Of a stretch of 64,000 nt of DNA, positions 1-64,000 are shown piece by piece; positions within the stretch are counted from its first letter, which is position 1, and the number at the start of each line of letters is the position of its first letter. Source of the DNA: a virus; the IMG/VR virus record IMGVR_UViG_3300049440_000308, positions 62,309-126,308 of that record; one strand, written 5' to 3'. The position numbers were made by a program, and so were the translations under genes. Under the pieces are notes generated by a model. That model worked only from the letters and a program-made list of their open reading frames with translations, searched no databases and was not told the origin of the DNA.

Positions 1-2
1 AC

Positions 3-242
3 GTGATCGACTACTACGTGGAGAAGGCTGCCGAGGACGCCCGCCGCTCGGCAACCCGCACCCTGGACCTGATCGAGGAAGACCCCCGCAAGGCCTACTG
101 CCAGTTCACCATGACCTTCGCCGAGGCCAACGCCACCAGCAAGCACTCCGGCGGCGAGGTACTTGACGGGCCGGTCGATGAGAAGGTGCTGGCCGAGCTG
201 GCAGCCGCATGGGGCGATACGGAGGATGACGACGATGACTGA
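3..242 (+). CDS. hypothetical protein (possibly 5'-truncated by the window)
   Basis: GC3-rich ORF with acidic tail; stop overlaps the next start. Confidence 0.55.
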   Translation: MIDYYVEKAAEDARRSATRTLDLIEEDPRKAYCQFTMTFAEANATSKHSGGEVLDGPVDEKVLAELAAAWGDTEDDDDD

Positions 243-681
243 CGCGTACGCGGTGATCACCCCGGCGGGGGAACTGTCCTGGTACCCGCTGAGCAAGACG
301 GCCGAGGTGGAGGCCCTGGTTGGCGGGACGGTCGCCCCGGGGGCACTGGACACGGTGACGGTGGCCCCTGCCCGTATCCCGGGGCGCGGCCCGCTGAAGT
401 GCCTCGCCTCCGACATCGGGGCGCTGTTCCCTGACGACTACCCGGCTAACCCGCTAGCGGGGTGGGTGCTCATGTACCTGTCCGGCGGCCGGTATGACCA
501 GGCATCGTGGCACGGCACGGTCGCCCTCACCGAGTATTCGGCCGACCCGGTTACCGGCGAGGTGCTGTGGCCGGGCGAGATGTCGCCCCGCTGGGCGGAT
601 GTCATCACCGTCGCGGTGGGCCGTGCCCGGGAAGCCCTGAGTACGAAGGGAGCCGATCATGGCGATACGCCGCGTGCCTGA
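235..681 (+). CDS. hypothetical protein
   Basis: GGAGG at 221-225, ATG at 235 overlapping the upstream stop, GC3-rich. Confidence 0.7.
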   Translation: MTDAYAVITPAGELSWYPLSKTAEVEALVGGTVAPGALDTVTVAPARIPGRGPLKCLASDIGALFPDDYPANPLAGWVLMYLSGGRYDQASWHGTVALTEYSADPVTGEVLWPGEMSPRWADVITVAVGRAREALSTKGADHGDTPRA

Positions 682-991
682 GATCACCGCCGAGCAGGAG
701 AACTTCCGGGTTGAGCCGGTCGACCTGGGGCCCCGCGTCCGCGCGGTCACCGTCCGCCGTGACCCGGTAGAGCCCGTCCCGGCCGGCACCTACGTGGCCA
801 TGGTGTTCCGGGTAACCGGGTACGACCGGGACTGCGACGGTCACCTGATGGCACGGGTGGAGAACGTGGGCGCGGACGGCGAGGCGACCGGCTGGGAGCA
901 GAACTGCCTCGGTCTGTCCCCGGGGAGCACCTGGGTTATTGACGGGCCGGGCGAACTGGACACGATGACGGAAGGCGGCGGCGAGCGGTGA
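659..991 (+). CDS. hypothetical protein
   Basis: GC3-rich ORF overlapping both neighbours. Confidence 0.65.
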   Translation: MAIRRVPEITAEQENFRVEPVDLGPRVRAVTVRRDPVEPVPAGTYVAMVFRVTGYDRDCDGHLMARVENVGADGEATGWEQNCLGLSPGSTWVIDGPGELDTMTEGGGER

Positions 992-1132
992 GCAGCGACT
1001 ACTACGGCTTCCTCGCCGGGGAGATAGCCGACGCGGGGCGACCCGGACTTCGAGGTCTTCGACCATGACCCGGATGACCCGGACTGCCCGTGTGACGAGT
1101 GCCAGGTTGACCGGGATGACGGCGATGCCTGA
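988..1132 (+). pseudogene. small acidic Cys-containing protein with a 1-nt frameshift in a G run at about 1035-1038
   Basis: MSSDYYGFLAGEIADA in one frame continues as GDPDFEVFDHDPDDPDCPCDECQ..* in the +1 frame; could be a sequencing error. Confidence 0.45.
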
Positions 1133-1466
1133 CGCCCGCGAGGTGAACGAGATGCTGCTGTCACTTGCCCTCCTGCGGCGCTACCCCGCCGCCTTGCAGT
1201 ACGCGGAGGACTTCGGGCGGGTGTGGCGCGCGACCGTGAACGACCCTGAGGGACGCGCGGCCCTCACCCTCACTTACCGGCAGGCGCAGGCTGACGGGGA
1301 GGCCCGCGGCGGCGTGCGGTGCTGCGGGACCACGGGCGAGGTCCACAACCCCTGGTGCAGGACGGGCCCGCGCCGCCGCCGGGCGGAGGACCGCGAGGAA
1401 TGGGACGCCGACCGGGACGAGAAGGACATGGACCCGCACTACTACGACGGAGCGGACGATGCCTGA
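1125..1466 (+). CDS. hypothetical protein with Cys/His motif
   Basis: GC3-rich ORF with CC..HNPWC motif; coupled stops and starts. Confidence 0.6.
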   Translation: MPDAREVNEMLLSLALLRRYPAALQYAEDFGRVWRATVNDPEGRAALTLTYRQAQADGEARGGVRCCGTTGEVHNPWCRTGPRRRRAEDREEWDADRDEKDMDPHYYDGADDA

Positions 1467-1656
1467 GGTCCTGACCCCCAACTGCCCGTTGTGCGGCCAT
1501 CCGCCCCTGTTCACGATCGGCACCACCCAGGCACTGTGCGGGAACCGGGACGGCTGCAACCTGATCATGTGGGACCCGACGCAGAGCCTTGACGCCAACC
1601 TGACAGACGCCGGGATGGTCCACTTCCCGGCAGAGGGAGCGGTGCACGATGAATGA
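1459..1656 (+). CDS. small Cys-rich (Zn-ribbon-like) protein
   Basis: CPLC...CGNRDGC; GGAG upstream. Confidence 0.65.
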   Translation: MPEVLTPNCPLCGHPPLFTIGTTQALCGNRDGCNLIMWDPTQSLDANLTDAGMVHFPAEGAVHDE

Positions 1657-1954
1657 CGAGGACGACCCGGGCCTGCAGCGCATCAGGGACCTGATCGAAG
1701 CCTCTTCCCTGGGCACCCCGTCCGCTAAGCGGCTCCGTGAGAGGACCGGCGACGACGTGATCGAGGACGTGCTGCGGCGGGTGAACGGCAGGCGGCCGGA
1801 CATGATCACCGGCACCACTTACCTTGAGCGCGGCAAGCCCGTCCGGGTGATCGCACGCTGGGGACCAGGCGGCGGCCCCAGGAACGTGCTGGTCGAGCGG
1901 GAGGACGGCAGCAGGGTGGTGCGCCCGTTCCGGGGGCTGAGGAGGCCACGATGA
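1649..1954 (+). CDS. hypothetical protein
   Basis: ATGAATGA overlap with upstream gene; C-terminal YLERGKPVRVIARWGPG...RNVLVEREDGSRVVRPFRGLR resembles motifs recurrent in actinophages. Confidence 0.7.
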   Translation: MNDEDDPGLQRIRDLIEASSLGTPSAKRLRERTGDDVIEDVLRRVNGRRPDMITGTTYLERGKPVRVIARWGPGGGPRNVLVEREDGSRVVRPFRGLRRPR

Positions 1955-2190
1955 CCGAGGATGACCCGCTGACGGGCTTCAGCCCGGACGAGGCGCTTGA
2001 GGAGATCCGCGAGCTGACCAGGGGATTCGGCACGCGCCTGGCGATCTTGGTGCGCCAGCTTGACAACTGCATCGTCCGCTCCGGGGGGACGGCCCTGCCG
2101 CAGGAGTGGCAGTACGAGCCTGCCGTCCACTTCGAGCGCCTGACGAGGAACCAGCCGAGGCGGACGTCAAGGAAGGAGCGGCGACGGTGA
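1951..2190 (+). CDS. hypothetical protein
   Basis: GGAGG SD, ATGA overlap. Confidence 0.65.
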   Translation: MTEDDPLTGFSPDEALEEIRELTRGFGTRLAILVRQLDNCIVRSGGTALPQEWQYEPAVHFERLTRNQPRRTSRKERRR

Positions 2191-2594
2191 GCGGCGACGG
2201 CCTGTTCGCGGGCATGCCCCTTGAGGTTGACCCGGAGATGCCGCCCGGCACGGTCGACCTGCGCTCAGGCAGGCACTGGCGCCGGATGGTGCTGCCTGAC
2301 GCGGTGCGCGTGAAGGCGGACGCCCTGCTGCAGCGCGCCGACGCCGACCCGGAGTTCGCCGCTGAGCTTGCCGAGGAACTCGCTTCCCTCGCTGAGTCAA
2401 GGGACCTCATCACCTACCCGGGGGAGATGACGGCGCCGGAGGCGTGCGGGGCGTGCGGCACGCCGGTCACGCTCGTGCCCGAGAGGCCAGTGAGCGCCCC
2501 GCGTGACAGCGACCTGGAGCTCGCGCGGTGGGAGACAGCGCAGTGGCGCAAGCACACCCCGCGACGGTGCGAGGCGATGCGGGAGGAAGCGTGA
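2187..2594 (+). CDS. hypothetical protein
   Basis: AAGGAG SD, GTGA overlap, CGAC motif. Confidence 0.65.
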   Translation: MSGDGLFAGMPLEVDPEMPPGTVDLRSGRHWRRMVLPDAVRVKADALLQRADADPEFAAELAEELASLAESRDLITYPGEMTAPEACGACGTPVTLVPERPVSAPRDSDLELARWETAQWRKHTPRRCEAMREEA

Positions 2595-2932
2595 TGACCC
2601 TCCGCGCACGGTTCGCCCGCAGGCTCCGCTTCGCCGCTGACCGTATTGACCCCGCCGGGGCGCCGAGGGCCATGAGCGCCTCGTTCACATTCGAGGAGCG
2701 GACTGGGATCGTGTTCCGGGATGACGGCCGGGGATGCCGCCTGTGGTACTACGCGGACTACGAGCGGGCGCACGACGAGGCCGGGCCGACAGCCAGCGGG
2801 AGCACGGAGGTGTGGCTGCCGCAGCGGGTCCCCGCGGGCACCGTGCTCACCGGACGGCACCGCGAGCCCGCGCCCCCCACGGCCGCTCCCGTGTTCACCA
2901 TGACGTTCAACGTCCCGAAGGAGCCCGGATGA
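2591..2932 (+). CDS. hypothetical protein
   Basis: GGAGG SD, GTGA overlap. Confidence 0.6.
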   Translation: MMTLRARFARRLRFAADRIDPAGAPRAMSASFTFEERTGIVFRDDGRGCRLWYYADYERAHDEAGPTASGSTEVWLPQRVPAGTVLTGRHREPAPPTAAPVFTMTFNVPKEPG

Positions 2933-3342
2933 TGAGCGACGACAACCCGCGCGATGCCTGGGAGCTGAGCCGTCACCGCTACGAGCAGGCGCTCGCCCGG
3001 GTGGAGGCCGCCGTGACCGCCGGCTGCCCGCCGGGGGACCCTGACCTGCTCAACGAGATGCGGATTATCCGGATGGTCGGGATCACCCGGGCACCGTGGT
3101 ACGGGATGATCATCGACCCGGAGGACAGCAGCGTCGACGTCGGCGTGATGATGCGCAACGCCTTCGAGGCGGTAGGCGACCACGTTGACTACCCGACGGA
3201 CAAGGGCCTGGAGACGCGGGCCCGGCACTACTTCACCCTGCGGTACCTGCCGTTGTGGCGGCGGGGCAAGCGCGAGTACCACCAGTGGCTGGACACCCTG
3301 AGCTTGCAGAGGCCGCCGGAACGGGAGGCACCCGGTGACTGA
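2929..3342 (+). CDS. hypothetical protein
   Basis: AAGGAG SD, ATGA overlap, GC3-rich. Confidence 0.65.
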   Translation: MMSDDNPRDAWELSRHRYEQALARVEAAVTAGCPPGDPDLLNEMRIIRMVGITRAPWYGMIIDPEDSSVDVGVMMRNAFEAVGDHVDYPTDKGLETRARHYFTLRYLPLWRRGKREYHQWLDTLSLQRPPEREAPGD

Positions 3343-3520
3343 GCCGCTGGGCCGGAAGATACGGATCGGCGTGAAGTCCGCGTGCGGTCACTCATGGACT
3401 GAGACGAGGCCGCCGAACGTGACCGCCCCGGTGAACGGCGAGATGCGCGCGTGCGGCCACCCGGACTGCTACCCGGCCCCTTACCCGGTCACCTACTCTG
3501 AGCCGGTCGAGGTGCCGTGA
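3335..3520 (+). CDS. small Cys/His protein
   Basis: GGAGG SD; two CGH motifs. Confidence 0.6.
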   Translation: MTEPLGRKIRIGVKSACGHSWTETRPPNVTAPVNGEMRACGHPDCYPAPYPVTYSEPVEVP

Positions 3521-3687
3521 GCAAGCTGAAGCGCCGCACTCGCCGCCTGCTCATCGGCGTCCTGGCAGGGGCCGGGGCGCTGTTCTCGTCCCTTGCCGCG
3601 ATCGCCCCCCAGTTCCCCGGCGGGATCTTCGGCGCGCTGAGTTCCCTGTCCTGGCTGGCGGCTGTCTGCCTGGCGGCGAGGCGGTGA
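3517..3687 (+). CDS. small two-helix membrane protein (not in the ORF track)
   Basis: GTGA overlap; MSKLKRRTRR followed by two hydrophobic stretches. Confidence 0.55.
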   Translation: MSKLKRRTRRLLIGVLAGAGALFSSLAAIAPQFPGGIFGALSSLSWLAAVCLAARR

Positions 3688-3690
3688 CCG

Positions 3691-3942
3691 TCAAGCTCTG
3701 CGCAAGACCTGCTGCCCGTACCGCACGCCCTTGACGTAGAGCTCGAAGCCTTCGGCAAACCCGTCCGGCACCGTGGCCAGAGGGCGCCAGTCCCCTTCCC
3801 CGTCGGTTGTCCCGATCTGGCCATGTTCGGCGAGGTACGCCATGACGGCCTCCCTGGCGGCGCTGCCGCTGGCGTATCCGGGCTCTTGCGGCATGCCGCC
3901 GTACGGCCACCAAATCCAAAGCTCTGGCGTCTGCTCTGTCAT
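3691..3942 (-). CDS. hypothetical protein
   Basis: GC3-rich minus-strand ORF convergent with 3687 and divergent from the late region. Confidence 0.6.
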   Translation of the reverse strand: MTEQTPELWIWWPYGGMPQEPGYASGSAAREAVMAYLAEHGQIGTTDGEGDWRPLATVPDGFAEGFELYVKGVRYGQQVLRRA

Positions 3943-3978
3943 GCGATTACCCTAGGGCACCTCATCGCGCTCGTGTGA

Positions 3979-4025
3979 CTGCACGTGCATCTGCACAGTG
4001 CACGCGGCTACGCTTTAGGTACTAT
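3979..4025 (+). promoter_or_regulatory. putative late promoter with TGCACGTGCATCTGCAC motif
   Basis: Motif at 3980-3996 is identical to 27077-27093; TACTAT at 4020-4025. Confidence 0.55.
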
Positions 4026-4192
4026 GACGACCGACCGCCCCGCCGACCGCGCTGACCTCACTGACGCGCCCCCCGGGGGCACCGCGTGAGGCTCCGCTGG
4101 CTGGCTGCCCTCGCCGCTGCCGCCGTCGCTGCCGTCATCGCCCGGGTACTGCGCCGCCGTGCCGCCGGGAACCCCCCGCCGGAGGGGCACCC

Positions 4193-4573
4193 GTGACCGG
4201 CGACATCACCGGGCCTGGCCTCACAGAGGCCCCCCGCACCGCCCTGGACAAGGCCCTCGGCTACGTGCCCCGCGCCCTGGCCAGTCACGCCCACGTCCTG
4301 GCCCTCGGTGTCCTCGGCCTCTACCTCGTCCTGCTGCCGCTGCTGTCCGTGAACGTGTCCGCGAAAGCCGAGCTGATCGGCGGCAACTACTGCAACGTCA
4401 CCAGCGACATCGGGGCGTGCATCGCCGCGGGCGGAACCGTGGCCCTGCTGCGGCACTCCCGCAGGCGGAACCGCATCGCGGAGGCCACCCACCGGATCAC
4501 CGCCGACCTGTACCGCTTCCACGCCGGCCAGGCCCACCCCGACGCCCCGCAGTCACCGGGAGGCGGCGCATGA
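4193..4573 (+). CDS. membrane protein, possible holin
   Basis: Hydrophobic segments (HVLALGVLGLYLVLLPLL; IGACIAAGGTVALL) followed by a basic stretch; GGAGG SD. Confidence 0.55.
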   Translation: MTGDITGPGLTEAPRTALDKALGYVPRALASHAHVLALGVLGLYLVLLPLLSVNVSAKAELIGGNYCNVTSDIGACIAAGGTVALLRHSRRRNRIAEATHRITADLYRFHAGQAHPDAPQSPGGGA

Positions 4574-4881
4574 CCCGCACCAGGGACCAGCTCGACCGGA
4601 TCGAGGCATCCCTCGCCCGCCTTGAGGAGGCCCTCAACGGCCACGCCGCCGTCCTGCGCGACCAGCTTGTCACCACCAGGATCGACGCCGCTGCCGCCCG
4701 CCGCTCCGCCGACTCCGCCCACGCCGGAGTCAGGGCACTCGCCGACATGCTCCCCCTCGACCCTTCCCCTAACCGGGCCCCGCAGCCGCCCTCTGCGGTG
4801 CCCACCGCGGCGGGCGGCGAACCAGGAGGGGAACCTGGCGCCGCCCGCCGCACCCCCACCGGGCCCACGGAGAAGATGTAG
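4570..4881 (+). CDS. coiled-coil hypothetical protein
   Basis: ATGA overlap; heptad-like LDRIEASLARLEEAL. Confidence 0.6.
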   Translation: MTRTRDQLDRIEASLARLEEALNGHAAVLRDQLVTTRIDAAAARRSADSAHAGVRALADMLPLDPSPNRAPQPPSAVPTAAGGEPGGEPGAARRTPTGPTEKM

Positions 4882-4904
4882 ATGACGGGCAGCCGGGCGA
4901 ACCC

Positions 4905-5492
4905 ATGACCGCGCGAACCCAGCGCGGCGGCAACGGCCGATTCACCCGCACCGCCGCTACCCGCAAACGCGACTGCCGCGCCGCGGAACTTCACGGGCAG
5001 GGCTGGTCATACCAGCGGATCGCCGACGAGCTCGGCTTCGCCTCCAAGGGCCACGCGCACGACGCCGTGATGCGCGCCTACGCCGACATGCCCACCGAGG
5101 AGGCGCGGCAGGCCCGCCAGACCGACCTTGACCGCATCGACCGGCTTATCGAGAAGAACTGGGAGGCCCTGGAACGGCAGCACATCGCCGTCTCCAACGG
5201 CCGGGTCGTCCGCCGCTTCGTCGGCATCGAACGCGATGAGGACGGCATCGAGCGCCTCGACCCGGACGGGAAGGTAATCCCCGTCTTCGAGGATGTCCTC
5301 GACGACGGGCCCGTCGCGGTCCACTCCACCGTCATCTTGCGGCTGATCGCGCAGCGAGAGAAGATCTTCGGTTACGGTGCCCCCGCCCAGTCCCGCATCG
5401 AGGTGATCACCGCCGACATGGTGGAGTCGCACATCGCCGAGCTTGAATCCCAGCTGGCCCGCAATGACCCTGCAGGTACAGGCCCCGCCTGA
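4905..5492 (+). CDS. terS: terminase small subunit
   Basis: N-terminal HTH (GWSYQRIADELGFASKGHAHDAV), helical body, position directly before terL. Confidence 0.75.
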   Translation: MTARTQRGGNGRFTRTAATRKRDCRAAELHGQGWSYQRIADELGFASKGHAHDAVMRAYADMPTEEARQARQTDLDRIDRLIEKNWEALERQHIAVSNGRVVRRFVGIERDEDGIERLDPDGKVIPVFEDVLDDGPVAVHSTVILRLIAQREKIFGYGAPAQSRIEVITADMVESHIAELESQLARNDPAGTGPA

Positions 5493-7153
5493 CCGGCTGC
5501 GCTACCTGCTGGAACTGCAGCGGCGCGCGGCGAGGATCAAACCGGGGGTCGCCCGCTACTACCATGACCCGCTGGCGTTCGCCGCCGACTGCATCGACTG
5601 GCGCGGTACTGACGGGCTGACCGGCTACCAGGAGGACATCATCGGGGGCCTGCCGCAGCGTAAGCGCACTGCGGTCCGCGGCCCCCATGGATTAAGGACT
5701 AGGCAAATCGGCTATCTCCGCGGTGACGGTCCTGTGGTTCGCGCTGACCAGGGACGCCGCCGGGGTCGACTGGAAGGTCGCGACGACCGCCGGCGGCTGG
5801 CACCAACTGACACAGTACTTGTGGCCGGAGATCCACAAGTGGTCCGGGCGACTGCGCTGGGACAAGGTCCGCGACGGCCGGCCGTTCACCCGGTCCGAGC
5901 TGCAGAACCTGAACCTGCGGCTCGCCCACGGGCATGCCTTCGCGGGGGCATCCGCTAACGCCGCCCTGATCGAGGGCGCGCACGCCGACTCGCTGCTGTT
6001 CGTGTTCGACGAGTCCAAGGCGATCCCCGCGGGCACCTTCGACGCCTGCGAGGGCGCGTTCTCCGGCGCCGGGGAGGGCGGTACCGAGGCGTTCGCCCTG
6101 GCCCTGTCGACCCCGGGGGCACCGCAGGGCCGCTTCTACGACATCCAGTCACGCCGCCCCGGTTACGAGGACTGGCACCCTGTCCACGTTACCCTCGCCG
6201 CCGCCATGGCCGCCGGGCGGATCACCGCCGAGTGGGCACGGCAGCGCCTGCGGCAGTGGGGCGAGCAGTCAGCGATCTACCAGAACCGTGTCCTCGGGGA
6301 GTTCCACGCCGAGGACGAGGATGCGGTCATCCCCCTCGCCTGGGCGGAGGCCGCAGTGGAACGCTGGCACCAGTGGGAGGCCGCGGGCAAGCCCGACACG
6401 GGCAGGCCTCGTACCGTCGGCGTGGACGTCGCCCGGTTCGGCGGAGACAAGACGGTCCTCGCGGTCCGCAACGGCCCGGTGATCACCGAACTGCGCCGGT
6501 ACACCAAGGAAGACACCATGGCCACCACCGGCCGCGTGAAGGGCATCCTGGCGGCGGACGACTCCCGCATCGCGGTGGTCGACGTGATCGGCATCGGCGC
6601 CGGGGTGGTCGACCGGCTCCGCGAGCAGCACGCCCGCGTCGTGGCGTTCAACGCCTCCCGTGGCTCCAAGGCCCGTGACAGCACGAGGGAGATGGGCTTC
6701 TACAACCGCAGGAGCGAAGCCTGGTGGACGCTCCGGGAAGCCCTCGACCCGTCCGCCGGCCCTGACATCTGCCTGCCCGATGACGAGATGCTCCTCGGTG
6801 ACCTGTCCACCCCTAAGTGGGAGGTCCGTTCCGGAGGCAAGATCCTGGTGGAAAGCACCGATGACATCCGGGAGCGCATCGGCCGTTCCCCCGACGACGG
6901 AACCGCGGTCGTGCAGGCGTTCGTCCCGCATCTCGGCGACGCCTCGCCGGCCACCGTCCGCCAGTGGGCCGGCGCTGCCGGCCTGGCTGACATGGGCGTG
7001 AACGAGGAAACGAAAGCGCACAGGCGGATGCGGGAGATTCAGGGGCGCGCGGCGGAGGGCCTTGAGGACGCGCCTTGGGATCTAGACGGTTTCGGCCCGC
7101 AGGACGAGGCGGAGGCGAGGCCTCGCGGCAACAACGTCAGGACATGGCGGTAG
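5464..7153 (+). CDS. terL: terminase large subunit, interrupted by a 7-nt insert in Walker A (joins 5464-5691 with 5699-7153)
   Basis: AVRGPHG / LGKS Walker A split across frames; Walker B LLFVFDE; RNase H-like nuclease motifs VGVDVARFGGDKT, DVIGIG and SPDDG. Confidence 0.9.
5689..5698 (+). other. candidate translational bypass element GGA-TTAA-GGA
   Basis: Matching GGA codons flank the rare TTA; skipping 7 nt restores GPHGLGKS. Confidence 0.7.
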
Positions 7154-7174
7154 GCGTCGGGAGGGAGGCGGCGC

Positions 7175-7249
7175 CCGGCACTGAAGTTTGTCTGCGCGCT
7201 CGCGTCTCAGTGCCGGATACCCGTCTATGAGAATGCGCAGCTAGACGGG
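7175..7249. other. two tandem hairpins downstream of terL
   Basis: CCGGCACTGA/TCAGTGCCGG (7175-7216) and CCCGTCTA/TAGACGGG (7220-7249). Confidence 0.5.
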
Positions 7250-7325
7250 CACGCGGAGCGCCGCCCCCTCGGCCGCCTAGCCTAGCGCAAGGGTAAACGT
7301 CAGGGCGTGGCGGTAGGGTGCCCCC

Positions 7326-7508
7326 GTGAGCCCGATCCTGACCTGGGAAGGCGCCGGAGAGGTGCCGAACTTCTGCCCGCAGGGCTGCGGCGGCATCAGC
7401 GAGGACGTCTACGGCGGCCCCTGCCAGGCCTGCTGGGCTGAGGTTGACCGGGAGGAACAGGCCCGGGACGAGGAGGACGAGCGGTGGCGTCAGGGGCGCG
7501 GCGGCTTA
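7326..7508 (+). CDS. small Cys-containing protein; true end uncertain (runs into a TTA at 7506 and the convergent gene)
   Basis: GC3-rich CPQGC..CQAC segment; weak SD. Confidence 0.35.
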
Positions 7509-7715
7509 GCCCACCACAACTGCCCGACCGCGACCTCACCGCCGGGGTTCTCCCGCAGGAACGCAAGCGCCTGGTCGACCCCGGCCCGGCAGGACGCGCA
7601 GTCGTGCATCAGCCCCAGCGTCCGCACCTGCCCGGGATCCCCGGTGACCGTCCAGTCGGCATGGTGCAGCCGCTCCCCGATGTTCGCCGCGAGCCGCTCC
7701 GACACCTTGCGCAGG
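7490..7715 (-). CDS. hypothetical protein (start uncertain)
   Basis: Minus frame reads as natural protein (HHADWTVTGDPGQVRTLGLMHDCASC) with high GC3. Confidence 0.5.
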
Positions 7716-7815
7716 TCACGCCCGGGACGGCACGCCAGTGCAAGACGTGCACGAAGGCGAAGGCGAAGGAGGCGACGGCCAGGCGCAAGGCTGCGTGACC
7801 TGACCGCTGCCACGG

Positions 7816-7848
7816 AAGGGCCGGGGGCGTTGCGCGTCCCCGGCCCTT
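7816..7848. terminator. GC-rich hairpin
   Basis: AAGGGCCGGGG/CCCCGGCCCTT 11-bp stem. Confidence 0.45.
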
Positions 7849-7891
7849 AGCTATGCCCGCTCCCGTCCCGCCTGTATCGTGGTGCGCAGCG

Positions 7892-7916
7892 TGCACGTGC
7901 ATCCGTTCCGTGCATC
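7892..7916. promoter_or_regulatory. TGCACGTGCATC motif upstream of portal
   Basis: Palindrome at 7892-7901 plus a second GTGCATC. Confidence 0.5.
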
Positions 7917-7976
7917 CGCAATTGCAGCAGGCGCCCGCGTGCGCCATGAGCAGCGGTGAGGAGGTGATGCCAGGTC

Positions 7977-9587
7977 ATGGTCGATACCCGCTCCGCGAAG
8001 ATCATCGAGTTCCCCGACCTCCCGCCGAAGGGCTCTCCCGGTAACGGCGGTAGAAGGTCCTTGCTAGGGCAAGAACTTGGAACCTCGTTCGATTACGGAC
8101 AGCGCTTGTTCGCCTACTATTTAGGGCGCCGGAGATGTGTTCGATTATGGCTTACCCACCTCGGCGAATTCAGCGCGCGGGACTACCGCCAGATGCTGAG
8201 CCGGAACGGGACTGCTAGCGCTCTCGAAATGGTGCTCACCCTGCCTATCCGTGAGGCCGATTTCAGCATTGAGCCGGGCAAGGGCGACACCGGCGAGTGC
8301 GACTTCGCCCGGTCTGTTCTGCTGACACCTGACTCGGAAGGTGGCATGGTCACGCCGTGGACCACGGTAATGGGCCAGATCACTGCCGGCCAGTTGTACA
8401 AAAAGTCCTTCTTCGAGAAGGTTTTCGGCATCCGTGACCTGGACGGCAAGATCATTTACCGGAAGGTCGCCTACCGTCCCCCGTCGACCTGCCAGGCCCG
8501 CTTCAACGACCGGTCGGGCGAGCCGAACGGGTTCCGGCAGCAGGTGTGGCTGTTCGGCGGCAACCTGGCCATTTCGAACAAGCAGAAGGTCCCCGGGTAC
8601 GTCGATGTCCCGCGTGTCCGCAGTTACGTTTACGTGCACGGCAAGCACCGCGAGCCGTTGAGTGGCGTCAGTGAGGTTGAGGTAACTTACTGGTGCCACC
8701 AGACATCCATGAAGCTGATGTTCCTCTGGATGCAATTTCTTGAGGGGATGGCACTACAGAGGCTGGTGGTGTACGGCAACGACCAGCCGGAGGCCACCCA
8801 GCGAGCCGACGACATCTCCCAGCTCCGCGGCTCCGGCGTCGTCGGCCTGGTGCACCCGATCGACGGCCAGAAGGCATTCGAGGCGATCCCGTCAGCGGGA
8901 GACGCGGGTCATTTCTTCACCGAGGCGCTGGCCTTCCTGCAGAGTTGGTCGATCAGCAGCGTCCTCGCCGGCTTCCTCGGCCTCGCCAGCGCGTCGACCG
9001 GCGGCCGCGGCGCCTACTCGCTGAGCCAGGACCAGAGCGATTTCTACTTGAAATCCCGTCAGGGCGTGGCGAAGGAGATCGCGGAGAGCATCTCCTGTGA
9101 CCTGATCCGCCCGCTGATCCTGCTGAACTTCGGCTCGGGCGCGGCGTTCCCCCAGGCGCGATTCGGCCCGCTGCAGGATGAGCAGGTCCAGATGCTGCTC
9201 ACCATGTTCAGCACCATGTCGGCGGCCCCCGTGCTGCACATTCCACTCGCGGTTTTTGACCTGATCACCGAGCGCATGGCGAGCATCCTGCAGCTTGACG
9301 TGGATCAGGTGCACGAGGCCCTGGTGAGCACCGCGAGCCAGCGGGCGGAGCAGCTGGCGGGTAATCCCCCGCCGGGCATGCCCCCGGAGGCTGCGGCGGG
9401 CCTGGGGCAGCTGCAGGGGCTGGCGACGGCGGGTACGGCGATCGCGCAGCAGGCGGCAGCGAAGCAGGCGGGGAGCACGCCCCCGTCAACCGCACCGCCG
9501 CCGAGGATGCGGATGCCCGCCGCGGGGGCGCCTAAGCCGCCGCAGAACAATCCCATGGCCGGCGGGCTTCCGGGGGCGGGGCAGTGA
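7977..9587 (+). CDS. portal protein (Mu gp29/DUF935-like), with candidate double bypass at 8118-8165
   Basis: Position after terL, size, and portal-like motifs (FFEKVF, YRKVAYRP, VHGKHREPLSG, SVLAGFLGLA..GAYSLSQDQSDF); Pro-rich tail. Confidence 0.85.
   Translation: MVDTRSAKIIEFPDLPPKGSPGNGGRRSLLGQELGTSFDYGQRLFAYYLGRRRCVRLWLTHLGEFSARDYRQMLSRNGTASALEMVLTLPIREADFSIEPGKGDTGECDFARSVLLTPDSEGGMVTPWTTVMGQITAGQLYKKSFFEKVFGIRDLDGKIIYRKVAYRPPSTCQARFNDRSGEPNGFRQQVWLFGGNLAISNKQKVPGYVDVPRVRSYVYVHGKHREPLSGVSEVEVTYWCHQTSMKLMFLWMQFLEGMALQRLVVYGNDQPEATQRADDISQLRGSGVVGLVHPIDGQKAFEAIPSAGDAGHFFTEALAFLQSWSISSVLAGFLGLASASTGGRGAYSLSQDQSDFYLKSRQGVAKEIAESISCDLIRPLILLNFGSGAAFPQARFGPLQDEQVQMLLTMFSTMSAAPVLHIPLAVFDLITERMASILQLDVDQVHEALVSTASQRAEQLAGNPPPGMPPEAAAGLGQLQGLATAGTAIAQQAAAKQAGSTPPSTAPPPRMRMPAAGAPKPPQNNPMAGGLPGAGQ
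8118..8165 (+). other. two candidate bypass elements: TAT-TTAG and GGC-TTACCCACCTC-GGC
   Basis: The +1 frame between them reads GAGDVFDYG; hops of 4 and 14 nt sum to 18 and restore the frame. Confidence 0.65.
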
Positions 9588-9967
9588 CGGGTTTCCGGCC
9601 GAAGCGCGCCCCGTTCAAGCTGGACTTCACCGGCGAGTACGAGGGCCTTGAGGTGACGGTCCGCCCGGTGCCGCTGGGGCTGCTGCGGGATGACGCGTCG
9701 GTCACGGAGGCGCTCGGACGGTCCCTGGTGTCGTGGAACGTCAAGGACGGTGACGGGCAGCCTGTCCCGGCGACCGCGGCCGGCCTGGCGGGCCGTGACC
9801 CGGAGTTGACCGCGGCCGTGTCGGGGGCGTACCTCAGGGCGGTGGGGAGGCTCGGGCTGGCGAAGCCGGTTCCGGTGCCGTCCTTCCGGCGGGCCGTGCC
9901 GCCCGTACGCAAGGCCAGGCCGCGGCGGGGCGCGGGACCGGGCGCGGAAGCGAAGGCGCCGCCGTGA
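9584..9967 (+). CDS. tail-assembly-chaperone-like protein
   Basis: FRPKR..KLDFTGEYEGLEVTVR...LVSWNVKDGDGQPVPAT resembles Streptomyces-phage chaperones as I recall them. Confidence 0.45.
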   Translation: MTGFRPKRAPFKLDFTGEYEGLEVTVRPVPLGLLRDDASVTEALGRSLVSWNVKDGDGQPVPATAAGLAGRDPELTAAVSGAYLRAVGRLGLAKPVPVPSFRRAVPPVRKARPRRGAGPGAEAKAPP

Positions 9968-10215
9968 CCCCGCCCAGGATCGCGAGGACGCTGCGGGTGG
10001 TGCGGGAGGGCACGGGCACCGCGGCCCGCCTGTTCATCGACGGGGAGCCGTTCGGTTACGCGGTCACGGGCGGGCTCGGGGTGAGCCTGAAGCGGGGCGA
10101 GATGCCGGGGGTTACCGTCACGATCGCCGGGTGGCGGGTTGAGGTCGTAGACGACACGGGCGCCGCGCCGGGCGAGCTGTCGCTAGGCGCCGAGGGCAGC
10201 AAGGGAGACGGATGA
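9964..10215 (+). CDS. hypothetical protein
   Basis: GTGA overlap; beta-rich sequence. Confidence 0.6.
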   Translation: MTPPRIARTLRVVREGTGTAARLFIDGEPFGYAVTGGLGVSLKRGEMPGVTVTIAGWRVEVVDDTGAAPGELSLGAEGSKGDG

Positions 10216-10508
10216 ACCCAACTGTTGGGCGAATAGTCCACTACGTATCTTTCGGCACGCCGGCCGGCGAGTACAAGAGCGAGTGCCGCGCGGCGGTCGT
10301 TACCGCCGGGCCGCACCTCGTCTCCGGCACGTTCCACGAGGCCGGCGGCGAGGCGGTCGGCTTGTGCGTGCTGAACCCGGAGGGCATGTTCTTCAACCAG
10401 CACGTCCTGTTCCACGAAGGCGACACCGGGCACGACCACGCGGGCGAGGAAGTCCCGGAGCGGTCCTACCGGGGCGGCTCCTGGCACTGGCCGGAGCGCG
10501 CAGGGTGA
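10212..10508 (+). CDS. conserved actinophage hypothetical protein (PTVGRIVHY type)
   Basis: MNPTVGRIVHYV...RAAVVT...GLCVLNP.GMFF. Confidence 0.75.
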   Translation: MNPTVGRIVHYVSFGTPAGEYKSECRAAVVTAGPHLVSGTFHEAGGEAVGLCVLNPEGMFFNQHVLFHEGDTGHDHAGEEVPERSYRGGSWHWPERAG

Positions 10509-11047
10509 CCGCCGATAACCGGGTGCTCGCGCTGCGGTTCGCGATCGACGCGATGGCGGTCGACGGGAACCTGAAGGCCGCGCAGGCCGGGGACGTCACC
10601 ACGACGGCGAACGTGTTCTACCGCTGGCTGGAGGGACCCGCCGTCATGGTCCTGGCCAGTGACTCGCTCACCTACCAGCAGGCAGCCCCGGACGGTCCGG
10701 GGATGCCGACTCTCAGGAAGGGATCAACAGTGCAGCTCACCGACCTTCAGCAGGTAACGATCTCAGTCGCCGAGTTCGACAGCAAGGGCCAGCCGGCCGC
10801 GGACGCGCTCACCTGGTCCGTTGATAACACCGCCGTGGTCTCCCTGGTGCCGTCCGCTGACACCCAGTCGTGCCTGTGCGTTGCGGGCACGGACGGGACG
10901 GCGACGGTCACCGTCACGGACGGCAGCGTGACCCCGCCGCTGACCGCGACCGACGTGCTCACGGTGGTTTCCTCGGTTGCGACGTCGCTGGTGATCAGCG
11001 AGGGCACCCCCGAGGACCAGCCGCCCGCCGCGCCGCCGTCCGCGTAG
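10505..11047 (+). CDS. protein with C-terminal Ig-like domain; possible internal start at 10730
   Basis: GTGA overlap; LTWSVDNTAVVSL...AGTDGTATVTVT is Ig-like. Confidence 0.65.
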   Translation: MTADNRVLALRFAIDAMAVDGNLKAAQAGDVTTTANVFYRWLEGPAVMVLASDSLTYQQAAPDGPGMPTLRKGSTVQLTDLQQVTISVAEFDSKGQPAADALTWSVDNTAVVSLVPSADTQSCLCVAGTDGTATVTVTDGSVTPPLTATDVLTVVSSVATSLVISEGTPEDQPPAAPPSA

Positions 11048-11122
11048 GCCGGGGAAGGCCCCGGGCGGCGCGCAGCGCGAGCGCGCCGCCCGGATAGAAC
11101 CGCAGGGAAGAAAGGGAACCGC

Positions 11123-11494
11123 GTGAGTCTGACCACTGACATTGACGAGACCGCACCGCAGGGTGCCCGCATCCGCCGCGCTGACGGGAGCGCCGTCGAG
11201 TGCGACCTGACGCGTTACCCTCGCGGCGACCGGAGAGGAGGAGGCGCGACGTGGAAGGCCGTCGCCCGCGAGAACGTCCGCCTCGACTATGACGGTGACC
11301 GTTTCGAGTGCGACTCGGTGCCGCCGGGGGCGGTCATCTCCTTCACCGTCTCCCCTAACGTGCCGCTGCTGCCAGACGGCGGCTGGGCCGCGCGCCCGGC
11401 GGGAGGAGTCGTGTACGAGAGCGACTTCGCGTGCCCGGAGGGCGGTGCCGGCATGAGTTGGCCGACGAGGCCGCGGGAAAGCGGCCCGCGATGA
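11123..11494 (+). CDS. hypothetical protein
   Basis: AAGGGA SD, GC3-rich. Confidence 0.55.
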   Translation: MSLTTDIDETAPQGARIRRADGSAVECDLTRYPRGDRRGGGATWKAVARENVRLDYDGDRFECDSVPPGAVISFTVSPNVPLLPDGGWAARPAGGVVYESDFACPEGGAGMSWPTRPRESGPR

Positions 11495-11497
11495 GCC

Positions 11498-12103
11498 GTG
11501 CCGGCGCCTAGCGCCCGTGAGGCCCTGCGGCCCGGTGACGTCCTGGTCGTCCGGACGGCCGGGCTGCCCGCGAGGCTGATCCGGGTCGGGGAGGAACTGT
11601 CCGGCAAGGTGGGGCTCGACAACCACGTCGCCTTGTTCAGCCACTGGACCGGCAGTGTCCCGTGGGGCCTGGAGGGAAAACCGGGCGGGGTCGGCTGGGC
11701 GGACCTGCGCCCCTACCTGGCCAGCCATTTCACGGTGAACAACTGCCTGCAGCCGGGCCGTGACGACGCGGGCCGGGCGGAGGTCTGCGCGCAGGCGGGG
11801 CGGATGCTGGGGACCGCCTACGACTGGGAGGCGATCGCGGATGACACGCTGCGGGCTTTTCACATGCCGGACCTGTTCGCGTCCACCTGGCACGGGGCGG
11901 TCCCCGGTCATGTTCTCTGCAGCTCCTACGTCTCGTTCTTGTACGCCCGGCAGGGGTGGGTGCGCCCGCGGGTGCCGGACCGGGACACGGAACCCGGTGA
12001 CTGGACGGCCTTCATCACAGATCACCAGTGGAGTGCGACGATAAGCGCGTTACGGCAGATTGCTGAAGAGAGCGGGGTGCCCCGTGGTAAACATCACCGA
12101 TGA
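11498..12103 (+). CDS. permuted papain-like NlpC/P60 (YiiX/YebB-type) hydrolase
   Basis: PGDVLVV, NHVAL, EG.PGGV, GTAYDW and C-terminal CSS motif order; TTA at 12050. Confidence 0.7.
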   Translation: MPAPSAREALRPGDVLVVRTAGLPARLIRVGEELSGKVGLDNHVALFSHWTGSVPWGLEGKPGGVGWADLRPYLASHFTVNNCLQPGRDDAGRAEVCAQAGRMLGTAYDWEAIADDTLRAFHMPDLFASTWHGAVPGHVLCSSYVSFLYARQGWVRPRVPDRDTEPGDWTAFITDHQWSATISALRQIAEESGVPRGKHHR

Positions 12104-12254
12104 GCTGATCTGGGACCTGATGGACCAGGTTCAGCGGGGCAACCAGATGCTCGCCGAGCTCTGCCGGAAGGCGGGCATCGACCCGGCGGCGGCGGGAAGG
12201 CTGCCCGGGGAGCCGCGCAAGGCGGAAACCGTCCAGCCGGGGCACGCGCTATGA
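12084..12254 (+). CDS. small hypothetical protein
   Basis: GC3-rich; ATGA coupling to next gene. Confidence 0.55.
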   Translation: MVNITDELIWDLMDQVQRGNQMLAELCRKAGIDPAAAGRLPGEPRKAETVQPGHAL

Positions 12255-12433
12255 CCGCCCGGGGCTTCACCGTGCGGTGCGCGGACCACGGGAACATGCT
12301 CCGCGACGAGGTGTTCGACGGGTGGGCGTGCCCGGACCCGGCGTGCGGGGCGTGGCTGCCGGACACCGAGGTGCACCGCCGGGTGACGTCCGCCCCGGAG
12401 TCGGCTGATCCCGTCCCCGTGGTGGCGAGGTGA
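12251..12433 (+). CDS. small Cys-rich protein
   Basis: CADHG...CPDPAC; overlaps neighbours. Confidence 0.6.
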   Translation: MTARGFTVRCADHGNMLRDEVFDGWACPDPACGAWLPDTEVHRRVTSAPESADPVPVVAR

Positions 12434-12684
12434 GCGGCCTCGGGCACGTCATGTTCGGCGGGGACCGCTTTCCGGTGACCGCCGTGCGGCTCGACGGCGG
12501 GGCGGTCAACATCACGTGGGAGGTGGAGGGGCCTTACGACGGGCGCGTCTCCCCGGTGACGATCTTCGGGCGGGACGGCCGGGGCATCGCGCAGGCCGGG
12601 GAAACCAGGGTGCCGCCATTGCCCGATAACACGGTGATCGCCCTCACCAACATCTGGACGATCGGCACGGTGACCGACCTGTGA
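12430..12684 (+). CDS. hypothetical protein
   Basis: GTGA overlaps at both ends. Confidence 0.6.
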   Translation: MSGLGHVMFGGDRFPVTAVRLDGGAVNITWEVEGPYDGRVSPVTIFGRDGRGIAQAGETRVPPLPDNTVIALTNIWTIGTVTDL

Positions 12685-12833
12685 AGGCGCGCGTCTGGAA
12701 GGACCGGGCGAGCGGCCTGTGGTTCTTCAACGTCCGCAACGCCGACGGGAGCGTGTCCTGGTACGGCAAGCGGCGGAAGTGGGAGCTTGCCCTGCGCGAG
12801 GTGCTCCTGTTCACTGACGCGCGCCGCCGGTGA
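12681..12833 (+). CDS. small Trp-rich protein (not in the ORF track)
   Basis: GTGA overlaps at both ends; MKARVWKDRASGLWFFNVR. Confidence 0.5.
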   Translation: MKARVWKDRASGLWFFNVRNADGSVSWYGKRRKWELALREVLLFTDARRR

Positions 12834-14542
12834 CAGCCGTGACCACGTCCGCCCCTCCGCCGCAGCAAGGCCAGCCGCCGCCTCCGCCGCCGTCCGGCCT
12901 TGACGACCCGGCTCTTGCCGTCGCGGTCGCCGCGATCCTCGCGGGCATCCTCGGCCCCGCCATTACCGCCGCTGCCCTCGCCGCGGCGCTGAAGCGGTTC
13001 GCCCTGACTGCCGCCGCCCTCGGTGCCCTCGCCGCGGTACTCGGCCTGGTGCTCGACCACCCCCCGGCGGTCACCGGCACCATAGGGGCCGCCTCGGAGC
13101 AGGTAATGCGGATGAACGCGGCGCGACGGGCCCAGTACGCGACAGCGGCGGCCCGGCGGGTGCTGGCAGCCGAGCGGGAGGCGCGGGCGAAAGGCGAGCC
13201 CGTGGAGGCGGCGCGGACGGCCGCGCTCGAGCGGGAACGGCGCTATTACGAAGCCCATCAGGCAGCCATGTGGAACAGGGCGGTGGCCGCGGGCAGGACG
13301 GACATGACGGCGGCGGAGCTCGGCGATTTGCTTGGGTGGAACGCGATTCTGGACCGTCGCGTCTCGGCGGAATGCAGGGCGGCGGACGGTAAGAACTACT
13401 ATGCGTCATCAATGCCTGACGTGGGGTACCCGGGCGCCGTTCACCCGCACTGCTTCCCGGCGGGCACGACGGTGGCGTCACCGTCCCTTCGCGCCGCCGC
13501 GGTGCGCTGGTACCGTGGCGAACTCATCGAGTTGACGACCTTCCGTGGGCACCACCTCGCCGTCACCCCAAACCACCCGGTACTGACCTCGCAGGGATGG
13601 GTCGCGGCGGGCCTGCTCCGCGAGGGCGCCGATGTAGTCAGCACTCGCCTCGGACAGGCGCTTCTTAGCCTGGTCGACCCACACGACTACCAGCAGCCAG
13701 CCTTGATCGAGGACGTACTGGGCGCGTTCAGCGAACATCCCGGCGTGCTTCCCCGAGCCGTGCCAGTTGCCCCCGAAGATTTCCACGGCGACGCCGGCGG
13801 CCGGGATGGTGAGGTCGCAGTTGTATGGGCCGACCGCATGCTGGTGGACGACCTCGTGGCCGCGCATGCGCAGCCACGCCGCGTACAGCAGTTCAGTCGC
13901 GAGAGCGGGCACGGTGCCGTGCCGCCGCTTGGCGAGTTCGCACCGCTGCTCCCACGACCTGACCGAGCCCCGTGCGGCGTCATGGGCCGCCTGGGAATTG
14001 CGCGCGTTCTCCTCGGGGGTGCGGCCGGTCATCATGAGCCGGTTGGCGTCGGCGTTGCCGCGGCGCGGAATCCCGTGGCGCTCCAAGATCCTCTTGATGA
14101 CGACCCGGCTGCAGTCGTGCATCTTCGCCAACTCGTTCTCACTGGCGCCGTCGGTGTAGGCAGCGCAGATGAAGTCCTCGGGGAAGTCGCGCGCGGCGAG
14201 GCGCGTACCTTGCCCGCGTTCCATGGCAAGGTTGTTGGCAGTCTTCTGGTCACGGAAGGTGCCGCGCTCGGTGAGGCGCGCGATCAGCAGCCGCCTGGGG
14301 ACGTTCAGGTCATCGGCGATGCACTGGTATCCGAGGTCGCTGCTCTCGTAGAGTTCGACCGCCTTGTCGATGTTCGCCGTAGGACGGCCTGGTCTGGGCA
14401 TGTGTTTAACCTCGAATCATCGGTTGGCTGGCTGATCACCGACAATATTATCACACATAACTGCCGCTGCTTTCCCGGACCACCACACCCTGGCGGGAAG
14501 CTCCTGCCGGGCAGCAGGCCGCCGCGTGCGAGGGCCGCGTGA
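12830..14542 (+). CDS. MuF-like head morphogenesis protein with intein
   Basis: LLGWNAILDRRVSAECRAADG...PGAVHPH|CRC is the MuF C-terminal HPxCRC motif, interrupted by an intein. Confidence 0.85.
   Translation: MTAVTTSAPPPQQGQPPPPPPSGLDDPALAVAVAAILAGILGPAITAAALAAALKRFALTAAALGALAAVLGLVLDHPPAVTGTIGAASEQVMRMNAARRAQYATAAARRVLAAEREARAKGEPVEAARTAALERERRYYEAHQAAMWNRAVAAGRTDMTAAELGDLLGWNAILDRRVSAECRAADGKNYYASSMPDVGYPGAVHPHCFPAGTTVASPSLRAAAVRWYRGELIELTTFRGHHLAVTPNHPVLTSQGWVAAGLLREGADVVSTRLGQALLSLVDPHDYQQPALIEDVLGAFSEHPGVLPRAVPVAPEDFHGDAGGRDGEVAVVWADRMLVDDLVAAHAQPRRVQQFSRESGHGAVPPLGEFAPLLPRPDRAPCGVMGRLGIARVLLGGAAGHHEPVGVGVAAARNPVALQDPLDDDPAAVVHLRQLVLTGAVGVGSADEVLGEVARGEARTLPAFHGKVVGSLLVTEGAALGEARDQQPPGDVQVIGDALVSEVAALVEFDRLVDVRRRTAWSGHVFNLESSVGWLITDNIITHNCRCFPGPPHPGGKLLPGSRPPRARAA
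13451..14461 (+). mobile_element. intein (Hint domain), 337 codons
   Basis: Starts CFPAGT; block B TPNHPVLTSQGW; ends VFNLE...IITHN followed by Cys +1. Confidence 0.9.
13478..14401 (-). CDS. HTH plus DUF559/Vsr-like PD-(D/E)xK endonuclease, antisense inside the intein
   Basis: Two HTH-like repeats, then VGPYNCDL...VAVEIFGGNWHG...QGWLLVVVW; GAGG SD upstream. Confidence 0.8.
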   Translation of the reverse strand: MPRPGRPTANIDKAVELYESSDLGYQCIADDLNVPRRLLIARLTERGTFRDQKTANNLAMERGQGTRLAARDFPEDFICAAYTDGASENELAKMHDCSRVVIKRILERHGIPRRGNADANRLMMTGRTPEENARNSQAAHDAARGSVRSWEQRCELAKRRHGTVPALATELLYAAWLRMRGHEVVHQHAVGPYNCDLTIPAAGVAVEIFGGNWHGSGKHAGMFAERAQYVLDQGWLLVVVWVDQAKKRLSEASADYIGALAEQARRDPSLRGQYRVVWGDGEVVPTEGRQLDEFATVPAHRGGAKGR

Positions 14543-14549
14543 GGGCCGC

Positions 14550-15140
14550 GTGAGGGCCCCGTCCGCCCTGGACCAGGAGGCGCTGCGGTTCCTGGAGGGA
14601 ATCCGGGTGCACATCACCGTCCAGCTCGAGCGGATCACCGCGGAAGGGGAGATCCGGGCGAGGCTGCTGCAGGAGGAGATCGACCGGCGGTTCGCCGAGC
14701 TCGACAAGCTGAGCCTGCAGCGGCACGGGGACCTGAAGGAACTGATGCTGACCGGGCAGGTCTCCGCCCGGGACGCGGTGCAGTCGGCGCTGGCCGCCGC
14801 GGAGAAGGCCACCACCAAGGCCGAGACGGCGGCGGACAGGCGGTTCGACAGCGTGAACGAGTTCCGTAGGGCGCTAACCGACCAGACGGCGACGTTCCTG
14901 CCCCGCACCGAGTACGACCAGGCGCACACTTCCCTCGCTGACCGGATCACCGTGAACGGCGAGCGGGTCGCGGCCCTAGAACTGCGGCTGACAAGGCGGC
15001 TGGACCTGGGCGAGGGTCATGCCGCCGGGGAGCGGGGGCAGCGCACCGAGGCGAGGCTGAACACGGGCACGGTCATCTCGGCGGCGCTGCTCGTGATCGC
15101 CCTGGTGTCGTTCGTGATCGTTTACGTAGCAAAGAAATAG
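14550..15140 (+). CDS. coiled-coil protein with C-terminal TM helix (possibly lysis-associated)
   Basis: AEKATTKAETAADRRFDSVNEFR motif and a hydrophobic C-terminus; start uncertain. Confidence 0.7.
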   Translation: MRAPSALDQEALRFLEGIRVHITVQLERITAEGEIRARLLQEEIDRRFAELDKLSLQRHGDLKELMLTGQVSARDAVQSALAAAEKATTKAETAADRRFDSVNEFRRALTDQTATFLPRTEYDQAHTSLADRITVNGERVAALELRLTRRLDLGEGHAAGERGQRTEARLNTGTVISAALLVIALVSFVIVYVAKK

Positions 15141-15148
15141 AGGACCGG

Positions 15149-15355
15149 ATGAGCTGGCACCCGACGCTGAGCAGCATCGAGCGCAGGAGCGACCTGGTGC
15201 AGGACCGGCCCCGGCCGCTCACGGACACGGCCTGGCGCGAGGCTGCGCTGAAGGTCATTGACACAGGGGGCTGCTGGTGCGGTGAGCAGTGGCCTCACGA
15301 CTGGCCCGGCAAGGACGACGGGAAACCGCACCCGAGGCGGGAGGTGCGGTCATGA
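15149..15355 (+). CDS. small Cys/His protein
   Basis: GAGG SD; CWCGEQWPHDW. Confidence 0.6.
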   Translation: MSWHPTLSSIERRSDLVQDRPRPLTDTAWREAALKVIDTGGCWCGEQWPHDWPGKDDGKPHPRREVRS

Positions 15356-15555
15356 CAGGGCCCTGCTGGCAGGCCGGCTATGTCTACCTGCTGCCGGAGC
15401 GCACGCCGGTCGCGCGCACCGTGACAGTCAGCGACGACGTGATGGTGGACGTGGACGCCGAGGGCCGACCGATAGGCGTGGAGATGCTTGACGGCGGGGA
15501 CTGGACGGGCGCCCTGGCGACGCTCGCCATGCGCGGAAGGCTGAGGATCACGTGA
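15352..15555 (+). CDS. DUF2283-like protein
   Basis: YVYL...VMVDVDAEGRPIGVEMLD. Confidence 0.65.
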   Translation: MTGPCWQAGYVYLLPERTPVARTVTVSDDVMVDVDAEGRPIGVEMLDGGDWTGALATLAMRGRLRIT

Positions 15556-15788
15556 GCGCTCAGATCATCGCCGCATTGCGCAGGCGGGCAGACCTGCTGG
15601 AAGACGACGCGAAGGTCTTCCGCGCCGACCATGAGGTCGCCCTCGGCTACGCGCCCACCGTCGGGGACGCGGCGGTGGTGAATCCTGGCCTGCTGCGGTT
15701 CCTCGCCTCCCAGTTCCTCGCCCTGGCTGACGAGGCCGAGGGACGCGGGGCACTGGAGCCCGACAAGCGCGCCGGGGACGGGCAGTGA
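15552..15788 (+). CDS. hypothetical protein
   Basis: GTGA overlaps. Confidence 0.6.
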   Translation: MSAQIIAALRRRADLLEDDAKVFRADHEVALGYAPTVGDAAVVNPGLLRFLASQFLALADEAEGRGALEPDKRAGDGQ

Positions 15789-16135
15789 GCCGGGCGAAGC
15801 CGCTCGACTACGCAGGCCGCTGCGCCCGGTACCTGCCCCGGCGCGGCATCACCTACGACCCTGAGCGCCTCTCGGTTGACCGGCTGACCTCGCGCCAGCG
15901 CAGGCGGGCGCTCAAGAAGGAACGCCACGCCCCGGCCTTCCCGCTGCTGCCTGACATTGACGGCGACCCGTACGACGGTGATGACGAGGACCCCCGCTGC
16001 ACTCACTGCGACGGTGATGTCTGGGTTGAGTGCGACGATCCGATTCAGTGCTGTGACCCTCGCTGTGACGGTGAACTGCACCCCGACCCGGCATGCGGCG
16101 GCACCGGCCTCTACAAGCACCAGGTGATCTTCTAG
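15785..16135 (+). CDS. Cys-rich (DnaJ-zinc-finger-like) protein
   Basis: CTHCDG...CCDPRC...ACGGTG. Confidence 0.55.
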   Translation: MSRAKPLDYAGRCARYLPRRGITYDPERLSVDRLTSRQRRRALKKERHAPAFPLLPDIDGDPYDGDDEDPRCTHCDGDVWVECDDPIQCCDPRCDGELHPDPACGGTGLYKHQVIF

Positions 16136-16143
16136 GAGGAACC

Positions 16144-19100
16144 GTGACCGTTACCACCTCGTACGACTGGGACGACCTGTGCGCCGTCATCGCCCTGACC
16201 GGGGACGCGAACCACATTCACATACCAGGCTCTCCGATGGAGTGGCGGCATGATTACGTCCCGATCGCCGAGTCTGCGGCCAGGTCCCACGGTCACGGGA
16301 AGGTACCGAAGGGCTGGAAGGCGCCGTCAGGGGGAGCCCGCGCGGGCAAGGCGGTAACGGCGGAGACTGGCAGCAGCGCGAAGGCACCGTCGGGCGGCCT
16401 GCGTGGCCTTGCCGCCAAGCACGGCATGAGGACCATGACGGGGAACGGCGAGACGCTGATCCTGCCAAAGGGCGGGGGGATCGTCTCCCCGGTGCTGCGC
16501 GTCCGGGACGGACACTACAGGACGGTGAACGGCGAGGATGTCGACCCCGGCGAGGTTGAGGCGTACCTGTCCGCGTACAGCCAGCACCCGAAGGCGCTGT
16601 CGGGTGGGCTGCTAGACCACATTCGCGGCGGCCCTGCGTCGCCCCCCGACGCCGACGCCGAGTGGAAGCGGACCATGGACGCGATGGCTGCCAGGGAGAA
16701 GGCGGCCGGCATAGCGAACGCGCGGGGCATGGACCGCATGCAGGCGCACCACGACGCGGCCCGGCAGCACCTGCGGGAGTCGGCCGGCATCACCATCCCG
16801 TTCGCGCAGGAGTTCAGCCTCGGGCTGGGGCACAGCGATTACAGCCAAGCGGAGAACCACCTGCTGAACGGCCGGTACGGGGAAGCCGCAGCCGCGCTGG
16901 ACCGGGCGCTCGCCGCTGAGCGCTCACGCCCCGGCCTGATGTCGAAGGCGCAGACGGCCCGGCTGGCCAAGCTGGAGAAGTTCCGCGACCAGGTGACGCA
17001 GGCCGCCGCGCACCCGAAGGCGACGCTTCCCGCCCTGGCCAAGCTGAACGGCACGCGGCAGCCGGACGGGTCGTTCACCGCCCTCGACCAGAACGGCGCC
17101 GAGCACACGGTCAAGCTGGAAGGCACACCGAAGTCGGGCACGGTCACCGTGTCGACGGCCAAGGGCACCCGGTCCATGCCGGCACTCGGCGACCCGACCT
17201 ATGCCGCCCGGATCCTGGCGGGGAACCTGGCGGGCACCAACCCGGTGTACGGGGCCAGCAAGCGAGGTAAGCCGGTCATGCAGGGTGACACCGTGGTCGT
17301 CCCGTACAAGTCCGCCGGGAAGTGGTCGGAGACGGACGTGAAGGGCGGCAAGGGCGTGGTGTACGGGGCCACCGGAGGTGACCGGGTGCTGGTCGCCACC
17401 GGGGACAGCCGGGGTTACATCTCCGCGTCGCCCGCCGAGGTGACGCACGCTCACGCGGCCGGGACGGTACAGGCCGCCAACCCCGCCCTCGCTGCTGTCG
17501 AGTTGTCTTCCCGTACCCGTAAGGATGGTCCTGTGTCAGTTACGGCGGTTAAACCGAAGACAGGGCAGGGGATGGCCCGCTCCGGGCTCGCGCCCGGTTT
17601 CAGTCCGGTTGCCCGGGGGGCCGCGCCGGCGGGCCAGCGGCAGGCACCGGCCAGTCTAGCCAAGGCCCCGCCGTCCCGTCGCCCCAAGGTGACTCCGCTG
17701 TCCCCGATGCGCCGTGATACCGCGAAGTCGATGCGTAAGCTTGCCGCTCACGTGCAGGGCACTCATCCCGACATGACGGTCCACGAGCACCTGCGGGACG
17801 CGGCGAGGACCCTGGAGAAAGGCAACGAGGAAGGGGCGCAACGGCACCTGCGGGCGGCGATGTTCGCCCTCACCCCCCAGTCACTCATGCGGAACGGGCT
17901 GCACACCGACGAGCACCATCAGGCGGCACGGGAGGCGATGCACGGCGTTCACCGGCACATGCTGCTGACGAAGGACATCGCGGACGTGGCGGCAAGGAAC
18001 CAGCAGGCCCTTGCGAGGACCGGGACGGGGGACGACACGGCAGCCCCGCCGAGAGCAGACCCGAACGCCGGGTACGGGCCGGGTGCCCTCGCCCAGAAGC
18101 CGGCAGCACGGCAGCCCCCGGGAGACCAGGCGCTCAACGCGCCGGCCAAGGCGGACGGCGGGGGGTCTGATCCTGCGGTGGCGGACCCGAACGGGCCGCA
18201 GCGACCAGGAAGCAAGCAGTTCAGCACCTGGGACGAGGTGTCCGCCGGGGTGCTCGACATGGCCGGGCCGGGCGGGTTCCTGCATGGCTGGAAGCCGAGC
18301 GGGCCGACAGCGGCACTCCACGACAAGGCGGCGAGGCTGCACACGCAGGCAGCAGAGAAGGCGAAGGACCCGGCAGTGAAGGCAAGGCACCTGCGGAGGG
18401 CGAGGGTCCACGCGCAGGTCGCCCGGAAGCTCCGGTCACTGACCCCGCCGTCTCCTGCTGCTCCCGCCGGGGGCGCGCTGCTGGCGTACGACTGGGATGA
18501 CGTGCTGAACGTCGCCGAGTTCTCCGCGAGGACGGCCATGCTGGAGGCAACCCCGGCACCGATCGGCAAGCCGGGAGGGCCGGGACTGTACGGGATCGCA
18601 GGGCTCGGCCACAGCAGTTATTTTGAGCAGGTCAGGAACGGCCTGATGAAGCGGGGCGTCCCTGAGGGCAGGGCGCACGCGATGACGTGGGGCATCCTGC
18701 GACGGTGGGCGGCCGGAGGCGGAAAAGTGCATCCGGAGGTGAGGGCTGCGGCCGCGAAGGCGCTCGCCGAGGAGGCAGCGAAGAGAGCGCAGGCGAAAGC
18801 ACAGGGGCACGCGGTCACGGGAGATGACATCAGCGCGGTGATCACGCTGACCGGGGACGCGCGGCACCATCACATCCCGGGCTCTCCGATGGAGTACGAG
18901 CACGGTTACAACCCTCTGACCCCGGCTGCGGCGAAGTCGCACTTCGGTAAGGTCCCGAAGGGCTGGAGTCCCTCATCGGGCGGCGGCGGCAAGGCTTCCG
19001 GCCCGGCGCACCTCAAGTTCACCGACGCGTCTGGCCGGGTGTCGTATCACACCATCCACGACCCGGAGACGGCCGGCAAGATCCGCGACCAGGCGAAGCA

Positions 19101-20391
19101 GCGGGGCATGACCGCCGAGGAAGGCGGCGCGGCCCGTGACCCCGGTATCGAGAAGATGCCGAAGAACGCCCGCGCCCTGCACGAGGCGGCGCGGCAGGCG
19201 GGCTGGAACGTCTCCCACTACCCCGGTGAGGCGACCGACGTGAAGTTCGATGCCGCCGGGCACCCCATCCCCGGCACCGCCACTCCGCTGCACGCGGTGT
19301 CCGCGCACAACCCGGTCACGGGGCAGACGGTCCGCCAGTCCTGGAACGGCAACAAGGTCAGCGCGCACCCGCAGGGCGAGTCGCTGTCGGCGTCGATTGC
19401 CGCGGTCAAGGCTCACCCGGTCACGCCGGAGCAACTGAAGGCACTCACCACGCCCGCAGGGAAGCAGGCCAGGATCGCCAGCCGGATCGGTGGTGACGCC
19501 ACGGAGTTCAGCGCCCGCGGCCTGGGGACTAACGCGCAGAAAGTCGGGTACCTGATGGGCCAGGCTGCGGACGCGCTCAGCGCCGGAGACAAGAAGACCG
19601 CGATCAGCCACCTCCTGGCGGCGCAGTCAGCCAGCGTCACCGGCCACGAGGTTTTCGCCAAGGGAACCGGGTACGCGCAGGCCGTTATCGCCAAGCACCT
19701 GAAGTCGCTCGGCGCCGACGGGAACCCGCAGTTCGCCTACTCCTGGCGCGATCTTGACACCGTGATCGAGATGGCCGCTGCCCAGCCCGCCGCTGGCGGG
19801 GGTCCTCCTCCCGCGCCTCCTGCTGCTTCCCAGTCCGGGGGGTCCGGGTCTCCTCAGGCGAGGGTCCCGTCGGGTCAGGCGGGAGGCGGGCAGTTCGGCT
19901 CCGGCGGCGGGCAGGCGGCCGCACCCAAGCCGGACGCCCACCAGCAGCACGTCGCCCACCTGGCTCACCTCGCGCAGGTCGCCACCCAGAAGGCCGCCCT
20001 GCTAGCTACCGCCGCCGATGACCGGAACAAGGCCGCGGCGCTAGTCCAGCAGCGGGCCGTCCTGGTGAAGGCACTGGCGAGCGCCGGGGGGAAGGTGAGC
20101 GCCGGGCAGGCGGGGGCGAAGACCGCGACGACGGCGAAGACCAAGACAACCGCGCCCGCCACGACTGGCACCGCCGCGCCCGCAGCCGCGAGCACCGCCA
20201 CTGCCGCCGCCAAGGCCCCGGCTAAGGCCGCCAGCACCACCGCTAAGGCCGCCACGGCGGCACCCGGGACCGCCGCGGCGAAGGCAACCGCGGCTCAGCT
20301 CACCACCCAGATCGGCGCCCTCAGCACCCAGATCAGCCAGCTCCTCGCGGCAGCTAACCAGGCGACGGCGCAGGCCACCGCGCTGAAGTGA
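16144..20391 (+). CDS. large modular head-associated polyprotein (about 1415 aa)
   Basis: AGGAGGA SD before GTG 16144; duplicated HIPGSPME module; repeated W-D-D/E..V-I/L-E/D-M/F/L linkers. Confidence 0.8.
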   Translation: MTVTTSYDWDDLCAVIALTGDANHIHIPGSPMEWRHDYVPIAESAARSHGHGKVPKGWKAPSGGARAGKAVTAETGSSAKAPSGGLRGLAAKHGMRTMTGNGETLILPKGGGIVSPVLRVRDGHYRTVNGEDVDPGEVEAYLSAYSQHPKALSGGLLDHIRGGPASPPDADAEWKRTMDAMAAREKAAGIANARGMDRMQAHHDAARQHLRESAGITIPFAQEFSLGLGHSDYSQAENHLLNGRYGEAAAALDRALAAERSRPGLMSKAQTARLAKLEKFRDQVTQAAAHPKATLPALAKLNGTRQPDGSFTALDQNGAEHTVKLEGTPKSGTVTVSTAKGTRSMPALGDPTYAARILAGNLAGTNPVYGASKRGKPVMQGDTVVVPYKSAGKWSETDVKGGKGVVYGATGGDRVLVATGDSRGYISASPAEVTHAHAAGTVQAANPALAAVELSSRTRKDGPVSVTAVKPKTGQGMARSGLAPGFSPVARGAAPAGQRQAPASLAKAPPSRRPKVTPLSPMRRDTAKSMRKLAAHVQGTHPDMTVHEHLRDAARTLEKGNEEGAQRHLRAAMFALTPQSLMRNGLHTDEHHQAAREAMHGVHRHMLLTKDIADVAARNQQALARTGTGDDTAAPPRADPNAGYGPGALAQKPAARQPPGDQALNAPAKADGGGSDPAVADPNGPQRPGSKQFSTWDEVSAGVLDMAGPGGFLHGWKPSGPTAALHDKAARLHTQAAEKAKDPAVKARHLRRARVHAQVARKLRSLTPPSPAAPAGGALLAYDWDDVLNVAEFSARTAMLEATPAPIGKPGGPGLYGIAGLGHSSYFEQVRNGLMKRGVPEGRAHAMTWGILRRWAAGGGKVHPEVRAAAAKALAEEAAKRAQAKAQGHAVTGDDISAVITLTGDARHHHIPGSPMEYEHGYNPLTPAAAKSHFGKVPKGWSPSSGGGGKASGPAHLKFTDASGRVSYHTIHDPETAGKIRDQAKQRGMTAEEGGAARDPGIEKMPKNARALHEAARQAGWNVSHYPGEATDVKFDAAGHPIPGTATPLHAVSAHNPVTGQTVRQSWNGNKVSAHPQGESLSASIAAVKAHPVTPEQLKALTTPAGKQARIASRIGGDATEFSARGLGTNAQKVGYLMGQAADALSAGDKKTAISHLLAAQSASVTGHEVFAKGTGYAQAVIAKHLKSLGADGNPQFAYSWRDLDTVIEMAAAQPAAGGGPPPAPPAASQSGGSGSPQARVPSGQAGGGQFGSGGGQAAAPKPDAHQQHVAHLAHLAQVATQKAALLATAADDRNKAAALVQQRAVLVKALASAGGKVSAGQAGAKTATTAKTKTTAPATTGTAAPAAASTATAAAKAPAKAASTTAKAATAAPGTAAAKATAAQLTTQIGALSTQISQLLAAANQATAQATALK

Positions 20392-20410
20392 CCGCCGGTA
20401 TTCTCGGGTA

Positions 20411-20632
20411 ATGGCCGGAATTGAGGTAAACGACAGCGAGGGGCCGTACCCGTACGCCTGGATCAGGTTCCGCGACGACCCCGCCGCGCCGTTCGCGTCC
20501 ATGTTCGGCGACGGCAAGACGTTCACGCCGAACGTGGACCTGACCGACGAGGAAGAGGCGGAGCTGAAGGACCTGCGCGCCCGCTGGAAGGCGTGGCAGG
20601 ACAGGCTGCTGGCGGCGGCCGGGGCCGGCTGA
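20411..20632 (+). CDS. hypothetical protein
   Basis: GC3-rich ORF. Confidence 0.6.
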   Translation: MAGIEVNDSEGPYPYAWIRFRDDPAAPFASMFGDGKTFTPNVDLTDEEEAELKDLRARWKAWQDRLLAAAGAG

Positions 20633-20634
20633 CG

Positions 20635-21084
20635 ATGAGCCCCGAGGAGAAGGTCCGGGAGGCCAGGCTCCGGCGCGTCGCCAGCCGAAGAGGCTTGCGG
20701 CTGGTCAGGTCCCGCCGTCGCGATACCGGCGCGCTCACCTACGGGCGCTACTTCGTGGAGACGCAGGACGGGCAGGTTCCGGATGGCTACCAGACCGTCC
20801 GGGGGTTCACCCTTGACGAGGCAGAGGAACGGCTAGCGGCTGTTAGGGTGCGGCGCATGATCAACTCCATGGCTGAGCGCACCGACGCGGAGAAGCTGAG
20901 GTCCGCCGAGATCACGCTGGCGACGCTCCGGGAGCACGCCGAGCGGTCCGTGTCGCTGCCTGCCGATGTGCTCCGCAACGAGCATGCCCGCGGCTTCCAG
21001 AGCGCGATGCGGGACGTGCTGGCGATCCTTGACGCCCGCTGGCTGCCCGAGGGCGCCCCGGTCAGCCTCCCGGCGACGTCATGA
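20635..21084 (+). CDS. hypothetical protein
   Basis: EARLRRVASRRGLRLVRSRRRD...YGRY motif; ATGA coupling. Confidence 0.6.
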   Translation: MSPEEKVREARLRRVASRRGLRLVRSRRRDTGALTYGRYFVETQDGQVPDGYQTVRGFTLDEAEERLAAVRVRRMINSMAERTDAEKLRSAEITLATLREHAERSVSLPADVLRNEHARGFQSAMRDVLAILDARWLPEGAPVSLPATS

Positions 21085-21470
21085 GCGGCGAGATTGAACG
21101 GCGGGGCGGGCAGGCGCCGGACCGCCCCGCGGAGGGCACGGGCGGCGGGCGGCCGCGCGACCGCGCCTACCCTTCCGGGCGGCAGGCCGGGTCACTGGAC
21201 CCCGAGTGGGTCATGGTCGGCGTCGACGTTCCCGCCGGGAAGCGCCTGTACGCGTCCCGGGACCTGAAGGGCTCGGCGTTCGACCTCGCAGTCGACGCCT
21301 ACGGCAACGGGCAGGGCTGGCAACTCGGCACCATGATGCAGCGGATGCTGGTGATCACCAGGCCCACCTACACCGAGTGCCTCGCTGAGCTGATGACCAT
21401 CTGGAGGAACTGGGACGTCGCCGGGCGTGAACTGCCCGCCGCGACAGGGAACGGGAGGGCGGTCTCGTGA
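21081..21470 (+). CDS. hypothetical protein
   Basis: ATGA/GTGA overlaps. Confidence 0.6.
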   Translation: MSGEIERRGGQAPDRPAEGTGGGRPRDRAYPSGRQAGSLDPEWVMVGVDVPAGKRLYASRDLKGSAFDLAVDAYGNGQGWQLGTMMQRMLVITRPTYTECLAELMTIWRNWDVAGRELPAATGNGRAVS

Positions 21471-21688
21471 GCGCCGATGACATCCGCATCGCCTGGAACG
21501 TGGTGTCGGAGCGGCTAACCGCGGTCCACCCGGATGACGGCACGTACGCGGTCAAGGAGATCGCGTTCACGGAGACCGGCCGCACGGAACTTCCCGGCGG
21601 CCCCCGGCTGATCCTCGGCCCGACACTCGGAGAGATCGCCCTCATGTTCGGGGAACCGCCCGCCGTGACAGGAGGGCCGCTGCCGTGA
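21467..21688 (+). CDS. hypothetical protein
   Basis: GTGA overlaps. Confidence 0.55.
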   Translation: MSADDIRIAWNVVSERLTAVHPDDGTYAVKEIAFTETGRTELPGGPRLILGPTLGEIALMFGEPPAVTGGPLP

Positions 21689-21975
21689 GCGCGATGAGGC
21701 CCGTCTACGTCGACGGCCCGCTCGAAGGCGGGGACCTCAGCATGCCGGACGACCTGGCCGTGGTCTACGACCTGCCCGGCGCGAGGGCCCCTGAACCGCA
21801 GGGCACCTACCGGTTCTTCCCGTACCGGTTCGCGGGGGGAGGCAAGGTGGTCACGGTCACGATCGGGTACTGCGGTGCCGAGCCGGACGCGGAGGCGGTC
21901 GCCCGGGCGCTGCTGAAGCCTGAGATATTCGAGCGCGCGGAGGTATGCGACATGACCGGGGACCTGGCGCGATGA
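21685..21975 (+). CDS. hypothetical protein
   Basis: VYVDGPLEG motif; overlaps. Confidence 0.6.
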   Translation: MSAMRPVYVDGPLEGGDLSMPDDLAVVYDLPGARAPEPQGTYRFFPYRFAGGGKVVTVTIGYCGAEPDAEAVARALLKPEIFERAEVCDMTGDLAR

Positions 21976-23057
21976 GCATCACCGGGCAGGCCCTTGACCT
22001 AGCATTCAACCCGCTAGAGCCTCGCGACAAAGAGGGCCGGTTCTTCCACGGCACCACCGACAAGTACCAGCCTGGCGATGTCATCGACCCCGCTAAGCCG
22101 CACCGTGCCAACTTCGACCCGGAGCACAGCGAGCCGAAGTCGGTTTACTTCGCGGCGAAGGCAAGGCAGGCGATGCACTACGCGGAACGGGACAAGGGCG
22201 GCCTGGGTGACCCTCACGTCTACGAGGTCGAGCCGACAGGCGAGCACTGGCCCATCGCCCCGGGCGTCACCCAGTACCAGACGAAACACCCGCTGCGGGT
22301 CATCAGGGAGGTAGACCCCGCTACCGAGATGGCGGCCGCGACGATCACCGGGCAGGCGCTTGACCTTGCACCCGCCGGCATCACCGCCCAGGCTGCCGGA
22401 AGCGCCCCGGACGTCACCCTCGCCAGGGGGTACGAGCTGAATCCCCGTTCCGGCATGATCTCCCTTGACCTGCCGCCGGGAACCATCCCGGCAGTACCGG
22501 GCGGGGTGACCGACTTTCACGTGACAGTTGTTTACCTCGGCCCGGACGTGGATGATGAGGCGCTCGCGGAGGCGTGCGAGAGGGCACAGGCCGCCGCGAC
22601 GGCAATACCCGGGCCGCTACTCGGGACGGTCGGCGGGATCGGCACCTTCCCCCCGTCCGGCGGCAGCGACGGGAAGGTCCCCGCATGGGCAGGGGTGCTG
22701 CTGCCCGGCGCGGAGCGGCTCCGCTCAGCCCTGGAAGACCTCTCGGCGAGCGAGCACAAGAACTGGCATCCGCATGTCACCCTCGCGTACGTGGACCCCA
22801 GCGAGGCCCTGCCCCCTCCGGTGCCCGCAACGCAGGTCATGTTCGCTTACCTGTCAGTGCACCGGGGCGACGATGAGGTGAGGCGGTTCCCGCTCGGCGG
22901 AGGGACGGAACTAGCCGGGGAGACGATCAGCGGGCAGGCGGGCCCGGCATCCCCGGGTACAGGGGACGGGGGAGCAGTCAGCGGGCAGATGGCGGGCACC
23001 CCGCTAGCGGAGCGGCTTGACCTGGCAGGCCGCCCAAAAGCATCAGCGGCCAGCTAG
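21972..23057 (+). CDS. Arr-like ADP-ribosyltransferase domain plus 2H phosphoesterase domain protein
   Basis: FFHGT, SVYF, VYEVEPTG and PLRVIREV (Arr/ART fold); FHVTVVY and PHVTLAY (two HxT motifs). Confidence 0.8.
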   Translation: MSITGQALDLAFNPLEPRDKEGRFFHGTTDKYQPGDVIDPAKPHRANFDPEHSEPKSVYFAAKARQAMHYAERDKGGLGDPHVYEVEPTGEHWPIAPGVTQYQTKHPLRVIREVDPATEMAAATITGQALDLAPAGITAQAAGSAPDVTLARGYELNPRSGMISLDLPPGTIPAVPGGVTDFHVTVVYLGPDVDDEALAEACERAQAAATAIPGPLLGTVGGIGTFPPSGGSDGKVPAWAGVLLPGAERLRSALEDLSASEHKNWHPHVTLAYVDPSEALPPPVPATQVMFAYLSVHRGDDEVRRFPLGGGTELAGETISGQAGPASPGTGDGGAVSGQMAGTPLAERLDLAGRPKASAAS

Positions 23058-23061
23058 CCGC
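23033..23061 (+). other. programmed -1 frameshift signal C_CCA_AAA plus hairpin
   Basis: Heptamer 23033-23039; GCGGC/GCCGC stem 23046-23061; ISGQ repeats continue in the -1 frame. Confidence 0.75.
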
Positions 23062-24841
23062 GGGCACGATAAGCGGCCAGTTCGACATGGCCGGCGGATG
23101 GGCGGCCGCGTGGCTGCATGAGCGGCGGGACTCCCGCGGCAAGTGGACGCGGAACCCCGGCCCTGCGGACGCTACCGGGGCCGATGACGCCGCGCAGCGG
23201 GGCGGCAGGAAGCCGGCCACGAGCAAGGACATCATCGGCGAGTCGCGCAAGTCCAAGGACGACCTAGTCCGCAAGCACCTCAAGGCGGCCGCCGCGCACC
23301 TGGACAGCGGCGATCACGCCGCGGCGGCGGATGAACTGAAGCAGGCCTCGAACATGGCCGGGATGCACGGCGACACCGAGACTAGCGACCGCCTGTTCGA
23401 GATGGGCCAGTCGCTGTCCGAGGAGTCCCGCACCAATGCCGCCGTGGCAGGCTTCGCCGGGAAAGCCGCCGTCGTCGTCCCGGGGCTGCTCGGCGGCGGA
23501 CGGTCGGACTGGAACGGCAAGGTCGACCTGTTCAACGCGAAGGACAACCCGGCCGTCGCCGCGTACATGGGCTGGGACGGGACCATGGGGTTCCAGCGGG
23601 AGCTCGCCGGGCAGCTCGCCGGGGACACCGGGGGCGGGAAGGTGACCGACCCGGTTACCGCCTTCACGCCGCACATCGACGTCCTGCACGAGCTGATCCA
23701 CAGCACCGTCCCCGCCGGCGGGGAGGCACCGGAGTGGAAGGCCCTCCCGCAAGGGCACAAGGCGGCGCTGTCCGCGTTCGCCGCCATGGACAAGGACAAC
23801 CCGAGCGGCGGGGCGTACCCGACGGAGCACACCCTCGCCGGCGCCCGCGAGCGGGACGGCGGCATCACGCAGGCGACGGTGGATGACCTCACCGGGCGCG
23901 GCCTCCTCACCCGCTCGTCAACCACGAGCAGCACCTGGAACCCGACGACAGGGCAGTCCACCCCGTCCGTGCACTCATGGCGGCTGGCCGCCAAGGGGAG
24001 CGCCATCCTCCCCGTCGCGCCGCAAACCCACGACATGCACAAGGACGCCTACCGTGACCCGCGCAACGCCGCAATCGAGGAGGGATTCACCGAGCTCGGC
24101 ACCGTGCACCACGCGCCGGAGTTCCTGACGCGCATGGGCTTCGGGAGCCAGGAGACCGGCATGATCTCCGTCACCTCCGCCGGGAAGCCGCGGGAGGAGT
24201 TCGACAAGGCGGACCTGGCGGCCCGGAAAGACGAGATCGCGAAGCTCGTCGCGGAGGCGAACGAGACGACCAGCTTCTCCGCCGAGCTTCACCTGCGGGG
24301 GGCCGCGAGGGAGATGGGCAAGGCGTCACCTGACGTCGGCTCCGTGATCGACCAGTTGTCCAGGGCGCAGTTCGAGGCGAAGGGCGAGGCCCTCAAGGCG
24401 GAGATCTGGGAGGCGATGAGCGCGCTGAACCTCGCGCCGAGCACGCTTAAGCGGGCCACTGTGACCGAGTACGCGAAGCGGCTGCGCGAGCCGGACAGGA
24501 TCGCCAGCGGCAACGCCTGGGGTCATTACGCCTGGCAGACCGCCGCCGCGCAGGCGTGGGTGCTCGCCGCGGCGAAGGCCGAAGGAAAGGGGAAGACGTC
24601 ACCGCGGGTCCGCGCCCTCGCCGACGAGATCAACCGGGAAGGCGTCGGCGGGAAGGTGCCCGCGATGGCCAGGCAGGTGATCCGGGCGGCCGGGGCGGAC
24701 CCGGACAAGTTCCAGGGGGCACCGCTCGCGGCACTGGAGACCCGGATCCGGAGCCAGTGGGCGCAGGACCCGTCCGGGGCGGGGTCCTCGCCGTGGGCGT
24801 CGGCCATGGCGGTAGTGAGACAATACGACCGTGAGCACTGA
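23033..24841 (+). CDS. -1 frame C-terminal extension with HExxH metallopeptidase-like domain
   Basis: VLHELIH at 23687 and IEEGFTE at 24077; no clear SD before ATG 23087. Confidence 0.7.
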   Translation, partial: PKSISGQLAAGTISGQFDMAGGWAAAWLHERRDSRGKWTRNPGPADATGADDAAQRGGRKPATSKDIIGESRKSKDDLVRKHLKAAAAHLDSGDHAAAADELKQASNMAGMHGDTETSDRLFEMGQSLSEESRTNAAVAGFAGKAAVVVPGLLGGGRSDWNGKVDLFNAKDNPAVAAYMGWDGTMGFQRELAGQLAGDTGGGKVTDPVTAFTPHIDVLHELIHSTVPAGGEAPEWKALPQGHKAALSAFAAMDKDNPSGGAYPTEHTLAGARERDGGITQATVDDLTGRGLLTRSSTTSSTWNPTTGQSTPSVHSWRLAAKGSAILPVAPQTHDMHKDAYRDPRNAAIEEGFTELGTVHHAPEFLTRMGFGSQETGMISVTSAGKPREEFDKADLAARKDEIAKLVAEANETTSFSAELHLRGAAREMGKASPDVGSVIDQLSRAQFEAKGEALKAEIWEAMSALNLAPSTLKRATVTEYAKRLREPDRIASGNAWGHYAWQTAAAQAWVLAAAKAEGKGKTSPRVRALADEINREGVGGKVPAMARQVIRAAGADPDKFQGAPLAALETRIRSQWAQDPSGAGSSPWASAMAVVRQYDREH

Positions 24842-25037
24842 CCTGACCCCGGAGGGGAAGCGCGCCTACGAGATCCTGCGGCAGGCGCAGGATGACCCCG
24901 TGAACCGGGCGGAAGCCGCGCAGGCGCAGGTGAGCGACCTGGCCCGGCCGCTGCTCGGCAACCCGGGGAAGGCGCAGGCGCTACGCGAGGTGCAGGACGC
25001 GGGCACGATGCTGGCCCGGCTGGCGGGCGCCCTGTAG
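24831..25037 (+). CDS. small helical protein
   Basis: Overlaps the upstream stop; GC3-rich. Confidence 0.55.
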   Translation: MSTDLTPEGKRAYEILRQAQDDPVNRAEAAQAQVSDLARPLLGNPGKAQALREVQDAGTMLARLAGAL

Positions 25038-25039
25038 CG

Positions 25040-25393
25040 TCACCGGCTGGCCGCCCGCAGCGCTTCCCGTGCTTCCCGGGCCCGCCTGTGGCACAGTGCC
25101 ATGGCGGAGTCCCGTACCTTCTCCGGGACGTCCGCGCCGCCGTCGATCCCGGCGACGTCGCTCTTCCACACTGACGACGCCCAGGTTTTCCCGTCTGGGT
25201 CCACGTCCGCCCAGATGTCGACTCGCAGGCCCTGGACCTCATGGCCGTCGTAGCGGACGTGCGCGCTTCCGGGGCGGCACCCGCCGGGGCGGAAGTCGGC
25301 CTGCCCGCCGTCAGCGAACCCGACCGTGATCACGGGGCCGTCCTGCAGTCCGTGCGGGACGTAAGCGCCGTCCGGGTACGTGGCACTAGTCAT
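25040..25393 (-). CDS. hypothetical protein
   Basis: ATG overlaps the stop of 25386-25637. Confidence 0.6.
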   Translation of the reverse strand: MTSATYPDGAYVPHGLQDGPVITVGFADGGQADFRPGGCRPGSAHVRYDGHEVQGLRVDIWADVDPDGKTWASSVWKSDVAGIDGGADVPEKVRDSAMALCHRRAREAREALRAASR

Positions 25394-25637
25394 CGTCTTC
25401 CCCTGCCTCGAACTCGTCGGCGAACCGCTGCGCGAAGTCCCGGAACCCCTTCTTCGTCGCCGGCCGCTTGAAGCCGAACCGCTCCGGGTTGCGGACCTCG
25501 GCGGGGAAGCCGTGCCGGAACGCCAGCGGGTTAGCCAGTCCCTCGCCCCACTGGACTTCCATGCGGGCACCGTCTCCGCCTGTCCACGAGTAGCGGTAGG
25601 TGGCGAGTGCGGACTCGTTGGCTAGCTTGACGGTCAT
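25386..25637 (-). CDS. hypothetical protein
   Basis: GGAAG upstream; natural composition. Confidence 0.6.
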   Translation of the reverse strand: MTVKLANESALATYRYSWTGGDGARMEVQWGEGLANPLAFRHGFPAEVRNPERFGFKRPATKKGFRDFAQRFADEFEAGEDDD

Positions 25638-25730
25638 CTCGCCACTTCCCTCCGGGGGAACCTCTCCCCGTCGCCGCCAGTGTATACACCTACTGATATA
25701 GATACAACGGCCGGTGTACGCTTTGCAGTT

Positions 25731-25949
25731 ATGAGTGAATCGGAGATCGAGCGCGAGCTAACCGAGGCGCAGGCCGACGTGATCAGGGTCCGCGAGGCCA
25801 GCAGCCGGCGCCGCAGGGCCGTCATGGCCGCACTCGCGGCAGATCCCCCCTGGACTAAGTACAAGATCGCGGCCGTGCTCGGCGTCGGAGGCCCGACCGT
25901 AGACGCGATCGTCAAGGCTGCGCAGCGCGAGGCGGGCACCGCGGGCTAA
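25731..25949 (+). CDS. small HTH DNA-binding protein
   Basis: WTKYKIAAVLGVGGPTVDAIV; divergent from 25637 across an AT-rich gap. Confidence 0.65.
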   Translation: MSESEIERELTEAQADVIRVREASSRRRRAVMAALAADPPWTKYKIAAVLGVGGPTVDAIVKAAQREAGTAG

Positions 25950-26102
25950 GTTACCCCCGGGGCCGTCCCTTCGGCCTGCACGGGCGCGAACCGGGGTCAT
26001 GGCCATGGCCTTGCAGTCCGTGCCGCCGGTTCCGGAGGTCCTAGCCGGCTCGCCAGCGCTAGCTCACCGACCCGCTTGCGCGCCCCGGGGGTACCGTCAA
26101 GC

Positions 26103-26327
26103 CTACCCGCGGCGGTTCGCGGGCGCGCTCGCCTCAAGCAGCGGCTGCCATCCGAGCCAGTCGACACCCTGGTAGCAGTAGGCGCACGGGGCGCACATCC
26201 CGCCGATGTCCGTAGCCTTCTCGGCCTTCTGGTGGCAGGCACCGGACACGGCGTGAGACTCCGGGCACGAGCAGGGGCGGCCGAGCAGGATGTCAAGGGC
26301 CGCGATCGCCTGCGCGGGATCGGTCAT
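26103..26327 (-). CDS. small Cys-rich protein
   Basis: CSC, CHQ and CAPCAYC motifs. Confidence 0.5.
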   Translation of the reverse strand: MTDPAQAIAALDILLGRPCSCPESHAVSGACHQKAEKATDIGGMCAPCAYCYQGVDWLGWQPLLEASAPANRRG

Positions 26328-26331
26328 GCCG

Positions 26332-26976
26332 TTACACCCGCCGCAGGGTGAACCCGGCGTCGGCGAGGCCGCCGATCAGGTCATCGCGGGTGAACGTGAC
26401 CGCGTTGCCGTCGCGGGTGCCGACCTCGACCCGGAACGCCGCCGGGTCGACGGGGATCATGATGAACTCGCAGTTCGCCCACCGGCAGACGTCGGCCGCC
26501 TTCGGCCCGTACTGGACGTACCAGGCGTGGTCGGTGGTCCGCTCGCAGGCTGCCGGGTCGAACGGGCCGTCGCCGGGATGGCTGTAAGGGCCGCGGAGGA
26601 ACTCCTCGTAGGCGGCGCGCTCCTGCTCGATCTCGGCCGCCCATTCCTCGTCGGTCTGCCACCACTCGGTCCGGTGGGCGACCAGGATGCCCATCGCCTT
26701 GATGCGGTCGTCCTCGTCGCGGCGGTAGAAGGTGCTGGTCTCGATCACGAGGTCGCCGGGCTGCGGGTCTTTCATCCGCTCCCACATCCGCTTGACGACG
26801 GGTGCCTGGTTGCCGACGAGCACCGCGTCGCGGAGACACTTCGCCGTGCCGCCCATCATCATCCTGCGGGGAATGGCCGCTTCTTCGAGGGACAGCAGGT
26901 CGTCGTCGCGGTCGGTGCCGGTGATGCCCTCGCGTGGCTGGGGGTAGGTTTGCGCGCCGTTGTTCATGCCGTCCAT
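26332..26976 (-). CDS. hypothetical protein
   Basis: GC3-rich, 214 codons; GATAAT immediately upstream. Confidence 0.65.
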   Translation of the reverse strand: MDGMNNGAQTYPQPREGITGTDRDDDLLSLEEAAIPRRMMMGGTAKCLRDAVLVGNQAPVVKRMWERMKDPQPGDLVIETSTFYRRDEDDRIKAMGILVAHRTEWWQTDEEWAAEIEQERAAYEEFLRGPYSHPGDGPFDPAACERTTDHAWYVQYGPKAADVCRWANCEFIMIPVDPAAFRVEVGTRDGNAVTFTRDDLIGGLADAGFTLRRV

Positions 26977-27075
26977 TATCCGGCACGGGCGCGTGAGAGG
27001 CCGGGCACGTGAAAGCGGCGCGCTAGCAGTGCCCGGCCCCCCTGTTCGTAGAGCGTAACGGGAAGACGCGACCGC

Positions 27076-27123
27076 CTGCACGTGCATCTGCACTGTGCAT
27101 CAGCGCGTGCATGAGGCTATGAT
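27076..27123 (+). promoter_or_regulatory. putative late promoter with TGCACGTGCATCTGCAC motif and TATGAT -10
   Basis: Motif 27077-27093; TATGAT 27118-27123, spacing like the site at 3980. Confidence 0.6.
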
Positions 27124-27162
27124 GCGGAATCAAAGGCGGCGGCGCGCTGGGGGAAGGAACCA

Positions 27163-28134
27163 GTGCCGGCGTCCCTTGACCTTGCCGCGCCGAAGCTCGG
27201 CAGCGGTGCCCGGTTCAAGAAGCTGTCCTCAACGCTCGCCGCCCGCGGTGCCAGCAACCCGGACGCCCTCGCCGCCTACATCGGCCGCAAGAAGTTCGGC
27301 GCCAAGGGCATGGGCCGCCTGTCCGCCGGCAAGTCCCTCGCGAACCCTGACCTCGGCATCTACCTGTCCGAGACAACGAAGGACAGCCAGGGCTTCACCC
27401 TCACGTGCCCCGAGTGCGGCCATGTTGCCCCCTCCGGCGACTTCGGCGCCTCCGGCACGAGCACCGACTCCAGGCCCGCCGACCTGCGTACTCCCGCCCC
27501 CAGCACAGGCGGAGTGCGTGACGGGGTGCCCCTCACCGTGAAGACCGGCGCCGCCCACGCCCTGTCCAGCACCCGCGCGGCGGTTGAGCTTGCCACCGGA
27601 ACCGTCCGCCGCCCCATCCACGGCCCCATGGACGTCCTGGTAAAGCGGGAACCGGATGGTACTGCCCTGCTGAGGCACCGCAACGGGGGAGCGGAGATCG
27701 CCCGCCTGCGCCGCACCGACGAGGGCAAGTGGGTCGCGTCCGTCAACGGCAGGGACCTCGCCCCCCGTGACCACCAGCGGACCGCCCTCATGGAAGCGGT
27801 CGGCCAGTGGAACGGGGCCGTCACCGCGGCCACCAGGCGGCAGGAAGCACCGTTGCAGCCGCCCCCGCAGCAGACGGAGCTGATGGCCGAGTACGGCATC
27901 CCCGCGATGCGCTCCGCCGGGTTCGCCACCCCCACCGCCGGGGTGGGCGACGGGCCGCGCGTGACCACCTCGGCCGCGGCGGGTGACAGTGACGGCGACA
28001 AGGACGCTCCCGGCGGGCTGAGCCCGAAGGCACTGGCGATCTACAAGAAGCTCCTCGCCAAGGGCTTCCCCGCCGCGCGGGCCCTCGCGTTCGCAAAGAA
28101 CAGCCAGAAGTTCGGCAAGCCGGCGGCCGCCTGA
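27163..28134 (+). CDS. modular head-associated protein
   Basis: SLDLAAPKLGSGARF...AAYIGRKKFG module, Zn-ribbon CPECG and C-terminal basic module. Confidence 0.75.
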   Translation: MPASLDLAAPKLGSGARFKKLSSTLAARGASNPDALAAYIGRKKFGAKGMGRLSAGKSLANPDLGIYLSETTKDSQGFTLTCPECGHVAPSGDFGASGTSTDSRPADLRTPAPSTGGVRDGVPLTVKTGAAHALSSTRAAVELATGTVRRPIHGPMDVLVKREPDGTALLRHRNGGAEIARLRRTDEGKWVASVNGRDLAPRDHQRTALMEAVGQWNGAVTAATRRQEAPLQPPPQQTELMAEYGIPAMRSAGFATPTAGVGDGPRVTTSAAAGDSDGDKDAPGGLSPKALAIYKKLLAKGFPAARALAFAKNSQKFGKPAAA

Positions 28135-28406
28135 TGGCCACGCTCACGCACACCTTCACGCGGGTCCACCTCACCGTCACGCCTGCCAACCCGTTCCTCG
28201 CCTGCCGGACGTGCCGTAAGCGCGTTGAGGCGTTCCACGACGACGAGTGCGGCTGCGACGAGAGCGGCGGCCCGCTGCTCCTGATGCCGTGCTTCCACCG
28301 CAGCGACTACGACGACCTGTGCCCGTCATGGGGCCCGGTCGACGGCTGCCGGTGCCTGGAGCACCTCGGCCACGTCCCGCACCCGGCAGAACTGCCGACC
28401 GCCTGA
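28134..28406 (+). CDS. Cys-rich hypothetical protein
   Basis: TGATG overlaps at both ends; CRTC, CGC and CRC. Confidence 0.6.
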   Translation: MATLTHTFTRVHLTVTPANPFLACRTCRKRVEAFHDDECGCDESGGPLLLMPCFHRSDYDDLCPSWGPVDGCRCLEHLGHVPHPAELPTA

Positions 28407-29758
28407 TGACCGCCGCGGTCCTCACCCCGTTCACCGCCGCGCAGGCGGTGGAGCTCGGCAACCGCCTGTGGCGCAAGAAGGTCCTGCCCATCGGCGACGT
28501 CGAATATAAGGGCCGCACCCTGCACTTCACCAGGGATTACCTCGGCCGCCTCGCCACGGCGTTCCAGAACCGCGCCTACGACCAGGTGCCGTTCCAGCTA
28601 GCCGACAAGGACAACAGCCACAGCAACGACCCGGAGCGGACCCGCGGCGAGGTGACCGCGATGGAGCTCGGCGACGACGGCCTTTACATCACCGCGCAGC
28701 TCACCGAGGACGGGGAGAAGGTCCTGGCGGCCAACCCGAAGCTCGGCGTCAGCGCCCGGATCGTGGAGGGCTACCAGCGGTCCGACGGCAAGTTCTTCGG
28801 CGAGGCCGTCCAGCACGTCCTCGGCACCCTCGACCCGAGGATTCCCGGGCTGGGCGCATGGCAGGCGATCGAGGCGGCGTCACCGGAGCCGGAGAGCGTC
28901 CTTGACCTGTCCGCGGAGTCGTTCACGGACCTCGCAGTCAAGCCCGGGGACAAGGCGTCACGGAAGGCCGCGAAGGCCGAGCGGAAGGCCGCCGCGAAGG
29001 CAGCGGAACAGCAGACAGAACCCGCTGGCAGTCCCGCCGGCGCCGACCCGGAAGGGGGCGCCGACATGGCGGACCTCACCCAAGAGCAGCGGGCACGGCT
29101 GGACAAGCTCCTCGCCCTGCCCGACGACGTACTTGACCGCCTCGCCGCAGGCGGAACCGTGGTCACCCCCGCCGAACTGGAGGCCCTCACCGCCCCCGGC
29201 AGCGAGGACGAGGACGACGACGCGGACGGCATCGCGGAGGAGATCGCCGCCATGTCGGACGAGGACCTCGCCGCGCTCGAGGCCGAGTTCAACGCCGAGA
29301 TCGCGGACACGGGCACCCCCGCGCCCGCCCGTGAGAGGGAGCCCGTGGCAGCTGGAATGAGCGCCGAAGCCCAGTTCGCCATCGACCTGGCGAACGCGAA
29401 GGCCGACGAGACCGCCCGCGAGCTCGCCGTCGTCACCGCGCGCCTCCGCGAGGAGGACTTCCAGGGGGAGAAGCGGCGCCTCGCCGACTCCGGGGTCCCC
29501 CCCTACATCACCGAGCTGGCCCGGCCGCTCCTCGAAGGCGCAGGCCACGCGGTGGAACTGAGCAACGGCAAGACAGTCGACGCGGGGGCGATCATGCGCC
29601 GGGTCCTGTCCGAGTACGCCCGCCAGGCCCGCCTCCTCGACCTCGGCGCCGAGCTCGGCAGCCCGATGGACGAGCCGGAGGACGCCGCCTACGAGCAGCA
29701 GGCCACCTCCCGGGAGGCCGTCGTGGCGAAGTTCAAGAGCATGACGGGCCTGCGGTAA
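28406..29758 (+). CDS. Mu-like prohead protease fused to scaffold
   Basis: N-terminal LWRKKVLPIG...SHSNDP...GLY...GVSARI...TLDPRIPGL, then acidic coiled-coil scaffold. Confidence 0.8.
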   Translation: MTAAVLTPFTAAQAVELGNRLWRKKVLPIGDVEYKGRTLHFTRDYLGRLATAFQNRAYDQVPFQLADKDNSHSNDPERTRGEVTAMELGDDGLYITAQLTEDGEKVLAANPKLGVSARIVEGYQRSDGKFFGEAVQHVLGTLDPRIPGLGAWQAIEAASPEPESVLDLSAESFTDLAVKPGDKASRKAAKAERKAAAKAAEQQTEPAGSPAGADPEGGADMADLTQEQRARLDKLLALPDDVLDRLAAGGTVVTPAELEALTAPGSEDEDDDADGIAEEIAAMSDEDLAALEAEFNAEIADTGTPAPAREREPVAAGMSAEAQFAIDLANAKADETARELAVVTARLREEDFQGEKRRLADSGVPPYITELARPLLEGAGHAVELSNGKTVDAGAIMRRVLSEYARQARLLDLGAELGSPMDEPEDAAYEQQATSREAVVAKFKSMTGLR

Positions 29759-29798
29759 TGGCCCGCCCTAGCAACCGAGACCAGGAGGGGGCCCGCAC

Positions 29799-30296
29799 GT
29801 GACCGCGGTCCTAGCGCACTACACCAAAGGCCCGGCCAGCTACCAGGTCTCCACCCTCATCTACGGCGGCCAGTGGGTCATGCCGACCACCCTGACCGCC
29901 GGAACCACCGACCTGACCGTGAAGGTCGCCACGAGCGCGACCGTGAACGCCCTCGGGGTCGCGGGCACTGACGCGAACGTGGTCGCCGCCCAGACGGGCG
30001 CCGTCAACAGCTACGGGCAGCCGCTGATCGACATCTCGGTGCTGACCGACTACGCGAGCGTCTACGCGGGCGGCTGGGACATCTGGTGCTGGTACGTGGG
30101 GGCGGCGATCCTCGGCCAGCGGCTGATCATCGGCGCGACCGGCGGCGCCGTCACCGGGGCCGGCGCCGGGCCTGCCGCGGACCAGGTGGTGGGCGTCTGC
30201 TCCCACCCGGGCGGCGTCTCAACCGGGATGCTCACCCAGCAGATCGGGGGCTCGGGAAGCGCCGTCTACTTCCTGGGCCGGGCCCGGGTCCTTTAG
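29799..30296 (+). CDS. capsid decoration/cement protein
   Basis: Position between scaffold and capsid; Ala/Gly-rich beta-tulip-like composition; GGAGG SD. Confidence 0.7.
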   Translation: MTAVLAHYTKGPASYQVSTLIYGGQWVMPTTLTAGTTDLTVKVATSATVNALGVAGTDANVVAAQTGAVNSYGQPLIDISVLTDYASVYAGGWDIWCWYVGAAILGQRLIIGATGGAVTGAGAGPAADQVVGVCSHPGGVSTGMLTQQIGGSGSAVYFLGRARVL

Positions 30297-30308
30297 GAGG
30301 AACGGCAG

Positions 30309-31220
30309 ATGCCCACTGGCGCAAGAGGTTACAGCGACTCACCGCGGCTTACCGTCTCCGAGCTGCTGAAGGACCCGCTGGTCATCCCGGCCTTGATCCT
30401 GGATATCACCGCCAACGAGTTCATCATGGACAGCGTGTTGCGGATGGGCGGGGCGGCCCCGTCCGGCGCGGTCCGCTACTCGGAGAGCACCCCGCTGTAC
30501 GCGGACGACTTCCCAGAGATCCGGGCCGAGTTCGCCGAGGTGCCCGTCGTGCCGACGTCCATCGGCGTGCCCCGCGTCGTGTTCTCCCACGAGCGGGCCA
30601 TGGCGATCATGGTCAGCGACGAGATGCGGCGCCGTCAGGCCATCGATCCTGTAACCAGGCAGCTACTCCAAGTCAAAAACACGATGGTCTATAGCTGGAA
30701 TACGGCATTTTATTCGGCTGTCGTGGCCAATGCCAGTATCCAGACGCTCGCAGTAGCGAATGCGTGGGCCTCAGCTTCGGCGACGATCCGCAGCGACATC
30801 GCCCAGGCCGTGTACCTGGTCGAGAACAGCAACATCGTCAGCCCGTCCGGCGTCACCCAGTGGCTCGGCTTCGAGGCCGACACGATGATCATCAACCACG
30901 GGACGAAGAACACGCTCCTGCAGTCGAGCACGTTCGCCGCGCCCTACATCGGCGACATCGCCAGCGAGAACCTGCAGTACACGGGCGTGCTGCCGAACAA
31001 GGTGTTCAACCTTGACGTGCTGGTCTCGCGTCAGGTGCCCGCGGGCAACGCGATCATCATGCAGCGGCACCGGGCCGGCTTCTACGCCGATGAACTGCCC
31101 TTCATCGCCGGGCCGCTTTATCGGAGCGAGGAAAGAAAGGTCTGGAGGAGCGACACCCAGAGGTCATCGGCAATCGGGCTTGACCAGCCGTTGGCCGTTG
31201 CCCTCCTGAGCGGCGTCTAG
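30309..31220 (+). CDS. major capsid protein (HK97 fold)
   Basis: AGGAGG SD; RAEFAEVP, ADTMIINHG and LVSRQVPAGNAIIM; size and position. Confidence 0.85.
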   Translation: MPTGARGYSDSPRLTVSELLKDPLVIPALILDITANEFIMDSVLRMGGAAPSGAVRYSESTPLYADDFPEIRAEFAEVPVVPTSIGVPRVVFSHERAMAIMVSDEMRRRQAIDPVTRQLLQVKNTMVYSWNTAFYSAVVANASIQTLAVANAWASASATIRSDIAQAVYLVENSNIVSPSGVTQWLGFEADTMIINHGTKNTLLQSSTFAAPYIGDIASENLQYTGVLPNKVFNLDVLVSRQVPAGNAIIMQRHRAGFYADELPFIAGPLYRSEERKVWRSDTQRSSAIGLDQPLAVALLSGV

Positions 31221-31223
31221 CTG

Positions 31224-31781
31224 ATGACGGAGACTGCCGAGCAGGCCCGTCCGCTCACCGAGGACGAGAAGAAGGTCCTCCGCGACCTGATGACCCGGGA
31301 GAACGCCTGGTCCACCCCTGCGACCAGGGTCGGCACCCCGCATGAGGCGCTGGTCAACCTGTCGGTGCCGCGCCGTGGCGACAGGGACCGCAACTGCGAC
31401 CTGGTGATGGCCGGGGAGACGGTCTACCTCACCGACGAGGAGGCCCGCCAGTTCAACCGGCGCGGCTCCCGTGACGGCCGGCAGGTCGACGTGGTCCGGA
31501 AGCTGTCCGGGCCGGACGGCTCCCGTGAGCCGCTGCCGCGGGTGCTGCCCCGTCATGTCTCCGGCCGGCTGTTCCGCCCCCCGCCCCCGCCGCCGGGCTC
31601 GGAGATGGCCCGCCCCGACCCCGAGGGCTCCTCCCAGGTTCAGGTCATCGAGGACGGCCGCGCCCCCGAAACCGAGGGCGCGATGAGCGCGAGCCCCTCG
31701 GAGATGGCCGACAACCTCAGTTCCGCCCCCGCGGTCGACGCCCTTGACCTGCCCCCGCGCGGCCGGGCGAGAGGCAGGTAA
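31224..31781 (+). CDS. hypothetical virion-associated protein
   Basis: Directly follows capsid; GC3-rich. Confidence 0.65.
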   Translation: MTETAEQARPLTEDEKKVLRDLMTRENAWSTPATRVGTPHEALVNLSVPRRGDRDRNCDLVMAGETVYLTDEEARQFNRRGSRDGRQVDVVRKLSGPDGSREPLPRVLPRHVSGRLFRPPPPPPGSEMARPDPEGSSQVQVIEDGRAPETEGAMSASPSEMADNLSSAPAVDALDLPPRGRARGR

Positions 31782-31784
31782 CCG

Positions 31785-32414
31785 ATGCCTGTCACCGGCG
31801 CCCAGGTCATGCCGGCGGAGATACCGCAACTGCGGTGCCCCCGCTGCTGGGCCGTGCGCCCGTTCATCCCGTCCGCGTCGCTGACATGGCGCTGCACCGG
31901 GTGCGAGTGGCCGTGGTCCCTCGCTGCCCCCACCGTTGCCGCCCCCGCGATCCCGACGTCGGGAACCGCGACCACCAACCTGGTCGCGAACTCCACGGGC
32001 ACGGTGGTGGACGTCAACGTGATCGCCGGGACCGTCACCAAGGTTTACGTCAACGGCGCCGACACCGGGCAGACGTCCGGTCACGTGTACGTCCCCGTCG
32101 GGGGGACGGTCAGCATCACCTACTCGGTTGCGCCGACGTGGACGTGGGCGCTGCCGGTCACCAACGCGGGGGTCACCGCGGGGGGGACGGCGCTGCCGTT
32201 CGCCGCCTGGGGGACCGCGTTCACCCGCGGCCAGGTCCTCATCGCCGACCCCGCCGGGGCCTCCGACGTGGTGACCGTCTCCGGTACCCCGACGGGGACG
32301 AGCGTGCCGGTGAACAGCCTGGGGGCGGCGCACAACTCCGGCGTGAGCGTCACCGTCGCGGTCCTGGCCCCGTACCTGTCCTCCGTTGAGGCCGTGCCTG
32401 TTACCGCTTACTGA
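31785..32414 (+). CDS. Zn-ribbon plus beta-rich hypothetical protein
   Basis: CPRC..CTGC then a Thr/Val-rich domain. Confidence 0.7.
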   Translation: MPVTGAQVMPAEIPQLRCPRCWAVRPFIPSASLTWRCTGCEWPWSLAAPTVAAPAIPTSGTATTNLVANSTGTVVDVNVIAGTVTKVYVNGADTGQTSGHVYVPVGGTVSITYSVAPTWTWALPVTNAGVTAGGTALPFAAWGTAFTRGQVLIADPAGASDVVTVSGTPTGTSVPVNSLGAAHNSGVSVTVAVLAPYLSSVEAVPVTAY

Positions 32415-32438
32415 CCCCGGAAGGAGGCGACCCGCAGC

Positions 32439-33119
32439 ATGGAACCGTACTTCGCCGATGACCTCGTGACGTTGTTTCTCGGTGACTGCCGTGAGGTCGC
32501 CGAGTGGCTTGAAGCGGACGTGCTGGTCACCGACCCGCCGTACGGTCGCGGGTGGGGTCAGCACGGAACAGCAGTACGCCGGGGCTGGCGTGACGACTCT
32601 CATCCCGGAATCGCCAACGACACTGACACGTCTGCCCGCGACGGCGCGCTGGCGGCATGGGGCAGTGACAGGCCGGGGCTGGTGTTCGGCGACCTCCTGT
32701 CGGTGCCGCCCGGCGCAAAGCAGGCGCTCGTCTACGACAAGGGCGTGCAAGCGGCGTTTATGGGAGCGCTCGCCGGCTTCCGACGCAACGCCGAGGCTGT
32801 CTACATCATCGGGCGCGGATGGCCGACAGGACTTGGCGGCAGGTCGTGCGTCATCACCACCAGCGGCCCGGTCGGCGGCAACCTGACGCGCCGCTACGGC
32901 CACCCCCATGTCAAGCCGGTCGACGTGATGGAGACGCTGATCGCCGCGTGCCCGCCGGGCGTGATCGCCGACCCGTTCGCTGGCTCAGGGTCAACGCTGG
33001 TCGCCGCCCGGAACCTCGGGCGCCGCGCGATCGGCGTGGAGGTTGACGAGCGGTACTGCGAGCGTGCCGCTAACCGCCTGTCTCAGGGTGTCCTTGACCT
33101 TGCGGGGGCGATCGCATGA
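32439..33119 (+). CDS. DNA methyltransferase (N4/N6, beta class)
   Basis: VTDPPY, HPHVKP, DPFAGSGSTL and GVEVDERYC. Confidence 0.9.
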   Translation: MEPYFADDLVTLFLGDCREVAEWLEADVLVTDPPYGRGWGQHGTAVRRGWRDDSHPGIANDTDTSARDGALAAWGSDRPGLVFGDLLSVPPGAKQALVYDKGVQAAFMGALAGFRRNAEAVYIIGRGWPTGLGGRSCVITTSGPVGGNLTRRYGHPHVKPVDVMETLIAACPPGVIADPFAGSGSTLVAARNLGRRAIGVEVDERYCERAANRLSQGVLDLAGAIA

Positions 33120-33736
33120 CGTTCGGCCGCTACGTGCTGACCGCCAATGTCACCGTCCCCGCGGGCACCGCCGGGTTCTCCGCGGGGGGCCCGGGGGTCA
33201 CCACGACCGCGGTCACCTCCGCGGCACCTGCAGGGGGAACGACGGTCACCTCGCAGGCCGCGGGCCCCGGCTCGGTCCTCCTGTCGTGGACGGTCGCCCT
33301 GCAGACCGCCGCCGCCGCGGGCGACGTGAACAACTTCGGCCTCTACAACGGGGCGGTCCTGCTCGCCACGTCGGTGAACACGGGCACGGTCGCCAGTTTC
33401 CCGCAGGCCGCCGCCGTCACCTACCTGGAGGCCGCCGCCACGGTGGTGAGCGTCAAGAACATCGGCAACGGCACCGCCGGGAGCGTCTACTCGGCCACCC
33501 TCACCCTCACCCCGGCAACGACCGGGGGCGCCAACGGGACCGCCGGGTGGACCGGGGCGGGATCGCCCGCGGCATGGTCGGCGGGCCCGTTCCCCGTGAC
33601 GTTCCTCGCCGGGACGCCGCTGTACCTGGACACCGCCGGGGCCCTGTACGCGGCTCTCGGGGCCGCGAGCCTCCGGGCGTGGATAGACGGAACCGACGGC
33701 CAGCCCCACGGCAAGTGGGGGGCGCTGAGCAACTTA
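33116..33736 (+). CDS. beta-rich structural protein; probable functional end at ...GALSN-TTA (formal ORF runs to 34051)
   Basis: ATGA overlap; C-terminus matches the xSN*/xTN* ends of the next two genes. Confidence 0.6.
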
Positions 33737-33749
33737 TGGGAGCGATACC

Positions 33750-34379
33750 GTGATCATCCAGCCGGCAGTACCCGCGACCAGCGCGGCCGGGACCACGAAC
33801 TTTGTGGCAAATCCCACCTCGAACACCGCCTACGTGACGGTGGGCGCGAACGGCGCCACCATGGCCAACTACTGGGTGTCGGCCGTCTCCGTGGCCACGT
33901 CGGCGACCGGGTTCATGATGACGGTCCCTCCTGGCGGCACCGCGGCGCTGCAGTACACGGTCGCGACCCCCGTCTGGTACTGGAGCGAGTGCACCCCCGC
34001 CCTGCCCGCCAGCACCGTCGCAGCGGTCAACACGACCGGCCGGGACCTTGACGTGATCTTCACCGGCGGCGGGTCCGTCTCCGCGGTCACCATCAACGGG
34101 CTGACCACCAACATCACCCAGGCCCCCACCATGAACACGGGGGCCGTCCCGCTGACCTCCGGGGCCACCATCGCCGTCACCTACACCGGCACCGTCTGCT
34201 GGGCGTGGCTCGACCCGATCTGCATGGTGTCGGTGGGGCACTCCGACGCCAGCAACTACGCGGCGTCCAACACGGTCGCGCCCACCGGGGCCAACGGGTT
34301 CAGCCCCCTCAACACCCTCCCCTACGCGGTGCACGCGGCCACCGGGGCGACCGGCTTCGCGGTGGGCGTGAGCAACTAG
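33750..34379 (+). CDS. Thr/Ala-rich structural protein with an internal repeat
   Basis: GGGAG SD; two ...GxTxAxxYTxxxxxW repeats; ends GVSN*. Confidence 0.7.
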   Translation: MIIQPAVPATSAAGTTNFVANPTSNTAYVTVGANGATMANYWVSAVSVATSATGFMMTVPPGGTAALQYTVATPVWYWSECTPALPASTVAAVNTTGRDLDVIFTGGGSVSAVTINGLTTNITQAPTMNTGAVPLTSGATIAVTYTGTVCWAWLDPICMVSVGHSDASNYAASNTVAPTGANGFSPLNTLPYAVHAATGATGFAVGVSN

Positions 34380-34381
34380 CC

Positions 34382-34609
34382 ATGAGCCAGTTCCCGCAGC
34401 GGATCCTCTCCGACGTGAGCGTCACCTGGGACAAGCACGCCTCCGGCGTCCCGCTGACCACGTTCGTCCGCCGCGGGACCGTCGCCGACCTCATCCCCGG
34501 CTCTGCCCTGTCGCTGGCTTACGGGGGACCGGGGAACCTCTCCGGGGTCATCCCAGTCAGCCAGCGGGGCAACGAGCAGTGCTGCTCGAAAGCGTGCGTG
34601 ACGAATTGA
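34382..34609 (+). CDS. small hypothetical protein
   Basis: RILSDVSVTWD...RRGTVADL; ends VTN*. Confidence 0.6.
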   Translation: MSQFPQRILSDVSVTWDKHASGVPLTTFVRRGTVADLIPGSALSLAYGGPGNLSGVIPVSQRGNEQCCSKACVTN

Positions 34610-34788
34610 GCGCCCCGAAGACGGTCACGGTCATCGACCTCACCGGGATGCCCCGCACCTTCCGGGCGGACGTATTCGACGTCGACGAGAACGGCTACCT
34701 GATCCTGCGCGAGGGCGGGACGGTGGTCGCCCGGTTCTCCCCGGCGGCCTGGCACGGGGTTTACGGCGCCGAGGCGGTGACCGCCTGA
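34606..34788 (+). CDS. small hypothetical protein
   Basis: TTGA overlap; DVDENGYLILR..VARFSP..W.GV. Confidence 0.55.
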   Translation: MSAPKTVTVIDLTGMPRTFRADVFDVDENGYLILREGGTVVARFSPAAWHGVYGAEAVTA

Positions 34789-35141
34789 TGAGCGCTCGCA
34801 TCGTGACGGAAACCCGGCACATCCTGTGGGACGGGGTTACCCAGCGCCTCCGCAAGGGCCAGGTGATCGACGTGCCCCCGGGCGGCGCGCTCGAGCGGGA
34901 GATCGGCGCTGAGTACCTGGTGCCGATGCCCGGGACGGTGCAGCCGGCGGCGGAAGAGGCGGCGGTAGCGGAAGAGACCGCCCCGCCAGCGGAGGAAACG
35001 GCGGTACGCGGCGGAGGCGGAGGCGAGTACGCGGGCACCGCCGCGTCCAGCGGGCCGCAGGTAACCAGGATCGTGCCGTCCCGGTCCCGCACTGTCGGGA
35101 AAAAGCAGGACGACGGCAAGAAGCAGGACGGCAAGCCGTGA
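34788..35141 (+). CDS. hypothetical protein
   Basis: TGATG overlap; RKGQVIDVP is similar to 34382. Confidence 0.6.
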   Translation: MSARIVTETRHILWDGVTQRLRKGQVIDVPPGGALEREIGAEYLVPMPGTVQPAAEEAAVAEETAPPAEETAVRGGGGGEYAGTAASSGPQVTRIVPSRSRTVGKKQDDGKKQDGKP

Positions 35142-35332
35142 CCGCCCCCGGCCAGCCGCAGGCCGTCGTCGTAGCCCCGTACTCGCTGCGCCGCATCCTC
35201 CTCGTGACCGGGACCGGGCTGTTCGTCCTCGCGTCGCTCGCGGCCGGGGGAGACACCATCGGGAGCATCCCCGCGTGGACGTGGGGGTTCGGCGGGTTCG
35301 CTGCCTGGGTGCTATCGGGGGCGGTGCCGTGA
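35138..35332 (+). CDS. small two-TM membrane protein (holin-like)
   Basis: Two hydrophobic stretches. Confidence 0.55.
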   Translation: MTAPGQPQAVVVAPYSLRRILLVTGTGLFVLASLAAGGDTIGSIPAWTWGFGGFAAWVLSGAVP

Positions 35333-35532
35333 CCACGCCCATGACGCCGACATGGCCCTGTAGCCGGCCGTGCGCGAGAGCCGGCGAGACGTGCGACCGC
35401 AGCAGCCCGGACGGGACGTGCAGGCCGGCGGCCCTCCGCTTCTTCGGTGCGCACTCCCTCGGACTGTCCGTTGAGCAGTGGGATGAGCGGCTGGCTCTCC
35501 TTCGCGGAGCGGCGGGGGCGGTGACCGCATGA
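35329..35532 (+). CDS. small Cys-containing protein
   Basis: GTGA/ATGA overlaps. Confidence 0.45.
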   Translation: MTTPMTPTWPCSRPCARAGETCDRSSPDGTCRPAALRFFGAHSLGLSVEQWDERLALLRGAAGAVTA

Positions 35533-36080
35533 CGACCCCGACCGCCTCCGGGACCCTGTACGCGAGCGTCGCCGACCTCCGCAACGGCATGGGCGGCACC
35601 GACGCGGGCACCGGCACCGCCGCGCAGCTCACCGACGCGCAGCTTGAACTCGCCCTGTACTCCGCGAGCAACCGCGTGTCGGTCTTCGCGGGCAATATCT
35701 ACGACAGCTCAACTCCGCAGGCCGTGCCCCCGCCGATCCTGCACGATCTCACCCTTGACCTTGCCGCGTTCTGGGCCTGGAAGACGTATCTCAAGGGAAA
35801 GGCGATGCCGGCGGACCACCCGGTGATGATCGCCTACACCAACGCCATGCAGATGCTCGGCGACGTGCGCGACGGCAAGATCCAACTCGGCGTCAACCCG
35901 GCCCCCGGCGTCGGGGATGAGATCGGGACGGTGATAAATCGCATTCCCCCGGTGTTCACCGGCAGGGACTCGAATACCCGTATCGATGTGACCACCGGGA
36001 CGCTTGAGGCCGATTCGCCCTTTTACACGCCTCGTACCAGCGGCCTCTTCGACGGGGGGCCAGTCTATGGCGGGGGCTAG
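35529..36080 (+). CDS. head-tail adaptor (Mu gp36/DUF1320-like)
   Basis: YASVADLR...ILHDLTLDLAAFW...YTNAMQML.DVRDGKIQL. Confidence 0.75.
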   Translation: MTTPTASGTLYASVADLRNGMGGTDAGTGTAAQLTDAQLELALYSASNRVSVFAGNIYDSSTPQAVPPPILHDLTLDLAAFWAWKTYLKGKAMPADHPVMIAYTNAMQMLGDVRDGKIQLGVNPAPGVGDEIGTVINRIPPVFTGRDSNTRIDVTTGTLEADSPFYTPRTSGLFDGGPVYGGG

Positions 36081-36603
36081 CGGGACCTTCAGCGAGCGGA
36101 TCGCCGAACTACGGCACCGGGTGGGCGGCGGATCGCGCTTGGTCGGCTCGGTCGCGTGCGACCAGCGGTACGCCATGGCACAGCACGAACATGGCGAATG
36201 GCATCATCCACGCGGCGGCCACGCCTTCTACCTGCGCGAACCGCTGTTCGGCAACTACCGCGACTACCTCGCCGACTACGCGCGGACGGTCCTGCACGAC
36301 GGCGGCCAGCCCGCGATGCGCCGGTCCATGGAGCACCTGTCCGATCAGGTCGAGATCACCGCTCCCCGGGAGTGGGGAGACCTTCGCTCCAGCGGGCACC
36401 CGAAGGTCACCCTCGGCGAACGAGTGGTCTACGACCGGCCGCCGAAGGCCGCGAGGCTCACCGCCGAGGAACTGAAGGCCAAGAGCCGCGCCACGATGCG
36501 GATGCGGCTCGCCGAGGGCTTGACGGTCTACTTCATGCGCGGTGGCAAGGTCATGGTCATACCGGGCCGGAACGAGCCGCACGGGCTGCGGGGGCGGCTA
36601 TGA
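36067..36603 (+). CDS. neck/tail completion protein (HK97 gp10-like)
   Basis: YAMAQHE...HPRGGHAFYLREPL...APREWGDLRSSG. Confidence 0.65.
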   Translation: MAGASGTFSERIAELRHRVGGGSRLVGSVACDQRYAMAQHEHGEWHHPRGGHAFYLREPLFGNYRDYLADYARTVLHDGGQPAMRRSMEHLSDQVEITAPREWGDLRSSGHPKVTLGERVVYDRPPKAARLTAEELKAKSRATMRMRLAEGLTVYFMRGGKVMVIPGRNEPHGLRGRL

Positions 36604-37808
36604 CGCCCTACTACAGCGATGACCTCGTGCGCCTGTACCAGGGTAATGCCGCGCACCTGCCGCTGGCGGACGGGTCGGTGGATCTCGTCGTGACCAGCCC
36701 GCCGTACTGGGCTCTGCGGTCGTATTCCGATGACGGCGAGCACTACGCCGGGCAGGTCGGCAGCGAGGCAACGCCTGCGGAGTACGTCGCCGCCCTGCTC
36801 GATTGCACCCGCGAGTGGATGCGGGTCCTCAAGCCGCAGGGCAGCCTGTTCGTCAACCTCGGTGACAAGTACGCAGGCGGAGACCTGGGCGGATGCCAGG
36901 CCAAGTCTTTGCACGGCCTCCCGTGGCGGTACGCGATCGGCTGCATTGACGACCTCGGCCTGATCCTGCGCGCGGAGATCGTCTGGAGCAAGCCGAACGG
37001 CCTGCCGGAAAGCGTCACCGACCGGGTGCGGCGCTCCCATGAGCAGGTGTTCCACTTCACGAAGTCGCCCCGGTACTTCTCGGCGGTTGATGAGGTGCGG
37101 GAGCAGTACGGCGCGAACACGCACGCCGGGCGCAAGGACGGTCACCCGAGCCCGGCGACTAGCGCCGTGCAGGGCGCGCGTCCGATGAACGCAGGGCCTA
37201 CGCAGCTAAACGGCGACCTGTCAAGGCGCAATTCCCTCGGTAAGCTGCCCGGCTCCGTCTGGGAGATCCCCTCCCAGCCGCTCACCGTCCCCGCGAGCCT
37301 CGGCGTCGACCACTTCGCCGCGTTCCCGATGGAACTGCCGCGCCGCTGCATCCTCGGCTGGTCGCCGCCCGGGATCTGCACCGCGTGCGGCGAGGGACGG
37401 CGGCCGGTGACCGTGGCTGAGGCTGCGAACACGCCAGGGTGGGCGCTAAGCCAGCGCGCCGGCCGGTCGTGGCACGGAGACGGGGAAGATCCCAAGCGCG
37501 CCCTCGGCGTGGCCGCAGTGGACCGCTCGCGGCGCATCACCGGCTACGCCTGCGCCTGCCCGGACGCCACCGCGCCGACGCGCCCGAGCGTGGTGCTCGA
37601 CCCGTTCGGCGGCACCGGCACCACTGCCCTCGTCGCCGCCATGCACGGCCGCGCGGGCATCAGCGTCGACCGCAGCGCCGACTACTGCCGCCTCGCCCGC
37701 TGGCGCGTCAGCGACCCCGCCGAGCGCGCCAGGGCCATGCAGGTACCCAAGCCGCCGCCCGTGCCCGAAGGACAGGACTCGCTGTTCGACATGGCGGTGA
37801 CCGCATGA
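36600..37808 (+). CDS. DNA methyltransferase (N4/N6, beta class)
   Basis: VTSPPY, WSKPNGLPES, HFAAFP and DPFGGTGTT. Confidence 0.9.
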   Translation: MTPYYSDDLVRLYQGNAAHLPLADGSVDLVVTSPPYWALRSYSDDGEHYAGQVGSEATPAEYVAALLDCTREWMRVLKPQGSLFVNLGDKYAGGDLGGCQAKSLHGLPWRYAIGCIDDLGLILRAEIVWSKPNGLPESVTDRVRRSHEQVFHFTKSPRYFSAVDEVREQYGANTHAGRKDGHPSPATSAVQGARPMNAGPTQLNGDLSRRNSLGKLPGSVWEIPSQPLTVPASLGVDHFAAFPMELPRRCILGWSPPGICTACGEGRRPVTVAEAANTPGWALSQRAGRSWHGDGEDPKRALGVAAVDRSRRITGYACACPDATAPTRPSVVLDPFGGTGTTALVAAMHGRAGISVDRSADYCRLARWRVSDPAERARAMQVPKPPPVPEGQDSLFDMAVTA

Positions 37809-38239
37809 CCACGCCCCTCGTCATCACGACACCCCGGGTCACGATCATCATCGACTGGCTGACACTGGCCGGCTGGGACACCTCGCAGGAGGTCGGGTAC
37901 CCGCTGCTCCCCGGCTCGGAGATCCTCACGATGCCCGACAAGGCGGTGTTCATCACCCCTTCCGGCGGGCCGGGGTTCGTGACGGAGGAAGCCGGGACGG
38001 ACGCCTGGTCGTTCCAGGTGCGCCTGCGGGGCCCGGCCGATGACCCGCTGGCGGCGGACGCGGCGGCGCAGCTCCTCGACTACACGGTCCTGCACGGGCC
38101 TCACCCGGTGCTGGTGGACGGCGTGTGGGTGCTGAACGTGCAGCGCCTCGGCAGCCCGCCATCGCCGCTTCCCCTTGACCCGTCGGACCGCCGGTTCGAG
38201 TACGTCACCAACTACATCCTCACGACCGGAGGCGGCTAG
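37805..38239 (+). CDS. tail terminator-like protein
   Basis: FITPSGGPG..E...D..SFQVRLRG...RRFEYVTNY; position. Confidence 0.7.
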   Translation: MTTPLVITTPRVTIIIDWLTLAGWDTSQEVGYPLLPGSEILTMPDKAVFITPSGGPGFVTEEAGTDAWSFQVRLRGPADDPLAADAAAQLLDYTVLHGPHPVLVDGVWVLNVQRLGSPPSPLPLDPSDRRFEYVTNYILTTGGG

Positions 38240-38706
38240 TGGCCACAGGAGCACGGGTAACCCTCAACCCCATCCCGCTCAGCCAGGCGAGCACCGGGGC
38301 GCTGTGGCTCACCTCGGGGACCGCGGGCTACGACACGGGCACCGGCACCATTACCGCCTGGTCGGGGCAGCTCGGGGTGATGATCCCGCTGACGGCGAAG
38401 AACGTGATCCTCGCGTTCGCGTGCGGGGCGACCCTCGCCGGGGCGACGCAGGTGCTGGTCGGGCAGACGGTCGGCAGCACCGGGGTTGTCGTCCCGGCGA
38501 CCACGGAGGCGTACACGATCGCGGCGACCACCTCCGGGTGGCTGGGCCCCTGGGACGTGGCCACCTACGCGCAGGTCAACCCGACCGGGGTGACGTACGC
38601 GGGGGCGATCAACACCACGGCGCTGACCTCGGCGGCGCAGGGCTGCGTCGTCATCGACTTCACGACGACGACGACCCTGGCGCTGCGCGCCTACGGGCTG
38701 TACTAG
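38239..38706 (+). CDS. hypothetical structural protein
   Basis: TAGTG overlap; GGAGG SD. Confidence 0.65.
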   Translation: MATGARVTLNPIPLSQASTGALWLTSGTAGYDTGTGTITAWSGQLGVMIPLTAKNVILAFACGATLAGATQVLVGQTVGSTGVVVPATTEAYTIAATTSGWLGPWDVATYAQVNPTGVTYAGAINTTALTSAAQGCVVIDFTTTTTLALRAYGLY

Positions 38707-38717
38707 GAGGCCGGGCC

Positions 38718-39011
38718 ATGACAGAGCAGCCGTCCGCCGTGCCGCCCGCGGGCAAGCAGGCGCCCTCAGCGCAGGACGCCGCGCGGGACCGCGTGGGCAA
38801 GCTCCGCGCGCAGCTCGCCGACGCGGAGGCCGCCCTTCCCGCCCCGCCCGGCACCGTCCGGCTGCGGGTCACCGGGCCGCACGACTCGTTCGCGTACGGC
38901 GGCCTGAGCGTAGGCCGTGATCCCGTCCCCGTTCCCGCGGGCGCCGTTCCGCAGCTGATGACCGCGGCGGGCGACGCGGGCGTCACCCTCGAGGAGGCCC
39001 CAGGTGCCTAG
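38718..39011 (+). CDS. hypothetical protein
   Basis: AGGAGG SD. Confidence 0.6.
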   Translation: MTEQPSAVPPAGKQAPSAQDAARDRVGKLRAQLADAEAALPAPPGTVRLRVTGPHDSFAYGGLSVGRDPVPVPAGAVPQLMTAAGDAGVTLEEAPGA

Positions 39012-39621
39012 CCTGACTTACACCCCGCCGACGTACGGGACCAGCGACGTCCTGTTCGGGACCGGGATCCTGTTCACCAACGCCAACCCGTCGCCGGGGG
39101 TGGGGGCGACGCTGCCGAGCGACGCGAACCTGGGCGTCGGGTCGTCCTGGCTCGGCCTCGGCTGGTCGTACGTGGGGGCCACAGAAGCCGGTGTAACTCA
39201 AACATATAACCCCACAACTCAGAACATAAACATCGAAGAACAACCAACACCCGTCGGCGTCGCGGTCAACACGGCCGATTTGACCTTCACGTGCAACCTC
39301 TCGGAAGAGACGTTGAACAACATCAACCTCGCCTACGGCAACTCGGGCTCGATCGCCACCACCCCCGCCGGGGCCGGGCAGCCCGGCAAGAGCGTGCTCA
39401 CCCTCTCGACCACCTTCGCGACCCTGTCCGCCTGCCTCGTCGCGAAGAACAGCTACGGGTTCGCCACCGTCCTTTCCATCCCCGTCGTCGTGTCCGCCGG
39501 GCAGGTGCAGACCGCGTTCCGCCGGGCCGCCCAGCAGCGCCTCTACCCGCTCACGCTGAGCGCGATCTGCCCGTTCAGCTCAATCAGCTTCATCCAGTTG
39601 ACCGCAGTCGCGACCAGCTAA
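39004..39621 (+). CDS. major tail protein
   Basis: WSYVGATEAGVTQTYNPT..I.IEEQ..PV pattern; precedes chaperone and tape measure. Confidence 0.8.
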   Translation: MPSLTYTPPTYGTSDVLFGTGILFTNANPSPGVGATLPSDANLGVGSSWLGLGWSYVGATEAGVTQTYNPTTQNINIEEQPTPVGVAVNTADLTFTCNLSEETLNNINLAYGNSGSIATTPAGAGQPGKSVLTLSTTFATLSACLVAKNSYGFATVLSIPVVVSAGQVQTAFRRAAQQRLYPLTLSAICPFSSISFIQLTAVATS

Positions 39622-39655
39622 ATCCGGACACGCACACCGAAGGGAGGTGGGCTGA

Positions 39656-40129
39656 TTGGCGAAGTTCAACGCCGCAACCGTCGTCGAGGCCCTGGAGTGG
39701 ACGTTCGAGCCGATGCTCAAGGCGAAGGGCGTCATCGCCGAGCCGACCGACGACCAGATCGTCAAGTTCCTCACCGACGTCAAGGCCCTCGTCGCGCGGC
39801 TGCAGGAGAAGGCACGGCAGCGGGCGGCAGGCGGGGCCGCCGAGCCCGGCACGGACCTGGCCGTTCCCGCCGGCCGTGACCCCGCCGACCTGGTTGACGC
39901 GATCGAGGAGCTTGACCCGTCGGTGGTCGGGGAGTTCCATCAGGAGCTCGCCGGGATCTTCGCGGAACTGTGCTCCGGTGACCCGGGCAAGGAGACGCTG
40001 CTGAAGCTCCCCATGCGGATCCGCGTCGTCTTTTACGGGTGGCTGCGGGAGCAGGTGATGAACCCGGAAGCCGCGCCCGGCGGTGGGAACGCGCAGGTGA
40101 CGACCCTGCGGTCCGCAGCCGCCGGGTAA
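39656..40129 (+). CDS. tail assembly chaperone
   Basis: GGAGG SD; position; helical composition. Confidence 0.75.
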   Translation: MAKFNAATVVEALEWTFEPMLKAKGVIAEPTDDQIVKFLTDVKALVARLQEKARQRAAGGAAEPGTDLAVPAGRDPADLVDAIEELDPSVVGEFHQELAGIFAELCSGDPGKETLLKLPMRIRVVFYGWLREQVMNPEAAPGGGNAQVTTLRSAAAG

Positions 40130-40380
40130 TCCTCTATGCCGTCCGCCGCTGGCTGCACTTCACCGCGGGCGAGTGGGACGCCCTGTCCTGGGACCTGCGG
40201 GAGGCCTACCTGGAGGGGCTGAGCGCGGAGGAGGGCATCCCGTTCCAGGTGCAGCAGGGGGCGCCCTCGGGAGGGGACCTGCCGGTGACGAGGCGGGCCG
40301 CGGCGGGGACCTCGGTGATCGACCTGGACGCGATGCGGGCGGAGCTGGAGGCGAACCCGGCGGCAAGACGGCGGATCTGA
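40039..40380 (+). CDS. tail chaperone C-terminal extension in the -1 frame (G/GT type)
   Basis: Overlapping -1 frame, RWLHFTAGEWDALSW; exact shift site not determined. Confidence 0.6.
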   Translation: MAAGAGDEPGSRARRWERAGDDPAVRSRRVILYAVRRWLHFTAGEWDALSWDLREAYLEGLSAEEGIPFQVQQGAPSGGDLPVTRRAAAGTSVIDLDAMRAELEANPAARRRI

Positions 40381-40397
40381 GAGGGAGGTGACGGAGA

Positions 40398-43300
40398 GTG
40401 TTCGATGCCGGCGCGATCGAGAGCCGGCTCACCGTTGACCTCTCCCAGTTCGACCGGGACCTGAGCGCGGCGGAAGCGCGGGTCAAGAAGTTTGAGTCAC
40501 AGAAGCACGAGGTTAAGCTCACCGCCGCCTTTGACTCCAGTTCGATGTCCCGGGCGAGGCAGCAATTCGCCCAGTTGGACAACCAGATCAGCAAGGACGC
40601 GATGTCCCGCCTGCGGTCCTCCCCGCAGGGCAGCATCCTCGGCGCCCTCAACGCCTTGTTCAGCCCCCATCCGGTGACGGGCGCCCCGTCGGCGCAGCAG
40701 GCGGCCACCCAGGGGCTGCTCGGCAAGATGGTGTCCGCCCCGGGCGGCGGGGGCCCGTCCGCCGCCCCGGCTGCCGGGAGCGGGAACGTGGTCCGTGACG
40801 TCCTGAGCCAGGCGGCGACCGCGGCCTCACCTCAGGCGCGCATCCCCGCCGGGCAGCCGGGCGCCGGGCAGTTCACCAGCACCGACACGATCACCCAGAA
40901 GGTGGTCGGGACCGGACCGGGCGACGTCACCACCACCGACACGGTGAAGGAAAGGCTTGACCCGGCGTCCGCGGCGAAAACCGAGGGGGACGCGAAGGCC
41001 AGCGGGGACCGCTCCGGCCGGGGGTGGATGTCCTCGTTCGCCTCCTGGGTGAAGGACCTGCTGCCCGCCCCGGTGACGGGCAAGGCGGAGAAGGACGCGA
41101 AGTCGTCCGGGGACCGCTCCGGGACCAGTTTCTTCGCCGGGATGAGCGCGCACGCCGGCCCGTTCTTCGCCGGGTTCGTCAAGTCGTCGGGGAAGGCGGG
41201 CAGTGACGGCGGCAGCGCCCTCGACAAGGGGCTGATCGGCGGGATCGGGCCCAGCATCCTCGGTATCGGCACCCTAGTCGCCACCAAGTGGGTCGGGGGC
41301 ATCAGCCTCGGCCTGAGCGCCCTGCCGGCCCTGGCCGGGGTGGCCGGGACCGGGGCGGGCGTCGCGCTGATCGGCGGGATCGTCGGGGTCGTGGCGAAGG
41401 GCGCGGTCGCCGCGGTGCAGCCCGCCGTGCAGGCGTTCCAGAAGCTGCAGGACGCGGCGCCCGGGCCGGCGCAGGTCGCCGCCCTGAAGGCCTACCAGGC
41501 TCAGCTCGCCCAGCTGACCCCCGCCCAGCAGGGCCTCGCGAAGTCCCTGGAGGGCATGCAGGCTGCCTGGCAGAACTTCGTTAAGTCGAACACCGCCGGG
41601 GTCGCGACGATCGTCAGCGGCGGCCTCGGGCTGCTGCCCGGGATCCTCTCCCAGATGTCCGGCGTGTTCCAGGCGGTCGTCCCGCAGGTGGCGTCGGTCA
41701 CGGCGAGCCTCGGCGGCCTCGTCCAGGGGCTGCTGTCCGTCGCGAAGACCGCCGTCCCCGCGTTCGCCCCGTTCGTGAACGGCGTCCTCAGCCTGGTCAC
41801 GAACATCCTGCCCGGCATCAACGTGGCCATCAAGGCGACCCTGCCGTACGTGTCCCAGTTCGCGGGGATCCTCGGCACCCTCGGCAAGGGCCTGGGGGGC
41901 CTGTTCGCCGCGGCGGCGCCCGCCATCGGCGCGAGCATGCAGGTACTGTCCAGCCTCCTGGGGCTCCTGGACGCCCTGCTGCCCGCCGTGACGCAGATCG
42001 CCGGGGTCTTCGCGAAGTCCCTCGCTCCCGTCTTCGGCGCGTTCACCGGGGTCATCAAGACGCTTATCCCGCCGCTGGTGCAGGTCAGCGGCGTCATCGC
42101 GTCGTTCGCCGGGGCGGTCATCGGTGACCTGACGTCCGCGTTCGGCGCCATCGTCACCCTCGTTCACAGCCTCGCCCCCAGCCTCACCATCCTCGCGTCC
42201 ACCCTGTCATCGGTGTTCGTCGTCCTGGAGAACACGGGCGTGTTCGCGATCTTCGGCGACGCCCTGGAGAAGGTCGCCGTCCCCCTCGCGACCCTGATCA
42301 ACGCGCTGGTCACCGGCCTGGCGCCTATCCTGCCGGTCCTCGTCGGCGCCGCCGCCCAGCTGTCCGCGGCCCTGGTCGCCGGCCTGTCAGCCGCCCTCAC
42401 CGCCGTGCTGACCGCCCTCGTGCCGGTAGTCACGTTCCTCGCCCAGGCGGCCGTCGCCGTCACCGGGTTCCTGCAGAGCACCGGCCTGCTGATGCCGGTG
42501 ATGGCCGGGCTGGGCATCGCGTTCGGCCCGGTCGCGTCCGGCCTCAAGGCGATGGCGGTCGGCCTGTCCCTGTTCGCCGGGTCCTCGTTCATCAGCGGGA
42601 TCGCCGGCATGGCGAACGCGGTCAAGGGCTTCATGATCGTCACCGAGGGCGCCACCGCGGCGGAGAAGGGCCTGCTGCTCGGCGAGATCGCCCTCAACGC
42701 GATCAGCCCCCTCGGGTGGGCGGTCATCGGGGCGGTCGCCGTCACCGGCCTCGTCATCGCGTTCAGCAAGCTGCGGGGCGGGTCACAGGACCTGCTGAGC
42801 GTCCTGACCGCCCAGGACCACGCCGTCGGCTACAACATCAGCGGCTACGAGAAGCTCGCCGGGCAGCTGACCACGGTCGCCGACGGGTACGCGAAGATGA
42901 CGACGGCGCAGTCCAGCAACCTGCGCGGCCTCGGCACCACGGCCGCCAAGGCGGCCACCGACCAGCTCAACGCCCAGTCGCAGGCCTTCACCCAATTGGC
43001 CCTGAACATGCAGGACCGCCTCACCGCCCTGAGCGGCACCTTCGGGGTGTCGAAAACCCAGATCGAGCAGTGGGCGTCAGCGGCCGGGATCAGCGCGGAG
43101 CAGTTCGCCGGCGCCGGGGAAAGCGTCGGGTCACTCACCACGAAGATCACCGATTACGTCAACAAGAACGCGGCGGCCATCACCGCCACCTCGTCGCTGG
43201 CGCAGAACATCGCCCTGTTCGGCACCGACGTCTTCAATACGAACACGCAGCTCGACGCGTTCAACCAGATCTGGAACATCCTCGTCGGCAACCTCCTCAC

Positions 43301-44819
43301 CAAGCAGGAGGCGGTCACCGCGGGGCAGACCGCCTTCGACAACCTCAAGCAGTCGATCGCCCAGTCCGGTACCGCCTCCGACACCTCCAAGCAGTCATTC
43401 CAGGCGTACATCGACCAGATCCGGTCGAGCCTCGACGCGCTGGAGAAGGGCGGGGCGTCCGTCGGCGACCTCAACTCCTACCTGCAAACCCAGATCGACC
43501 ACCTCTCCTCGCTGCACAACCTGACCCCGGGCGAACTGCAGGACCTCGGCAACCTCAAGCAGTTCCAGGATGCCCTCGCCAACTCAACCCACGGCCTCAC
43601 CGGCGCGCAGCAGACCCTGATCACCCAGTGGGAGAACTCCCTCATCCCCGACCTGGACAAAATGGGCGCCGACACCCCCAAGGTCACCACCGACATCAGT
43701 AACCTGGCCAACTCCATCATCCAGACGGGGAACAACTCGGCTAGCACCGCCGCGGACCGGGCGAAGCTCATCGCCGACCTGGCGGACGTGGGGATCAAGG
43801 GGCAGGCGTCGAAGACGTTCATCGACAGCCTCCAGACATCGATCGACAACCTCAAGGGCAAGGTCGTCAGCGTCGCCGTCCAGGCCACCGCCCAGGGCAC
43901 CCTCAACGCGATCAGCCACCTCGCCGGGCAGAACCCCTCCACGTCCATCCTCACGTTCGGCGCCGCCGGGATGCTCGTCTCCGGGGGGACCCCCGGCAAG
44001 GACAGCGTCCTGGCGATGCTCATGCCCGGTGAGGTCGTCGTACCGAAGGGGATGGTGCAGGCGGGCGCCGTCGACCACCTGAAAGGCAGCATCCCCGGGT
44101 TCGCCGCCGGGGGCATGGTCAACCTCGACGGGCCCGCTTCATGGGCGGCCGCCAACGAGGGCACCTGGGGGACGGCGGTCGCGAGCATGTGGGCGCAGGC
44201 CTCCAAGAAGGCGTTCGACGCCGCGATGGCAGCGGCTGCGGCAGCGGTGCCGAGCGTCGCGACGGCGGGAGCGGCCGGCGGCATCATCGCCACGATGATG
44301 AAGAACATGGCCGCCGCCCGCGGCTGGACCGGCGCGGAGTGGAACGCCCTGTACGCCCTGGAAATGGCGGAGGCGGGCTTCTCGCTTACAGCAACCAACC
44401 CGAGCAGCGGCGCCTACGGGCTCGCGCAGTTCATCAACGGGCCGTCCGAGTACGCGTCCTACGGCGGCAACTCGACCACCGCGACCGGCCAGATCACCGG
44501 GATGCTCAACTACATCGCCCAGCGCTACGGCGACCCGGTCAACGCCGAGGCGCACGAGGTCGCCTACCACTGGTATGACCGCGGCGGGTCCCTGCAGCCC
44601 GGCTACACCCTCGCCTACAACGGCACCGGGCAGCCTGAGCACGTCATGACCGGCAAGTCGGTGGACGACCTCGCCGCCCGCCTCGACCAGCTCCACGCCG
44701 ACATGCGGGAGATGGTCAGCGCCACCCGCGCGGTCCCGGCAGGGGTAGGGGCGCACGTGGGCGGAGCACTCAACGGGGCGGCGTCTGCAGCGTCATTTCG
44801 CGGGAGGTACCCGCGATGA
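40398..44819 (+). CDS. tape measure protein with C-terminal lytic-transglycosylase-like domain
   Basis: 1473 aa Ala/Gly/Leu helical repeats; EAG...NPSSGAYGLAQ...YIAQRYG near the C-terminus. Confidence 0.9.
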   Translation: MFDAGAIESRLTVDLSQFDRDLSAAEARVKKFESQKHEVKLTAAFDSSSMSRARQQFAQLDNQISKDAMSRLRSSPQGSILGALNALFSPHPVTGAPSAQQAATQGLLGKMVSAPGGGGPSAAPAAGSGNVVRDVLSQAATAASPQARIPAGQPGAGQFTSTDTITQKVVGTGPGDVTTTDTVKERLDPASAAKTEGDAKASGDRSGRGWMSSFASWVKDLLPAPVTGKAEKDAKSSGDRSGTSFFAGMSAHAGPFFAGFVKSSGKAGSDGGSALDKGLIGGIGPSILGIGTLVATKWVGGISLGLSALPALAGVAGTGAGVALIGGIVGVVAKGAVAAVQPAVQAFQKLQDAAPGPAQVAALKAYQAQLAQLTPAQQGLAKSLEGMQAAWQNFVKSNTAGVATIVSGGLGLLPGILSQMSGVFQAVVPQVASVTASLGGLVQGLLSVAKTAVPAFAPFVNGVLSLVTNILPGINVAIKATLPYVSQFAGILGTLGKGLGGLFAAAAPAIGASMQVLSSLLGLLDALLPAVTQIAGVFAKSLAPVFGAFTGVIKTLIPPLVQVSGVIASFAGAVIGDLTSAFGAIVTLVHSLAPSLTILASTLSSVFVVLENTGVFAIFGDALEKVAVPLATLINALVTGLAPILPVLVGAAAQLSAALVAGLSAALTAVLTALVPVVTFLAQAAVAVTGFLQSTGLLMPVMAGLGIAFGPVASGLKAMAVGLSLFAGSSFISGIAGMANAVKGFMIVTEGATAAEKGLLLGEIALNAISPLGWAVIGAVAVTGLVIAFSKLRGGSQDLLSVLTAQDHAVGYNISGYEKLAGQLTTVADGYAKMTTAQSSNLRGLGTTAAKAATDQLNAQSQAFTQLALNMQDRLTALSGTFGVSKTQIEQWASAAGISAEQFAGAGESVGSLTTKITDYVNKNAAAITATSSLAQNIALFGTDVFNTNTQLDAFNQIWNILVGNLLTKQEAVTAGQTAFDNLKQSIAQSGTASDTSKQSFQAYIDQIRSSLDALEKGGASVGDLNSYLQTQIDHLSSLHNLTPGELQDLGNLKQFQDALANSTHGLTGAQQTLITQWENSLIPDLDKMGADTPKVTTDISNLANSIIQTGNNSASTAADRAKLIADLADVGIKGQASKTFIDSLQTSIDNLKGKVVSVAVQATAQGTLNAISHLAGQNPSTSILTFGAAGMLVSGGTPGKDSVLAMLMPGEVVVPKGMVQAGAVDHLKGSIPGFAAGGMVNLDGPASWAAANEGTWGTAVASMWAQASKKAFDAAMAAAAAAVPSVATAGAAGGIIATMMKNMAAARGWTGAEWNALYALEMAEAGFSLTATNPSSGAYGLAQFINGPSEYASYGGNSTTATGQITGMLNYIAQRYGDPVNAEAHEVAYHWYDRGGSLQPGYTLAYNGTGQPEHVMTGKSVDDLAARLDQLHADMREMVSATRAVPAGVGAHVGGALNGAASAASFRGRYPR

Positions 44820-44836
44820 CGCTAAACGTCCGCCGA

Positions 44837-45556
44837 TCAGCGGCGAGCAGTCATCCACAGCGTGGCTCGCGTCACTCCGTATTCAGCAGCCAGGGCAGTC
44901 CGCGATTCCCCGGCAGCGTAGCGCCTGCGGGCCTCCTCTGCGATTTCCGGCGCGAGCCTTGCGCTACGGCCGCGATGTCGCGGATGAGATGGTGCGGCGT
45001 TAGGGAGCCACGTCCACGTGAGTCCTCTCATTGCGAGGCTCATGCAAGCCCGGGAGACGCCGTATTCATCGGCGAGAGCCGTCTGCGTCTCTCCGGCGGC
45101 ATAGCGGCGGCGGCACTCAAGGACGGTCGTCTCCGTCAGCCGGGCGCCTTGATGCGAGTCGCCGCGGATAAGCGTCCCGTCCCGCAGCCTGTCCTCGCCG
45201 GAGTTCTTGACACGCGAGCCGTGGGAAAGGTTGGACAATCGGTTGTCCTGCGCCCCTCCAGGGCCGTGGCATACAACGAGGCCCTTTGGGCACGGCCCGG
45301 CAAAAGCCTCCATGACCAGTTGGTGCACAAGCATGGTCTTCGGCCTGCCGTTCACGGACGGGGCGACGCTCAGGTGCCCGCTTTTGTCCGTGGCTGCCGG
45401 GCGAAGCACCTTCCCCCGGTAGGAATAGCGTCGTCCGTCGCTGTAGACCACTACCCGGTCGACACTCCGCACGCGACCCTGGTCACTGACCTCGTACGAG
45501 CCTTCCAGCCCCTGGGCCGGCAACCATCGCTCGGGCGTAGCATCACCTGTAGCCAC
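44837..45556 (-). CDS. NUMOD4-HNH homing endonuclease with C-terminal HTH
   Basis: W....GLEGSYEVSDQGRVRS, VHQLVMEAF, VVCHGPGG..DNRLSNL; AAGGAGG SD. Confidence 0.9.
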   Translation of the reverse strand: MATGDATPERWLPAQGLEGSYEVSDQGRVRSVDRVVVYSDGRRYSYRGKVLRPAATDKSGHLSVAPSVNGRPKTMLVHQLVMEAFAGPCPKGLVVCHGPGGAQDNRLSNLSHGSRVKNSGEDRLRDGTLIRGDSHQGARLTETTVLECRRRYAAGETQTALADEYGVSRACMSLAMRGLTWTWLPNAAPSHPRHRGRSARLAPEIAEEARRRYAAGESRTALAAEYGVTRATLWMTARR

Positions 45557-45693
45557 TGCGGCCTCCTTGTTAGGTCGTGGCGGTCAGGCCCGGATCACGG
45601 TGCTCGTAACACCGTCCGGGCCGCTATTAAGTTCCTGCTCATTATAGCGGATTCGTCCGCAATTTCGGCTGCCATCGGCGCGGGTGGCGGCTA

Positions 45694-48600
45694 ATGGGCG
45701 CAGATTCCCTAGTTCTAGCCAACGCTTTGGAGCTGCTGAACGGCAGCCCGCCGTCGGCCAACCCCATGTGCGCCGGCGCCCGGTTCTATCTCGGCCAGAA
45801 CGCCGATCCCGGCGCACCCCAGCCGACGACCGATTTCGTGGCGTCCCTGCTGCTAGACGGGGAAAGGCCGTTCGGCCGGAGGGCCGGCAACCGGACAATC
45901 AAGTTGCCGGTAGTTATCGAGGCACCGAACCGCCAGCTACTGGCCGCTGCTCGCGAGGTCCTTGAACAGGCAATAGACCAGGATTACTGGACGCTCGTGT
46001 GGACGAGGGACGCGACGGCGGGCAACCCCGGTAACACGCCGCTACCGCTGGTGTTCGACTGCTTCCGGGCCCAGGCGACGACGGTCACGTGGAACACGCG
46101 GCTCGAGAAGCAGCTCACCATGATGGAACTGGAACTCACCATCCCGGCGCTCCCCTACGGCCGGTCCGACACGCAGGTGCAGGTGAGTTTCGCGAGCCCG
46201 GCGCCGACGTCCCCCTCCGTTCCCCCGCCGCCGACGCCGGTAGTGCTGGACACGTTCGCGGCGATCTCCTCGACGCAGTTCTCCCAGTCGTCGCAGTGCG
46301 TGGTGGGCCCGTCAACAGCCTGCTGGGACCCGGACGCGTTCGGGGACTTCGGGGGGCAGGCGACGACGCTGAACTACGGGAGCTCGTTCACGTCCCCGGT
46401 GAACCTGGCGGGGATGGCGAGCCTTCAGTTCTGGTTCGGCCTCGGGTCCCGCTATTACAGCAACCTGGAGTACCACGGCAAGACGCACGGGGTGTCGTTC
46501 TCCTTCACCCTGACGGACACCGGCGGGAGCACGCTGTCGTTCTCGCGGGGGAACATGCGGCTGCCGGTGTCGGCCTCCGCGCAGTCCCCGGTGTTCACCT
46601 CGGTGACCGTCCCCATCCCGCAGGGGGATCCCTCGTTCAACTACGCGGGGGTTGAGTCGTGGAGCCTGTCGGTGCTGAACCGGCAGGACCGTATCCGGCG
46701 CCTGTCGTGGGTGACCGCGTACCTGGACAACCTGACGGCCCTGCCCGGCTCCCAGCAGGTGAGCCCGGTGACCCGCGGCACGGTTTACACGGTGTACGGG
46801 GTGCAGGGGACCGCCAGGGCGCCGGTCAGCATGAGCTTCCAGCAGCCTCCCGCACCGGGCACGGTCACCACGATCACCGCGACGGGGCCGGGCTCGTACA
46901 CGGTGCCGGCGAACACCACCTGGCTGCGGGTGGAGGCGATCGGCGGCGGCGGGGCCGGCGCGGGCCTCACCGCGGCCGGGGTCGGGCCGGGCGGCGGCGG
47001 GGCGGAGTACGCGGCGGAGCTCGTGTTCCCGGCGACCCCGGCGCAGGTGATCCCCTACGTGGTGGGGGCGGGGGACACGGCGGGAGCGTCCCCGGCGGGG
47101 GGGCAGGCGACCGTGTTCGGGCCCGCCCCGGGCGGGACGCTGCAGCTCATCGCGAACGGCGGCGGCTCCGTGGCCACGGGCGGGACGACGGCGGGCACGG
47201 GGGGGACAGGGTCGGCGAACAGCGTCCACTACGACGGCGGGCCGGGGCGGGCCAACCCGGCGGGGACGTTCGGCGGCGGCGGCGGCAGCAGCGGCGGGGA
47301 CCTGTCCGCCGGTAACACGCCGATGGGCTCCGGGAGCGTGCTGTTCACCACGGCGGGGACGTTCTCCGGCGGGTCCGGGTGGCTGTGCCCGGCGGGCGTC
47401 ACCAGCGTGCTGGCGGAGTGCTGGGGCAGCGGCGGGGGCGGCGGCTCCGCCGGGGTCAGCGTGGGGAACGGGGCGGGCGGCGGCGGCGGGGAGTACCGCA
47501 GCGCCCTGGTCGCCGTCACCCCCGGGACGCATTACGCGTTCACCGTCGGGGCGGGGGGCGCCGGGGGGGTCAGCTCAGGTAACGGGTCGGCGGGCGGGCA
47601 GTCGTCGTTCGCCGGGGACGCCTACACGGTTGTCGCCCATGCCGGCGGGGGCGGGCAGAACACGACCAGCTCGCACAGCGGCTGGGGCCTGGGCGGGTCG
47701 GGGGGCACGGGGAGCAGGGCCGGGTTCAGCGGGGGGAACGGCGGCAGCGCCTACCCGTACACGGGCGGCGGCGGGAGCTCGGCGGGCCCGGCGGCGCAGG
47801 GCAACAGCGGCAGCAGCCCCGGGGGGGCGCCGGCCCCGAACCCGGGCGGCGCCGGCGGGCCCGGGTCGGGGGCGGGCAACGGCGCCGGGACGGCGGGGTC
47901 GGCTCCCGGCGGCGGGGGCGGCGGGTCGTACTTCTCCTCCTACGCGGGCGGGGCAGGCGCACCCGGGCAGGTGCGGCTCACCTACCCGGCGAGCACCGGG
48001 GCGCCCACCTCGGCCGGGGCGACGGCGGTTGACGGGGGCGGGGCGGGCGGCAACGGCGGCGCCACCGCGGGCTCCGCGGGATCGGCGGGCGGGGCACCGG
48101 GCGGGGCGGGGGGCGGGGCGTTCTCCTCCGGCAGCACCCTGGCGGGCGGCGCGGGGGCCCACGGGCAACTGAAGATCACCTCGTACGCGCCGGCGGCGGC
48201 CAAGACCCTGATCGTGCACCGGCCGCCACTGGGGGCGAGCAAGACGTTCCAGCCCCTGGTCTCAGTGGGGGCGGGGGCGGACCCGCCGGACGGCACCCAC
48301 CAGTACACGATGCCGCAGCCGGTCACCGGGGTGAACGCGGACTTCTCCGGCACGTACACCGTCTACCTCATCAATTCCTCGTGGTCGGGCAGCACCTCGA
48401 CCGCGCGGGCCGTGCTCGTCACCGTCACCCAGTACGAGTACCCGGGCGGGCCCGGTTACCCCGTCAGCACCCTGCCGGTCATCGTCGCCCCCAACCAGGT
48501 CGCAAACGGGATCCTGACGGCGGGCGTCCTGACACTGCCCGTGAAGGCCGTGGCGCCGGACAACGTCGGCGGCTACTACACGGTCTCGGTCACCGACTCT

Positions 48601-48921
48601 CAGACCTCGGACCGATTTTTCGAATGCATTTTCCTCGACACCCAGGGGCAGACCGTCGTCATCAACGAGCCGTCGAACGGTTATCTGAATTATTACATTG
48701 ATGCGCCTGATCCCAACGTGTCACTCGGCCGGATCATGGGCTCGCAGGGCGGGCGGCCCAACGCGATCTCGGTGATGGACAACACCCCGTACATCTCCGG
48801 CGGGCCCCTGTTCGTGGAGCCCGCCGACAGTGACAACCAGGTTTTCTGTTACTGCGCGGACGGAAGTGCACCTAACGTCTCTTTGTCCTATTTTGCCTCT
48901 TACTTTTTCGACAGAATCTGA
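45694..48921 (+). CDS. distal-tail/minor tail protein with glycine-rich domains
   Basis: First gene after TMP/HNH; RTIKLPVVI; two VPA/PAGVTSV..E..GGGGGG glycine-rich blocks. Confidence 0.8.
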   Translation: MGADSLVLANALELLNGSPPSANPMCAGARFYLGQNADPGAPQPTTDFVASLLLDGERPFGRRAGNRTIKLPVVIEAPNRQLLAAAREVLEQAIDQDYWTLVWTRDATAGNPGNTPLPLVFDCFRAQATTVTWNTRLEKQLTMMELELTIPALPYGRSDTQVQVSFASPAPTSPSVPPPPTPVVLDTFAAISSTQFSQSSQCVVGPSTACWDPDAFGDFGGQATTLNYGSSFTSPVNLAGMASLQFWFGLGSRYYSNLEYHGKTHGVSFSFTLTDTGGSTLSFSRGNMRLPVSASAQSPVFTSVTVPIPQGDPSFNYAGVESWSLSVLNRQDRIRRLSWVTAYLDNLTALPGSQQVSPVTRGTVYTVYGVQGTARAPVSMSFQQPPAPGTVTTITATGPGSYTVPANTTWLRVEAIGGGGAGAGLTAAGVGPGGGGAEYAAELVFPATPAQVIPYVVGAGDTAGASPAGGQATVFGPAPGGTLQLIANGGGSVATGGTTAGTGGTGSANSVHYDGGPGRANPAGTFGGGGGSSGGDLSAGNTPMGSGSVLFTTAGTFSGGSGWLCPAGVTSVLAECWGSGGGGGSAGVSVGNGAGGGGGEYRSALVAVTPGTHYAFTVGAGGAGGVSSGNGSAGGQSSFAGDAYTVVAHAGGGGQNTTSSHSGWGLGGSGGTGSRAGFSGGNGGSAYPYTGGGGSSAGPAAQGNSGSSPGGAPAPNPGGAGGPGSGAGNGAGTAGSAPGGGGGGSYFSSYAGGAGAPGQVRLTYPASTGAPTSAGATAVDGGGAGGNGGATAGSAGSAGGAPGGAGGGAFSSGSTLAGGAGAHGQLKITSYAPAAAKTLIVHRPPLGASKTFQPLVSVGAGADPPDGTHQYTMPQPVTGVNADFSGTYTVYLINSSWSGSTSTARAVLVTVTQYEYPGGPGYPVSTLPVIVAPNQVANGILTAGVLTLPVKAVAPDNVGGYYTVSVTDSQTSDRFFECIFLDTQGQTVVINEPSNGYLNYYIDAPDPNVSLGRIMGSQGGRPNAISVMDNTPYISGGPLFVEPADSDNQVFCYCADGSAPNVSLSYFASYFFDRI

Positions 48922-48939
48922 GCGATAGGGAGACGGGTT

Positions 48940-49530
48940 ATGCGGTACGCGGCGGTCCTGGGCACGACGGCGCTGGTCGAGCTCATGGCGCACTTCCTCA
49001 GTCTCGGCTGGGGGATCATGACCCTGCTCGCCGCGTTCGCCTGGGTGGCCCTCACGGGGGCGTCGACCGCCGCGAAGGCCCGCAGCACCGAGGACCGCCT
49101 CACCGCCCTGGTCCCCGTGGTCGGCACCGCCTACACGACGGCGGCCACGGCGAACGCGACCGCGAACACCGCTCACACCACGGCGACCGCCGCCCAGTCC
49201 GCCGCCAGCACCGCGCAGAGCACCGCGAACAGCGCCAGCAGCACCGCCAGCAGCGCCCTGTCCACCGCCAACGGCTGCCTGCCGCTGTCCGGCGGCACCA
49301 TCTCCGGGGCCCTCACCGTCAACGGGGACGTCAAGTCCCACAGCAACCTGCTCGCCGACGGCACCCTGTACGTGAACAGCAGTGGCCACCAGCTCAACAT
49401 CCCGGTGACGCGCCCCTACGGGCTGACCGGCTGCCCGAACCCGCCCACCAAGGCCTGGGGTGACACCGTCGTCAACGCCATCCTGGGCAGCATCGGCGCC
49501 AACAAGTCCGCCGGGGTCTGGGTCGACTGA
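48940..49530 (+). CDS. membrane-anchored protein with Ala/Thr/Ser coiled coil and fibre-like segment
   Basis: Two N-terminal hydrophobic helices; heptad ASTAQST repeats; LPLSGGTISGALTV. Confidence 0.65.
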   Translation: MRYAAVLGTTALVELMAHFLSLGWGIMTLLAAFAWVALTGASTAAKARSTEDRLTALVPVVGTAYTTAATANATANTAHTTATAAQSAASTAQSTANSASSTASSALSTANGCLPLSGGTISGALTVNGDVKSHSNLLADGTLYVNSSGHQLNIPVTRPYGLTGCPNPPTKAWGDTVVNAILGSIGANKSAGVWVD

Positions 49531-49570
49531 CCCCTGACAGCATCGAGCGCGGAGCGGAGGTGACGCGGGC

Positions 49571-51859
49571 ATGACGGTGACCAGGGACCAGACGGCCACC
49601 GGGCAGGCGTCCGCCAGCGTCAGCACCCTCACCATCACCTGGCCGACGCTGCCCGCAGCGGGCAGCAAGGCGCTCATCGGCCTGACCATGGGCGGCGGGC
49701 AGACAGCCTCCGTGACCAGTGCCGTCGACAACGGCACCACCCCGAGGACCTTCACCGCGGACATAGGCGTCGCGGAGGGCGCCTCCAACGCGGGCAAGTA
49801 CATCCTGCGGGCCGACAACATCACCCTGCCGTCATCCGGCAACTACCACGTCACCATCACCCTGTCCGCGACGGTCAGCTGGGTGACCGGCTGCGGGCGC
49901 ACCTACCTGGGGGTGGCCTCCGGCGGGCCCACCTCGGCGCCGGCCGCGGCCACCGGCACCAGCAGTTCCCCCGCCACCCCGAACGTCACCCCCGCCGTCA
50001 CCGGGGCGCTGCTGTTCGGCGTGTTCGATGACACCTCCGCCGTCAACCCCGAGTCGATCACGCTGACGACCAGCGGCGCGACCACCGTCTACGCGCAGGT
50101 CAACGGGGCCAGCTTCCTCGCCGGGGCCGTCGCCGACAAGATCGCCACCACGACCAGCTCCCAGGGGCTCGCCTGGACGCTGGGCGACAGCCCCGACTGG
50201 GGCGCGTGGATCGCCGTCTACTCCCCGGGCGCCACCGCGCACCCGGCCGCCGCCGCCCTCACGGGCACCGGCACCCTGACGGCGGGCGCTGGGGTGGGCG
50301 TTCCCCGCGGCGTCACCCTCACCGGGACGGGCGCCCTCACGACGGCGCCCGTGATCGCGATCCCGGAGGCCGCCGCCCTGGCCGGGGACGGGACGCTGAC
50401 GGCGGGCGCGGACGCCCTCGCCCCCGGGCAGGTGTCCGCCGCCCTGACGGGCACCGGGACACTGGCGATCGCGGGCGGCCTCGGCTGGTCGGCCTCCGCC
50501 TCCCTCGCGGGCCTGGGAACGCTCACCGCGGGTTACACGGGCCTCATGCTGCAGTCCGCCGCCCTGTCCGGGGACGGGCTGCTCACCGTCGCGGGGACGG
50601 CGGCGCTGAAGTTCACCGCAGGCCTGTTCGGCGCCGGGTTCCTGAGCATCCCCCAGGTCGCCGGGGGCCTCGTCAGCGGGGTCGGCGGGGCGGGCTCCCC
50701 GATGGCGCTGCCTGGCTCCAGCCAGGTCGCCGTAGCGCCCCCCGGGTCCAGTAACTGGCAGTGGCTCGGCACTCTCGGGCACGTCACCGCCCTCACCTAC
50801 TCCTACGTGTGCCCCGGCGGGGCCGACAAGCTCACCATGACGATCCTGGTGCCGCCCGCCTACCGCACCCAGCTGTTCAACCCGGGATGGCAGGTCAAGG
50901 TCACCCGCGGCGGCCACCAGGTATGGGCAGGGAAACTCGACGAGCCGCAGCCCTCCCCGCAGGGCTGGACCCTCACCGCCGTCGGCAACGGCAACCGGGG
51001 CACCGACTACCTCGCCGTCTACAGCGGCACCTGGCCGGCCGGGCAGCCCGACAACGCCGTCAACGCCGCCATCACCCGCGGCCTGCCCTGGGGCAACCCC
51101 GGCATCGGGTCGCCCGCCGGGATCTGGCTCGGGCAGTCCGTTGACAGCGGCGCGCAGACCATCACCGGGCTGCTCAACCTCGTCACGAGCAGGGGCGGGC
51201 TCACCTGGTACGTGAACTCGCAGCCGGGCGGGCTGTACGGCTCCGACGACCTGTCCGTGTTCCCGCTGCCGACGACGCCGAACCGGCTGCTGGTGGTCAC
51301 GACGCCTGTAGCCCGCACGCTCGGTGGCGACGTCAACACCATTTACATCCGCTACCAGAGCGGATCGGAGAGCGCGACCACCGGCACGACGGCGACGTAC
51401 TCGACGGTCACGGCGGTCAACGCGCAGTCGGTGGCAGCACACGGCACCCTCGAGCAGTTCATCGATATCAGCGACGCCGGCCTGCTGACCAGCGCAGCAG
51501 CGCAAGCTGTGGGGACGAACGCGCTGCTGTTGTTCCAGAGGGCGAGTTTCGCGGGACCGTTCCAGGCATCGTACGGGCAGCTGCTCAACATTGGCGGGGC
51601 GCCGATCGACCCTGGCACGGACCAGAGCGCCACCATGGTCCGGGTGCTCCTGTATGACTACGGGCTGGGCGGCGAGGTAGTGCCCGGACCCATCACCTGG
51701 ATCACCGGGGCCTACGAATGGGATGACTTCAAGATGGTTGCCACCCTCACGCCCATGCAGGTACTGGACCAGTCGCTAAGTTCACTTCTGAGCGCGGGCC
51801 ACGCCTCGATCATGCCCGTCGCGGTCGCGGCCAGCTTAGGTCTCGACAAAGACCGGTAA
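49571..51859 (+). CDS. minor tail protein (N-terminal beta domain, LTGTGTL repeats, C-terminal hub-like domain)
   Basis: GGAGG SD; repeats at about 50230-50630; TTA at 51836. Confidence 0.75.
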   Translation: MTVTRDQTATGQASASVSTLTITWPTLPAAGSKALIGLTMGGGQTASVTSAVDNGTTPRTFTADIGVAEGASNAGKYILRADNITLPSSGNYHVTITLSATVSWVTGCGRTYLGVASGGPTSAPAAATGTSSSPATPNVTPAVTGALLFGVFDDTSAVNPESITLTTSGATTVYAQVNGASFLAGAVADKIATTTSSQGLAWTLGDSPDWGAWIAVYSPGATAHPAAAALTGTGTLTAGAGVGVPRGVTLTGTGALTTAPVIAIPEAAALAGDGTLTAGADALAPGQVSAALTGTGTLAIAGGLGWSASASLAGLGTLTAGYTGLMLQSAALSGDGLLTVAGTAALKFTAGLFGAGFLSIPQVAGGLVSGVGGAGSPMALPGSSQVAVAPPGSSNWQWLGTLGHVTALTYSYVCPGGADKLTMTILVPPAYRTQLFNPGWQVKVTRGGHQVWAGKLDEPQPSPQGWTLTAVGNGNRGTDYLAVYSGTWPAGQPDNAVNAAITRGLPWGNPGIGSPAGIWLGQSVDSGAQTITGLLNLVTSRGGLTWYVNSQPGGLYGSDDLSVFPLPTTPNRLLVVTTPVARTLGGDVNTIYIRYQSGSESATTGTTATYSTVTAVNAQSVAAHGTLEQFIDISDAGLLTSAAAQAVGTNALLLFQRASFAGPFQASYGQLLNIGGAPIDPGTDQSATMVRVLLYDYGLGGEVVPGPITWITGAYEWDDFKMVATLTPMQVLDQSLSSLLSAGHASIMPVAVAASLGLDKDR

Positions 51860-51960
51860 CGATGAGTACGCTAACGGACGCGGGCAGTAAACGCTGTCCG
51901 TAAAGTCAGAGTCCGGTAGTTCTACGCACTCGGCGGCTGGTTACAAGAGGCGGTACACGG

Positions 51961-51985
51961 GAGGCGGCCCCCCGGGTGCCGCCTC
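51961..51985. terminator. hairpin between convergent genes
   Basis: GAGGCGGC/GCCGCCTC stem. Confidence 0.4.
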
Positions 51986-52421
51986 AGTCGTCAGCACTCC
52001 ACGTCACCTCGTACACGCAGCCCTTTTCCGGCTCCGCGTAGTCTCCCGGCCCGTACACGTCGACCCGCTTAGGCCGGCCATCCCGGTCGACGCTGACGTT
52101 GACGGTCACCCCCGCGAAGTTGCACCACCACCTGCCGGTATCCATCTGCTCCAGGTGGATCCACTTGCCGATGACCAACTCATCGAACTCGGTTCCGGCT
52201 AGCACGGTGCACTCTACGGTGTCGGGAACGTCTGGCATGTCAGGGCGTATCGCGTTGAGTGCGCGCATCGTCTCGGCGTGCTTCGCAGGCTTGCCGGAGT
52301 CGTTGCTCACGTCGTAGGAGCGGTACTGCGCGGGGTCGGGCGAGCGCCTGTGCACGAGGATGCGCCACGGGGAGCCGGCGCGGCGCAGAGGCTTGCCGGG
52401 GACATCGGGCATGCCGCTCAT
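51984..52421 (-). CDS. hypothetical protein
   Basis: FDELVIGKWIHLEQMDTGRWW; GC3-rich; GAGG upstream. Confidence 0.65.
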   Translation of the reverse strand: MSGMPDVPGKPLRRAGSPWRILVHRRSPDPAQYRSYDVSNDSGKPAKHAETMRALNAIRPDMPDVPDTVECTVLAGTEFDELVIGKWIHLEQMDTGRWWCNFAGVTVNVSVDRDGRPKRVDVYGPGDYAEPEKGCVYEVTWSADD

Positions 52422-52463
52422 CCTCGCACCTGCCCGCGAGGCGCAGCAGGCAAGACTCGCTGC

Positions 52464-52511
52464 TGCACGTGCTAACGTCGCGTGCAGATGCACGTGCAGT
52501 AAGCGTAGGCT
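52464..52511. promoter_or_regulatory. divergent promoter region with two TGCACGTGC motifs and TAGGCT -10
   Basis: Reverse-complement CTGCACGTGCATCTGCAC at 52482-52499; TAGGCT 52506-52511 ends 6 nt before ATG 52518. Confidence 0.55.
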
Positions 52512-52517
52512 GTGCTC

Positions 52518-52793
52518 ATGCGCGTGGGCTGTAAGCAATGTGGCGCGGCGGTTGACCTGCCGCCCGGCGCTGACCCGCACGCGACCACCTGGTGCGGCTG
52601 CTGCACCCGCCCCCACCACCACGGCGCGGAAGCAGCCGCCTGCGGCCCGGACAGCCACGAGGGCGGCTGCTGGAACCCTCCCGCCGCCGGCATACCGCTT
52701 GAGCTTCAGCCCGGCGTAGTGGCCGAGCGCCCGCCCGGCTGCGGCGTCTGCCGTCCCGTCGCGCACTACCCGGTCGCCGGGAGTCCGTTTTGA
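52518..52793 (+). CDS. Cys/His-rich hypothetical protein (possibly leaderless)
   Basis: CKQC, WCGCC..HHH and CGVC. Confidence 0.6.
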   Translation: MRVGCKQCGAAVDLPPGADPHATTWCGCCTRPHHHGAEAAACGPDSHEGGCWNPPAAGIPLELQPGVVAERPPGCGVCRPVAHYPVAGSPF

Positions 52794-53257
52794 CCACTTA
52801 CGGCATGACCGATTCCGCACGTGTCGCGGCTCTGCTCCAGGCGCTGTTCACCGCGACGGCCACGGGCGGCAGCCTCACCCCGGGCACCGGGGGAGGGGCA
52901 GGGTTCGCGATCTCGCCCCCGTACCACCTGCGGCTGATGACGACGGCAGGGTCGAACACGGTCAACGGCACCGAGGCGAGCGGCGTCAACTGCCCCGGTT
53001 ACACGGCGGGCGGCTCGACGCTCGGCTCCCAGTTCTGCGCGGCCCCCGTCGCCGGGGTGCAGTCCAACGCCAACCCGGTCACCTGGAACGCTACCGGCAC
53101 CTGGACGACGGTCCCCGGCATCGAGGTGTGGGACACCGCCGCAACCCCGCTGCGGTGGCTGCAGGGCCTGGTGAGTACCCCGATCAGCGGGGTTGTCAAC
53201 GGTGACAGCGTGATCTTCGCGGCGGCGGCCGTCACGAGCAACGCTCAGTCGTGGTGA
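52790..53257 (+). CDS. tail-fibre-associated small structural protein
   Basis: Paralogous to 53503 (PGTGGG..F.I.PP..L.L; TWxAxGTWT; EVWD). Confidence 0.7.
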   Translation: MTTYGMTDSARVAALLQALFTATATGGSLTPGTGGGAGFAISPPYHLRLMTTAGSNTVNGTEASGVNCPGYTAGGSTLGSQFCAAPVAGVQSNANPVTWNATGTWTTVPGIEVWDTAATPLRWLQGLVSTPISGVVNGDSVIFAAAAVTSNAQSW

Positions 53258-53270
53258 CATAAGGGGGAAC

Positions 53271-53501
53271 ATGGCGATTCATGTGGCTTGTACCAACTGC
53301 GGGACCTTCGACATCGCGGGCCCCGGGCACCCGGCGGTCACTTTCGACGAGGAGCAGCAGCGGCACGTGCTGACCGACCGGACGGCGCTGCGGCACTCGC
53401 ACGCGGACGACTGCGAGCCGCACCCGGAGACCGGCCACTACCCGCTGCACTTCACGTTCTTCGCCGCGGTCGGCCCGGCCGAGACAGGCCCGGTTACCTG
53501 A
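53271..53501 (+). CDS. small Cys/His protein
   Basis: AAGGGGG SD; CTNC. Confidence 0.6.
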   Translation: MAIHVACTNCGTFDIAGPGHPAVTFDEEQQRHVLTDRTALRHSHADDCEPHPETGHYPLHFTFFAAVGPAETGPVT

Positions 53502-53502
53502 C

Positions 53503-53979
53503 ATGGCGATGACGGACCAGACGCTGGTAAACAAGCTCCTCTCCGCCCTGCTCACCAGCAGCACCACGTTCACGATCACCCCGGGGACCGGCGGCGGGTC
53601 CGCGTTCACTATCACCCCCCCGATGCGCCTGCACCTGTTCTCCACCACGGGCACCTCGACGGCGACCGGAACCGAGTGCGTGGCGGGCACCAGCCCCGGC
53701 TACACCAGCGGCTACCCATCCGGGGGGCTGTCGCTCGGCTCGAGCGCGTTCGGGACGTTCTCCGCCGGCGCGAGCACCAACGGCAGCGCGGTCACCTGGA
53801 CGGCGTCGGGCACCTGGACGCTGGGGGTCGCCGGGGTTGAGATCTGGGACTCGGCGGGGACCGCGGTCCGCTACCTGTGGGGGCCGCTGTCCACCGGGAT
53901 CGGGGCCAGCGTCGTGGTCAGCTCAGACACGGTCTCCTTCGCCATAGGCGCCATTTCCGCGTCCGGGGCCGGCTGGTGA
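53503..53979 (+). CDS. tail-fibre-associated small structural protein (paralog of 52790)
   Basis: Shared motifs with 52790. Confidence 0.7.
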   Translation: MAMTDQTLVNKLLSALLTSSTTFTITPGTGGGSAFTITPPMRLHLFSTTGTSTATGTECVAGTSPGYTSGYPSGGLSLGSSAFGTFSAGASTNGSAVTWTASGTWTLGVAGVEIWDSAGTAVRYLWGPLSTGIGASVVVSSDTVSFAIGAISASGAGW

Positions 53980-54135
53980 CCCGATGACCCGGGTGCGCCG
54001 CGCCCGGCGCGGCACCCGGGGCCGGCTCTGCGTTCCCCTGCCGCGATCGGCAACAGCACCGCCGCGTCCTGGCCCGGCGACCAGCACCTAGACGACGAAC
54101 GTCGTCGCCATTCCGGCAAGAGAGGGAGATCAGTT

Positions 54136-54801
54136 ATGGCAGAGGAATCCGGGTCCGGCAGTGACGGCTTCGGCGCGGGGGTGCTGCTAGGGAACCGGGA
54201 GCACGGCCGTCACTGGACCAACTTCCAGGTGGAGAAGTGGGACGCCGGCCAGATCGCGTGGACGCTCACCCGCGACTACGATGACCTGCGGCTGATCAGC
54301 CAGGGCGCGGAGCCGCTGGCGGCTGACTTCGCCCGGCTGCGGTGCTGCCCGTTCGAGGTGTACCTGAAGGAAGACGCCAACCTGATCACGAACGCGGGCT
54401 GGGTCAACATCATGGGCGGCATCGCGGGCACGACGCCCACGAAGTTCGTCAACGCGACCACTGGGCGTATCGGGCTCGGCGTCTCAGCAACAGCCGTTAC
54501 AGCGGCTGACACCGCACTAGGCTCCGTCGCCGGCCTTAGCGCCAACAACTGGAAGGTCATCAACGCGGTCCCCACGGTCGGCTCAGGCACCGGGGCCGGT
54601 AACGGGCTGATCCTCTCAGCGCAGTTCATCACCACCGACGCCAACGGCGCGGCTATCGCGGAGTTCGCGGCAGACATGGGCACGACGAACACGAACGTCG
54701 TCACCGCGCAGGGAACGTTCTTCAGCCACGGCAACGCGACGCCGGGCACCAAGACTTCCGCGCAGACGTGGAACGCCACGATCAGCTACCAGTGGACGTA
54801 G
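54136..54801 (+). CDS. structural protein
   Basis: GGAG SD; NLITNAGW...RIGLG..ATA....DTAL...AQF...DANG..I.EF...KTSAQTW. Confidence 0.7.
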   Translation: MAEESGSGSDGFGAGVLLGNREHGRHWTNFQVEKWDAGQIAWTLTRDYDDLRLISQGAEPLAADFARLRCCPFEVYLKEDANLITNAGWVNIMGGIAGTTPTKFVNATTGRIGLGVSATAVTAADTALGSVAGLSANNWKVINAVPTVGSGTGAGNGLILSAQFITTDANGAAIAEFAADMGTTNTNVVTAQGTFFSHGNATPGTKTSAQTWNATISYQWT

Positions 54802-54807
54802 GCCGTC

Positions 54808-55401
54808 ATGTCGGGATACACGGGCACGATGTTCGAGGAACTGTACTCGCTCCCGGTCGCGGTCACGAAGAACACCTACACGACGATCGCCCCGGTCTCC
54901 GCCGCCGCCGCCACGTCAGTACCGCGCTGCGTCATCCCGGCGGGGTACTTCAGCGCGGCCGGCAAGTCGATTAGCTACCGGGCCAGGGGCACGCTCCAGT
55001 CCGCGGCGGGCACGGCGACGTTCTCTTTCACCGGGGGGCTCGACTCAACGGCGGCGACGCTCGGCAAGACGCTGTTCGCGACGGCGAACCTGACCCCGGC
55101 CACCGGCACGGCCGTGTTCGACATCGAGGGCGACATCGTTGCCCAGGCAGTCGGGCAGGCCGGGACGACGCTTCAGTCGAACGGCTCAGTGCGGGTGGCG
55201 GGCACCACCGCGAACGCGTGGCTCACGTCGCTGGCCGCCACGGGCGGCGCGGCGGCAGGCGCCCAGGTGCTGTTCTCGAACAGCGTCACCGCGCTGGACA
55301 ACGAGGTGAGCCAGTACCTTGAGCTGTTCGGCACGTGGTCCGCGTCGTCGGCGACCAACTCGACTGTCCTTCAGGTGTTCAAGGTGTACGGCGAGAACTA
55401 G
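54808..55401 (+). CDS. beta-rich hypothetical structural protein
   Basis: GC3-rich ORF in the operon. Confidence 0.65.
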   Translation: MSGYTGTMFEELYSLPVAVTKNTYTTIAPVSAAAATSVPRCVIPAGYFSAAGKSISYRARGTLQSAAGTATFSFTGGLDSTAATLGKTLFATANLTPATGTAVFDIEGDIVAQAVGQAGTTLQSNGSVRVAGTTANAWLTSLAATGGAAAGAQVLFSNSVTALDNEVSQYLELFGTWSASSATNSTVLQVFKVYGEN

Positions 55402-55439
55402 CCGGAGCGGCCAGGGGCCAAGGTAAGGGAGGTGCCGCC

Positions 55440-58400
55440 GTGGCCGTGACCGTTGACGCCGTAGGCCCGTCTTCCTCCGGCCAGGCATCCGCCAGCGCCA
55501 CCGCCCTTACCTGGACGCACACCGCCGGGGCCGGCGGCACCGCCGTGCTGGCGTGGGTCGGCTGCGTCGCCTCTGACGGGGTTGCCCTTTCCTCCATCAC
55601 GGTGACCGTCACGTACGGCGGCACGCCGATGACGCTGCTGGCGCCCGGCGTCCCGGCCGGCGGCCCGGCGGCCACCACCGCCGGCGGCATCTTCGTCTTC
55701 GGCCTCACCGGGGCGCCGGCCGGGGCCAGCACGGTCTCGGTAACCGTCAGCGGGGACAGCGGCAACGCCGGCGGCAACGAGGGCGGCTCGGTCTCCTATA
55801 ACGGCGCGGGCGGCTTCGGGACGCCGGGCACCGCGGGAAGCAACGGCGCGGCCGTCGCGTCCGGGACGGTCAGCGCCGCCGGCACCGCCTCCGGCAACCT
55901 GGTCGCCGCCGGCGTCGTCTGCGGGTCAGGCCCCGGGGTCACGTTCACCGCCCCGGCCGCCGGCGACGTCTCCTGCGCGAACAACAGCCTCTCCGGCGCC
56001 GGGTACCTGGGCATCTCGCACACGGCCTCGTCGTCCGGCACGGTCAGCACCGCCTGGACGCAGACCTCCGACTACTACGGCGCCGTGGCCGTCGAGGTCG
56101 TCGCGGCGGGCGCCGCCCCCGCGGTCGCGCCGCAGCCGCAGCCGCAGCCCGGAGGGCGCGCTTACCGCCGCCGCTGGCGGCGTGCCCAGCAGCGGGTGCT
56201 CACTACCGCGCCGGCTGCGGCTCCCGCCCAGTTCACCGAGGCGGGGGCCGCCGCGGACTCCCTGGGCGTCTCCTCCGCGGTGACACTCACGGAATCCGGC
56301 GCCGGCGCCGACCGGGGGCCGCTGGGGCCTCCCTATATTGCCGGGCTAGGGGGCGGCACCGGGACCGCCGGGTACTTCACGGACCAGTACGGGAACCCGC
56401 GCATCCTGTGGCTCGAGATGGCATGGGGCCTGCCGGGCAACGCGGGCCGGTGGAACAGCGGCAACTGGCAGTCCGACATGGACGCCTACTTCGCCGCCCG
56501 GGCAAGCCAGGGCTACACGGGCTGGTGGGGCGTCCCGTGGATCAACACCATCATCGACCCGGGCGCCGTCCACGCGGACGGCCGCACCTGGGACGGCATC
56601 TACCCGCTGACAGTCAACGGCACCCCCGGGAGCATCGCGACCGGCAGCGAGACGCTAGGGCTCAACGGCAGCTTCTGGGCGCGGACCGACTACATGGTCT
56701 CGTCGGCGCTCCGCAACGGGATCACGGTCTTCCTGAACCTGGGCATGGGCTACGACTTCTCGCAGTCCGGGTTCATCTGGCAGCACCTGAGTACTACGCA
56801 GGCGCAGGCGTTCGGCGCGCTGGTCGCCGCCCGGTACCCGCAGGGCACCTACCCGAACCTGCAGTGGGTGTTCGGCGACGACACGCTGGCCGGCGCGTAC
56901 GATACCTACTTCTCCGCGATGCTGACCGGGGTCCGGGGCACGGGGGACACGCGCAACGCGGTTGCCGTGGAGCAGCTGCTGGAGACCAACTGCCACATCG
57001 AGTTCGACACCGGGGCCGTGTACGTGCCCGGCGGGTTCGGCGTCACGAGCGCCCAGTGGAACCACGTCTACACCTACTGCCCTCCGTACCTGGCCGTTGA
57101 GGACTCCTACACCGAGTCGGGGACCACGCTGATCCCGGTCGTGTGGGGTGACGGCGCCTGGCACGGGGACACTGACAACGGCACGCCGGAGTACACCATC
57201 CGCCGGCAGACCTGGTGGGCGCTGGCCTCGGGGGCGCGCGGCGTCAACCAGACGGCCGGGCCCTCGAATGCCGCCACCGCCACGATCTGGACCTGGCAGT
57301 CCGGCGCGGCAGCGGGACTGGCATCCGACCCCGCCGGGCCGTGGTGCACGACCACCGGGCCGGCGGTCAGCGCGTACTTCACCAGCCTGCCGGGCTGGCA
57401 CAAGCTCGTCCCGGACACGGGAAGCGCGCTGGTGACCAGCGGCCGGGGTTCGAAGTCCACTAGTGCCGCGCCCGGTTTCACCCCGGCCAACTCGTACGGC
57501 GACACCGACAACTACGTTGCCGCCAGCCGGGTCAGCGACGGGTCCCTGGCGGTCATCTACTGCGGGCAGCACTTCAGCATCACCATCGACCAGGCCAAGA
57601 TGGCAGCCGGGTACACGGCCACCTGGGTTGACCCGTCGTCACTGGCCGTGACCGCGGCCACGGCCGGCTCCTCCTACAACTCGACTCCGCAGGGTAACAA
57701 CAGCGCGGGCAACCCGGACTGGGTACTGGTACTCCAGGCATCTGTCACGGCTGCGTCACTGCCTGAAGCCGGCTCCGGTACCGACGCCCTGGCGGTCTCG
57801 CAGCCGGCCGGCCTCAGTGAGCCCGGCACGGCAAGTGACGCCCTCGCACTGGCGGGGCCGGCTCCGCTGGCAGAGACGGGTGCCGCGGCCGCCGCCCTGG
57901 CGGTCGTGCAGCCGGCGCCCTTCACTGAGGCGGGCGCCGGCGCGGATGCCCCCGGGATCATGCCGGGCCTTGCTGACACCGGGCAGGCCGCCGACACGCT
58001 CGCTGTCACGCTGGCCTCACTGACCGGGCTGACGGACGCCGGGGCCGGCACGGACAGCCTGGCGGTCGCACAGCCGGCCCCGCTGACGGAAACAGGCGCG
58101 GGGTCTGATGCCCTGGCGCTGGCGCAGCCCGCAGGGCTCCCCGAGGCGGGCGCCGGGGCGGACGCGCTCGCCATCGCGGAACCCGCCAGCCTCACGGAGA
58201 GCGGCACCGGCACTGACCTTCTCGGGACCGTGCCGGGGCTGGCCGAGTCCGCCGGCGGCGCTGACGCGCTCGCGGTCTCGCAGCCGGCCCCGCTGAGCGA
58301 AGCGGGCACCGGGACCGACGCGATCGCGGTCTCGCAGCCGGCCGCGTTCCCGGAGTCCGGCACGGGCGACGGCCTGCCGGCGGTGACGCAGCCCACGGGG

Positions 58401-59507
58401 CTGGCCGGCAGCGGCACCGGGTCGGAGGCACTGTCGGTTACGCTCGTCACGCTCGCCGGCCTGACTGAGGGCGGCTCGGGAGCCGATGCCCTTGCGGCCG
58501 TCCCGGTCGCGCCCCTGAGTGAGTCCGGTACCGGGGCGGACGCCCTCGGGGCCATGCCAGGGCTCACCGGGACGGGCGCCGGCGCTGACGCGCTCGCGCT
58601 AGCCCAGCCGGCCGCGCTCACGGAGGGGGGCACGGGCGACGGCCTGCTCACGCTGGCGCAGTTCACGGGCCTCGCCGAACCTGGCGCGGTCACGGACACG
58701 CTGGGGATATCGCAGGCCGCCGCCGTCGCCCTGGCCGAGTCCGGGGCGGGGGGTCCTGAGCAGCTTGGCGTGATGCCGGGGCTCGCCGACACGGGCACGG
58801 GCTCCGGCTCGCTGGCGCTGGCGCAGCCCGCGGGGCTCACGGAGGCCGGCGCCGGGGATGAAACCCTGGCGCTAGCCCAGTCGGCCAGCCTGGCGGAGGC
58901 CGGCGCCGGGGCGGACTCCCTGGGTATCCCCAGCCTCAGCGTGATCAGCCTCGGCGAGGCCGGCGCAGGCAGTGACACGCTCGCCGTCACCGCCGGCACG
59001 GTTCCGCTCACGGACGCCGGGGCCGGCACAGACAGCCTGGCGGTGATGCAGCCCGGCACGGGCAGCACCGGCACCGTCACCTGGACGGCTCATCCTGCCC
59101 CGCCCCGCTGGCGGGCCTCGCCTGCCCCGCCCCGCTGGAGGATCATCATGGCACTGTTCGAGCCGATCGCCGCGATCAGCCTGGAAGAGGTCAACGTCAC
59201 CTGGCTGTCCCGGCTCGCCGGGACGACGGTTGACCCGACGGGCGTGAGCGAGGGGTCCACGCTGCTGCCGGTTCAGATGGCCTTCCCGGTATCATCCGGG
59301 AACCCTGCGCTTCCCGCGGAGCCTGTTACGTGGTTCGCGGCGTCATGGCTGCTCGGCGGGACCAGCATCGGCTACATAGCGCAGGCGCTAGTCGGCCCTG
59401 GCGGGACAGTGACGCTGACCGCCGGCATGACCTATGACTGCTGGTCAAAGATAAGCGGGGCGCCTGAGAGTCCAGCGAAATTCGCCGGCTCGATCGAGGT
59501 GTACTAG
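55440..59507 (+). CDS. large multidomain tail/fibre protein: beta domain, DUF4038/apiosidase-like TIM barrel, collagen-binding-like domain, LxExGxGxD repeats, C-terminal domain
   Basis: AGGGAGG SD; YFTDQYGNP..W, YFAARASQGY, WVFGDD, WGDGAW, IRRQTWWALASGA, WVDP and PDWVLVL. Confidence 0.75.
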   Translation: MAVTVDAVGPSSSGQASASATALTWTHTAGAGGTAVLAWVGCVASDGVALSSITVTVTYGGTPMTLLAPGVPAGGPAATTAGGIFVFGLTGAPAGASTVSVTVSGDSGNAGGNEGGSVSYNGAGGFGTPGTAGSNGAAVASGTVSAAGTASGNLVAAGVVCGSGPGVTFTAPAAGDVSCANNSLSGAGYLGISHTASSSGTVSTAWTQTSDYYGAVAVEVVAAGAAPAVAPQPQPQPGGRAYRRRWRRAQQRVLTTAPAAAPAQFTEAGAAADSLGVSSAVTLTESGAGADRGPLGPPYIAGLGGGTGTAGYFTDQYGNPRILWLEMAWGLPGNAGRWNSGNWQSDMDAYFAARASQGYTGWWGVPWINTIIDPGAVHADGRTWDGIYPLTVNGTPGSIATGSETLGLNGSFWARTDYMVSSALRNGITVFLNLGMGYDFSQSGFIWQHLSTTQAQAFGALVAARYPQGTYPNLQWVFGDDTLAGAYDTYFSAMLTGVRGTGDTRNAVAVEQLLETNCHIEFDTGAVYVPGGFGVTSAQWNHVYTYCPPYLAVEDSYTESGTTLIPVVWGDGAWHGDTDNGTPEYTIRRQTWWALASGARGVNQTAGPSNAATATIWTWQSGAAAGLASDPAGPWCTTTGPAVSAYFTSLPGWHKLVPDTGSALVTSGRGSKSTSAAPGFTPANSYGDTDNYVAASRVSDGSLAVIYCGQHFSITIDQAKMAAGYTATWVDPSSLAVTAATAGSSYNSTPQGNNSAGNPDWVLVLQASVTAASLPEAGSGTDALAVSQPAGLSEPGTASDALALAGPAPLAETGAAAAALAVVQPAPFTEAGAGADAPGIMPGLADTGQAADTLAVTLASLTGLTDAGAGTDSLAVAQPAPLTETGAGSDALALAQPAGLPEAGAGADALAIAEPASLTESGTGTDLLGTVPGLAESAGGADALAVSQPAPLSEAGTGTDAIAVSQPAAFPESGTGDGLPAVTQPTGLAGSGTGSEALSVTLVTLAGLTEGGSGADALAAVPVAPLSESGTGADALGAMPGLTGTGAGADALALAQPAALTEGGTGDGLLTLAQFTGLAEPGAVTDTLGISQAAAVALAESGAGGPEQLGVMPGLADTGTGSGSLALAQPAGLTEAGAGDETLALAQSASLAEAGAGADSLGIPSLSVISLGEAGAGSDTLAVTAGTVPLTDAGAGTDSLAVMQPGTGSTGTVTWTAHPAPPRWRASPAPPRWRIIMALFEPIAAISLEEVNVTWLSRLAGTTVDPTGVSEGSTLLPVQMAFPVSSGNPALPAEPVTWFAASWLLGGTSIGYIAQALVGPGGTVTLTAGMTYDCWSKISGAPESPAKFAGSIEVY
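57760..59060 (+). repeat. imperfect coding tandem repeats, units of about 17-21 aa (L-T/A-E-x-G-x-G-x-D-x-L)
   Basis: Repeats visible in the translation. Confidence 0.85.
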
Positions 59508-59511
59508 ACAG

Positions 59512-59546
59512 CGGCACCCCCCGGCGGGAAGTACCGGGGGGTGCCG
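59512..59546. terminator. bidirectional terminator hairpin between late and leftward genes
   Basis: 13-bp stem CGGCACCCCCCGG/CCGGGGGGTGCCG. Confidence 0.7.
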
Positions 59547-59576
59547 TAATGCTGTGCGCCTGGCCTAGCTCAAACG

Positions 59577-60608
59577 CTACGCGGTCACGAAGAACACGTA
59601 GCCGAAGTGAGATCCCGGCCACGGCGTGGTGCTGTGGGTGGAGCAGTCAGCCGGCCCGCTCACCGGCTGGTAGTACACGGTGTAGCCGTGGTGCTGCTCC
59701 AGCCCGCCGTACACCGCCACGTTCAGCCCGACCACGCCCGGCACCCAGCCCTGGTGGCCGTTGATCGCGCCGGGGCCGACGATGGTGAAGTGGTCGCACG
59801 AGGCCACGTTGCTCTGGATGAACGACACGTTCTCACGAGACGGGTTGATCCCCTCGGTGGCGCGCCCGCCGCTCAGCTTCGGCACTCCCTCGAAGAACGG
59901 CCCGACGACCGCGATGATCCCCTCGGTGGCCACGGAGCCGGCCGGGTCGGCGGCGCGAACGACGAACAGCGGGTACTTGCCGTTGACGGCGGTGCCGACC
60001 GACAGCGTCTGCGCGGTCCCGTCGAACACCACCCCGGCGGGCAGGTTGGACGCCGTCTCCGGCACGCTGCCCGGCACGGTCGAGAAGGTAACCGCCCCGT
60101 TGGCGTTGGTCGGCGCGTTCAGGGTGACGGTGTCCGTCGTGATGGTCACGCTGTCATGCGCGGTGTCGTCGCCAGGGGTGACAACCACGGTCGCAACGCC
60201 CCGCGCGAGACCGGGCGAAAGCTCCGACGCGTCCACCTTGAACGTGTCCGTGTGCCCGGCCGGGAAGACGCCCGGCTGGAGCGTAACCTGCCCGACGCCG
60301 ATCGTCGGGTCGGTGATCCCGTCAACGGGCAGGCCTGAATCACTCCAGTGGATGCCGGGGAAGGCGTTCAGGGTGCTGGTCGCGGCGAACTGGATGACCG
60401 ACCCGACGGGCACCTGGGTGGCAGGGCTGTTGACCGGGATGGCGAACGAGCCGAACATCGCGGTGATGCTGCTGATGCTGTCGGAGTACGCCTCGGCGGC
60501 GGTGACGCCGTTGGGGGTCGCGGCGTGCGCGGTCCCTCCCGCGGCAAGGGCCGCTCCCGCAATCAGCGCGGGTACCGCCAGGGCGGCGGCAAGCCTGCGG
60601 ATCTTCAT
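59577..60608 (-). CDS. secreted protein with putative Ig-like domains
   Basis: Sec signal MKIRRLAAALAVPALIAGAALAAGGTAHA; WSDSGLP and SNLPAGV repeats; GAGG SD. Confidence 0.75.
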   Translation of the reverse strand: MKIRRLAAALAVPALIAGAALAAGGTAHAATPNGVTAAEAYSDSISSITAMFGSFAIPVNSPATQVPVGSVIQFAATSTLNAFPGIHWSDSGLPVDGITDPTIGVGQVTLQPGVFPAGHTDTFKVDASELSPGLARGVATVVVTPGDDTAHDSVTITTDTVTLNAPTNANGAVTFSTVPGSVPETASNLPAGVVFDGTAQTLSVGTAVNGKYPLFVVRAADPAGSVATEGIIAVVGPFFEGVPKLSGGRATEGINPSRENVSFIQSNVASCDHFTIVGPGAINGHQGWVPGVVGLNVAVYGGLEQHHGYTVYYQPVSGPADCSTHSTTPWPGSHFGYVFFVTA

Positions 60609-60700
60609 ATGACCTCATTCTCTCTTAACGTGCCCCCTCGCGACTGTCGCGGGGGAAGCACCTGATTCTGCACCGCACCAGAGGGGAATGCGGCGGTATA

Positions 60701-60748
60701 GGGGCAACCTGGGGGCAACCTGTTACCTGCACTGCCCCAGGTTGCCCC
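60701..60748. promoter_or_regulatory. GGGGCAACCT direct repeats (11-bp period) plus inverted copy
   Basis: 60701-60710, 60712-60721 and inverted 60739-60748. Confidence 0.55.
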
Positions 60749-60773
60749 GGTTTACCGGGAAAAGACCCGGGTG

Positions 60774-60974
60774 CTACTCCGGCTGCACCGGGATGCCCGC
60801 GAGCAGCGCCCGGACTTCGGTTTCCCGGTAGCGGCGGTGGTTGCCGAGGGTGCGGATCGACGTGAGCTTCCCCGCCTTCGCCCACCGGGTGACGGTCTTC
60901 GGGTCGACGCGGAACATCGTGGCGACCTCCGCCGGGGTCAGCAGCGGCTCGGCCTCCGGGTGCCTTGTGCTCAT
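60774..60974 (-). CDS. bldC: BldC-family MerR-like HTH regulator
   Basis: EPLLTPAEVATMFRVDPKTVTRWAKAGKLTSIRTLG.HRRYRE.EVRALLAGIP matches Streptomyces BldC as I recall it. Confidence 0.9.
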   Translation of the reverse strand: MSTRHPEAEPLLTPAEVATMFRVDPKTVTRWAKAGKLTSIRTLGNHRRYRETEVRALLAGIPVQPE

Positions 60975-61084
60975 CTCTCGGTATTCCTCTCCCTTTAACG
61001 CGATATGGTTTCAGTCGTCGCAATACGGGGTGATCTTCCCTGTCCTGTCCCCGGCCGGAGTGCGATCCGGCCGGGAACGGGGAA

Positions 61085-61732
61085 TCACGGGGTATCCGGG
61101 CCGACCGGCTCGGCGTCCCGGAACTGCTCGATGACCTCGGCAAGTTCGCGGGCGTCAGCGAACGCGAGCCCGGCGCGCATCGCCCGCGTCATGTCCGGGT
61201 ACGCCTTCAGGTGCCGCCGGAGCCAGTGCTCGCGGGGGCTCACGTCCTCAATGTCGCCGCCGGTCACCAGCAGGCTCATCCCGTCGCCCTGCCGCATCAC
61301 CCGGGAGAACACCGGGTGCGCCCGGTAGCAGGTGAAGGTTGCCGCCACCTTCCCGCCCCCCGCCAGGCGCGCGTCATTGGCCTCACGGAGCAGGCCCTCG
61401 TCCATCACCATCAGCGCCCGCTCCCGCATCCCCGCGACCCGCCTGCGGTCCGGCGTGAACAGCACGCCCGCGTCCCGGTGCAGCCACGTGGCCGCGCCGG
61501 AGCCCGCCCTCTCATCGACCAGCCGGGCAAGCTCAGCGCGCAGCGCCTTCTCCCCGGACGCCGACCAGCGGACCCGCGAGCGGATCGCGGTCACGCCGAC
61601 CATGGCGGCGATGAGCCCGCAGCAAGCCGCCGGGAGGACATCGCCGACGACGGCCGCCCCCGCTGCCGTGAGAGCGGCCCATGCCGCCAGCACGTACCAG
61701 ATCCCGTAAGGGAACAGCCAGTTCCTCATCAT
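61085..61732 (-). CDS. membrane protein
   Basis: Two N-terminal TM helices; GGAG SD. Confidence 0.7.
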   Translation of the reverse strand: MMRNWLFPYGIWYVLAAWAALTAAGAAVVGDVLPAACCGLIAAMVGVTAIRSRVRWSASGEKALRAELARLVDERAGSGAATWLHRDAGVLFTPDRRRVAGMRERALMVMDEGLLREANDARLAGGGKVAATFTCYRAHPVFSRVMRQGDGMSLLVTGGDIEDVSPREHWLRRHLKAYPDMTRAMRAGLAFADARELAEVIEQFRDAEPVGPDTP

Positions 61733-61772
61733 CCCGTCCTCACTCCCTGTTCCTTTTCATCTTGTCGCCGGC

Positions 61773-62244
61773 TCAGATCCGGATCACCTTCACGCCGTCC
61801 GGCGACGGGTCGCCCAGCCCGGCGGTGACCTGGTCCATCATCGCTACCTCGGCGGGGCGAACCTCCCCGCGGGCGACCCGGGCGATCGCCTCCTGCCAGC
61901 GGGCGTCCGCGTCAACCGGGTCAACGGCAATTGCGGCGAGGGCCTCCCGCATCTCCGCCATGGGCGGGGCGGCAAACCAGAAGCTGCAGTAGGTGGCATC
62001 GAAGCTGTCGTCGGCGTCCCGCAGGTACAGCGGGTGCGCCTGCAGCGCCTCGTTGCAGGCGGCGAAGGCCTCCCGGTTCGGGCCGCCCTGCCGCGTGTAA
62101 AGGTGGATCTCCGGGCCGTCCTCGTCATTCATCGTGCACCGCGTCGCGAAACCGGCTTATCACCGGGTTGCCGAGCACGGCCAGCAGGACCGCGCCCCGC
62201 ACGTGCTGGCGGCCGTCCGCTACCGCTACCTCGTACATGGACAT
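61773..62244 (-). CDS. conserved phage hypothetical protein, apparently split (62125-62244 and 61773-62132)
   Basis: MSMY...LLAVLG...RFRDA then IHLYTRQGG.NRE...HPLYLRD.DDSFDATY resemble one protein family as I recall it. Confidence 0.5.
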
Positions 62245-62429
62245 CAGGCGTTCCCCTCTCGCAGCGCCTTTACCTCTTCCTGCCGGTACTTCCGGTGCCT
62301 GCCCGAACCGGGGACCGGGGTGATCTTCCCTGCTTTAGCCCAGCGGGTGACCGTCTTGACGTCCACGCCGAACTCCGCGGCGACCTGCTCCTCAGTCAGC
62401 AGCGGCGCCTCCGGCGGTGATGCGGTCAT
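62244..62429 (-). CDS. BldC/excisionase-like HTH protein (diverged paralog)
   Basis: PLLTEEQVAAEFGVDVKTVTRWAKAGKI...RHRKYRQEEV; GGAGG SD. Confidence 0.8.
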   Translation of the reverse strand: MTASPPEAPLLTEEQVAAEFGVDVKTVTRWAKAGKITPVPGSGRHRKYRQEEVKALREGNA

Positions 62430-62537
62430 GCTGTTCCTCCTCGTGCTAGCAGCGGTCTGCGGGGGGCGCGGCCCGGGGGCACCGGGCCACGGGACCGTAG
62501 GCGTGGGGGGCATCTCAGGCCTCCTGCCTGTACGCGG

Positions 62538-63365
62538 TCACGCCGAGGCCTCCGGTACCGTGATCCCCTGCTGCGCGCAGGCGTCCATGCAGCGCAGGCA
62601 GCCCCGGACGTACGCGGCGCTGGCCCTGTGGTTCCAGAAGCCCGCGTGGCCCACCCCGGCACCAGGGCAGAACGGGTCCTCGGTGCACTCCGGGCCGTCG
62701 AAGTGCACGATCAGGCGCCCCGGGCAGCAGAGCCGCGGGTGCCTGCCCGGGTCCGCCGCCACCCACCTCTTCTCGTACCTGATCGCCGCGGACAGGCAGT
62801 AGGGCTTCCCGGACCGCCGGTGGAAGATGACGGGCGGGCCGCCGGGGAGCAGCAGGTTCTCGCCCTCGAAGGCGACCGACTTCTGCCTGCTCGTCACCGG
62901 CTCCCCGCATGACCAGCAGCAGCCCGGCATGATCGCGGCGAGCCGTTCCATCTCCGCCGACTGCCTGCGGACCTCGTGCGTGATGTCGAGTTCCCGGCAA
63001 GGCCACGGCTCCCCGCACTCGGTGCAGACCGGGTAGTGCGGGTGCAGGACATAGGCCCGCGCCCGCAGCCCGGCGTACGGCCTGACCTCCAGGTGCTCCC
63101 GCCCGCCGCCCCTGGCCGGCTCCGCGATCAGGGCCAGCGGACGGAACCGCCACTCCTCCCCGGTGACGCCCTTGCGCCTGAACGGCTCGAAGTGCTCCCG
63201 GTCATCCTCGCCCCAGTCGATGACCGGGACCGGGCGGCTCTCGATGACCCGCCAGACCTCCCGGCCGAGCGCCAGCAGGTCACCGGGCCCCACGTCGCGC
63301 CAGTCGCGCCGCTCCCCGCCTTCCGGCTCCCACGTGCCGCCGTAACTGCCCCAGTACAGGCTCAT
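62538..63365 (-). CDS. Cys-rich hypothetical protein
   Basis: CTECGEPWPC, CCWSC and CLRC. Confidence 0.65.
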   Translation of the reverse strand: MSLYWGSYGGTWEPEGGERRDWRDVGPGDLLALGREVWRVIESRPVPVIDWGEDDREHFEPFRRKGVTGEEWRFRPLALIAEPARGGGREHLEVRPYAGLRARAYVLHPHYPVCTECGEPWPCRELDITHEVRRQSAEMERLAAIMPGCCWSCGEPVTSRQKSVAFEGENLLLPGGPPVIFHRRSGKPYCLSAAIRYEKRWVAADPGRHPRLCCPGRLIVHFDGPECTEDPFCPGAGVGHAGFWNHRASAAYVRGCLRCMDACAQQGITVPEASA

Positions 63366-63601
63366 GCCCGGCTCCCCCCGAGTGCCCTGAACACGGCGGC
63401 CACGGTACCCCGCAGTACCATCCCCGGGCCTCTCCTGGCGGGAAACTCATCATCCGCCCAGGCCTGGATCTCCTCTGTTATCGCCTCCGGGGCCCGCCCT
63501 TCCTCCTGCCTTGCCGCTATGACCGTGAGCAGTTCCAGGGCATCAGCGGGGTCCCCTGCCCTGGCGAGGGGGACACAGGGGAAGGGGACGGTCCGGCTCA
63601 C
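63362..63601 (-). CDS. hypothetical protein
   Basis: GTGA/ATGA overlaps. Confidence 0.5.
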   Translation of the reverse strand: MSRTVPFPCVPLARAGDPADALELLTVIAARQEEGRAPEAITEEIQAWADDEFPARRGPGMVLRGTVAAVFRALGGSRA

Positions 63602-63930
63602 GCGGCGGTCCGCTTTCCGCCGGCCTTGCCCCGCTGCTTCGGCGGGGTCCCCTGCGAGCGGGGCGCCGCGGTAGTGCCCCTCGGCCTGCCCGGCCTGTTC
63701 AGGAGGCGGGCGATCTCCGCGAGGTTCGCCGGGGAGAACACCTTCGACCGGCCCACCTGCGTACAGGGGAACTCGCCGCTGCGGGCCCGCTTCAGCAGCC
63801 AGTAGCCGGTCGTCCGCCCGGAGGGGTCAAGGATCAGCGCGGCCTCGTCGGCCGGGTAAAGGATCGGGGCGCCCGCCGCGGCGAGTTCTTCCGGTGAGCG
63901 CCGTTCCGGTGACGGGCGTTCCATCAGCAT
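63598..63930 (-). CDS. HTH (excisionase-like) DNA-binding protein
   Basis: LYPADEAALIL...WLLKRARSGEFPCTQVGRSKVFS; GGAAGG SD. Confidence 0.7.
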   Translation of the reverse strand: MLMERPSPERRSPEELAAAGAPILYPADEAALILDPSGRTTGYWLLKRARSGEFPCTQVGRSKVFSPANLAEIARLLNRPGRPRGTTAAPRSQGTPPKQRGKAGGKRTAA

Positions 63931-64000
63931 TCCTTCCCTGCCTGCTCGAGCCGTGCCAGCAGGTCCGCGTACCGGGCGGCCCGGTCGCCGTGCGGCTTCC

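Follow-up and report, generated by a model that had tools for sequence, protein, structure and literature searches.

The large terminase subunit gene (terL) of this phage is interrupted by 7 nt within its Walker A motif, and we consider it probable (roughly 0.75) that the gene is intact and carries a programmed translational bypass, with ribosomes making a short hop over the 7 nt. We infer the hop from the anatomy and conservation of the site, from an allelic series among relatives, and from purifying selection on both parts of the gene. The window, meaning the whole stretch of 64,000 nucleotides that was analysed, comes from a single contig of 131,159 bp with many small genes, most likely the genome of an uncultured soil phage. 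The phage is known from metagenome assemblies and its viability is assumed.

Read directly from the sequence, the site is GGA(5689) TTA A GGA(5696) CTA GGC AAA TCG, and the interruption lies inside the GxxxxGKS motif (Walker A or P-loop), between G and L. The features of the gene are as follows.

5464-5691, plus strand: terL 5' coding segment of 76 codons (MTLQVQAPP...AVRGPHG), starting at ATG 5464 and ending with the take-off codon; aligns with the N-termini of uninterrupted homologues
5640-5689, plus strand: predicted 5' stem-loop pairing GGGGGCC (5644-5650) with GGCCCCC (5680-5686), with an inner GCCGCAG/CUGCGGU stem
5689-5691, plus strand: putative take-off codon GGA (Gly), the first Gly of G-LGKS; GGA in 7/7 interrupted alleles versus 14/119 plain alleles
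5692-5694, plus strand: UUA, the A-site codon at take-off, which is rare and presumably decoded slowly; it follows the take-off codon without a gap in 7/7 interrupted terL alleles
5692-5698, plus strand: 7-nt coding gap TTAAGGA with the putative landing codon GGA at 5696-5698; its deletion restores the family consensus RGPHGLGKS
5693-5695, plus strand: TAA in the +1 frame, overlapping TTA, which would block a +1 shift before UUA is decoded; TAG at the same position in allele L132
5699-7153, plus strand: terL 3' coding segment of 484 codons and a stop (the frame 2 ORF), resuming at CTA, the Leu of G-LGKS, and encoding the remainder of the ATPase plus the nuclease domain
5956-5958, plus strand: stop of the zero-frame product (the frame 1 ORF) made when UUA is read as Leu, comprising the N-terminal 76 aa and an 88-aa out-of-frame tail

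The start of terL overlaps an upstream ORF (4905-5492). Frame 1 runs CGC GGC CCC CAT GGA(5689-5691) TTA(5692-5694) AGG ACT AGG to the stop at 5958, as expected from the first-pass annotation that reading UUA as Leu gives a truncated product. Frame 2 has TAA at 5693-5695, then GGA(5696) CTA GGC AAA TCG GCT ATC TCC GCG GTG ACG GTC CTG TGG; its translation after the TAA, GLGKSAISAVTVLW (also given as GLGKSAISAVTVLWFAL), is open to 7153. Reading both frames thus confirmed that the two halves of the gene lie in different frames, separated at TTA 5692 and TAA 5693. Deletion of 5692-5698 gives a 560-aa TerL that contains AVRGPHGLGKSAIS and the P-loop AVRGPHGLGKS. The proposal that skipping TTAAGGA would join GPHG to LGKS was borne out, in that this spliced product matches the consensus of 119 uninterrupted homologues. 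The string GGATTAAGGA occurs once within the 64-kb window.

Two other ways of making a protein from this locus were considered and rejected. If the gene were split into separate N- and C-terminal polypeptides, with a restart at GTG 5723, the conserved GLGKS would lie upstream of any start codon and would be discarded, and we therefore dropped this reading; frame 2 has no start codon between TAA 5693 and GLGKS. Transcriptional slippage was rejected for the site in the window because TTAAGG contains only two A's. The region also contains a Shine-Dalgarno-like AGGAGGA at 5630-5636, 53 nt upstream of the site, where it encodes the conserved YQEE. A second such string, AAGGA, lies inside the gap and is absent in L132.

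An error of sequencing or assembly is one alternative to a real insert. Logan contigs from two runs of two studies cover positions 5689-5698 with neither a difference nor a gap; these are assembled contigs at about 3x coverage, and one of the runs may be the source sample. Their low coverage is the one point in favour of an artefact. Against it, the contigs of the two studies agree, three relatives, each assembled independently and with about 80-82% protein identity in the terminase, have an identical TTAAGGA insert, and TTA-led inserts occur at the same codon in four diverged relatives from independent assemblies. Both the allelic series and the contigs of two studies therefore rule out an assembly artefact for practical purposes, and we give the idea almost no weight. 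None of the RNA runs among the Logan data contained the site.

PHROGs, tblastn and a weak PDB match are the grounds for assigning the gene as TerL. In tblastn searches, the 3' part of the gene shared 53-56% identity with the annotated terminases of Streptomyces phage TurkishDelight and Actinoplanes phage phiAsp2, and an intact homologue (P0004, 85% identical) matched phrog_2, terminase large subunit, with an E value of 1e-35. The weak match was to PDB 8dkr, a large terminase protein, in the nuclease domain of the C-terminal half (query residues 282-386 and 440-484). Pfam and NCBIfam returned no family for either terL half or for the intact homologue. The next large gene downstream encodes a Mu-type portal (Portal_Mu). 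As judged from these matches, the gene is predicted to encode a large terminase subunit with an N-terminal Walker A ATPase and a C-terminal nuclease domain, and it neighbours a portal gene. The relatives TurkishDelight and phiAsp2, which are in culture, have plain terminases, so no viable isolate with the insert is known.

To place the insert in its family we drew on GTDB genomes, JGI metagenomes and IMG/VR, which gave 138 unique terL loci. Uninterrupted homologues are 556-573 aa long and carry the motif ...AVRGPHGLGK[ST]... at the P-loop. The loci fall into the following classes, with the interrupted alleles listed below them.

Plain terL: 119/138 loci, with no variation in P-loop length
TTA-led insert at the take-off codon: 7/138 loci
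Intein between K and S of GLGK/S: about 6 of 138 loci
Decayed terL: a few of 138 loci
7-nt allele GGA-TTAA-GGA: the window, L122, L119 and L124
6-nt allele GGA-TTA-GGA, in frame: L001
11-nt allele GGA-TTAAAAAA-GGA: L118
7-nt allele GGA-TTAG-CGA, with CGA as the landing triplet: L132

The first-pass annotation had anticipated that homologues would either read GPHGLGKS without an insert or carry inserts of varying length that keep the take-off codon, TTA and the landing codon, and the alignment showed both, with 119 of the 138 loci plain and inserts of 6, 7 and 11 nt in others. The matched GGA codons for take-off and landing held for the window and five relatives. L132, however, would land on CGA, so a perfect landing match is not universal (6/7 interrupted alleles keep GGA). 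A pattern scan of IMG/VR (CGCGGCCCCCAYGGATTA) found nothing beyond five contigs that were already known.

These alleles bear directly on the main rival to a hop, namely a +1 frameshift in which UUA is read as Leu and A5695 is skipped (or UUAA is read as a quadruplet) to give GPHGLGLGKS. The sequence UUA-AGG resembles hungry-codon +1 sites. The Ty1 site CUU-AGG-C is a hungry-codon +1 frameshift site of this kind. In addition, standard reading of the in-frame 6-nt allele L001 already yields GPHGLGLGKS, the same product that a +1 frameshift would give from the 7-nt allele, and given L001 a P-loop that is 2 aa longer might be tolerated. Nevertheless, none of the 119 plain homologues has a P-loop of changed length, and the 11-nt allele L118 needs a +2/-1 shift, which would give GPHGLKKGLGKS. 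The frame changes needed across the alleles are 0, +1 and +2, and therefore no single frameshift rule fits them, while a hop from GGA to GGA would give the same consensus P-loop in every allele that lands on GGA. AGG is not kept in L001, L118 or L132, and the landing GGA, which a frameshift does not need, is kept in six of the seven alleles. The pairing in the window also differs from that at +1 sites of the prfB or Ty1 type: re-pairing from GGA to GAU or from UUA to UAA is poor, and the TAA at 5693 blocks an early shift. Finally, related portal genes carry in-frame inserts with stop codons (described below) that are not solved by one frameshift. We consider the +1 frameshift improbable.

A second alternative is that the insert is a disabling lesion and that the phage is defective, with terL as a pseudogene. 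That the phage is uncultured is consistent with this. However, among the seven interrupted alleles the downstream part has a dN/dS of 0.19-0.30 (about 0.25) at a dS of 0.46-0.89, and the upstream part is also constrained. Both halves are open in all seven, each gene has exactly one break, the same in every allele, and no second lesion was found. True pseudogenes of this terL family look different: the decayed prophage copies in bacterial genomes (L035, L027 and L036) have several random frameshifts and no TTA. Purifying selection together with a single break argues that the interrupted genes are functional and that the ribosome must therefore cross the gap, which makes a dead gene very unlikely.

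The 7 nt are preceded by a 50-nt hairpin whose outer CAU/AUG pairs extend to the first base of the take-off codon. It has a predicted minimum free energy of -30.3 kcal/mol (z -2.9; 3/200 shuffles were as stable) and occurs in all seven interrupted alleles, with energies from -28.3 to -36.0 kcal/mol. The same region of 121 plain alleles averages -17.6 kcal/mol, and the best of them reaches -27.7. Plain alleles with the same peptide use other codons that lack the complementarity, so the hairpin is specific to interrupted alleles through codon choice and not through the peptide. The drawn pairing holds in 91% of cells, versus 38-48% with slid partners, and in L132 the 5' arm lies in a different codon phase yet is kept. 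RNAalifold found no compensatory pairs in the nearly invariant hairpin. The extended inner stem has two covarying pairs, a score that 29/500 shuffles reach; this covariation is weak because the arms hardly vary. A recent lateral spread of the cassette is another possible reason for this invariance. We found no significant 5' hairpin at the portal sites described below or at site 1 of the phage phiHau3 terminase, and thus it is not a universal feature of such sites. No conserved 3' structure was found, and the gap contains no take-off hairpin. By analogy with T4 gene 60, the 5' hairpin could refold behind the ribosome and drive forward sliding.

The codon after the take-off site is rare in this genome. 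A rough gene call of the 131-kb contig counted 11 TTA among 29,879 codons (0.37 per 1000), and several of the other in-frame TTAs sit at candidate hop sites. An earlier description of TTA as almost absent holds as to its rarity, although eleven codons mean that it is not wholly absent. The GC content of the window is 70.6%, a BldC-family regulator is encoded at 60774-60974 on the minus strand, and homologous prophages are present in Streptomyces genomes. Together with the rarity of TTA, these indirect signs hint at a Streptomyces-like host. Neither the window nor the whole 131-kb contig contained a tRNA gene.

We propose that a ribosome reaching the site would hold peptidyl-tRNA-Gly on GGA 5689 in the P site with UUA in the A site. 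UUA is among the rarest codons of the phage and would presumably be decoded slowly in a high-GC actinomycete host, and during the pause the peptidyl-tRNA may leave GGA 5689. The mRNA would then slide by 7 nt, the tRNA would re-pair at GGA 5696, and translation would resume at CUA 5699 to give a TerL of 560 aa whose P-loop is the canonical GPHGLGKS. The 50-nt hairpin, whose 3' arm ends at the take-off codon, probably aids this forward movement by refolding behind the ribosome. A ribosome that reads UUA as Leu would instead make a 164-aa dead-end product ending at 5958. If so, higher tRNA-Leu(UAA) activity would be expected to lower the yield of terminase.

TTA-led gaps are not confined to terL. 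The portal gene (7977-9587) carries two further ones.

8118-8124, plus strand: candidate portal hop 1, with TAT as the take-off codon, a 4-nt gap TTAG from 8121 and TAG as the landing triplet (2/3 match)
8149-8165, plus strand: candidate portal hop 2, GGC/TTACCCACCTC-GGC, with TTA at 8152, a 14-nt gap and the landing codon GGC at 8163-8165

When both gaps are spliced out the product reads FAYYGAGDVFDYGEFSARDY, which matches plain portals. At the codon of the first site, relatives have TAT/TTAC (landing TAC) or TAT/TGATTAA. The portals of this phage and 11 relatives hold 17 distinct small inserts, which fall at six codons within about 30 codons. All but one of these (16/17) start with TTA directly after the take-off codon, and the final triplet of all 17 agrees with the take-off codon in at least two of its three bases, for which the chance expectation is about 16%. 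Several are in frame and yet contain a stop, such as TTC/TTAGAACGCTAA-TTC. Because frameshifting does not resolve inserts of this type, they support hopping as the common mechanism.

TTA-led hop inserts may serve this soil actinophage lineage as a general device, with one in terL, two in the portal gene of this phage and at least 17 more distinct ones in related portals, and we regard this broader reading as tentative, a little short of an even chance. If it is true, assembly of the whole packaging machine would depend on how poorly the host decodes UUA, and no other known virus would have programmed bypass sites so densely packed. The lineage would then also provide a natural mutational series for the rules of short-range bypass, with gaps of 4 to 15 nt and both perfect and two-of-three landing matches. 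The inserts may spread as cassettes or may protect against inteins that home to the same sites.

The history of the terL insert is not that of a simple clade. In the tree, the seven interrupted alleles fall in one young group that also contains three plain alleles and three with an intein, scattered among them. The AU test rejected strict monophyly, and with it a single origin in which the insert would define one clade; therefore the history includes losses of the insert or lateral exchange of the 5' cassette, which is nearly identical among the insert-bearing alleles. An intein at GLGK/S occurs in alleles of at least four terL clades (seven loci examined), and some intein alleles are nested among interrupted ones. 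A distance of 9 nt separates the intein insertion point from the landing codon, and insert and intein do not occur together in any allele. This proximity and the lack of co-occurrence raise the idea that the insert interferes with intein homing.

Under such an account the hop would be real and its main role would be something other than sensing host tRNA-Leu(UAA): the insert would alter the intein homing target or spread as a mobile cassette, and bypass would merely let the gene survive it, as has been proposed for T4 gene 60 and MobA. Both the nearby P-loop intein and the mixing of plain and insert-bearing alleles that share a near-identical 5' cassette are consistent with this. However, only about 0.5 alleles with both elements would be expected, so their absence is not significant, and the account leaves unexplained why nearly all inserts start with the rare TTA, which points to a role in decoding. 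We consider it unlikely that homing or mobility is the main explanation; this idea and a tRNA sensor are not mutually exclusive.

If the bypass reading of terL is correct, gene callers would annotate such essential genes as broken. With the natural 6-, 7- and 11-nt alleles, comparison is enough to tell hopping from frameshifting, and together with the hairpin of the interrupted alleles and the related portal elements they make rules on the rare codon, the landing match, the gap length and the 5' structure testable. Rare-codon-gated hopping may be recurrent in phages of high-GC actinomycetes, where it would tie virion assembly to host physiology.

The closest known system is the UUA-mediated bypass proposed by Smith et al. 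(2013) and reviewed and extended by Antonov et al. (2023; PMC10732093). As summarised in that review, Smith et al. proposed that two 10-nt blocks in the phiHau3 terminase mRNA and one 7-nt block each in StrepC.1 and a S. catenulae prophage, all starting with UUA, are bypassed when tRNA-Leu(UAA) is lacking (PMC10732093). For phiHau3, recoding was also examined with a +1-frame stop introduced into the gap downstream of the TTA. The phiHau3 junction peptide was found by mass spectrometry in E. coli, and UUA-mediated bypass has so far comprised three related terminase genes, for which the authors describe the evidence as supportive and not as proof (PMC10732093).

We read the phiHau3 sites directly as GGC/TTACTCC-GGT/AAG and TCT/TTAACGG-TCC/ACG, with a hairpin that abuts the second. 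Their anatomy is that of the terL site, and the phiHau3 precedent that the first-pass annotation had cited is real. As in the phiHau3 type, a short block (7 or 10 nt; 7 nt in StrepC.1 and S. catenulae, the same size as in the window) lies in an essential conserved terminase motif, and its removal restores the consensus. UUA comes immediately behind the take-off codon, the block closes with a triplet that the take-off tRNA can read, the site is preceded by a stem-loop, and the zero frame ends soon after. Both belong to high-GC actinomycete hosts in which TTA is very rare, although here the host is suggested by indirect signs. Unlike in phiHau3, the site in the window is inside GxxxxGKS, between G and L, and the TerL family is unrelated (phrog_2 here versus phrog_9; BLASTP E 1.9). 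The two terminases show no detectable similarity, and the terL element therefore arose independently. The system described here also adds a natural allelic series of 6, 7 and 11 nt and many TTA-led portal inserts.

T4 gene 60 shares with terL the use of GGA for both take-off and landing, a non-decoded codon beside the take-off codon, an upstream stem-loop that could refold behind the ribosome, an essential gene and a possible link to a homing element at the site. The terL site differs from it in having a gap of 7 nt and not 50, the rare sense codon UUA in place of UAG, and no take-off hairpin in the gap. Hops at hungry or stop codons in E. coli, attributed to Weiss et al. in 1987 and to Gallant and Lindsley in 1998, reportedly occurred at low efficiency in synthetic constructs. 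There, as proposed for terL, slow decoding in the A site lets the peptidyl-tRNA shift by a few nucleotides onto a matching codon; in terL, by contrast, the site is natural and conserved and lies in an essential gene. Set beside these systems, the terL element is supported by its sequence features as a member of the UUA-triggered short bypass class, in a new terminase family.

The portal gene of the window contains two TTA-led gaps (written with the proposed take-off codon before the bar and the skipped stretch after it):

8118-8165, within the portal gene: TAT|TTAG and GGC|TTACCCACCTC-GGC

Together the two gaps add 18 nt, and the zero frame remains open, but a 14-aa segment is scrambled; the consensus of plain portals, which lack inserts, is regained once both gaps are spliced out. 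Among relatives, we found 17 distinct small inserts, involving six codons, in portal N-termini (loci L127, L131, L128, L119, L001, L121, L044, L129, L142, L049 and L153), and 16 of the 17 are TTA-led. The single stop-led insert is TAT|TGATTAA. Other inserts in this set include:

related portal N-termini: ACT|TTACC; TTC|TTAACGGGTC; GAT|TTAAAGAA; TTC|TTAGAACGCTAA-TTC

Similar TTAA..GTC inserts are found in two different TTC^GAC TAC GG contexts, suggesting that inserts were copied from one site to another. In the portal region of L001, a called gene of 549 aa (L001 5863-7512) has a faint LAGLIDADG_3 match, and is probably an intein or a homing endonuclease within the portal gene.

One of the terL alleles with a TTA-led insert in the Walker A P-loop departs from the window version. 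The 7-nt allele of L132 has CGA rather than GGA as the landing triplet, and the +1-frame stop is TAG rather than TAA. It retains the 5' hairpin, and dN/dS is ~0.25. This allele reflects either a relaxed landing requirement or the start of decay. As a contrast set against the single TTA-led break of the hop alleles, we considered the terL copies L035, L027 and L036, carried by an uncultured actinomycete, Nonomuraea roseoviolacea and a Streptomyces sp. (genomes or MAGs of bacteria); these copies are true pseudogenes with several frameshifts.

In another relative, L146, terL is uninterrupted and the Walker A Leu codon is itself TTA (GGA TTA GGC AAA). This enzyme would therefore need UUA decoding, a polarity opposite to that of the hop alleles. 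The P-loop also hosts inteins; several clades include alleles with one at the K-S junction of the Walker A motif (GLGK|S):

terL of L120, L121, L123, L126, L145, L047 and L171: P-loop inteins, N-terminal Ala, C-terminal THN|S

The terL of L192 has a further large insertion later in the gene, at residue ~413, that is probably an intein.

Other in-frame TTA codons occur in the window. Between terL and the portal gene, a small Cys-rich ORF (7326-7850) has a TTA at 7506 and an apparent frame change at GGC|TTAGC|CCA, which on sequence grounds is a possible further hop with AGC as the landing triplet (match 2/3). The frame of the TTA at 33734, which directly precedes the GGGAG-spaced GTG with which the next gene begins, continues without a nearby stop. 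Those at 12050 and 51836 lie 17 and 7 codons, respectively, ahead of the stops of their genes.

Upstream of terL and overlapping its start, the ORF at 4905-5492 probably encodes a small terminase subunit; its only matches are a weak one to HTH_18 and one to phrog_645, a PHROG that carries the label 'Rnase E'. A regulator gene was matched elsewhere in the window:

60774-60974, minus strand: BldC family regulator, 66 aa (NF033787, 102.6 bits, cut-off 77)

BldC family proteins are developmental regulators of actinomycetes, and here a member is encoded by a phage.

Follow-up and report, generated by a model that had tools for sequence, protein, structure and literature searches.

The genes for the large terminase subunit and the portal protein of a high-GC soil actinophage are broken by short coding gaps that begin with TTA, a leucine codon that is very rare here. 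We consider it quite probable that these gaps are bypassed during translation, that UUA goes undecoded and TTA has been purged, and that a BldC regulator carried by the same phage is not tied to the gaps by sequence. The window analyzed here comprises 64,000 nt of IMG/VR record IMGVR_UViG_3300049440_000308 (positions 62,309 to 126,308), and all coordinates below refer to it. It is the late arm, with packaging and virion genes, of a phage of about 131 kb, whose genome (G000; 131,159 bp, 71% GC, GC3 about 90%) is complete according to CheckV and stems from a soil metagenome assembly. No integrase or recombinase was found across this CheckV-complete genome, and the phage is apparently virulent. 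Comparisons were made with metagenomic relatives from IMG/VR (G001 to G004 and sequences with L numbers, of which L008 is G001). Genes were called with our own codon model, in which TTA was scored as neutral, and the map was then corrected by orthologs.

Coding gaps in the terminase and portal genes

The terminase is P1 PacB-like and has no Pfam match. Its N-terminal segment (5464..5691, plus strand; 76 aa ending in AVRGPHG, start codon provisional) aligns with the N termini of the TurkishDelight and phiAsp2 terminases. The coding frame changes at 5691/5692, and the C-terminal segment (5699..7153, plus strand), which resumes with CTA GGC AAA TCG (L-G-K-S), is 56% identical to the terminase of Streptomyces phage TurkishDelight and 53% identical to Pas60 of Actinoplanes phage phiAsp2 (both by tblastn), with 65-82% identity to IMG/VR relatives. 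Between the segments, inside the Walker A P-loop, lie the 7 nt TTAAGGA (5692..5698, plus strand). The last codon of the N-terminal segment, GGA (5689-5691), would serve as the take-off codon with TTA (5692-5694) in the A site, and it is matched by the landing codon GGA (5696-5698). The break falls within the invariant motif GPHGLGK[ST], and dropping exactly these 7 nt restores GPHG-L-GKS, a stretch that about 140 relatives have uninterrupted. A +1 shift alone would not work here, because TAA, at 5693, directly follows the take-off codon in the +1 frame. The same TTAAGGA is present in L003, L008/G001, and L010, with the variant TTAGCGA in L015; these four are independent metagenomic sequences with 73-82% amino-acid identity. 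The G003 and G004 terminases likewise align in two frames across the break point, and soil run X3 yielded a contig with identical sequence over the gap site.

A stem-loop predicted on the 5' side (5640..5689, plus strand), with an outer helix GGGGGCC/GGCCCCC around a hairpin, touches the terminase take-off codon with its 3' end and has a folding energy of -31.6 kcal/mol (z = -2.7). It is kept in all five terminase-gap carriers with two covarying pairs, these five sequences being closely related; in noncarriers the synonymous codons differ and this outer helix is not predicted. Judged from folding, the stem-loop is a candidate stimulator of bypassing.

The portal gene contains two gaps. Its N-terminal segment 1 (7977..8120, plus strand; 48 aa, MVDTRSAKIIEFPDLPPKGS...FDYGQRLFAYY), with the ribosome-binding site GAGGAGGTGA upstream, is conserved in all relatives and in distant ones forms one open reading frame with the portal body. 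It ends with the take-off codon TAT (8118-8120), followed at site B by the 4-nt gap TTAG (8121..8124, plus strand), with TTA as the A-site codon and TAG as the landing codon; the +1 frame meets this TAG stop directly after take-off. Segment 2 (GAGDVFDYG; 8125..8151, plus strand), in the +1 frame relative to segment 1, carries the motif G(E/A)GDVFDYG, whose amino acids are conserved in about 20 sequences. Its take-off codon GGC (8149-8151) is perfectly matched by the landing GGC of the site D gap, TTACCCACCTCGGC (14 nt; 8152..8165, plus strand), where the A-site codon is again TTA. The remainder (8166..9587, plus strand; EFSARDYRQ-MLSRNG...) has a Mu-type portal fold (Pfam Portal_Mu, E = 1.4e-22) and 64-78% identity to the portals of G001, G002, and G004. 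Since the two gaps add up to 18 nt, G000 keeps an open zero frame, and reading through it might give a portal in which 15 residues are altered. Bypassing implies the junction peptides ...GPHGLGKSAIS... and ...FAYYGAGDVFDYGEFSAR..., and read-through of the gaps would give ...GPHGLRT... and ...FAYYLGRRRCVR....

At portal site B, G001 reads TAC TAC GGC without a gap, G003 has the same TTAG, and L013 has TTAC; G002, L010, and G004 carry gaps of 7-8 nt that begin with TAG, and the gap of L014 begins with TGA. One contig from soil run X4 covers this site without an indel, and a second strain from the same run has 2 extra nt. The site D gap is missing from most relatives, with a 5-nt gap, TTAGC, there in G002, and in G003 a +10 TTA gap divides the portal body.

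Gaps among relatives and the distribution of TTA

Across 13 closer sequences, the portal N terminus holds 19 different gaps at 6 sites, and removing all of them gives back one conserved N terminus in every case; distant relatives have one continuous open reading frame. Together with two terminase gaps, the gap in the G003 portal body, and one in the adaptor gene of G004, this makes 23 unique gaps, although the carriers are akin to one another and the counts are not fully independent. The first triplet is TTA in 19 of the 23, TAG in three, and TGA in one, and in an all-against-all scan for frame breaks, all clean breaks except one had TTA. In 17/18 gaps of at least 6 nt, two or three positions of the landing codon agree with the take-off codon (P = 3e-13), and at one site gaps of three lengths (5, 7, and 8 nt) share ACC as their landing codon. 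Several gaps are carried by each of the five complete genomes of the lineage, and they were found in terminase, portal, and head-tail adaptor genes only. The inserts are present in independent soil assemblies, and both flanks are under purifying selection across 20-30% divergence. That the coding gaps are real and need bypassing rather than frameshifting appears well supported by these sequence comparisons.

Frameshifting (+1, or -1/+2) at a hungry TTA, with extra residues inserted and no hop across the full gap, is in our estimation very improbable as the form of recoding. Every gap in G000 (4, 7, and 14 nt) does change the frame, and at the shortest gaps (4 nt, as in TAC[TTAC]CAG) a +1 shift may occur, adding a single residue, here one Tyr. 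However, the +1 stops that follow take-off in the terminase and at portal site B would end translation, added residues would break the invariant GxxxxGKS spacing, and a 9-nt gap keeps the frame, so that no shift is needed. The 15-nt gaps of L019 and L024 also keep the frame yet contain an in-frame TAA, which only bypassing can resolve. The landing-codon matches and the shared landing on ACC also argue against frameshifting.

The first-pass annotation had tied TTA to recoding in packaging genes, an association that the terminase and portal, with TTA-initiated gaps that must be skipped and are conserved in relatives, have upheld. It had also placed in-frame TTA only at hop sites or gene ends, and a whole-genome count agrees. 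The genome contains 454 TTA trinucleotides on both strands, but only six are in-frame sense codons on the corrected gene map, all in late genes, against 48 expected from position-specific base composition. Three are the A-site codons of the coding gaps (5692 in the terminase, 8121 and 8152 in the portal), and three lie near gene ends (12050, 33734, and 51836), 7 to 17 codons ahead of the stop, the zero frame at 33734 being described below. These six had all been claimed from the window, along with two more. The TTA at 8145 is indeed in frame, but only in the zero frame between both portal gaps, and is therefore skipped if the hops occur. The possible TTA at 7506 is doubtful: it lies inside a weak open reading frame (7326-7850) that competes with one on the minus strand and matched no relative protein in a tblastn check of the region. 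As had been proposed, in-frame TTA is absent on the corrected map from the major head protein, tape measure, large proteins, and leftward genes of the window, and the whole-genome count extends this absence to every gene of the 62-kb early arm.

In well-scored genes of five related genomes, TTA is likewise nonrandom: of 10 such codons, 6 fall within the final 10 codons of the gene and 9 within the final 25, compared with 9% and 17.5% of A/T-ending codons overall (P = 7e-5 and 1e-6), and this bias is unique to TTA among rare codons. The TTA at 12050..12052 (plus strand) is codon 185 of 201 in gene 11498-12103, 31 nt upstream of the next gene's start; no ortholog of this gene was found in four relatives. 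At 51836..51838 (plus strand), codon 756 of 762 in a 762-aa late protein (49571-51859), TTA aligns with the TAG stop of the G002 ortholog, and AGC-T-TAG provides a stop in the +1 frame. In the gene that begins at 33116, TTA (33734..33736, plus strand) directly follows ...LSN at the position of the ortholog stop codon, which is TAG in G004 and TGA in G001; G002 has TTA, two codons, and then TGA. The zero frame beyond it has no stop for 105 codons and a negative coding score. TTA thus swaps with TAG or TGA both at the same take-off site and at gene ends, and because of this interchangeability it seems to behave as a nondecoded codon.

That no special biology is involved, TTA being scarce through GC bias and the breaks being assembly errors or inactivating mutations in a defective phage, has next to no probability left and is already largely refuted. 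At 71% GC and a GC3 of about 90%, TTA is expected to be rare, and the record is a metagenome assembly. Yet the deficit persists with position-specific composition, the positional bias is not shared by other codons, identical gaps recur in independent assemblies and studies, purifying selection acts on both flanks, and every gap has TTA or a stop codon as its first triplet.

Proposed bypassing and its precedents

In the mechanism that we propose, full-length terminase and portal would be made by translational bypassing. With UUA in the A site, no charged cognate tRNA would arrive; the peptidyl-tRNA would release the take-off codon (GGA, TAT, or GGC), the mRNA would slide, and the tRNA would re-pair with the matching landing codon at the gap end, where decoding would resume. 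At the terminase, the strong stem-loop ending at the take-off codon probably helps to push the mRNA forward. UUA would effectively not be decoded in the infected cell, so that TTA would be purged from gene bodies; what survives would either trigger a hop or stand close to a gene end, at positions that are TAG or TGA in relatives. Since they sit only in low-copy packaging and connector genes, the gaps may be constitutive expression attenuators or tolerated indels rather than sensors, and among codons that leave the A site empty, TTA may simply work best.

UUA-mediated bypassing has been published for the phiHau3 terminase and for the StrepC.1 and S. catenulae prophages (Antonov et al. 2023, RNA Biol 20:926, PMC10732093), with mass-spectrometry support for phiHau3, and an earlier account of UUA bypassing and the sensor idea is that of Smith et al. 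2013, as cited in PMC10732093. The phiHau3 hypothesis is that the host bldA tRNA state or cell cycle is sensed, with a lysis/lysogeny decision as the rationale, and gaps occurred in only 3/100 phiHau3-type terminases (PMC10732093). That rationale does not transfer directly, because G000 yielded no integrase or recombinase. Both systems have short frame-disrupting inserts (10 or 7 nt in phiHau3) with UUA at the 5' end in the large terminase gene, flanks that adjoin directly in relatives, a proposed 5' stem-loop, a landing codon, and a bldA-sensing hypothesis. The phiHau3 g6/g7 junction (...KGWG|KD...) also resembles a P-loop, which is our reading of the printed peptides and not a claim of PMC10732093. 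In contrast, the G000 lineage is separate (125-131 kb, PacB-like terminase), probably with another host family. It also has portal gaps (6 sites, 19 variants, 4-15 nt) and a head-tail adaptor gap, one and the same site may hold TAG or TGA in place of TTA, TTA is also found where genes have their stop codons, G000 has no integrase, and all five complete genomes of the lineage have several gaps. UUA bypassing and the sensor idea are already known; what is seen here is a much broader form, with portal and adaptor gaps and stop-codon swaps.

T4 gene 60 contains a 50-nt bypass gap, and mobA is a mobile cassette. The likeness to gene 60 lies in a take-off GGA matched by a landing GGA, a nondecoded A-site codon (UAG in T4; UUA, TAG, or TGA here), a peptidyl-tRNA that is retained and re-pairs downstream, as would happen here, and a possible association with a homing endonuclease, an intein occupying the same site in relatives. 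The gaps here, however, are 4-15 nt long and many per genome lineage, their trigger is a rare sense codon, and we see neither a nascent-peptide signal nor a stem-loop at take-off that includes the stop codon. In E. coli, hungry codons reportedly cause short spontaneous hops and frameshifts (Weiss et al. 1987; Gallant & Lindsley). These too are few-nt hops between matching codons at a starved A-site codon, whereas here essential phage proteins cannot be made without passing the gaps, which are conserved in nature and are no laboratory artifacts. The byp elements of Magnusiomyces capitatus mitochondria, said to measure 27-55 nt (Lang et al. 2014), resemble our gaps in being many and polymorphic per gene and differing between close relatives, but the gaps here are much shorter and belong to a bacterial virus.

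The gaps could be selfish or defensive indels with no regulatory role, kept since hopping at an undecoded UUA suffices for low-copy proteins; in the terminase, by analogy with T4 gene 60 and mobA, the gap may shield the P-loop DNA from the homing endonuclease of an intein found at the same site in sister phages. We regard this as unlikely, but it is not mutually exclusive with bypassing. Six relatives have an intein inserted behind GK, at 9 nt from where the gap lies, and the terminases nearest to that of the window come from intein carriers. On the terminase tree, the three states (gap, intein, intact) are scattered, each with three or more changes, and gap and stem-loop are nearly identical in non-sister carriers, which suggests transfer by recombination. 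The portal gaps vary in presence, length, and sequence even between strains of one soil sample, and the restriction of gaps to three kinds of gene also fits. However, the portal hotspot has no intein or endonuclease nearby, no recognition site is known for the endonuclease of the terminase intein, and the conserved, dedicated 5' stem-loop points to selection for efficient bypassing, a reading that would fit regulation as well.

The phage BldC and host development

The near-identical BldC announced by the first-pass annotation is present: a 66-aa, small MerR-like developmental regulator (60774..60974, minus strand; Pfam HTH_17/MerR) with 92% identity over 62 aa to Streptomyces BldC (PDB 6AMA/6AMK) and 94-97% identity to cellular homologs, members of the Streptosporangiaceae included. 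It is host-type and recently acquired. Its synteny is repeated on a 116.6-kb relative contig, and 50,697 phage records gave only one weak match.

BldC delays development, and the phage copy could prolong vegetative growth. If gating exists, the hops need the tRNA to be absent, and the packaging proteins would be made in vegetative hyphae. A reading in which the TTA gaps sense host tRNA-Leu(UAA) (bldA) and restrict terminase and portal to one phase, with BldC holding the permissive vegetative state, nevertheless strikes us as distinctly doubtful, and TTA recoding and BldC as one combined development-sensing system is speculative. In its favor, all three G000 gaps use TTA and none a stop codon, so that in this phage the amounts of terminase and portal should vary with UUA decoding; TTA is strongly preferred to stops as gap initiator; the phage BldC is close to the Streptomyces protein, and bldC is very rare in sequenced phages; one BldC-bearing relative has an integrase; and the same idea was published for phiHau3. 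Against this, freedom from release-factor competition accounts equally well for the preference for TTA, and G000, lacking an integrase, has no lysogeny decision to make. The proposal that the phage senses tRNA-Leu(UAA) was not sustained at portal site B: TAG and TGA, which replace TTA there in G002, G004, L010, and L014, cannot report a tRNA level, and bypassing at that site in those relatives therefore cannot read it. BldC presence also does not covary with gaps among five complete relatives: G001 has gaps but lacks BldC, a 78% copy occurs in G003, and G002 and G004, also with gaps, have only distant HTH_17 paralogs.

Streptomyces BldC (Bush et al. 2019, as cited in PMC10732093) is a 66-aa MerR-like helix-turn-helix protein of the same length class. 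The copy here differs in being phage encoded and in a few substitutions, such as N in place of G within ...RTLG(G/N)HRRY... and T in place of A within ...YRE(A/T)E....

Number and placement of in-frame TTA codons

The window spans bases 62309 to 126308 of a single 131,159-bp virus record, whose genome (G000) has a GC content of 71%, contains no N, and is rated complete by CheckV. Since gene calling with a GC3 threshold left genes out and called antisense shadows, we used a self-trained codon model instead, in which TTA was scored neutral, and then corrected the map from orthologs. Of the 454 TTA trinucleotides in the genome, the corrected map places just 6 in frame as sense codons (window positions 5692, 8121, 8152, 12050, 33734, and 51836), compared with 48 expected from position-specific base composition. 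None was found in the 62-kb early arm, the gene for the major head protein (30309-31220), the tape measure gene, or the other large late genes.

This count over the whole genome and its relatives, which the first-pass annotation had proposed, bore out its claim that in-frame TTA codons are scarce, specially placed, and not distributed by chance. Two codons drop out of its original list of eight: the TTA at 8145 lies in frame solely within the stretch that separates the two portal gaps described below and would be skipped if hops occur, and that at 7506 lies inside a weak open reading frame for which a tblastn check of the region gave no matching protein in relatives. The four complete IMG/VR relatives (G001 to G004) have one to four in-frame TTA codons each. 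When well-scored genes of all five related genomes were pooled, 6 of 10 TTA codons fell within the last 10 codons of a gene and 9 of 10 within the last 25, an end bias that is highly significant against A/T-ending codons (P = 7e-5 and 1e-6, respectively). No other rare codon shares this bias, with 2 to 22% located in the last 10 codons and 12 to 35% in the last 25. In an ortholog-independent per-codon scan for frame switches, ordinary gene junctions made up most of the signal and TTA did not stand out, its flagging rate of 10% being close to that of many other codons.

At several positions, TTA takes the place of a stop codon. In the gene beginning at 33116, the codon following ...LSN is TAG in G004, TGA in G001, and TTA followed by two codons and TGA in G002. 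In G000, this position is occupied by the TTA at 33734, after which 105 codons follow without a stop (open reading frame 33116-34051); this stretch overlies the next gene out of frame and has a negative coding score. Read in the +1 frame, both G000 and G002 continue from this TTA into the next gene without a stop (..ATYGSD..), making a minor fusion product conceivable. A hop from AAC 33731 into the next gene was also considered and rejected, as no consistent landing codon exists in G002 and G004. At the position aligned with TTA 51836, the G002 ortholog has its TAG stop, and altogether five of the six in-frame TTA codons of G000 either occupy stop codon positions of relatives or head inserts that relatives lack. 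The purging of TTA and its equivalence to stop codons lend indirect support to the idea that charged tRNA-Leu(UAA) may be absent or limiting in the host during infection, and the fact that gene bodies are almost free of TTA can be used as a read-out of host tRNA state. A coupling rule resembling that of the adpA upstream open reading frame was rejected, since the distance from a gene-terminal TTA to the next start ranges from -1 to more than 5,000 nt with no consistent spacing.

Gaps in the terminase, portal, and adaptor genes

The coding potential of the terminase gene switches frame at 5690-5700. The upstream frame reads ...AVRGPHG-L(TTA)-RTRQ..., and the other frame has a TAA at 5693 followed by G-L-GKSAISAV.... 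The motif AVRGPHGLGK[ST] is unbroken in Streptomyces phage TurkishDelight, Actinoplanes phage phiAsp2, and about 140 metagenomic or prophage relatives, and in G000 this conserved P-loop is obtained only by skipping exactly 7 nt (5692-5698; CAT GGA [TTAAGGA] CTA GGC AAA). A +1 frameshift would meet the TAA at once, and reading any part of the gap would disrupt the GxxxxGKS spacing. A bypass, by which the ribosome would leave a take-off codon and resume after a landing codon formed by the last 3 nt of the gap, would yield the junction peptide ...AVRGPHGLGKSAISAVTVLWFALTR.

The same TTAAGGA gap is present in three relatives (L003, L008, which is G001, and L010), and a TTAGCGA variant is found in a fourth (L015). 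These carriers share 73 to 82% protein identity with the window and differ from it at synonymous sites in the flanks, and a contig assembled from soil metagenome run X3 is identical across the gap. A metagenome scan gave no further carriers, and the gap is absent from all 25 prophage or cellular relatives with a readable P-loop (34 in all). Immediately 5' of the gap, with its 3' end touching the take-off GGA, lies a predicted stem-loop (-31.6 kcal/mol; z = -2.7), which is predicted in five of five carriers, with two covarying pairs, and not in noncarriers, albeit among just five similar sequences. We saw no clear internal Shine-Dalgarno sequence at the right distance from this gap.

The portal gene was compared in a DNA alignment of 23 sequences. 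Its open reading frame starts at an ATG led by a ribosome binding site (7977), and its N-terminal region of about 70 aa (...FPDLPPKGS...EIGT(S/Q)FDYGQRLFAYYGEGDVFDYGEWSARD...ML.R.G...) is uninterrupted in the distant relatives L017, L020, L022, and L025 to L027. The same region in 13 closer sequences contains 19 different gaps of 4 to 15 nt, distributed over six sites, and deleting the gaps gives back the conserved, stop-free N terminus in all 13. G000 itself has two, both on the plus strand: TAT[TTAG]GGC at site B (8121-8124) and GGC[TTACCCACCTCGGC]GAA at site D (8152-8165). Bypassing both would give the junction peptide ...LFAYYGAGDVFDYGEFSAR. At site B, a +1 shift would run directly into a TAG. 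At one portal site, gaps of 5, 7, and 8 nt each end in ACC, the take-off codon being ACT. The 15-nt gaps of two relatives (L019 and L024) contain an in-frame TAA and leave the frame unchanged, so these could be resolved by bypassing only.

A contig from soil run X4 covers both G000 portal gaps without an indel, and gap B (8123-8124) is 2 nt longer in a second strain from that run; gap length is thus polymorphic at the population level. The two gaps of G000 total 18 nt, leaving the zero frame open throughout 7977-9587. If charged tRNA-Leu(UAA) were to allow read-through, the portal would still be full length but would have 15 different residues in place of GAGDVFDYG, two of them leucines encoded by UUA (8121 and 8145).

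Two further gaps lie elsewhere in relatives, namely TTC[TTACCTGGTC]GAG inside the portal body of G003 and TAC[TTAC]CAG in the G004 ortholog (G004:53480-53600, minus strand) of the head-tail adaptor gene at 35529-36080. About 20 nt upstream of the latter, the G004 adaptor gene also holds a 9-nt, TTA-initiated, frame-neutral insert within the perfect palindrome GACCAG TTAATT CTGGTC. An all-against-all scan for frame breaks showed TTA or a stop codon at every junction except one, which was a low-identity case.

The terminase P-loop is also the site of an intein, inserted after GK (Ala1 ... THN|S) in six relatives, 9 nt downstream of the position of the G000 gap. Four of these (L004 to L007) carry mini-inteins of 151 aa and two (L011, which is G002, and L021) full-length inteins of 363 to 367 aa. 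In the terminase tree, gap carriers, intein carriers, and intact sequences are intermingled in a single well-supported clade, and each state has changed at least three times. Since the gap and its stem-loop are nevertheless nearly identical among nonsister carriers, the tree suggests that the terminase gap spread by recombination. A possible further role, purely hypothetical and drawn from the example of T4 gene 60 and mobA, is protection by the gap against the homing endonuclease of the intein.

Rules of the gaps and relation to known bypassing

Altogether, we compiled 23 unique gaps, comprising 19 in the portal N terminus, 2 in the terminase gene, and those in the G003 portal body and the G004 adaptor gene. 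The initiating triplet is TTA in 19, TAG in 3, and TGA in 1, and all three occur at portal site B in different relatives. The landing codon matches the take-off codon at two or more of three positions in 22 of the 23 gaps; this also holds for 17 of the 18 gaps of at least 6 nt, in which the landing codon cannot overlap the TTA (binomial P = 3e-13). In G000, the take-off and landing codons are GGA and GGA in terminase, TAT and TAG at site B, and GGC and GGC at site D. Judged from the sequences, such matching is the signature expected of peptidyl-tRNA re-pairing after a hop.

As TAG- and TGA-initiated gaps occur at the same site, bypassing here needs no UUA as such. The preference for TTA over stop codons may simply come from an uncontested empty A site, stop codons being subject to competition from release factors. 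The fourth base of the 19 TTA-initiated gaps is A in 8 and G in 5, which makes TAA or TAG the first +1-frame codon beyond the take-off codon. Antonov et al. (2023) reported a doubling of recoding when the gap contained a stop in that frame (PMC10732093).

Programmed translational bypassing is among the rarest recoding events; in bacteriophage T4 gene 60, the gap measures about 50 nt, the UAG lies within a take-off stem-loop, and the nascent peptide provides a signal. The gaps of the G000 lineage, by contrast, are 4 to 15 nt long with structure 5' of the take-off codon and do not belong to that type, even though, from their sequences, they would work in a similar way. To our knowledge, UUA-triggered bypassing has hitherto been confined to three terminase genes and one experimental paper. 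Smith et al. (2013) proposed it for 10-nt and 7-nt terminase inserts in Streptomyces phage phiHau3 and two prophages, and Antonov et al. (2023) supported it with reporters and mass spectrometry (PMC10732093). Gaps were present in only 3 of 100 phiHau3-type terminases, with none reported for other genes (PMC10732093). G000 shares several features of these cases: the inserts begin with UUA and lie in conserved essential open reading frames (terminase, 5692-5698; portal, 8121-8124 and 8152-8165), their flanks are adjacent in insert-free relatives, a single-nucleotide frameshift cannot give the conserved product, and each landing codon is cognate or near-cognate to its take-off codon.

The bypass mechanism is thus known, as is the idea of a sensor, the hypothesis that a phage reads the host's cell cycle stage through the bldA tRNA having been published (PMC10732093). 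What is new is the breadth within one lineage, with gaps of 4 to 15 nt at nine sites in three genes, together with the interchange with stop codons, the placement of TTA where genes terminate, and the presence of BldC in the same genome; our literature search found no paper on portal or multigene UUA gaps. The lineage is in effect a natural mutational series, with three essential genes contributing 23 gaps of 4 to 15 nt across 9 sites, together with matched gap-free alleles per site, TTA/TAG/TGA swaps at one take-off site, and a carrier-specific 5' stem-loop. It makes the rules of short hops (codon matching, gap length, release-factor competition, and mRNA folding) testable. A practical consequence for annotation is that automated gene calling in high-GC actinophages will break terminase and portal genes into pieces or cut them short.

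BldC, the host, and the one-system question

The leftward cluster of genes of unknown function encodes a 66-aa protein (60774-60974, minus strand) that matches the HTH_17/MerR families (HTH_17 E = 2e-13) and shows 92% identity across 62 residues to crystallized BldC (6AMA/6AMK; E = 3e-33), in line with the near-identical BldC noted in the first-pass annotation. Identity to cellular homologs, the named ones of which are from Streptosporangiaceae, reaches 94 to 97%. Among 50,697 sequenced phage records, we found one weak match only (73%); a phage-borne BldC is therefore unusual. A second small HTH_17/MerR gene (62244-62429, minus strand) lies in the same cluster, 1.3 kb from BldC. One relative, L153 (contig Ga0586909_0000062; 116.6 kb), has a 91% identical copy in the same synteny, with a tyrosine integrase gene and an HTH_31 gene 3 to 5 kb from BldC, so that temperate members of the lineage may exist. 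G000 itself is probably virulent, since no tyrosine or serine recombinase was found in its complete genome, and without an integrase the published lysis/lysogeny rationale for bldA sensing does not directly apply to it.

The first-pass annotation had joined the TTA codons and BldC in a scheme of virion assembly gated by host development. Its recoding part is upheld by the gaps and their landing codon matches; the BldC circuit is unproven and not favored by the co-occurrence data. Gaps are present in all five complete genomes, and BldC does not covary with them in this small sample (n = 5): it is missing from G001, present as a 78% copy in G003, and represented in G002 and G004 just by HTH_17 paralogs of 54 to 57% identity.

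Characterized BldC is a single-domain MerR-type helix-turn-helix protein of about 68 aa, which binds direct-repeat DNA head to tail and delays development. In a far-reaching scenario, UUA would in effect be a nonsense or unassigned codon in the cells infected by these phages, interchangeable with TAG and TGA and co-opted as a terminator and hop trigger, with many short hops in packaging and connector genes, and the captured BldC would hold the host in vegetative growth, where tRNA-Leu(UAA) is inactive. We consider such a self-reinforcing circuit between assembly and development improbable, and it is equally unlikely that the TTA gaps and BldC form one development-linked system. If real, the link would be a new viral way to tie assembly to host differentiation. 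As all three gaps of G000 use TTA, terminase and portal output would be expected to drop if tRNA-Leu(UAA) became abundant, and a factor that keeps the host in vegetative growth for longer would suit this dependence.

As to the host, the nearest cultured relatives by terminase are TurkishDelight (56%) and phiAsp2 (53%), and IMG/VR contains many closer ones (65 to 82% identity), including the four complete genomes of about 125 kb. The top terminase match in a named genome is a Streptosporangiaceae metagenome-assembled genome (71%), followed by Streptomyces and Nonomuraea prophages; these sequences hint at a host among Streptosporangiaceae or Streptomyces. The G000 genome encodes no tRNA genes. 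Seven studies of soil and rhizosphere yielded metagenomes with parts of it, and no RNA run was found to contain it; a megablast search of 20 kb of the window against the 50,697 phage records gave no match. Its early arm contains a WhiB-like gene (genome positions 53020-53223, outside the window), and two DNA methyltransferase genes (phrog_67; 32439-33119 and 36600-37808) lie amid the head and connector genes. The late protein of 1355 aa encoded at 55440-59507 has a collagen-binding-like domain as well as an Apiosidase-like glycoside hydrolase domain and is probably a depolymerase associated with the tail.

What the first reader, a model, noticed from the sequence alone, without database searches (positions are those of the whole stretch)
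8112..8171. Portal gene hides a frame-compensated double bypass, each hop triggered by TTA
Seen: the annotated frame reads AYY-L(TTA)GRRRCVRL(TTA)WLTHL-GEF, with two TTAs in 14 codons. The +1 frame between 8125 and 8151 reads GAGDVFDYG, which echoes the upstream FDYG, and is followed by another TTA (8152). Hop 1: TAT(8118) to TAG(8122), a 2/3 match, 4 nt. Hop 2: GGC(8149) to GGC(8163), a perfect match, 14 nt. The total is 18 nt, so the frame is restored, giving FAYY-GAGDVFDYG-EFSARDY. Reading UUA at the second site instead leads to a TGA near 8197. Because frame 0 stays open, standard annotation would miss this. Inference: a second essential packaging gene is under the same UUA switch, with an AND-type double gate.
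Basis: partly seen in the sequence, partly recalled or inferred. Interest (0 to 1): 0.92.

Follow-up and report, generated by a model that had tools for sequence, protein, structure and literature searches.

The report
Portal gene needs two ribosome hops
The portal gene of this uncultured high-GC soil phage only encodes a motif that all its relatives share if ribosomes skip 4 and then 14 bases, each gap starting with the very rare codon TTA; this is a new, comparatively well-supported case of a very rare way of reading genes.

Summary
Frame 0 of the portal ORF (7977-9587) reads FAYY-LGRRRCVRLWLTHL-GEF. The +1 frame at 8125-8151 reads GAGDVFDYG.

Seventy-nine uninterrupted homologs read FAYYG.GDVFDYGE in one frame, with GDVFDYG invariant.

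Related portal genes carry 47 different short inserts (2-19 nt, mostly not multiples of 3) at 11 codon positions.
- 41 start with in-frame TTA and 5 with TGA or TAG.
- The last triplet of the insert matches the preceding codon far better than chance.
- The split motif varies almost only at third codon positions.
- All 24 members of the window's clade carry at least one insert.

TTA is the rarest sense codon of this 71% GC phage. Its terminase gene also needs a 7-nt TTA-led skip.

Best reading (about 0.8): UUA-triggered translational bypassing, as proposed and partly shown for Streptomyces phage phiHau3 terminase, here in a portal gene. That the frame is restored appears incidental. A regulatory "switch" is untested.

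The scan saw the same device before on other DNA (e1-3440095, e1-3291516).

The parts
7977..9587 (+). Portal gene as an uninterrupted frame-0 ORF (536 aa). The predicted functional product is 530 aa after two skips.
   Evidence: Pfam Portal_Mu, 6.8e-24. PHROG 113 portal. ORF list.
8118..8120 (+). Take-off codon 1, TAT (Tyr48)
   Evidence: Last codon shared with homologs before gap 1.
8121..8124 (+). Coding gap 1, TTAG: in-frame rare TTA in the A site. Its last three bases, TAG, are a 2/3 match to TAT and form a +1-frame stop.
   Evidence: Relatives have TTAT, TTAC or TTAA at the same place.
8125..8151 (+). +1-frame segment encoding GAGDVFDYG, the family's invariant motif
   Evidence: Invariant in 79 homologs. 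Variable sites at codon positions 1/2/3 are 1/1/9 in 29 insert-bearing loci.
8149..8151 (+). Take-off codon 2, GGC (Gly)
8152..8165 (+). Coding gap 2, 14 nt, starting with TTA and ending with the landing triplet GGC (8163-8165), identical to the take-off codon
   Evidence: L001 differs by one base inside the gap. L014 and L036 have another 14-nt version. L107, L121 and L122 have 11-nt versions.
8166..8168 (+). Resume codon GAA (Glu), back in frame 0
   Evidence: Homologs read ...FDYG-E....
8197..8199 (+). TGA that ends the +1 frame if the TTA at 8152 is decoded instead of skipped
5689..5698 (+). Context: terminase large-subunit hop, GGA [TTAAGGA], which restores the Walker A motif RGPHG|LGKS
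   Evidence: Relative L015 reads RGPHGLGKSA in one frame. The body 5699-7153 matches PHROG 2 terminase, 2.5e-24.

Best explanation
The functional portal protein is made by two programmed translational bypasses (ribosome hops).

Hop 1: with peptidyl-tRNA-Tyr on UAU 8118-8120 and the rare codon UUA 8121-8123 in the A site, the ribosome pauses. The peptidyl-tRNA lets go, the mRNA slides 4 nt, and the tRNA re-pairs with UAG 8122-8124. GGC 8125 is read next.

Hop 2: nine codons later the same happens with peptidyl-tRNA-Gly on GGC 8149-8151 and UUA 8152-8154. The slide is 14 nt to the identical GGC 8163-8165, and GAA 8166 is read next.

The product reads ...RLFAYY-GAGDVFDYG-EFSARDY... and is 530 aa long.

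Shown here: the sequence anatomy, the need for the +1 segment, the rules shared by 47 inserts in relatives, and the rarity of TTA. Inferred: that the ribosome performs the skip, that slow UUA decoding in the unknown high-GC actinobacterial host triggers it, and that it may tie portal and terminase supply to tRNA-Leu(UAA) availability.
For: 1. Seventy-nine uninterrupted homologs read FAYYG.GDVFDYGE with GDVFDYG invariant and no length variation.
2. Frameshift-aware alignment of 72 unique related loci plus L121 and L122 finds 47 unique inserts at 11 codon positions. Of these, 41 are TTA-led and 5 are TGA- or TAG-led, with lengths of 2-19 nt.
3. Landing triplets match take-off codons at 2.1 of 3 positions, against 0.98 in permutations (0 of 10,000 as high). 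All 4-nt inserts (TTAN) follow a Tyr codon (TAT or TAC), so that TAN can re-pair.
4. The split motif is under purifying selection in its own frame: variable sites at codon positions 1/2/3 are 1/1/9, and pairwise differences are 1740 synonymous against 271 non-synonymous.
5. All 24 rows of the window's clade (support 100/97) carry at least one insert, at positions that differ between close kin. There are 4 scattered carriers among 45 rows of the sister clade.
6. TTA is the rarest sense codon of the genome, it is absent from the rest of nearly all full-length portal ORFs, and neither this genome nor five relatives' records carry a tRNA-Leu gene.
7. The same genome's terminase needs an uncompensated 7-nt TTA-led hop, GGA to GGA.
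8. The architecture equals phiHau3 terminase: GGC [10-nt TTA-led gap ending GGT] and TCT [10-nt TTA-led gap ending TCC]. For phiHau3, full-length protein was detected in Streptomyces, and a junction peptide in E. coli with UAA in place of UUA (PMC10732093).
9. Twenty-eight of 41 TTA-led inserts put a stop (TAA or TAG) in the +1 frame at once. This rules out a simple +1 shift there. It also fits the reported twofold gain from a +1-frame stop in the phiHau3 gap.
Against: - There is no protein, ribosome-profiling or RNA data for this phage.
- The host is unknown, so limiting tRNA-Leu(UAA) is assumed from the 71% GC content and from the Streptomyces precedent.
- No stimulatory RNA structure was detected (z-scores -0.2 and +1.05).
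- The landing triplet of hop 1 (UAG) matches only 2 of 3 positions.
- Two hops in series multiply their inefficiencies, although a virion needs only 12 portal subunits.
- In this genome frame 0 stays open, so a full-length protein is also made by ordinary decoding and cannot be excluded as functional from sequence alone.
- The AlphaFold2 monomer model gives pLDDT below 50 for the motif, so there is no structural argument that it is indispensable.
Confidence: 0.8

Rival explanations
1. Ordinary triplet decoding of frame 0 gives the functional portal. On this view a compensated pair of frameshift mutations replaced GAGDVFDYG with LGRRRCVRLWLTHL, and the protein tolerates the change.
For: Frame 0 is open from 7977 to 9587. 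The motif lies upstream of the Pfam Portal_Mu domain, which starts at residue 70. It is modelled with low confidence.
Against: - The +1 segment keeps the invariant motif, with changes almost only at third positions, across insert-bearing relatives.
- In the nearest sister L023 the gaps are 7 and 13 nt, so they do not compensate and ordinary decoding truncates the protein.
- Frame 0 would need two TTA codons in 9 codons, in a gene that otherwise has none.
- The terminase of the same genome cannot be rescued by ordinary decoding.
Confidence: 0.05
2. The recoding is a single-base frameshift, not a hop: a +1 shift at site 1 and a -1 shift at site 2. The gap bases are then translated and extra residues remain in the protein.
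For: The gap lengths, 4 (= 3+1) and 14 (= 15-1), fit +1 and -1 shifts. Hungry codons are known to promote frameshifting (my own knowledge of prfB and Ty elements). A -1 shift at site 2 meets no stop codon.
Against: - A +1 shift at site 1 lands on TAG 8122.
- Twenty-eight of 41 TTA-led inserts place TAA or TAG in the +1 frame.
- No homolog shows any length variation in the motif.
- Inserts of every length class occur at the same codon positions.
- The phiHau3 junction peptide showed bypass, not frameshift.
Confidence: 0.07
3. The N-terminal 72 codons are dispensable or untranslated in this clade, the portal starts at Met73 as gene callers assume for relatives, and the inserts are neutral debris.
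For: The closest database homologs are all called from the Met73 equivalent, at 464 aa.
Against: - Codons on both sides of and between the inserts are under purifying selection.
- The inserts are not random: 46 of 47 start with TTA or a stop codon, and their landing triplets match the take-off codon.
- A Shine-Dalgarno-like GGAGG precedes ATG 7977.
- The 464-aa calls are what a gene finder returns for a frame-broken gene.
Confidence: 0.04
4. The gaps are removed or corrected at the RNA level, by editing or slippage, before translation.
For: Nothing specific. It cannot be excluded because no RNA data exist (one search lists no RNA run).
Against: There are no homopolymer runs for polymerase slippage. 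Gaps of 4-19 nt are too short for any known intron. The match between take-off and landing triplets is a property of tRNA re-pairing.
Confidence: 0.03

Closest known systems
UUA-mediated translational bypassing in the large terminase gene of Streptomyces phage phiHau3 and two prophages (Smith et al. 2013; Antonov et al. 2023, PMC10732093)
   Same: A short frame-breaking insert starts with in-frame TTA directly after the last conserved codon. The last triplet of the insert is synonymous with or close to the take-off codon: phiHau3 has GGC...GGT and TCT...TCC. The phage is a high-GC actinophage, the gene is a packaging gene, and one gene carries two gaps. One phiHau3 gap differs by a single base-length change from a portal insert found in three relatives.
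   Different: - The gene is the portal, not the terminase.
- The gaps are 4 and 14 nt rather than 10 and 10.
- Landing triplet 1 is a stop triplet with a 2/3 match.
- The two gaps happen to restore the frame, so annotation sees an intact ORF.
- Relatives show a hotspot of 47 inserts at 11 positions, some led by a stop codon, whereas 3 of 100 terminase genes carried inserts in the 2023 survey.
Phage T4 gene 60 bypass (50-nt gap)
   Same: Matched take-off and landing Gly codons, a non-decoded codon in the A site at take-off, and peptidyl-tRNA retained during the slide.
   Different: The gap is 50 nt. Bypass depends on a take-off stem-loop, a 5' stem-loop, a nascent-peptide signal and a stop codon. 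No significant structure is found here, the gaps are far shorter, and the pause codon is a sense codon.
'Byp' elements in Magnusiomyces mitochondria (Lang et al. 2014; from my own knowledge)
   Same: Many inserts in many positions of conserved genes, matched take-off and landing codons, and a gap that starts with an unassigned or stop codon. Turnover between relatives is rapid.
   Different: Those are 27-55 nt GC-rich mobile elements with stem-loops in a fungal organelle. Here the inserts are 2-19 nt, in a phage, and concentrated in one short stretch of one gene.
Low-level hopping and +1 frameshifting at hungry or stop codons in E. coli (Weiss 1987, Gallant and Lindsley 1998, prfB; from my own knowledge)
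   Same: An empty A site lets the P-site tRNA re-pair a few bases downstream on a similar triplet.
   Different: Those events, prfB aside, are errors or engineered. Here the event is needed for an essential virion protein and is maintained across a clade.
Mycobacteriophage Bxb1 gp50/51 primase junction (PMC12646305)
   Same: A rare UUA stands at a frame junction in an actinophage, and the authors suggested it might be bypassed.
   Different: The mechanism there is undecided between frameshift and bypass, and the gene is a replication gene.

Membership tests
UUA-mediated translational bypass (phiHau3 type) | The coding sequence is interrupted by a short insert that is absent from uninterrupted homologs, whose flanks are adjacent | tested here: met
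   79 homologs read FAYYG.GDVFDYGE without a break.
UUA-mediated translational bypass (phiHau3 type) | The insert begins with an in-frame UUA immediately 3' of the take-off codon | tested here: met
   TTA at 8121 and 8152. 41 of 47 inserts in relatives begin this way.
UUA-mediated translational bypass (phiHau3 type) | The landing triplet is cognate or near-cognate to the take-off codon | tested here: met
   GGC/GGC matches 3/3 and TAT/TAG matches 2/3. The family-wide mean is 2.1 against 0.98 by permutation.
UUA-mediated translational bypass (phiHau3 type) | UUA is exceptionally rare in the phage genome | tested here: met
   13 of 26,872 codons, the rarest sense codon.
UUA-mediated translational bypass (phiHau3 type) | The host has limiting or developmentally regulated tRNA-Leu(UAA) (bldA) | not testable with these tools
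   The host is unknown. The closest cultured phages infect Streptomyces, at 34% portal identity. The phage encodes a BldC-family regulator.
UUA-mediated translational bypass (phiHau3 type) | A trans-frame product with the predicted junction is made | not testable with these tools
   No proteomic or RNA data exist.
T4 gene 60-type bypass | A gap of about 50 nt with a take-off stem-loop and a stop codon after the take-off codon | tested here: not met
   The gaps are 4 and 14 nt and the pause codon is a sense codon. Folds are no better than shuffles.
Programmed +1 ribosomal frameshift (prfB / Ty type) | A one-base shift after which every following triplet is translated | tested here: not met
   A +1 shift at site 1 reads TAG at once. 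Site 2 would need a -1 shift and would add 5 residues that no homolog has.

The most novel reading that the evidence does not exclude
The whole clade keeps at least one TTA-led gap in the first 150 codons of the portal gene while the positions turn over, and this phage also has one in the terminase P-loop. This suggests a selected sensor that couples virion packaging to the host's tRNA-Leu(UAA) state. In this genome the frame-compensated pair would add a second layer. When UUA is decoded, a full-length portal with a scrambled 14-residue segment is made, and it could poison the 12-subunit portal ring. That would turn a leaky toll into a sharp dominant-negative switch.
Probability: 0.15. Interest if true: 0.9.

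Novelty: new member of a known kind. Interest (0 to 1): 0.78.

Why it matters
Translational bypassing is among the rarest recoding events. The established or proposed cases are T4 gene 60 and its kin, the yeast-mitochondrial byps, and three actinophage terminase genes.

This portal gene and its relatives offer a natural series of 47 short gaps with clear shared rules:
- a rare or stop codon comes first;
- the landing triplet matches the take-off codon at two or three positions;
- the gap is at most 19 nt long;
- a +1-frame stop is often present.

This makes two things directly testable: the sequence requirements of short-range hopping, and the ten-year-old proposal that actinophages read the host's bldA state through UUA.

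There is also a practical point. Gene callers truncate these portals to 464 aa or, as here, report an intact but wrong 536-aa protein.

Tried and rejected
- **RNA structure.** Folds of 8100-8185 and 8121-8170 are no better than shuffles, so I claim no stimulatory stem-loop.
- **Structure prediction.** An AlphaFold2 model of an uninterrupted homolog with 79 aligned sequences has mean pLDDT 65 and gives pLDDT below 50 for residues 37-66. It says nothing about the role of the motif.
- **DNA search of cultured phages.** No match. A protein search reaches only 34% identity, to Streptomyces phages.
- **Frame compensation as a selected feature.** Ten of 20 arrangements sum to a multiple of 3, p = 0.09, and the arrangements are not independent. 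I do not claim it.
- **A hop at the TTA at 7506.** I suspected one and then rejected it. GC3 stays highest in the same frame on both sides, 0.90 and 0.92.
- **GC3 frame-switch scan of the whole 131-kb genome.** The hits outside the window (genome positions 9043 and 35810) are the antisense of leftward genes or TAA stops of convergent genes.
- **tRNA search.** There are no tRNA genes in this genome. One relative has only a tRNA with anticodon CAT.
- **RNA evidence.** No RNA run holds the stretch.

Full report
**What is in the sequence.**
The portal ORF runs from 7977 to 9587 on the + strand and encodes 536 aa. It matches Pfam Portal_Mu at 6.8e-24 and PHROG 113.

Frame 0 reads ...RLFAYY-LGRRRCVRLWLTHL-GEFSARDY..., with TTA at 8121 and 8145. 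The +1 frame reads TAG (8122), then GAGDVFDYG (8125-8151), then TTA (8152), and ends at TGA 8197.

- TAT 8118, then a 4-nt gap TTAG, then GGC 8125;
- GGC 8149, then a 14-nt gap that ends in GGC 8163-8165, then GAA 8166.

The two gaps total 18 nt, so frame 0 stays open.

**Not an artefact.**
IMG/VR contig L001 encodes a 94% identical protein and has both gaps, with one substitution inside gap 2. Contigs of four other soil and freshwater metagenome studies lie across 8033-8207 without gaps. A few related contigs carry one extra base in gap 1.

**The homolog test.**
A search of 5.8 billion proteins returned 378 relatives. Those called full length read QRLFAYYG.GDVFDYGE.(S/T)ARDMK in a single frame. 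In an alignment of 79 of them, G, V, F, D, Y and G of the motif are invariant and there is no length variation. This is exactly the product the double skip predicts.

The closest relatives, at 80-92% identity, are all called from the Met73 equivalent at 464 aa. That is what a gene finder returns when the 5' part is frame-broken. Two others, P0033 and P0034, share the odd frame-0 peptide. Their DNA has gaps of 4 + 11 nt around a +1-frame GEGDVFDYG.

**A hotspot of gaps in the family.**
I aligned a gap-free relative's protein to the DNA of 72 unique related loci with a frameshift-aware dynamic program. I then normalised each insert to the in-frame codon after the last conserved codon. I also scanned the rest of the gene.

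With L121 and L122 added, there are 47 unique inserts at 11 codon positions, ten in codons 35-67 and one at residue 146.
- 41 begin with TTA and 5 with TGA or TAG. One is ambiguous but also lies at a TTA.
- Lengths run from 2 to 19 nt, and in the 40 inserts only 3 are multiples of 3.
- The last triplet of the insert matches the preceding codon at 2.1 of 3 positions on average, against 0.98 when landing triplets are permuted among inserts (0 of 10,000 permutations as high).

The pattern follows tRNA logic:
- four-base inserts (TTAN) occur only after a Tyr codon (TAT or TAC), where TAN can re-pair;
- TTC is followed by gaps that end in NTC or TTT;
- GAT by gaps that end mostly in GAA;
- GGY by gaps that end in GGN, AGC, GAC or TGC;
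- ACY by gaps that end in ACC or GCC;
- CAA by a gap that ends in CAA.

These inserts are partly related by descent, so the permutation figure overstates independence. Even so, eleven positions and several unrelated inserts per position remain.

**The split motif is translated.**
In the 29 insert-bearing loci the nine codons of G.GDVFDYG vary at all nine third positions. They vary at only one first and one second position, both in the free x codon. Pairwise codon differences are 1740 synonymous and 271 non-synonymous. The flanks behave like normal coding sequence. So each piece is read in its own frame and the pieces must be joined without extra residues.

**Distribution.**
On a maximum-likelihood tree of residues 70-470, the window falls in a clade of 24 rows (support 100/97). 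Every row of this clade has one to four inserts. The positions differ between close kin; for example, L002, L003 and L007 each have a different set.

The sister clade of 45 rows has four scattered carriers. Persistence of at least one gap, despite turnover of positions, argues for maintenance over mere tolerance. Shared ancestry weakens that argument.

**Why TTA.**
The record is a 131,159-bp virus contig with 70.9% GC and no tRNA genes. In a crude GC3-based gene model, TTA is the rarest sense codon, at 13 of 26,872. Nearly all full-length related portal ORFs have no TTA outside the gaps.

Twenty-eight of 41 TTA-led inserts have a purine next, which puts TAA or TAG in the +1 frame. A simple +1 shift is therefore unproductive there, including at site 1 of the window.

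**Same genome, second gene.**
The terminase large subunit (5699-7153, PHROG 2 at 2.5e-24) is preceded, in another frame, by ...RGPH GGA TTAAGGA CTA GGC AAA TCG. Skipping the 7 nt from GGA to GGA gives the P-loop RGPHGLGKS. Relative L015 reads RGPHGLGKSA without interruption. This skip is not frame-compensated, so the phage must be able to pass TTA-led gaps.

**What is known.**
Smith et al. (2013) proposed UUA-mediated bypassing for the terminase of Streptomyces phage phiHau3. Antonov et al. (2023; PMC10732093) reported the following:
- they found it in 3 of 100 terminase genes;
- they detected full-length protein in Streptomyces;
- they obtained a junction peptide in E. coli when UUA was replaced by UAA;
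- a +1-frame stop in the gap doubled recoding.

I read the phiHau3 DNA. It has GGC followed by a 10-nt TTA-led gap ending in GGT, and TCT followed by a 10-nt TTA-led gap ending in TCC. This is the same architecture. The second phiHau3 gap is nearly the same string as a portal insert found in three relatives.

Full-text searches found no report of a portal case. Earlier notes of this scan describe the same device in portal genes of other genomes (e1-3440095, followed up; e1-3291516).

**Verdict.**
The reading as a double TTA-triggered bypass is the best supported, at about 0.8. It is a new member of the phiHau3 kind, in a different packaging gene, and it comes with an unusually rich comparative series.

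Three things remain unshown: the product itself, the host, and any regulatory role. Frame compensation is probably incidental. It does mean that ordinary decoding here yields a full-length variant portal rather than a truncated one, whose fate is an open question.

Noticed in passing
window 5689-5698 (terminase, body 5699-7153): The terminase large-subunit P-loop is split by a 7-nt TTA-led gap, GGA [TTAAGGA] CTA GGC AAA TCG. Skipping it gives RGPHGLGKS, and relative L015 has this uninterrupted.
   Followed up: yes
window 33731-33752: ORF 33116-... has an in-frame TTA at 33734 and no stop for about 105 codons, while GC3 switches to the +1 frame. The next ORF (GTG 33750-34379) has its own GGGAG ribosome-binding site and matches the C-terminal end of tail-spike PHROG 11182. 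Either this is a 16-nt hop from AAC to ACC that fuses the two, or the upstream gene effectively ends at UUA.
   Followed up: partly
window 12050 and 51836: In-frame TTA codons lie 18 and 8 codons before the ends of two genes. The one at 12050 lies about 35 nt before the next gene's apparent start, which recalls the UUA-ending upstream ORF of adpA.
   Followed up: no
window 7506: An in-frame TTA in the Arg-rich ORF 7326-7850 is not accompanied by any frame change (GC3 0.90 before and 0.92 after, in the same frame).
   Followed up: yes
window 60774-61010 (- strand): The phage encodes a BldC-family developmental regulator (NCBIfam NF033787, 101.9 bits against a cut-off of 77). This fits a Streptomyces-like host.
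   Followed up: partly
L011, L012, L013, L015, L038 (portal residue 146): A further hop site: TTC TTC, then an 8- or 10-nt TTA-led gap ending in GTC, then GAG. L013, which has no gap in the N-terminal motif, has this one.
   Followed up: partly
L019 / L032 (portal codon after FAYY): An in-frame TGA stands where all relatives have a Gly codon (TAC TGA TCC GGG). This may be readthrough, a 3-nt skip or a dead gene.
   Followed up: no
L003-L006 upstream flank; L018, L019; protein P0055: In some relatives, intein-like insertions interrupt the terminase P-loop (GLGK...HN|S). Large insertions interrupt the portal gene; P0055 carries a LAGLIDADG domain.
   Followed up: no
L119 (phiHau3) 991-1000 versus portal inserts in L010, L011, L065: The second phiHau3 terminase gap and a recurrent portal gap are almost the same 10-mer (TTAACGG.TC type). 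This could reflect a shared constraint or a common origin.
   Followed up: no
G000 contig end (genome 131,130-131,159): The contig ends in a run of about 15 G, which is probably an assembly or sequencing artefact at the end of the record.
   Followed up: no
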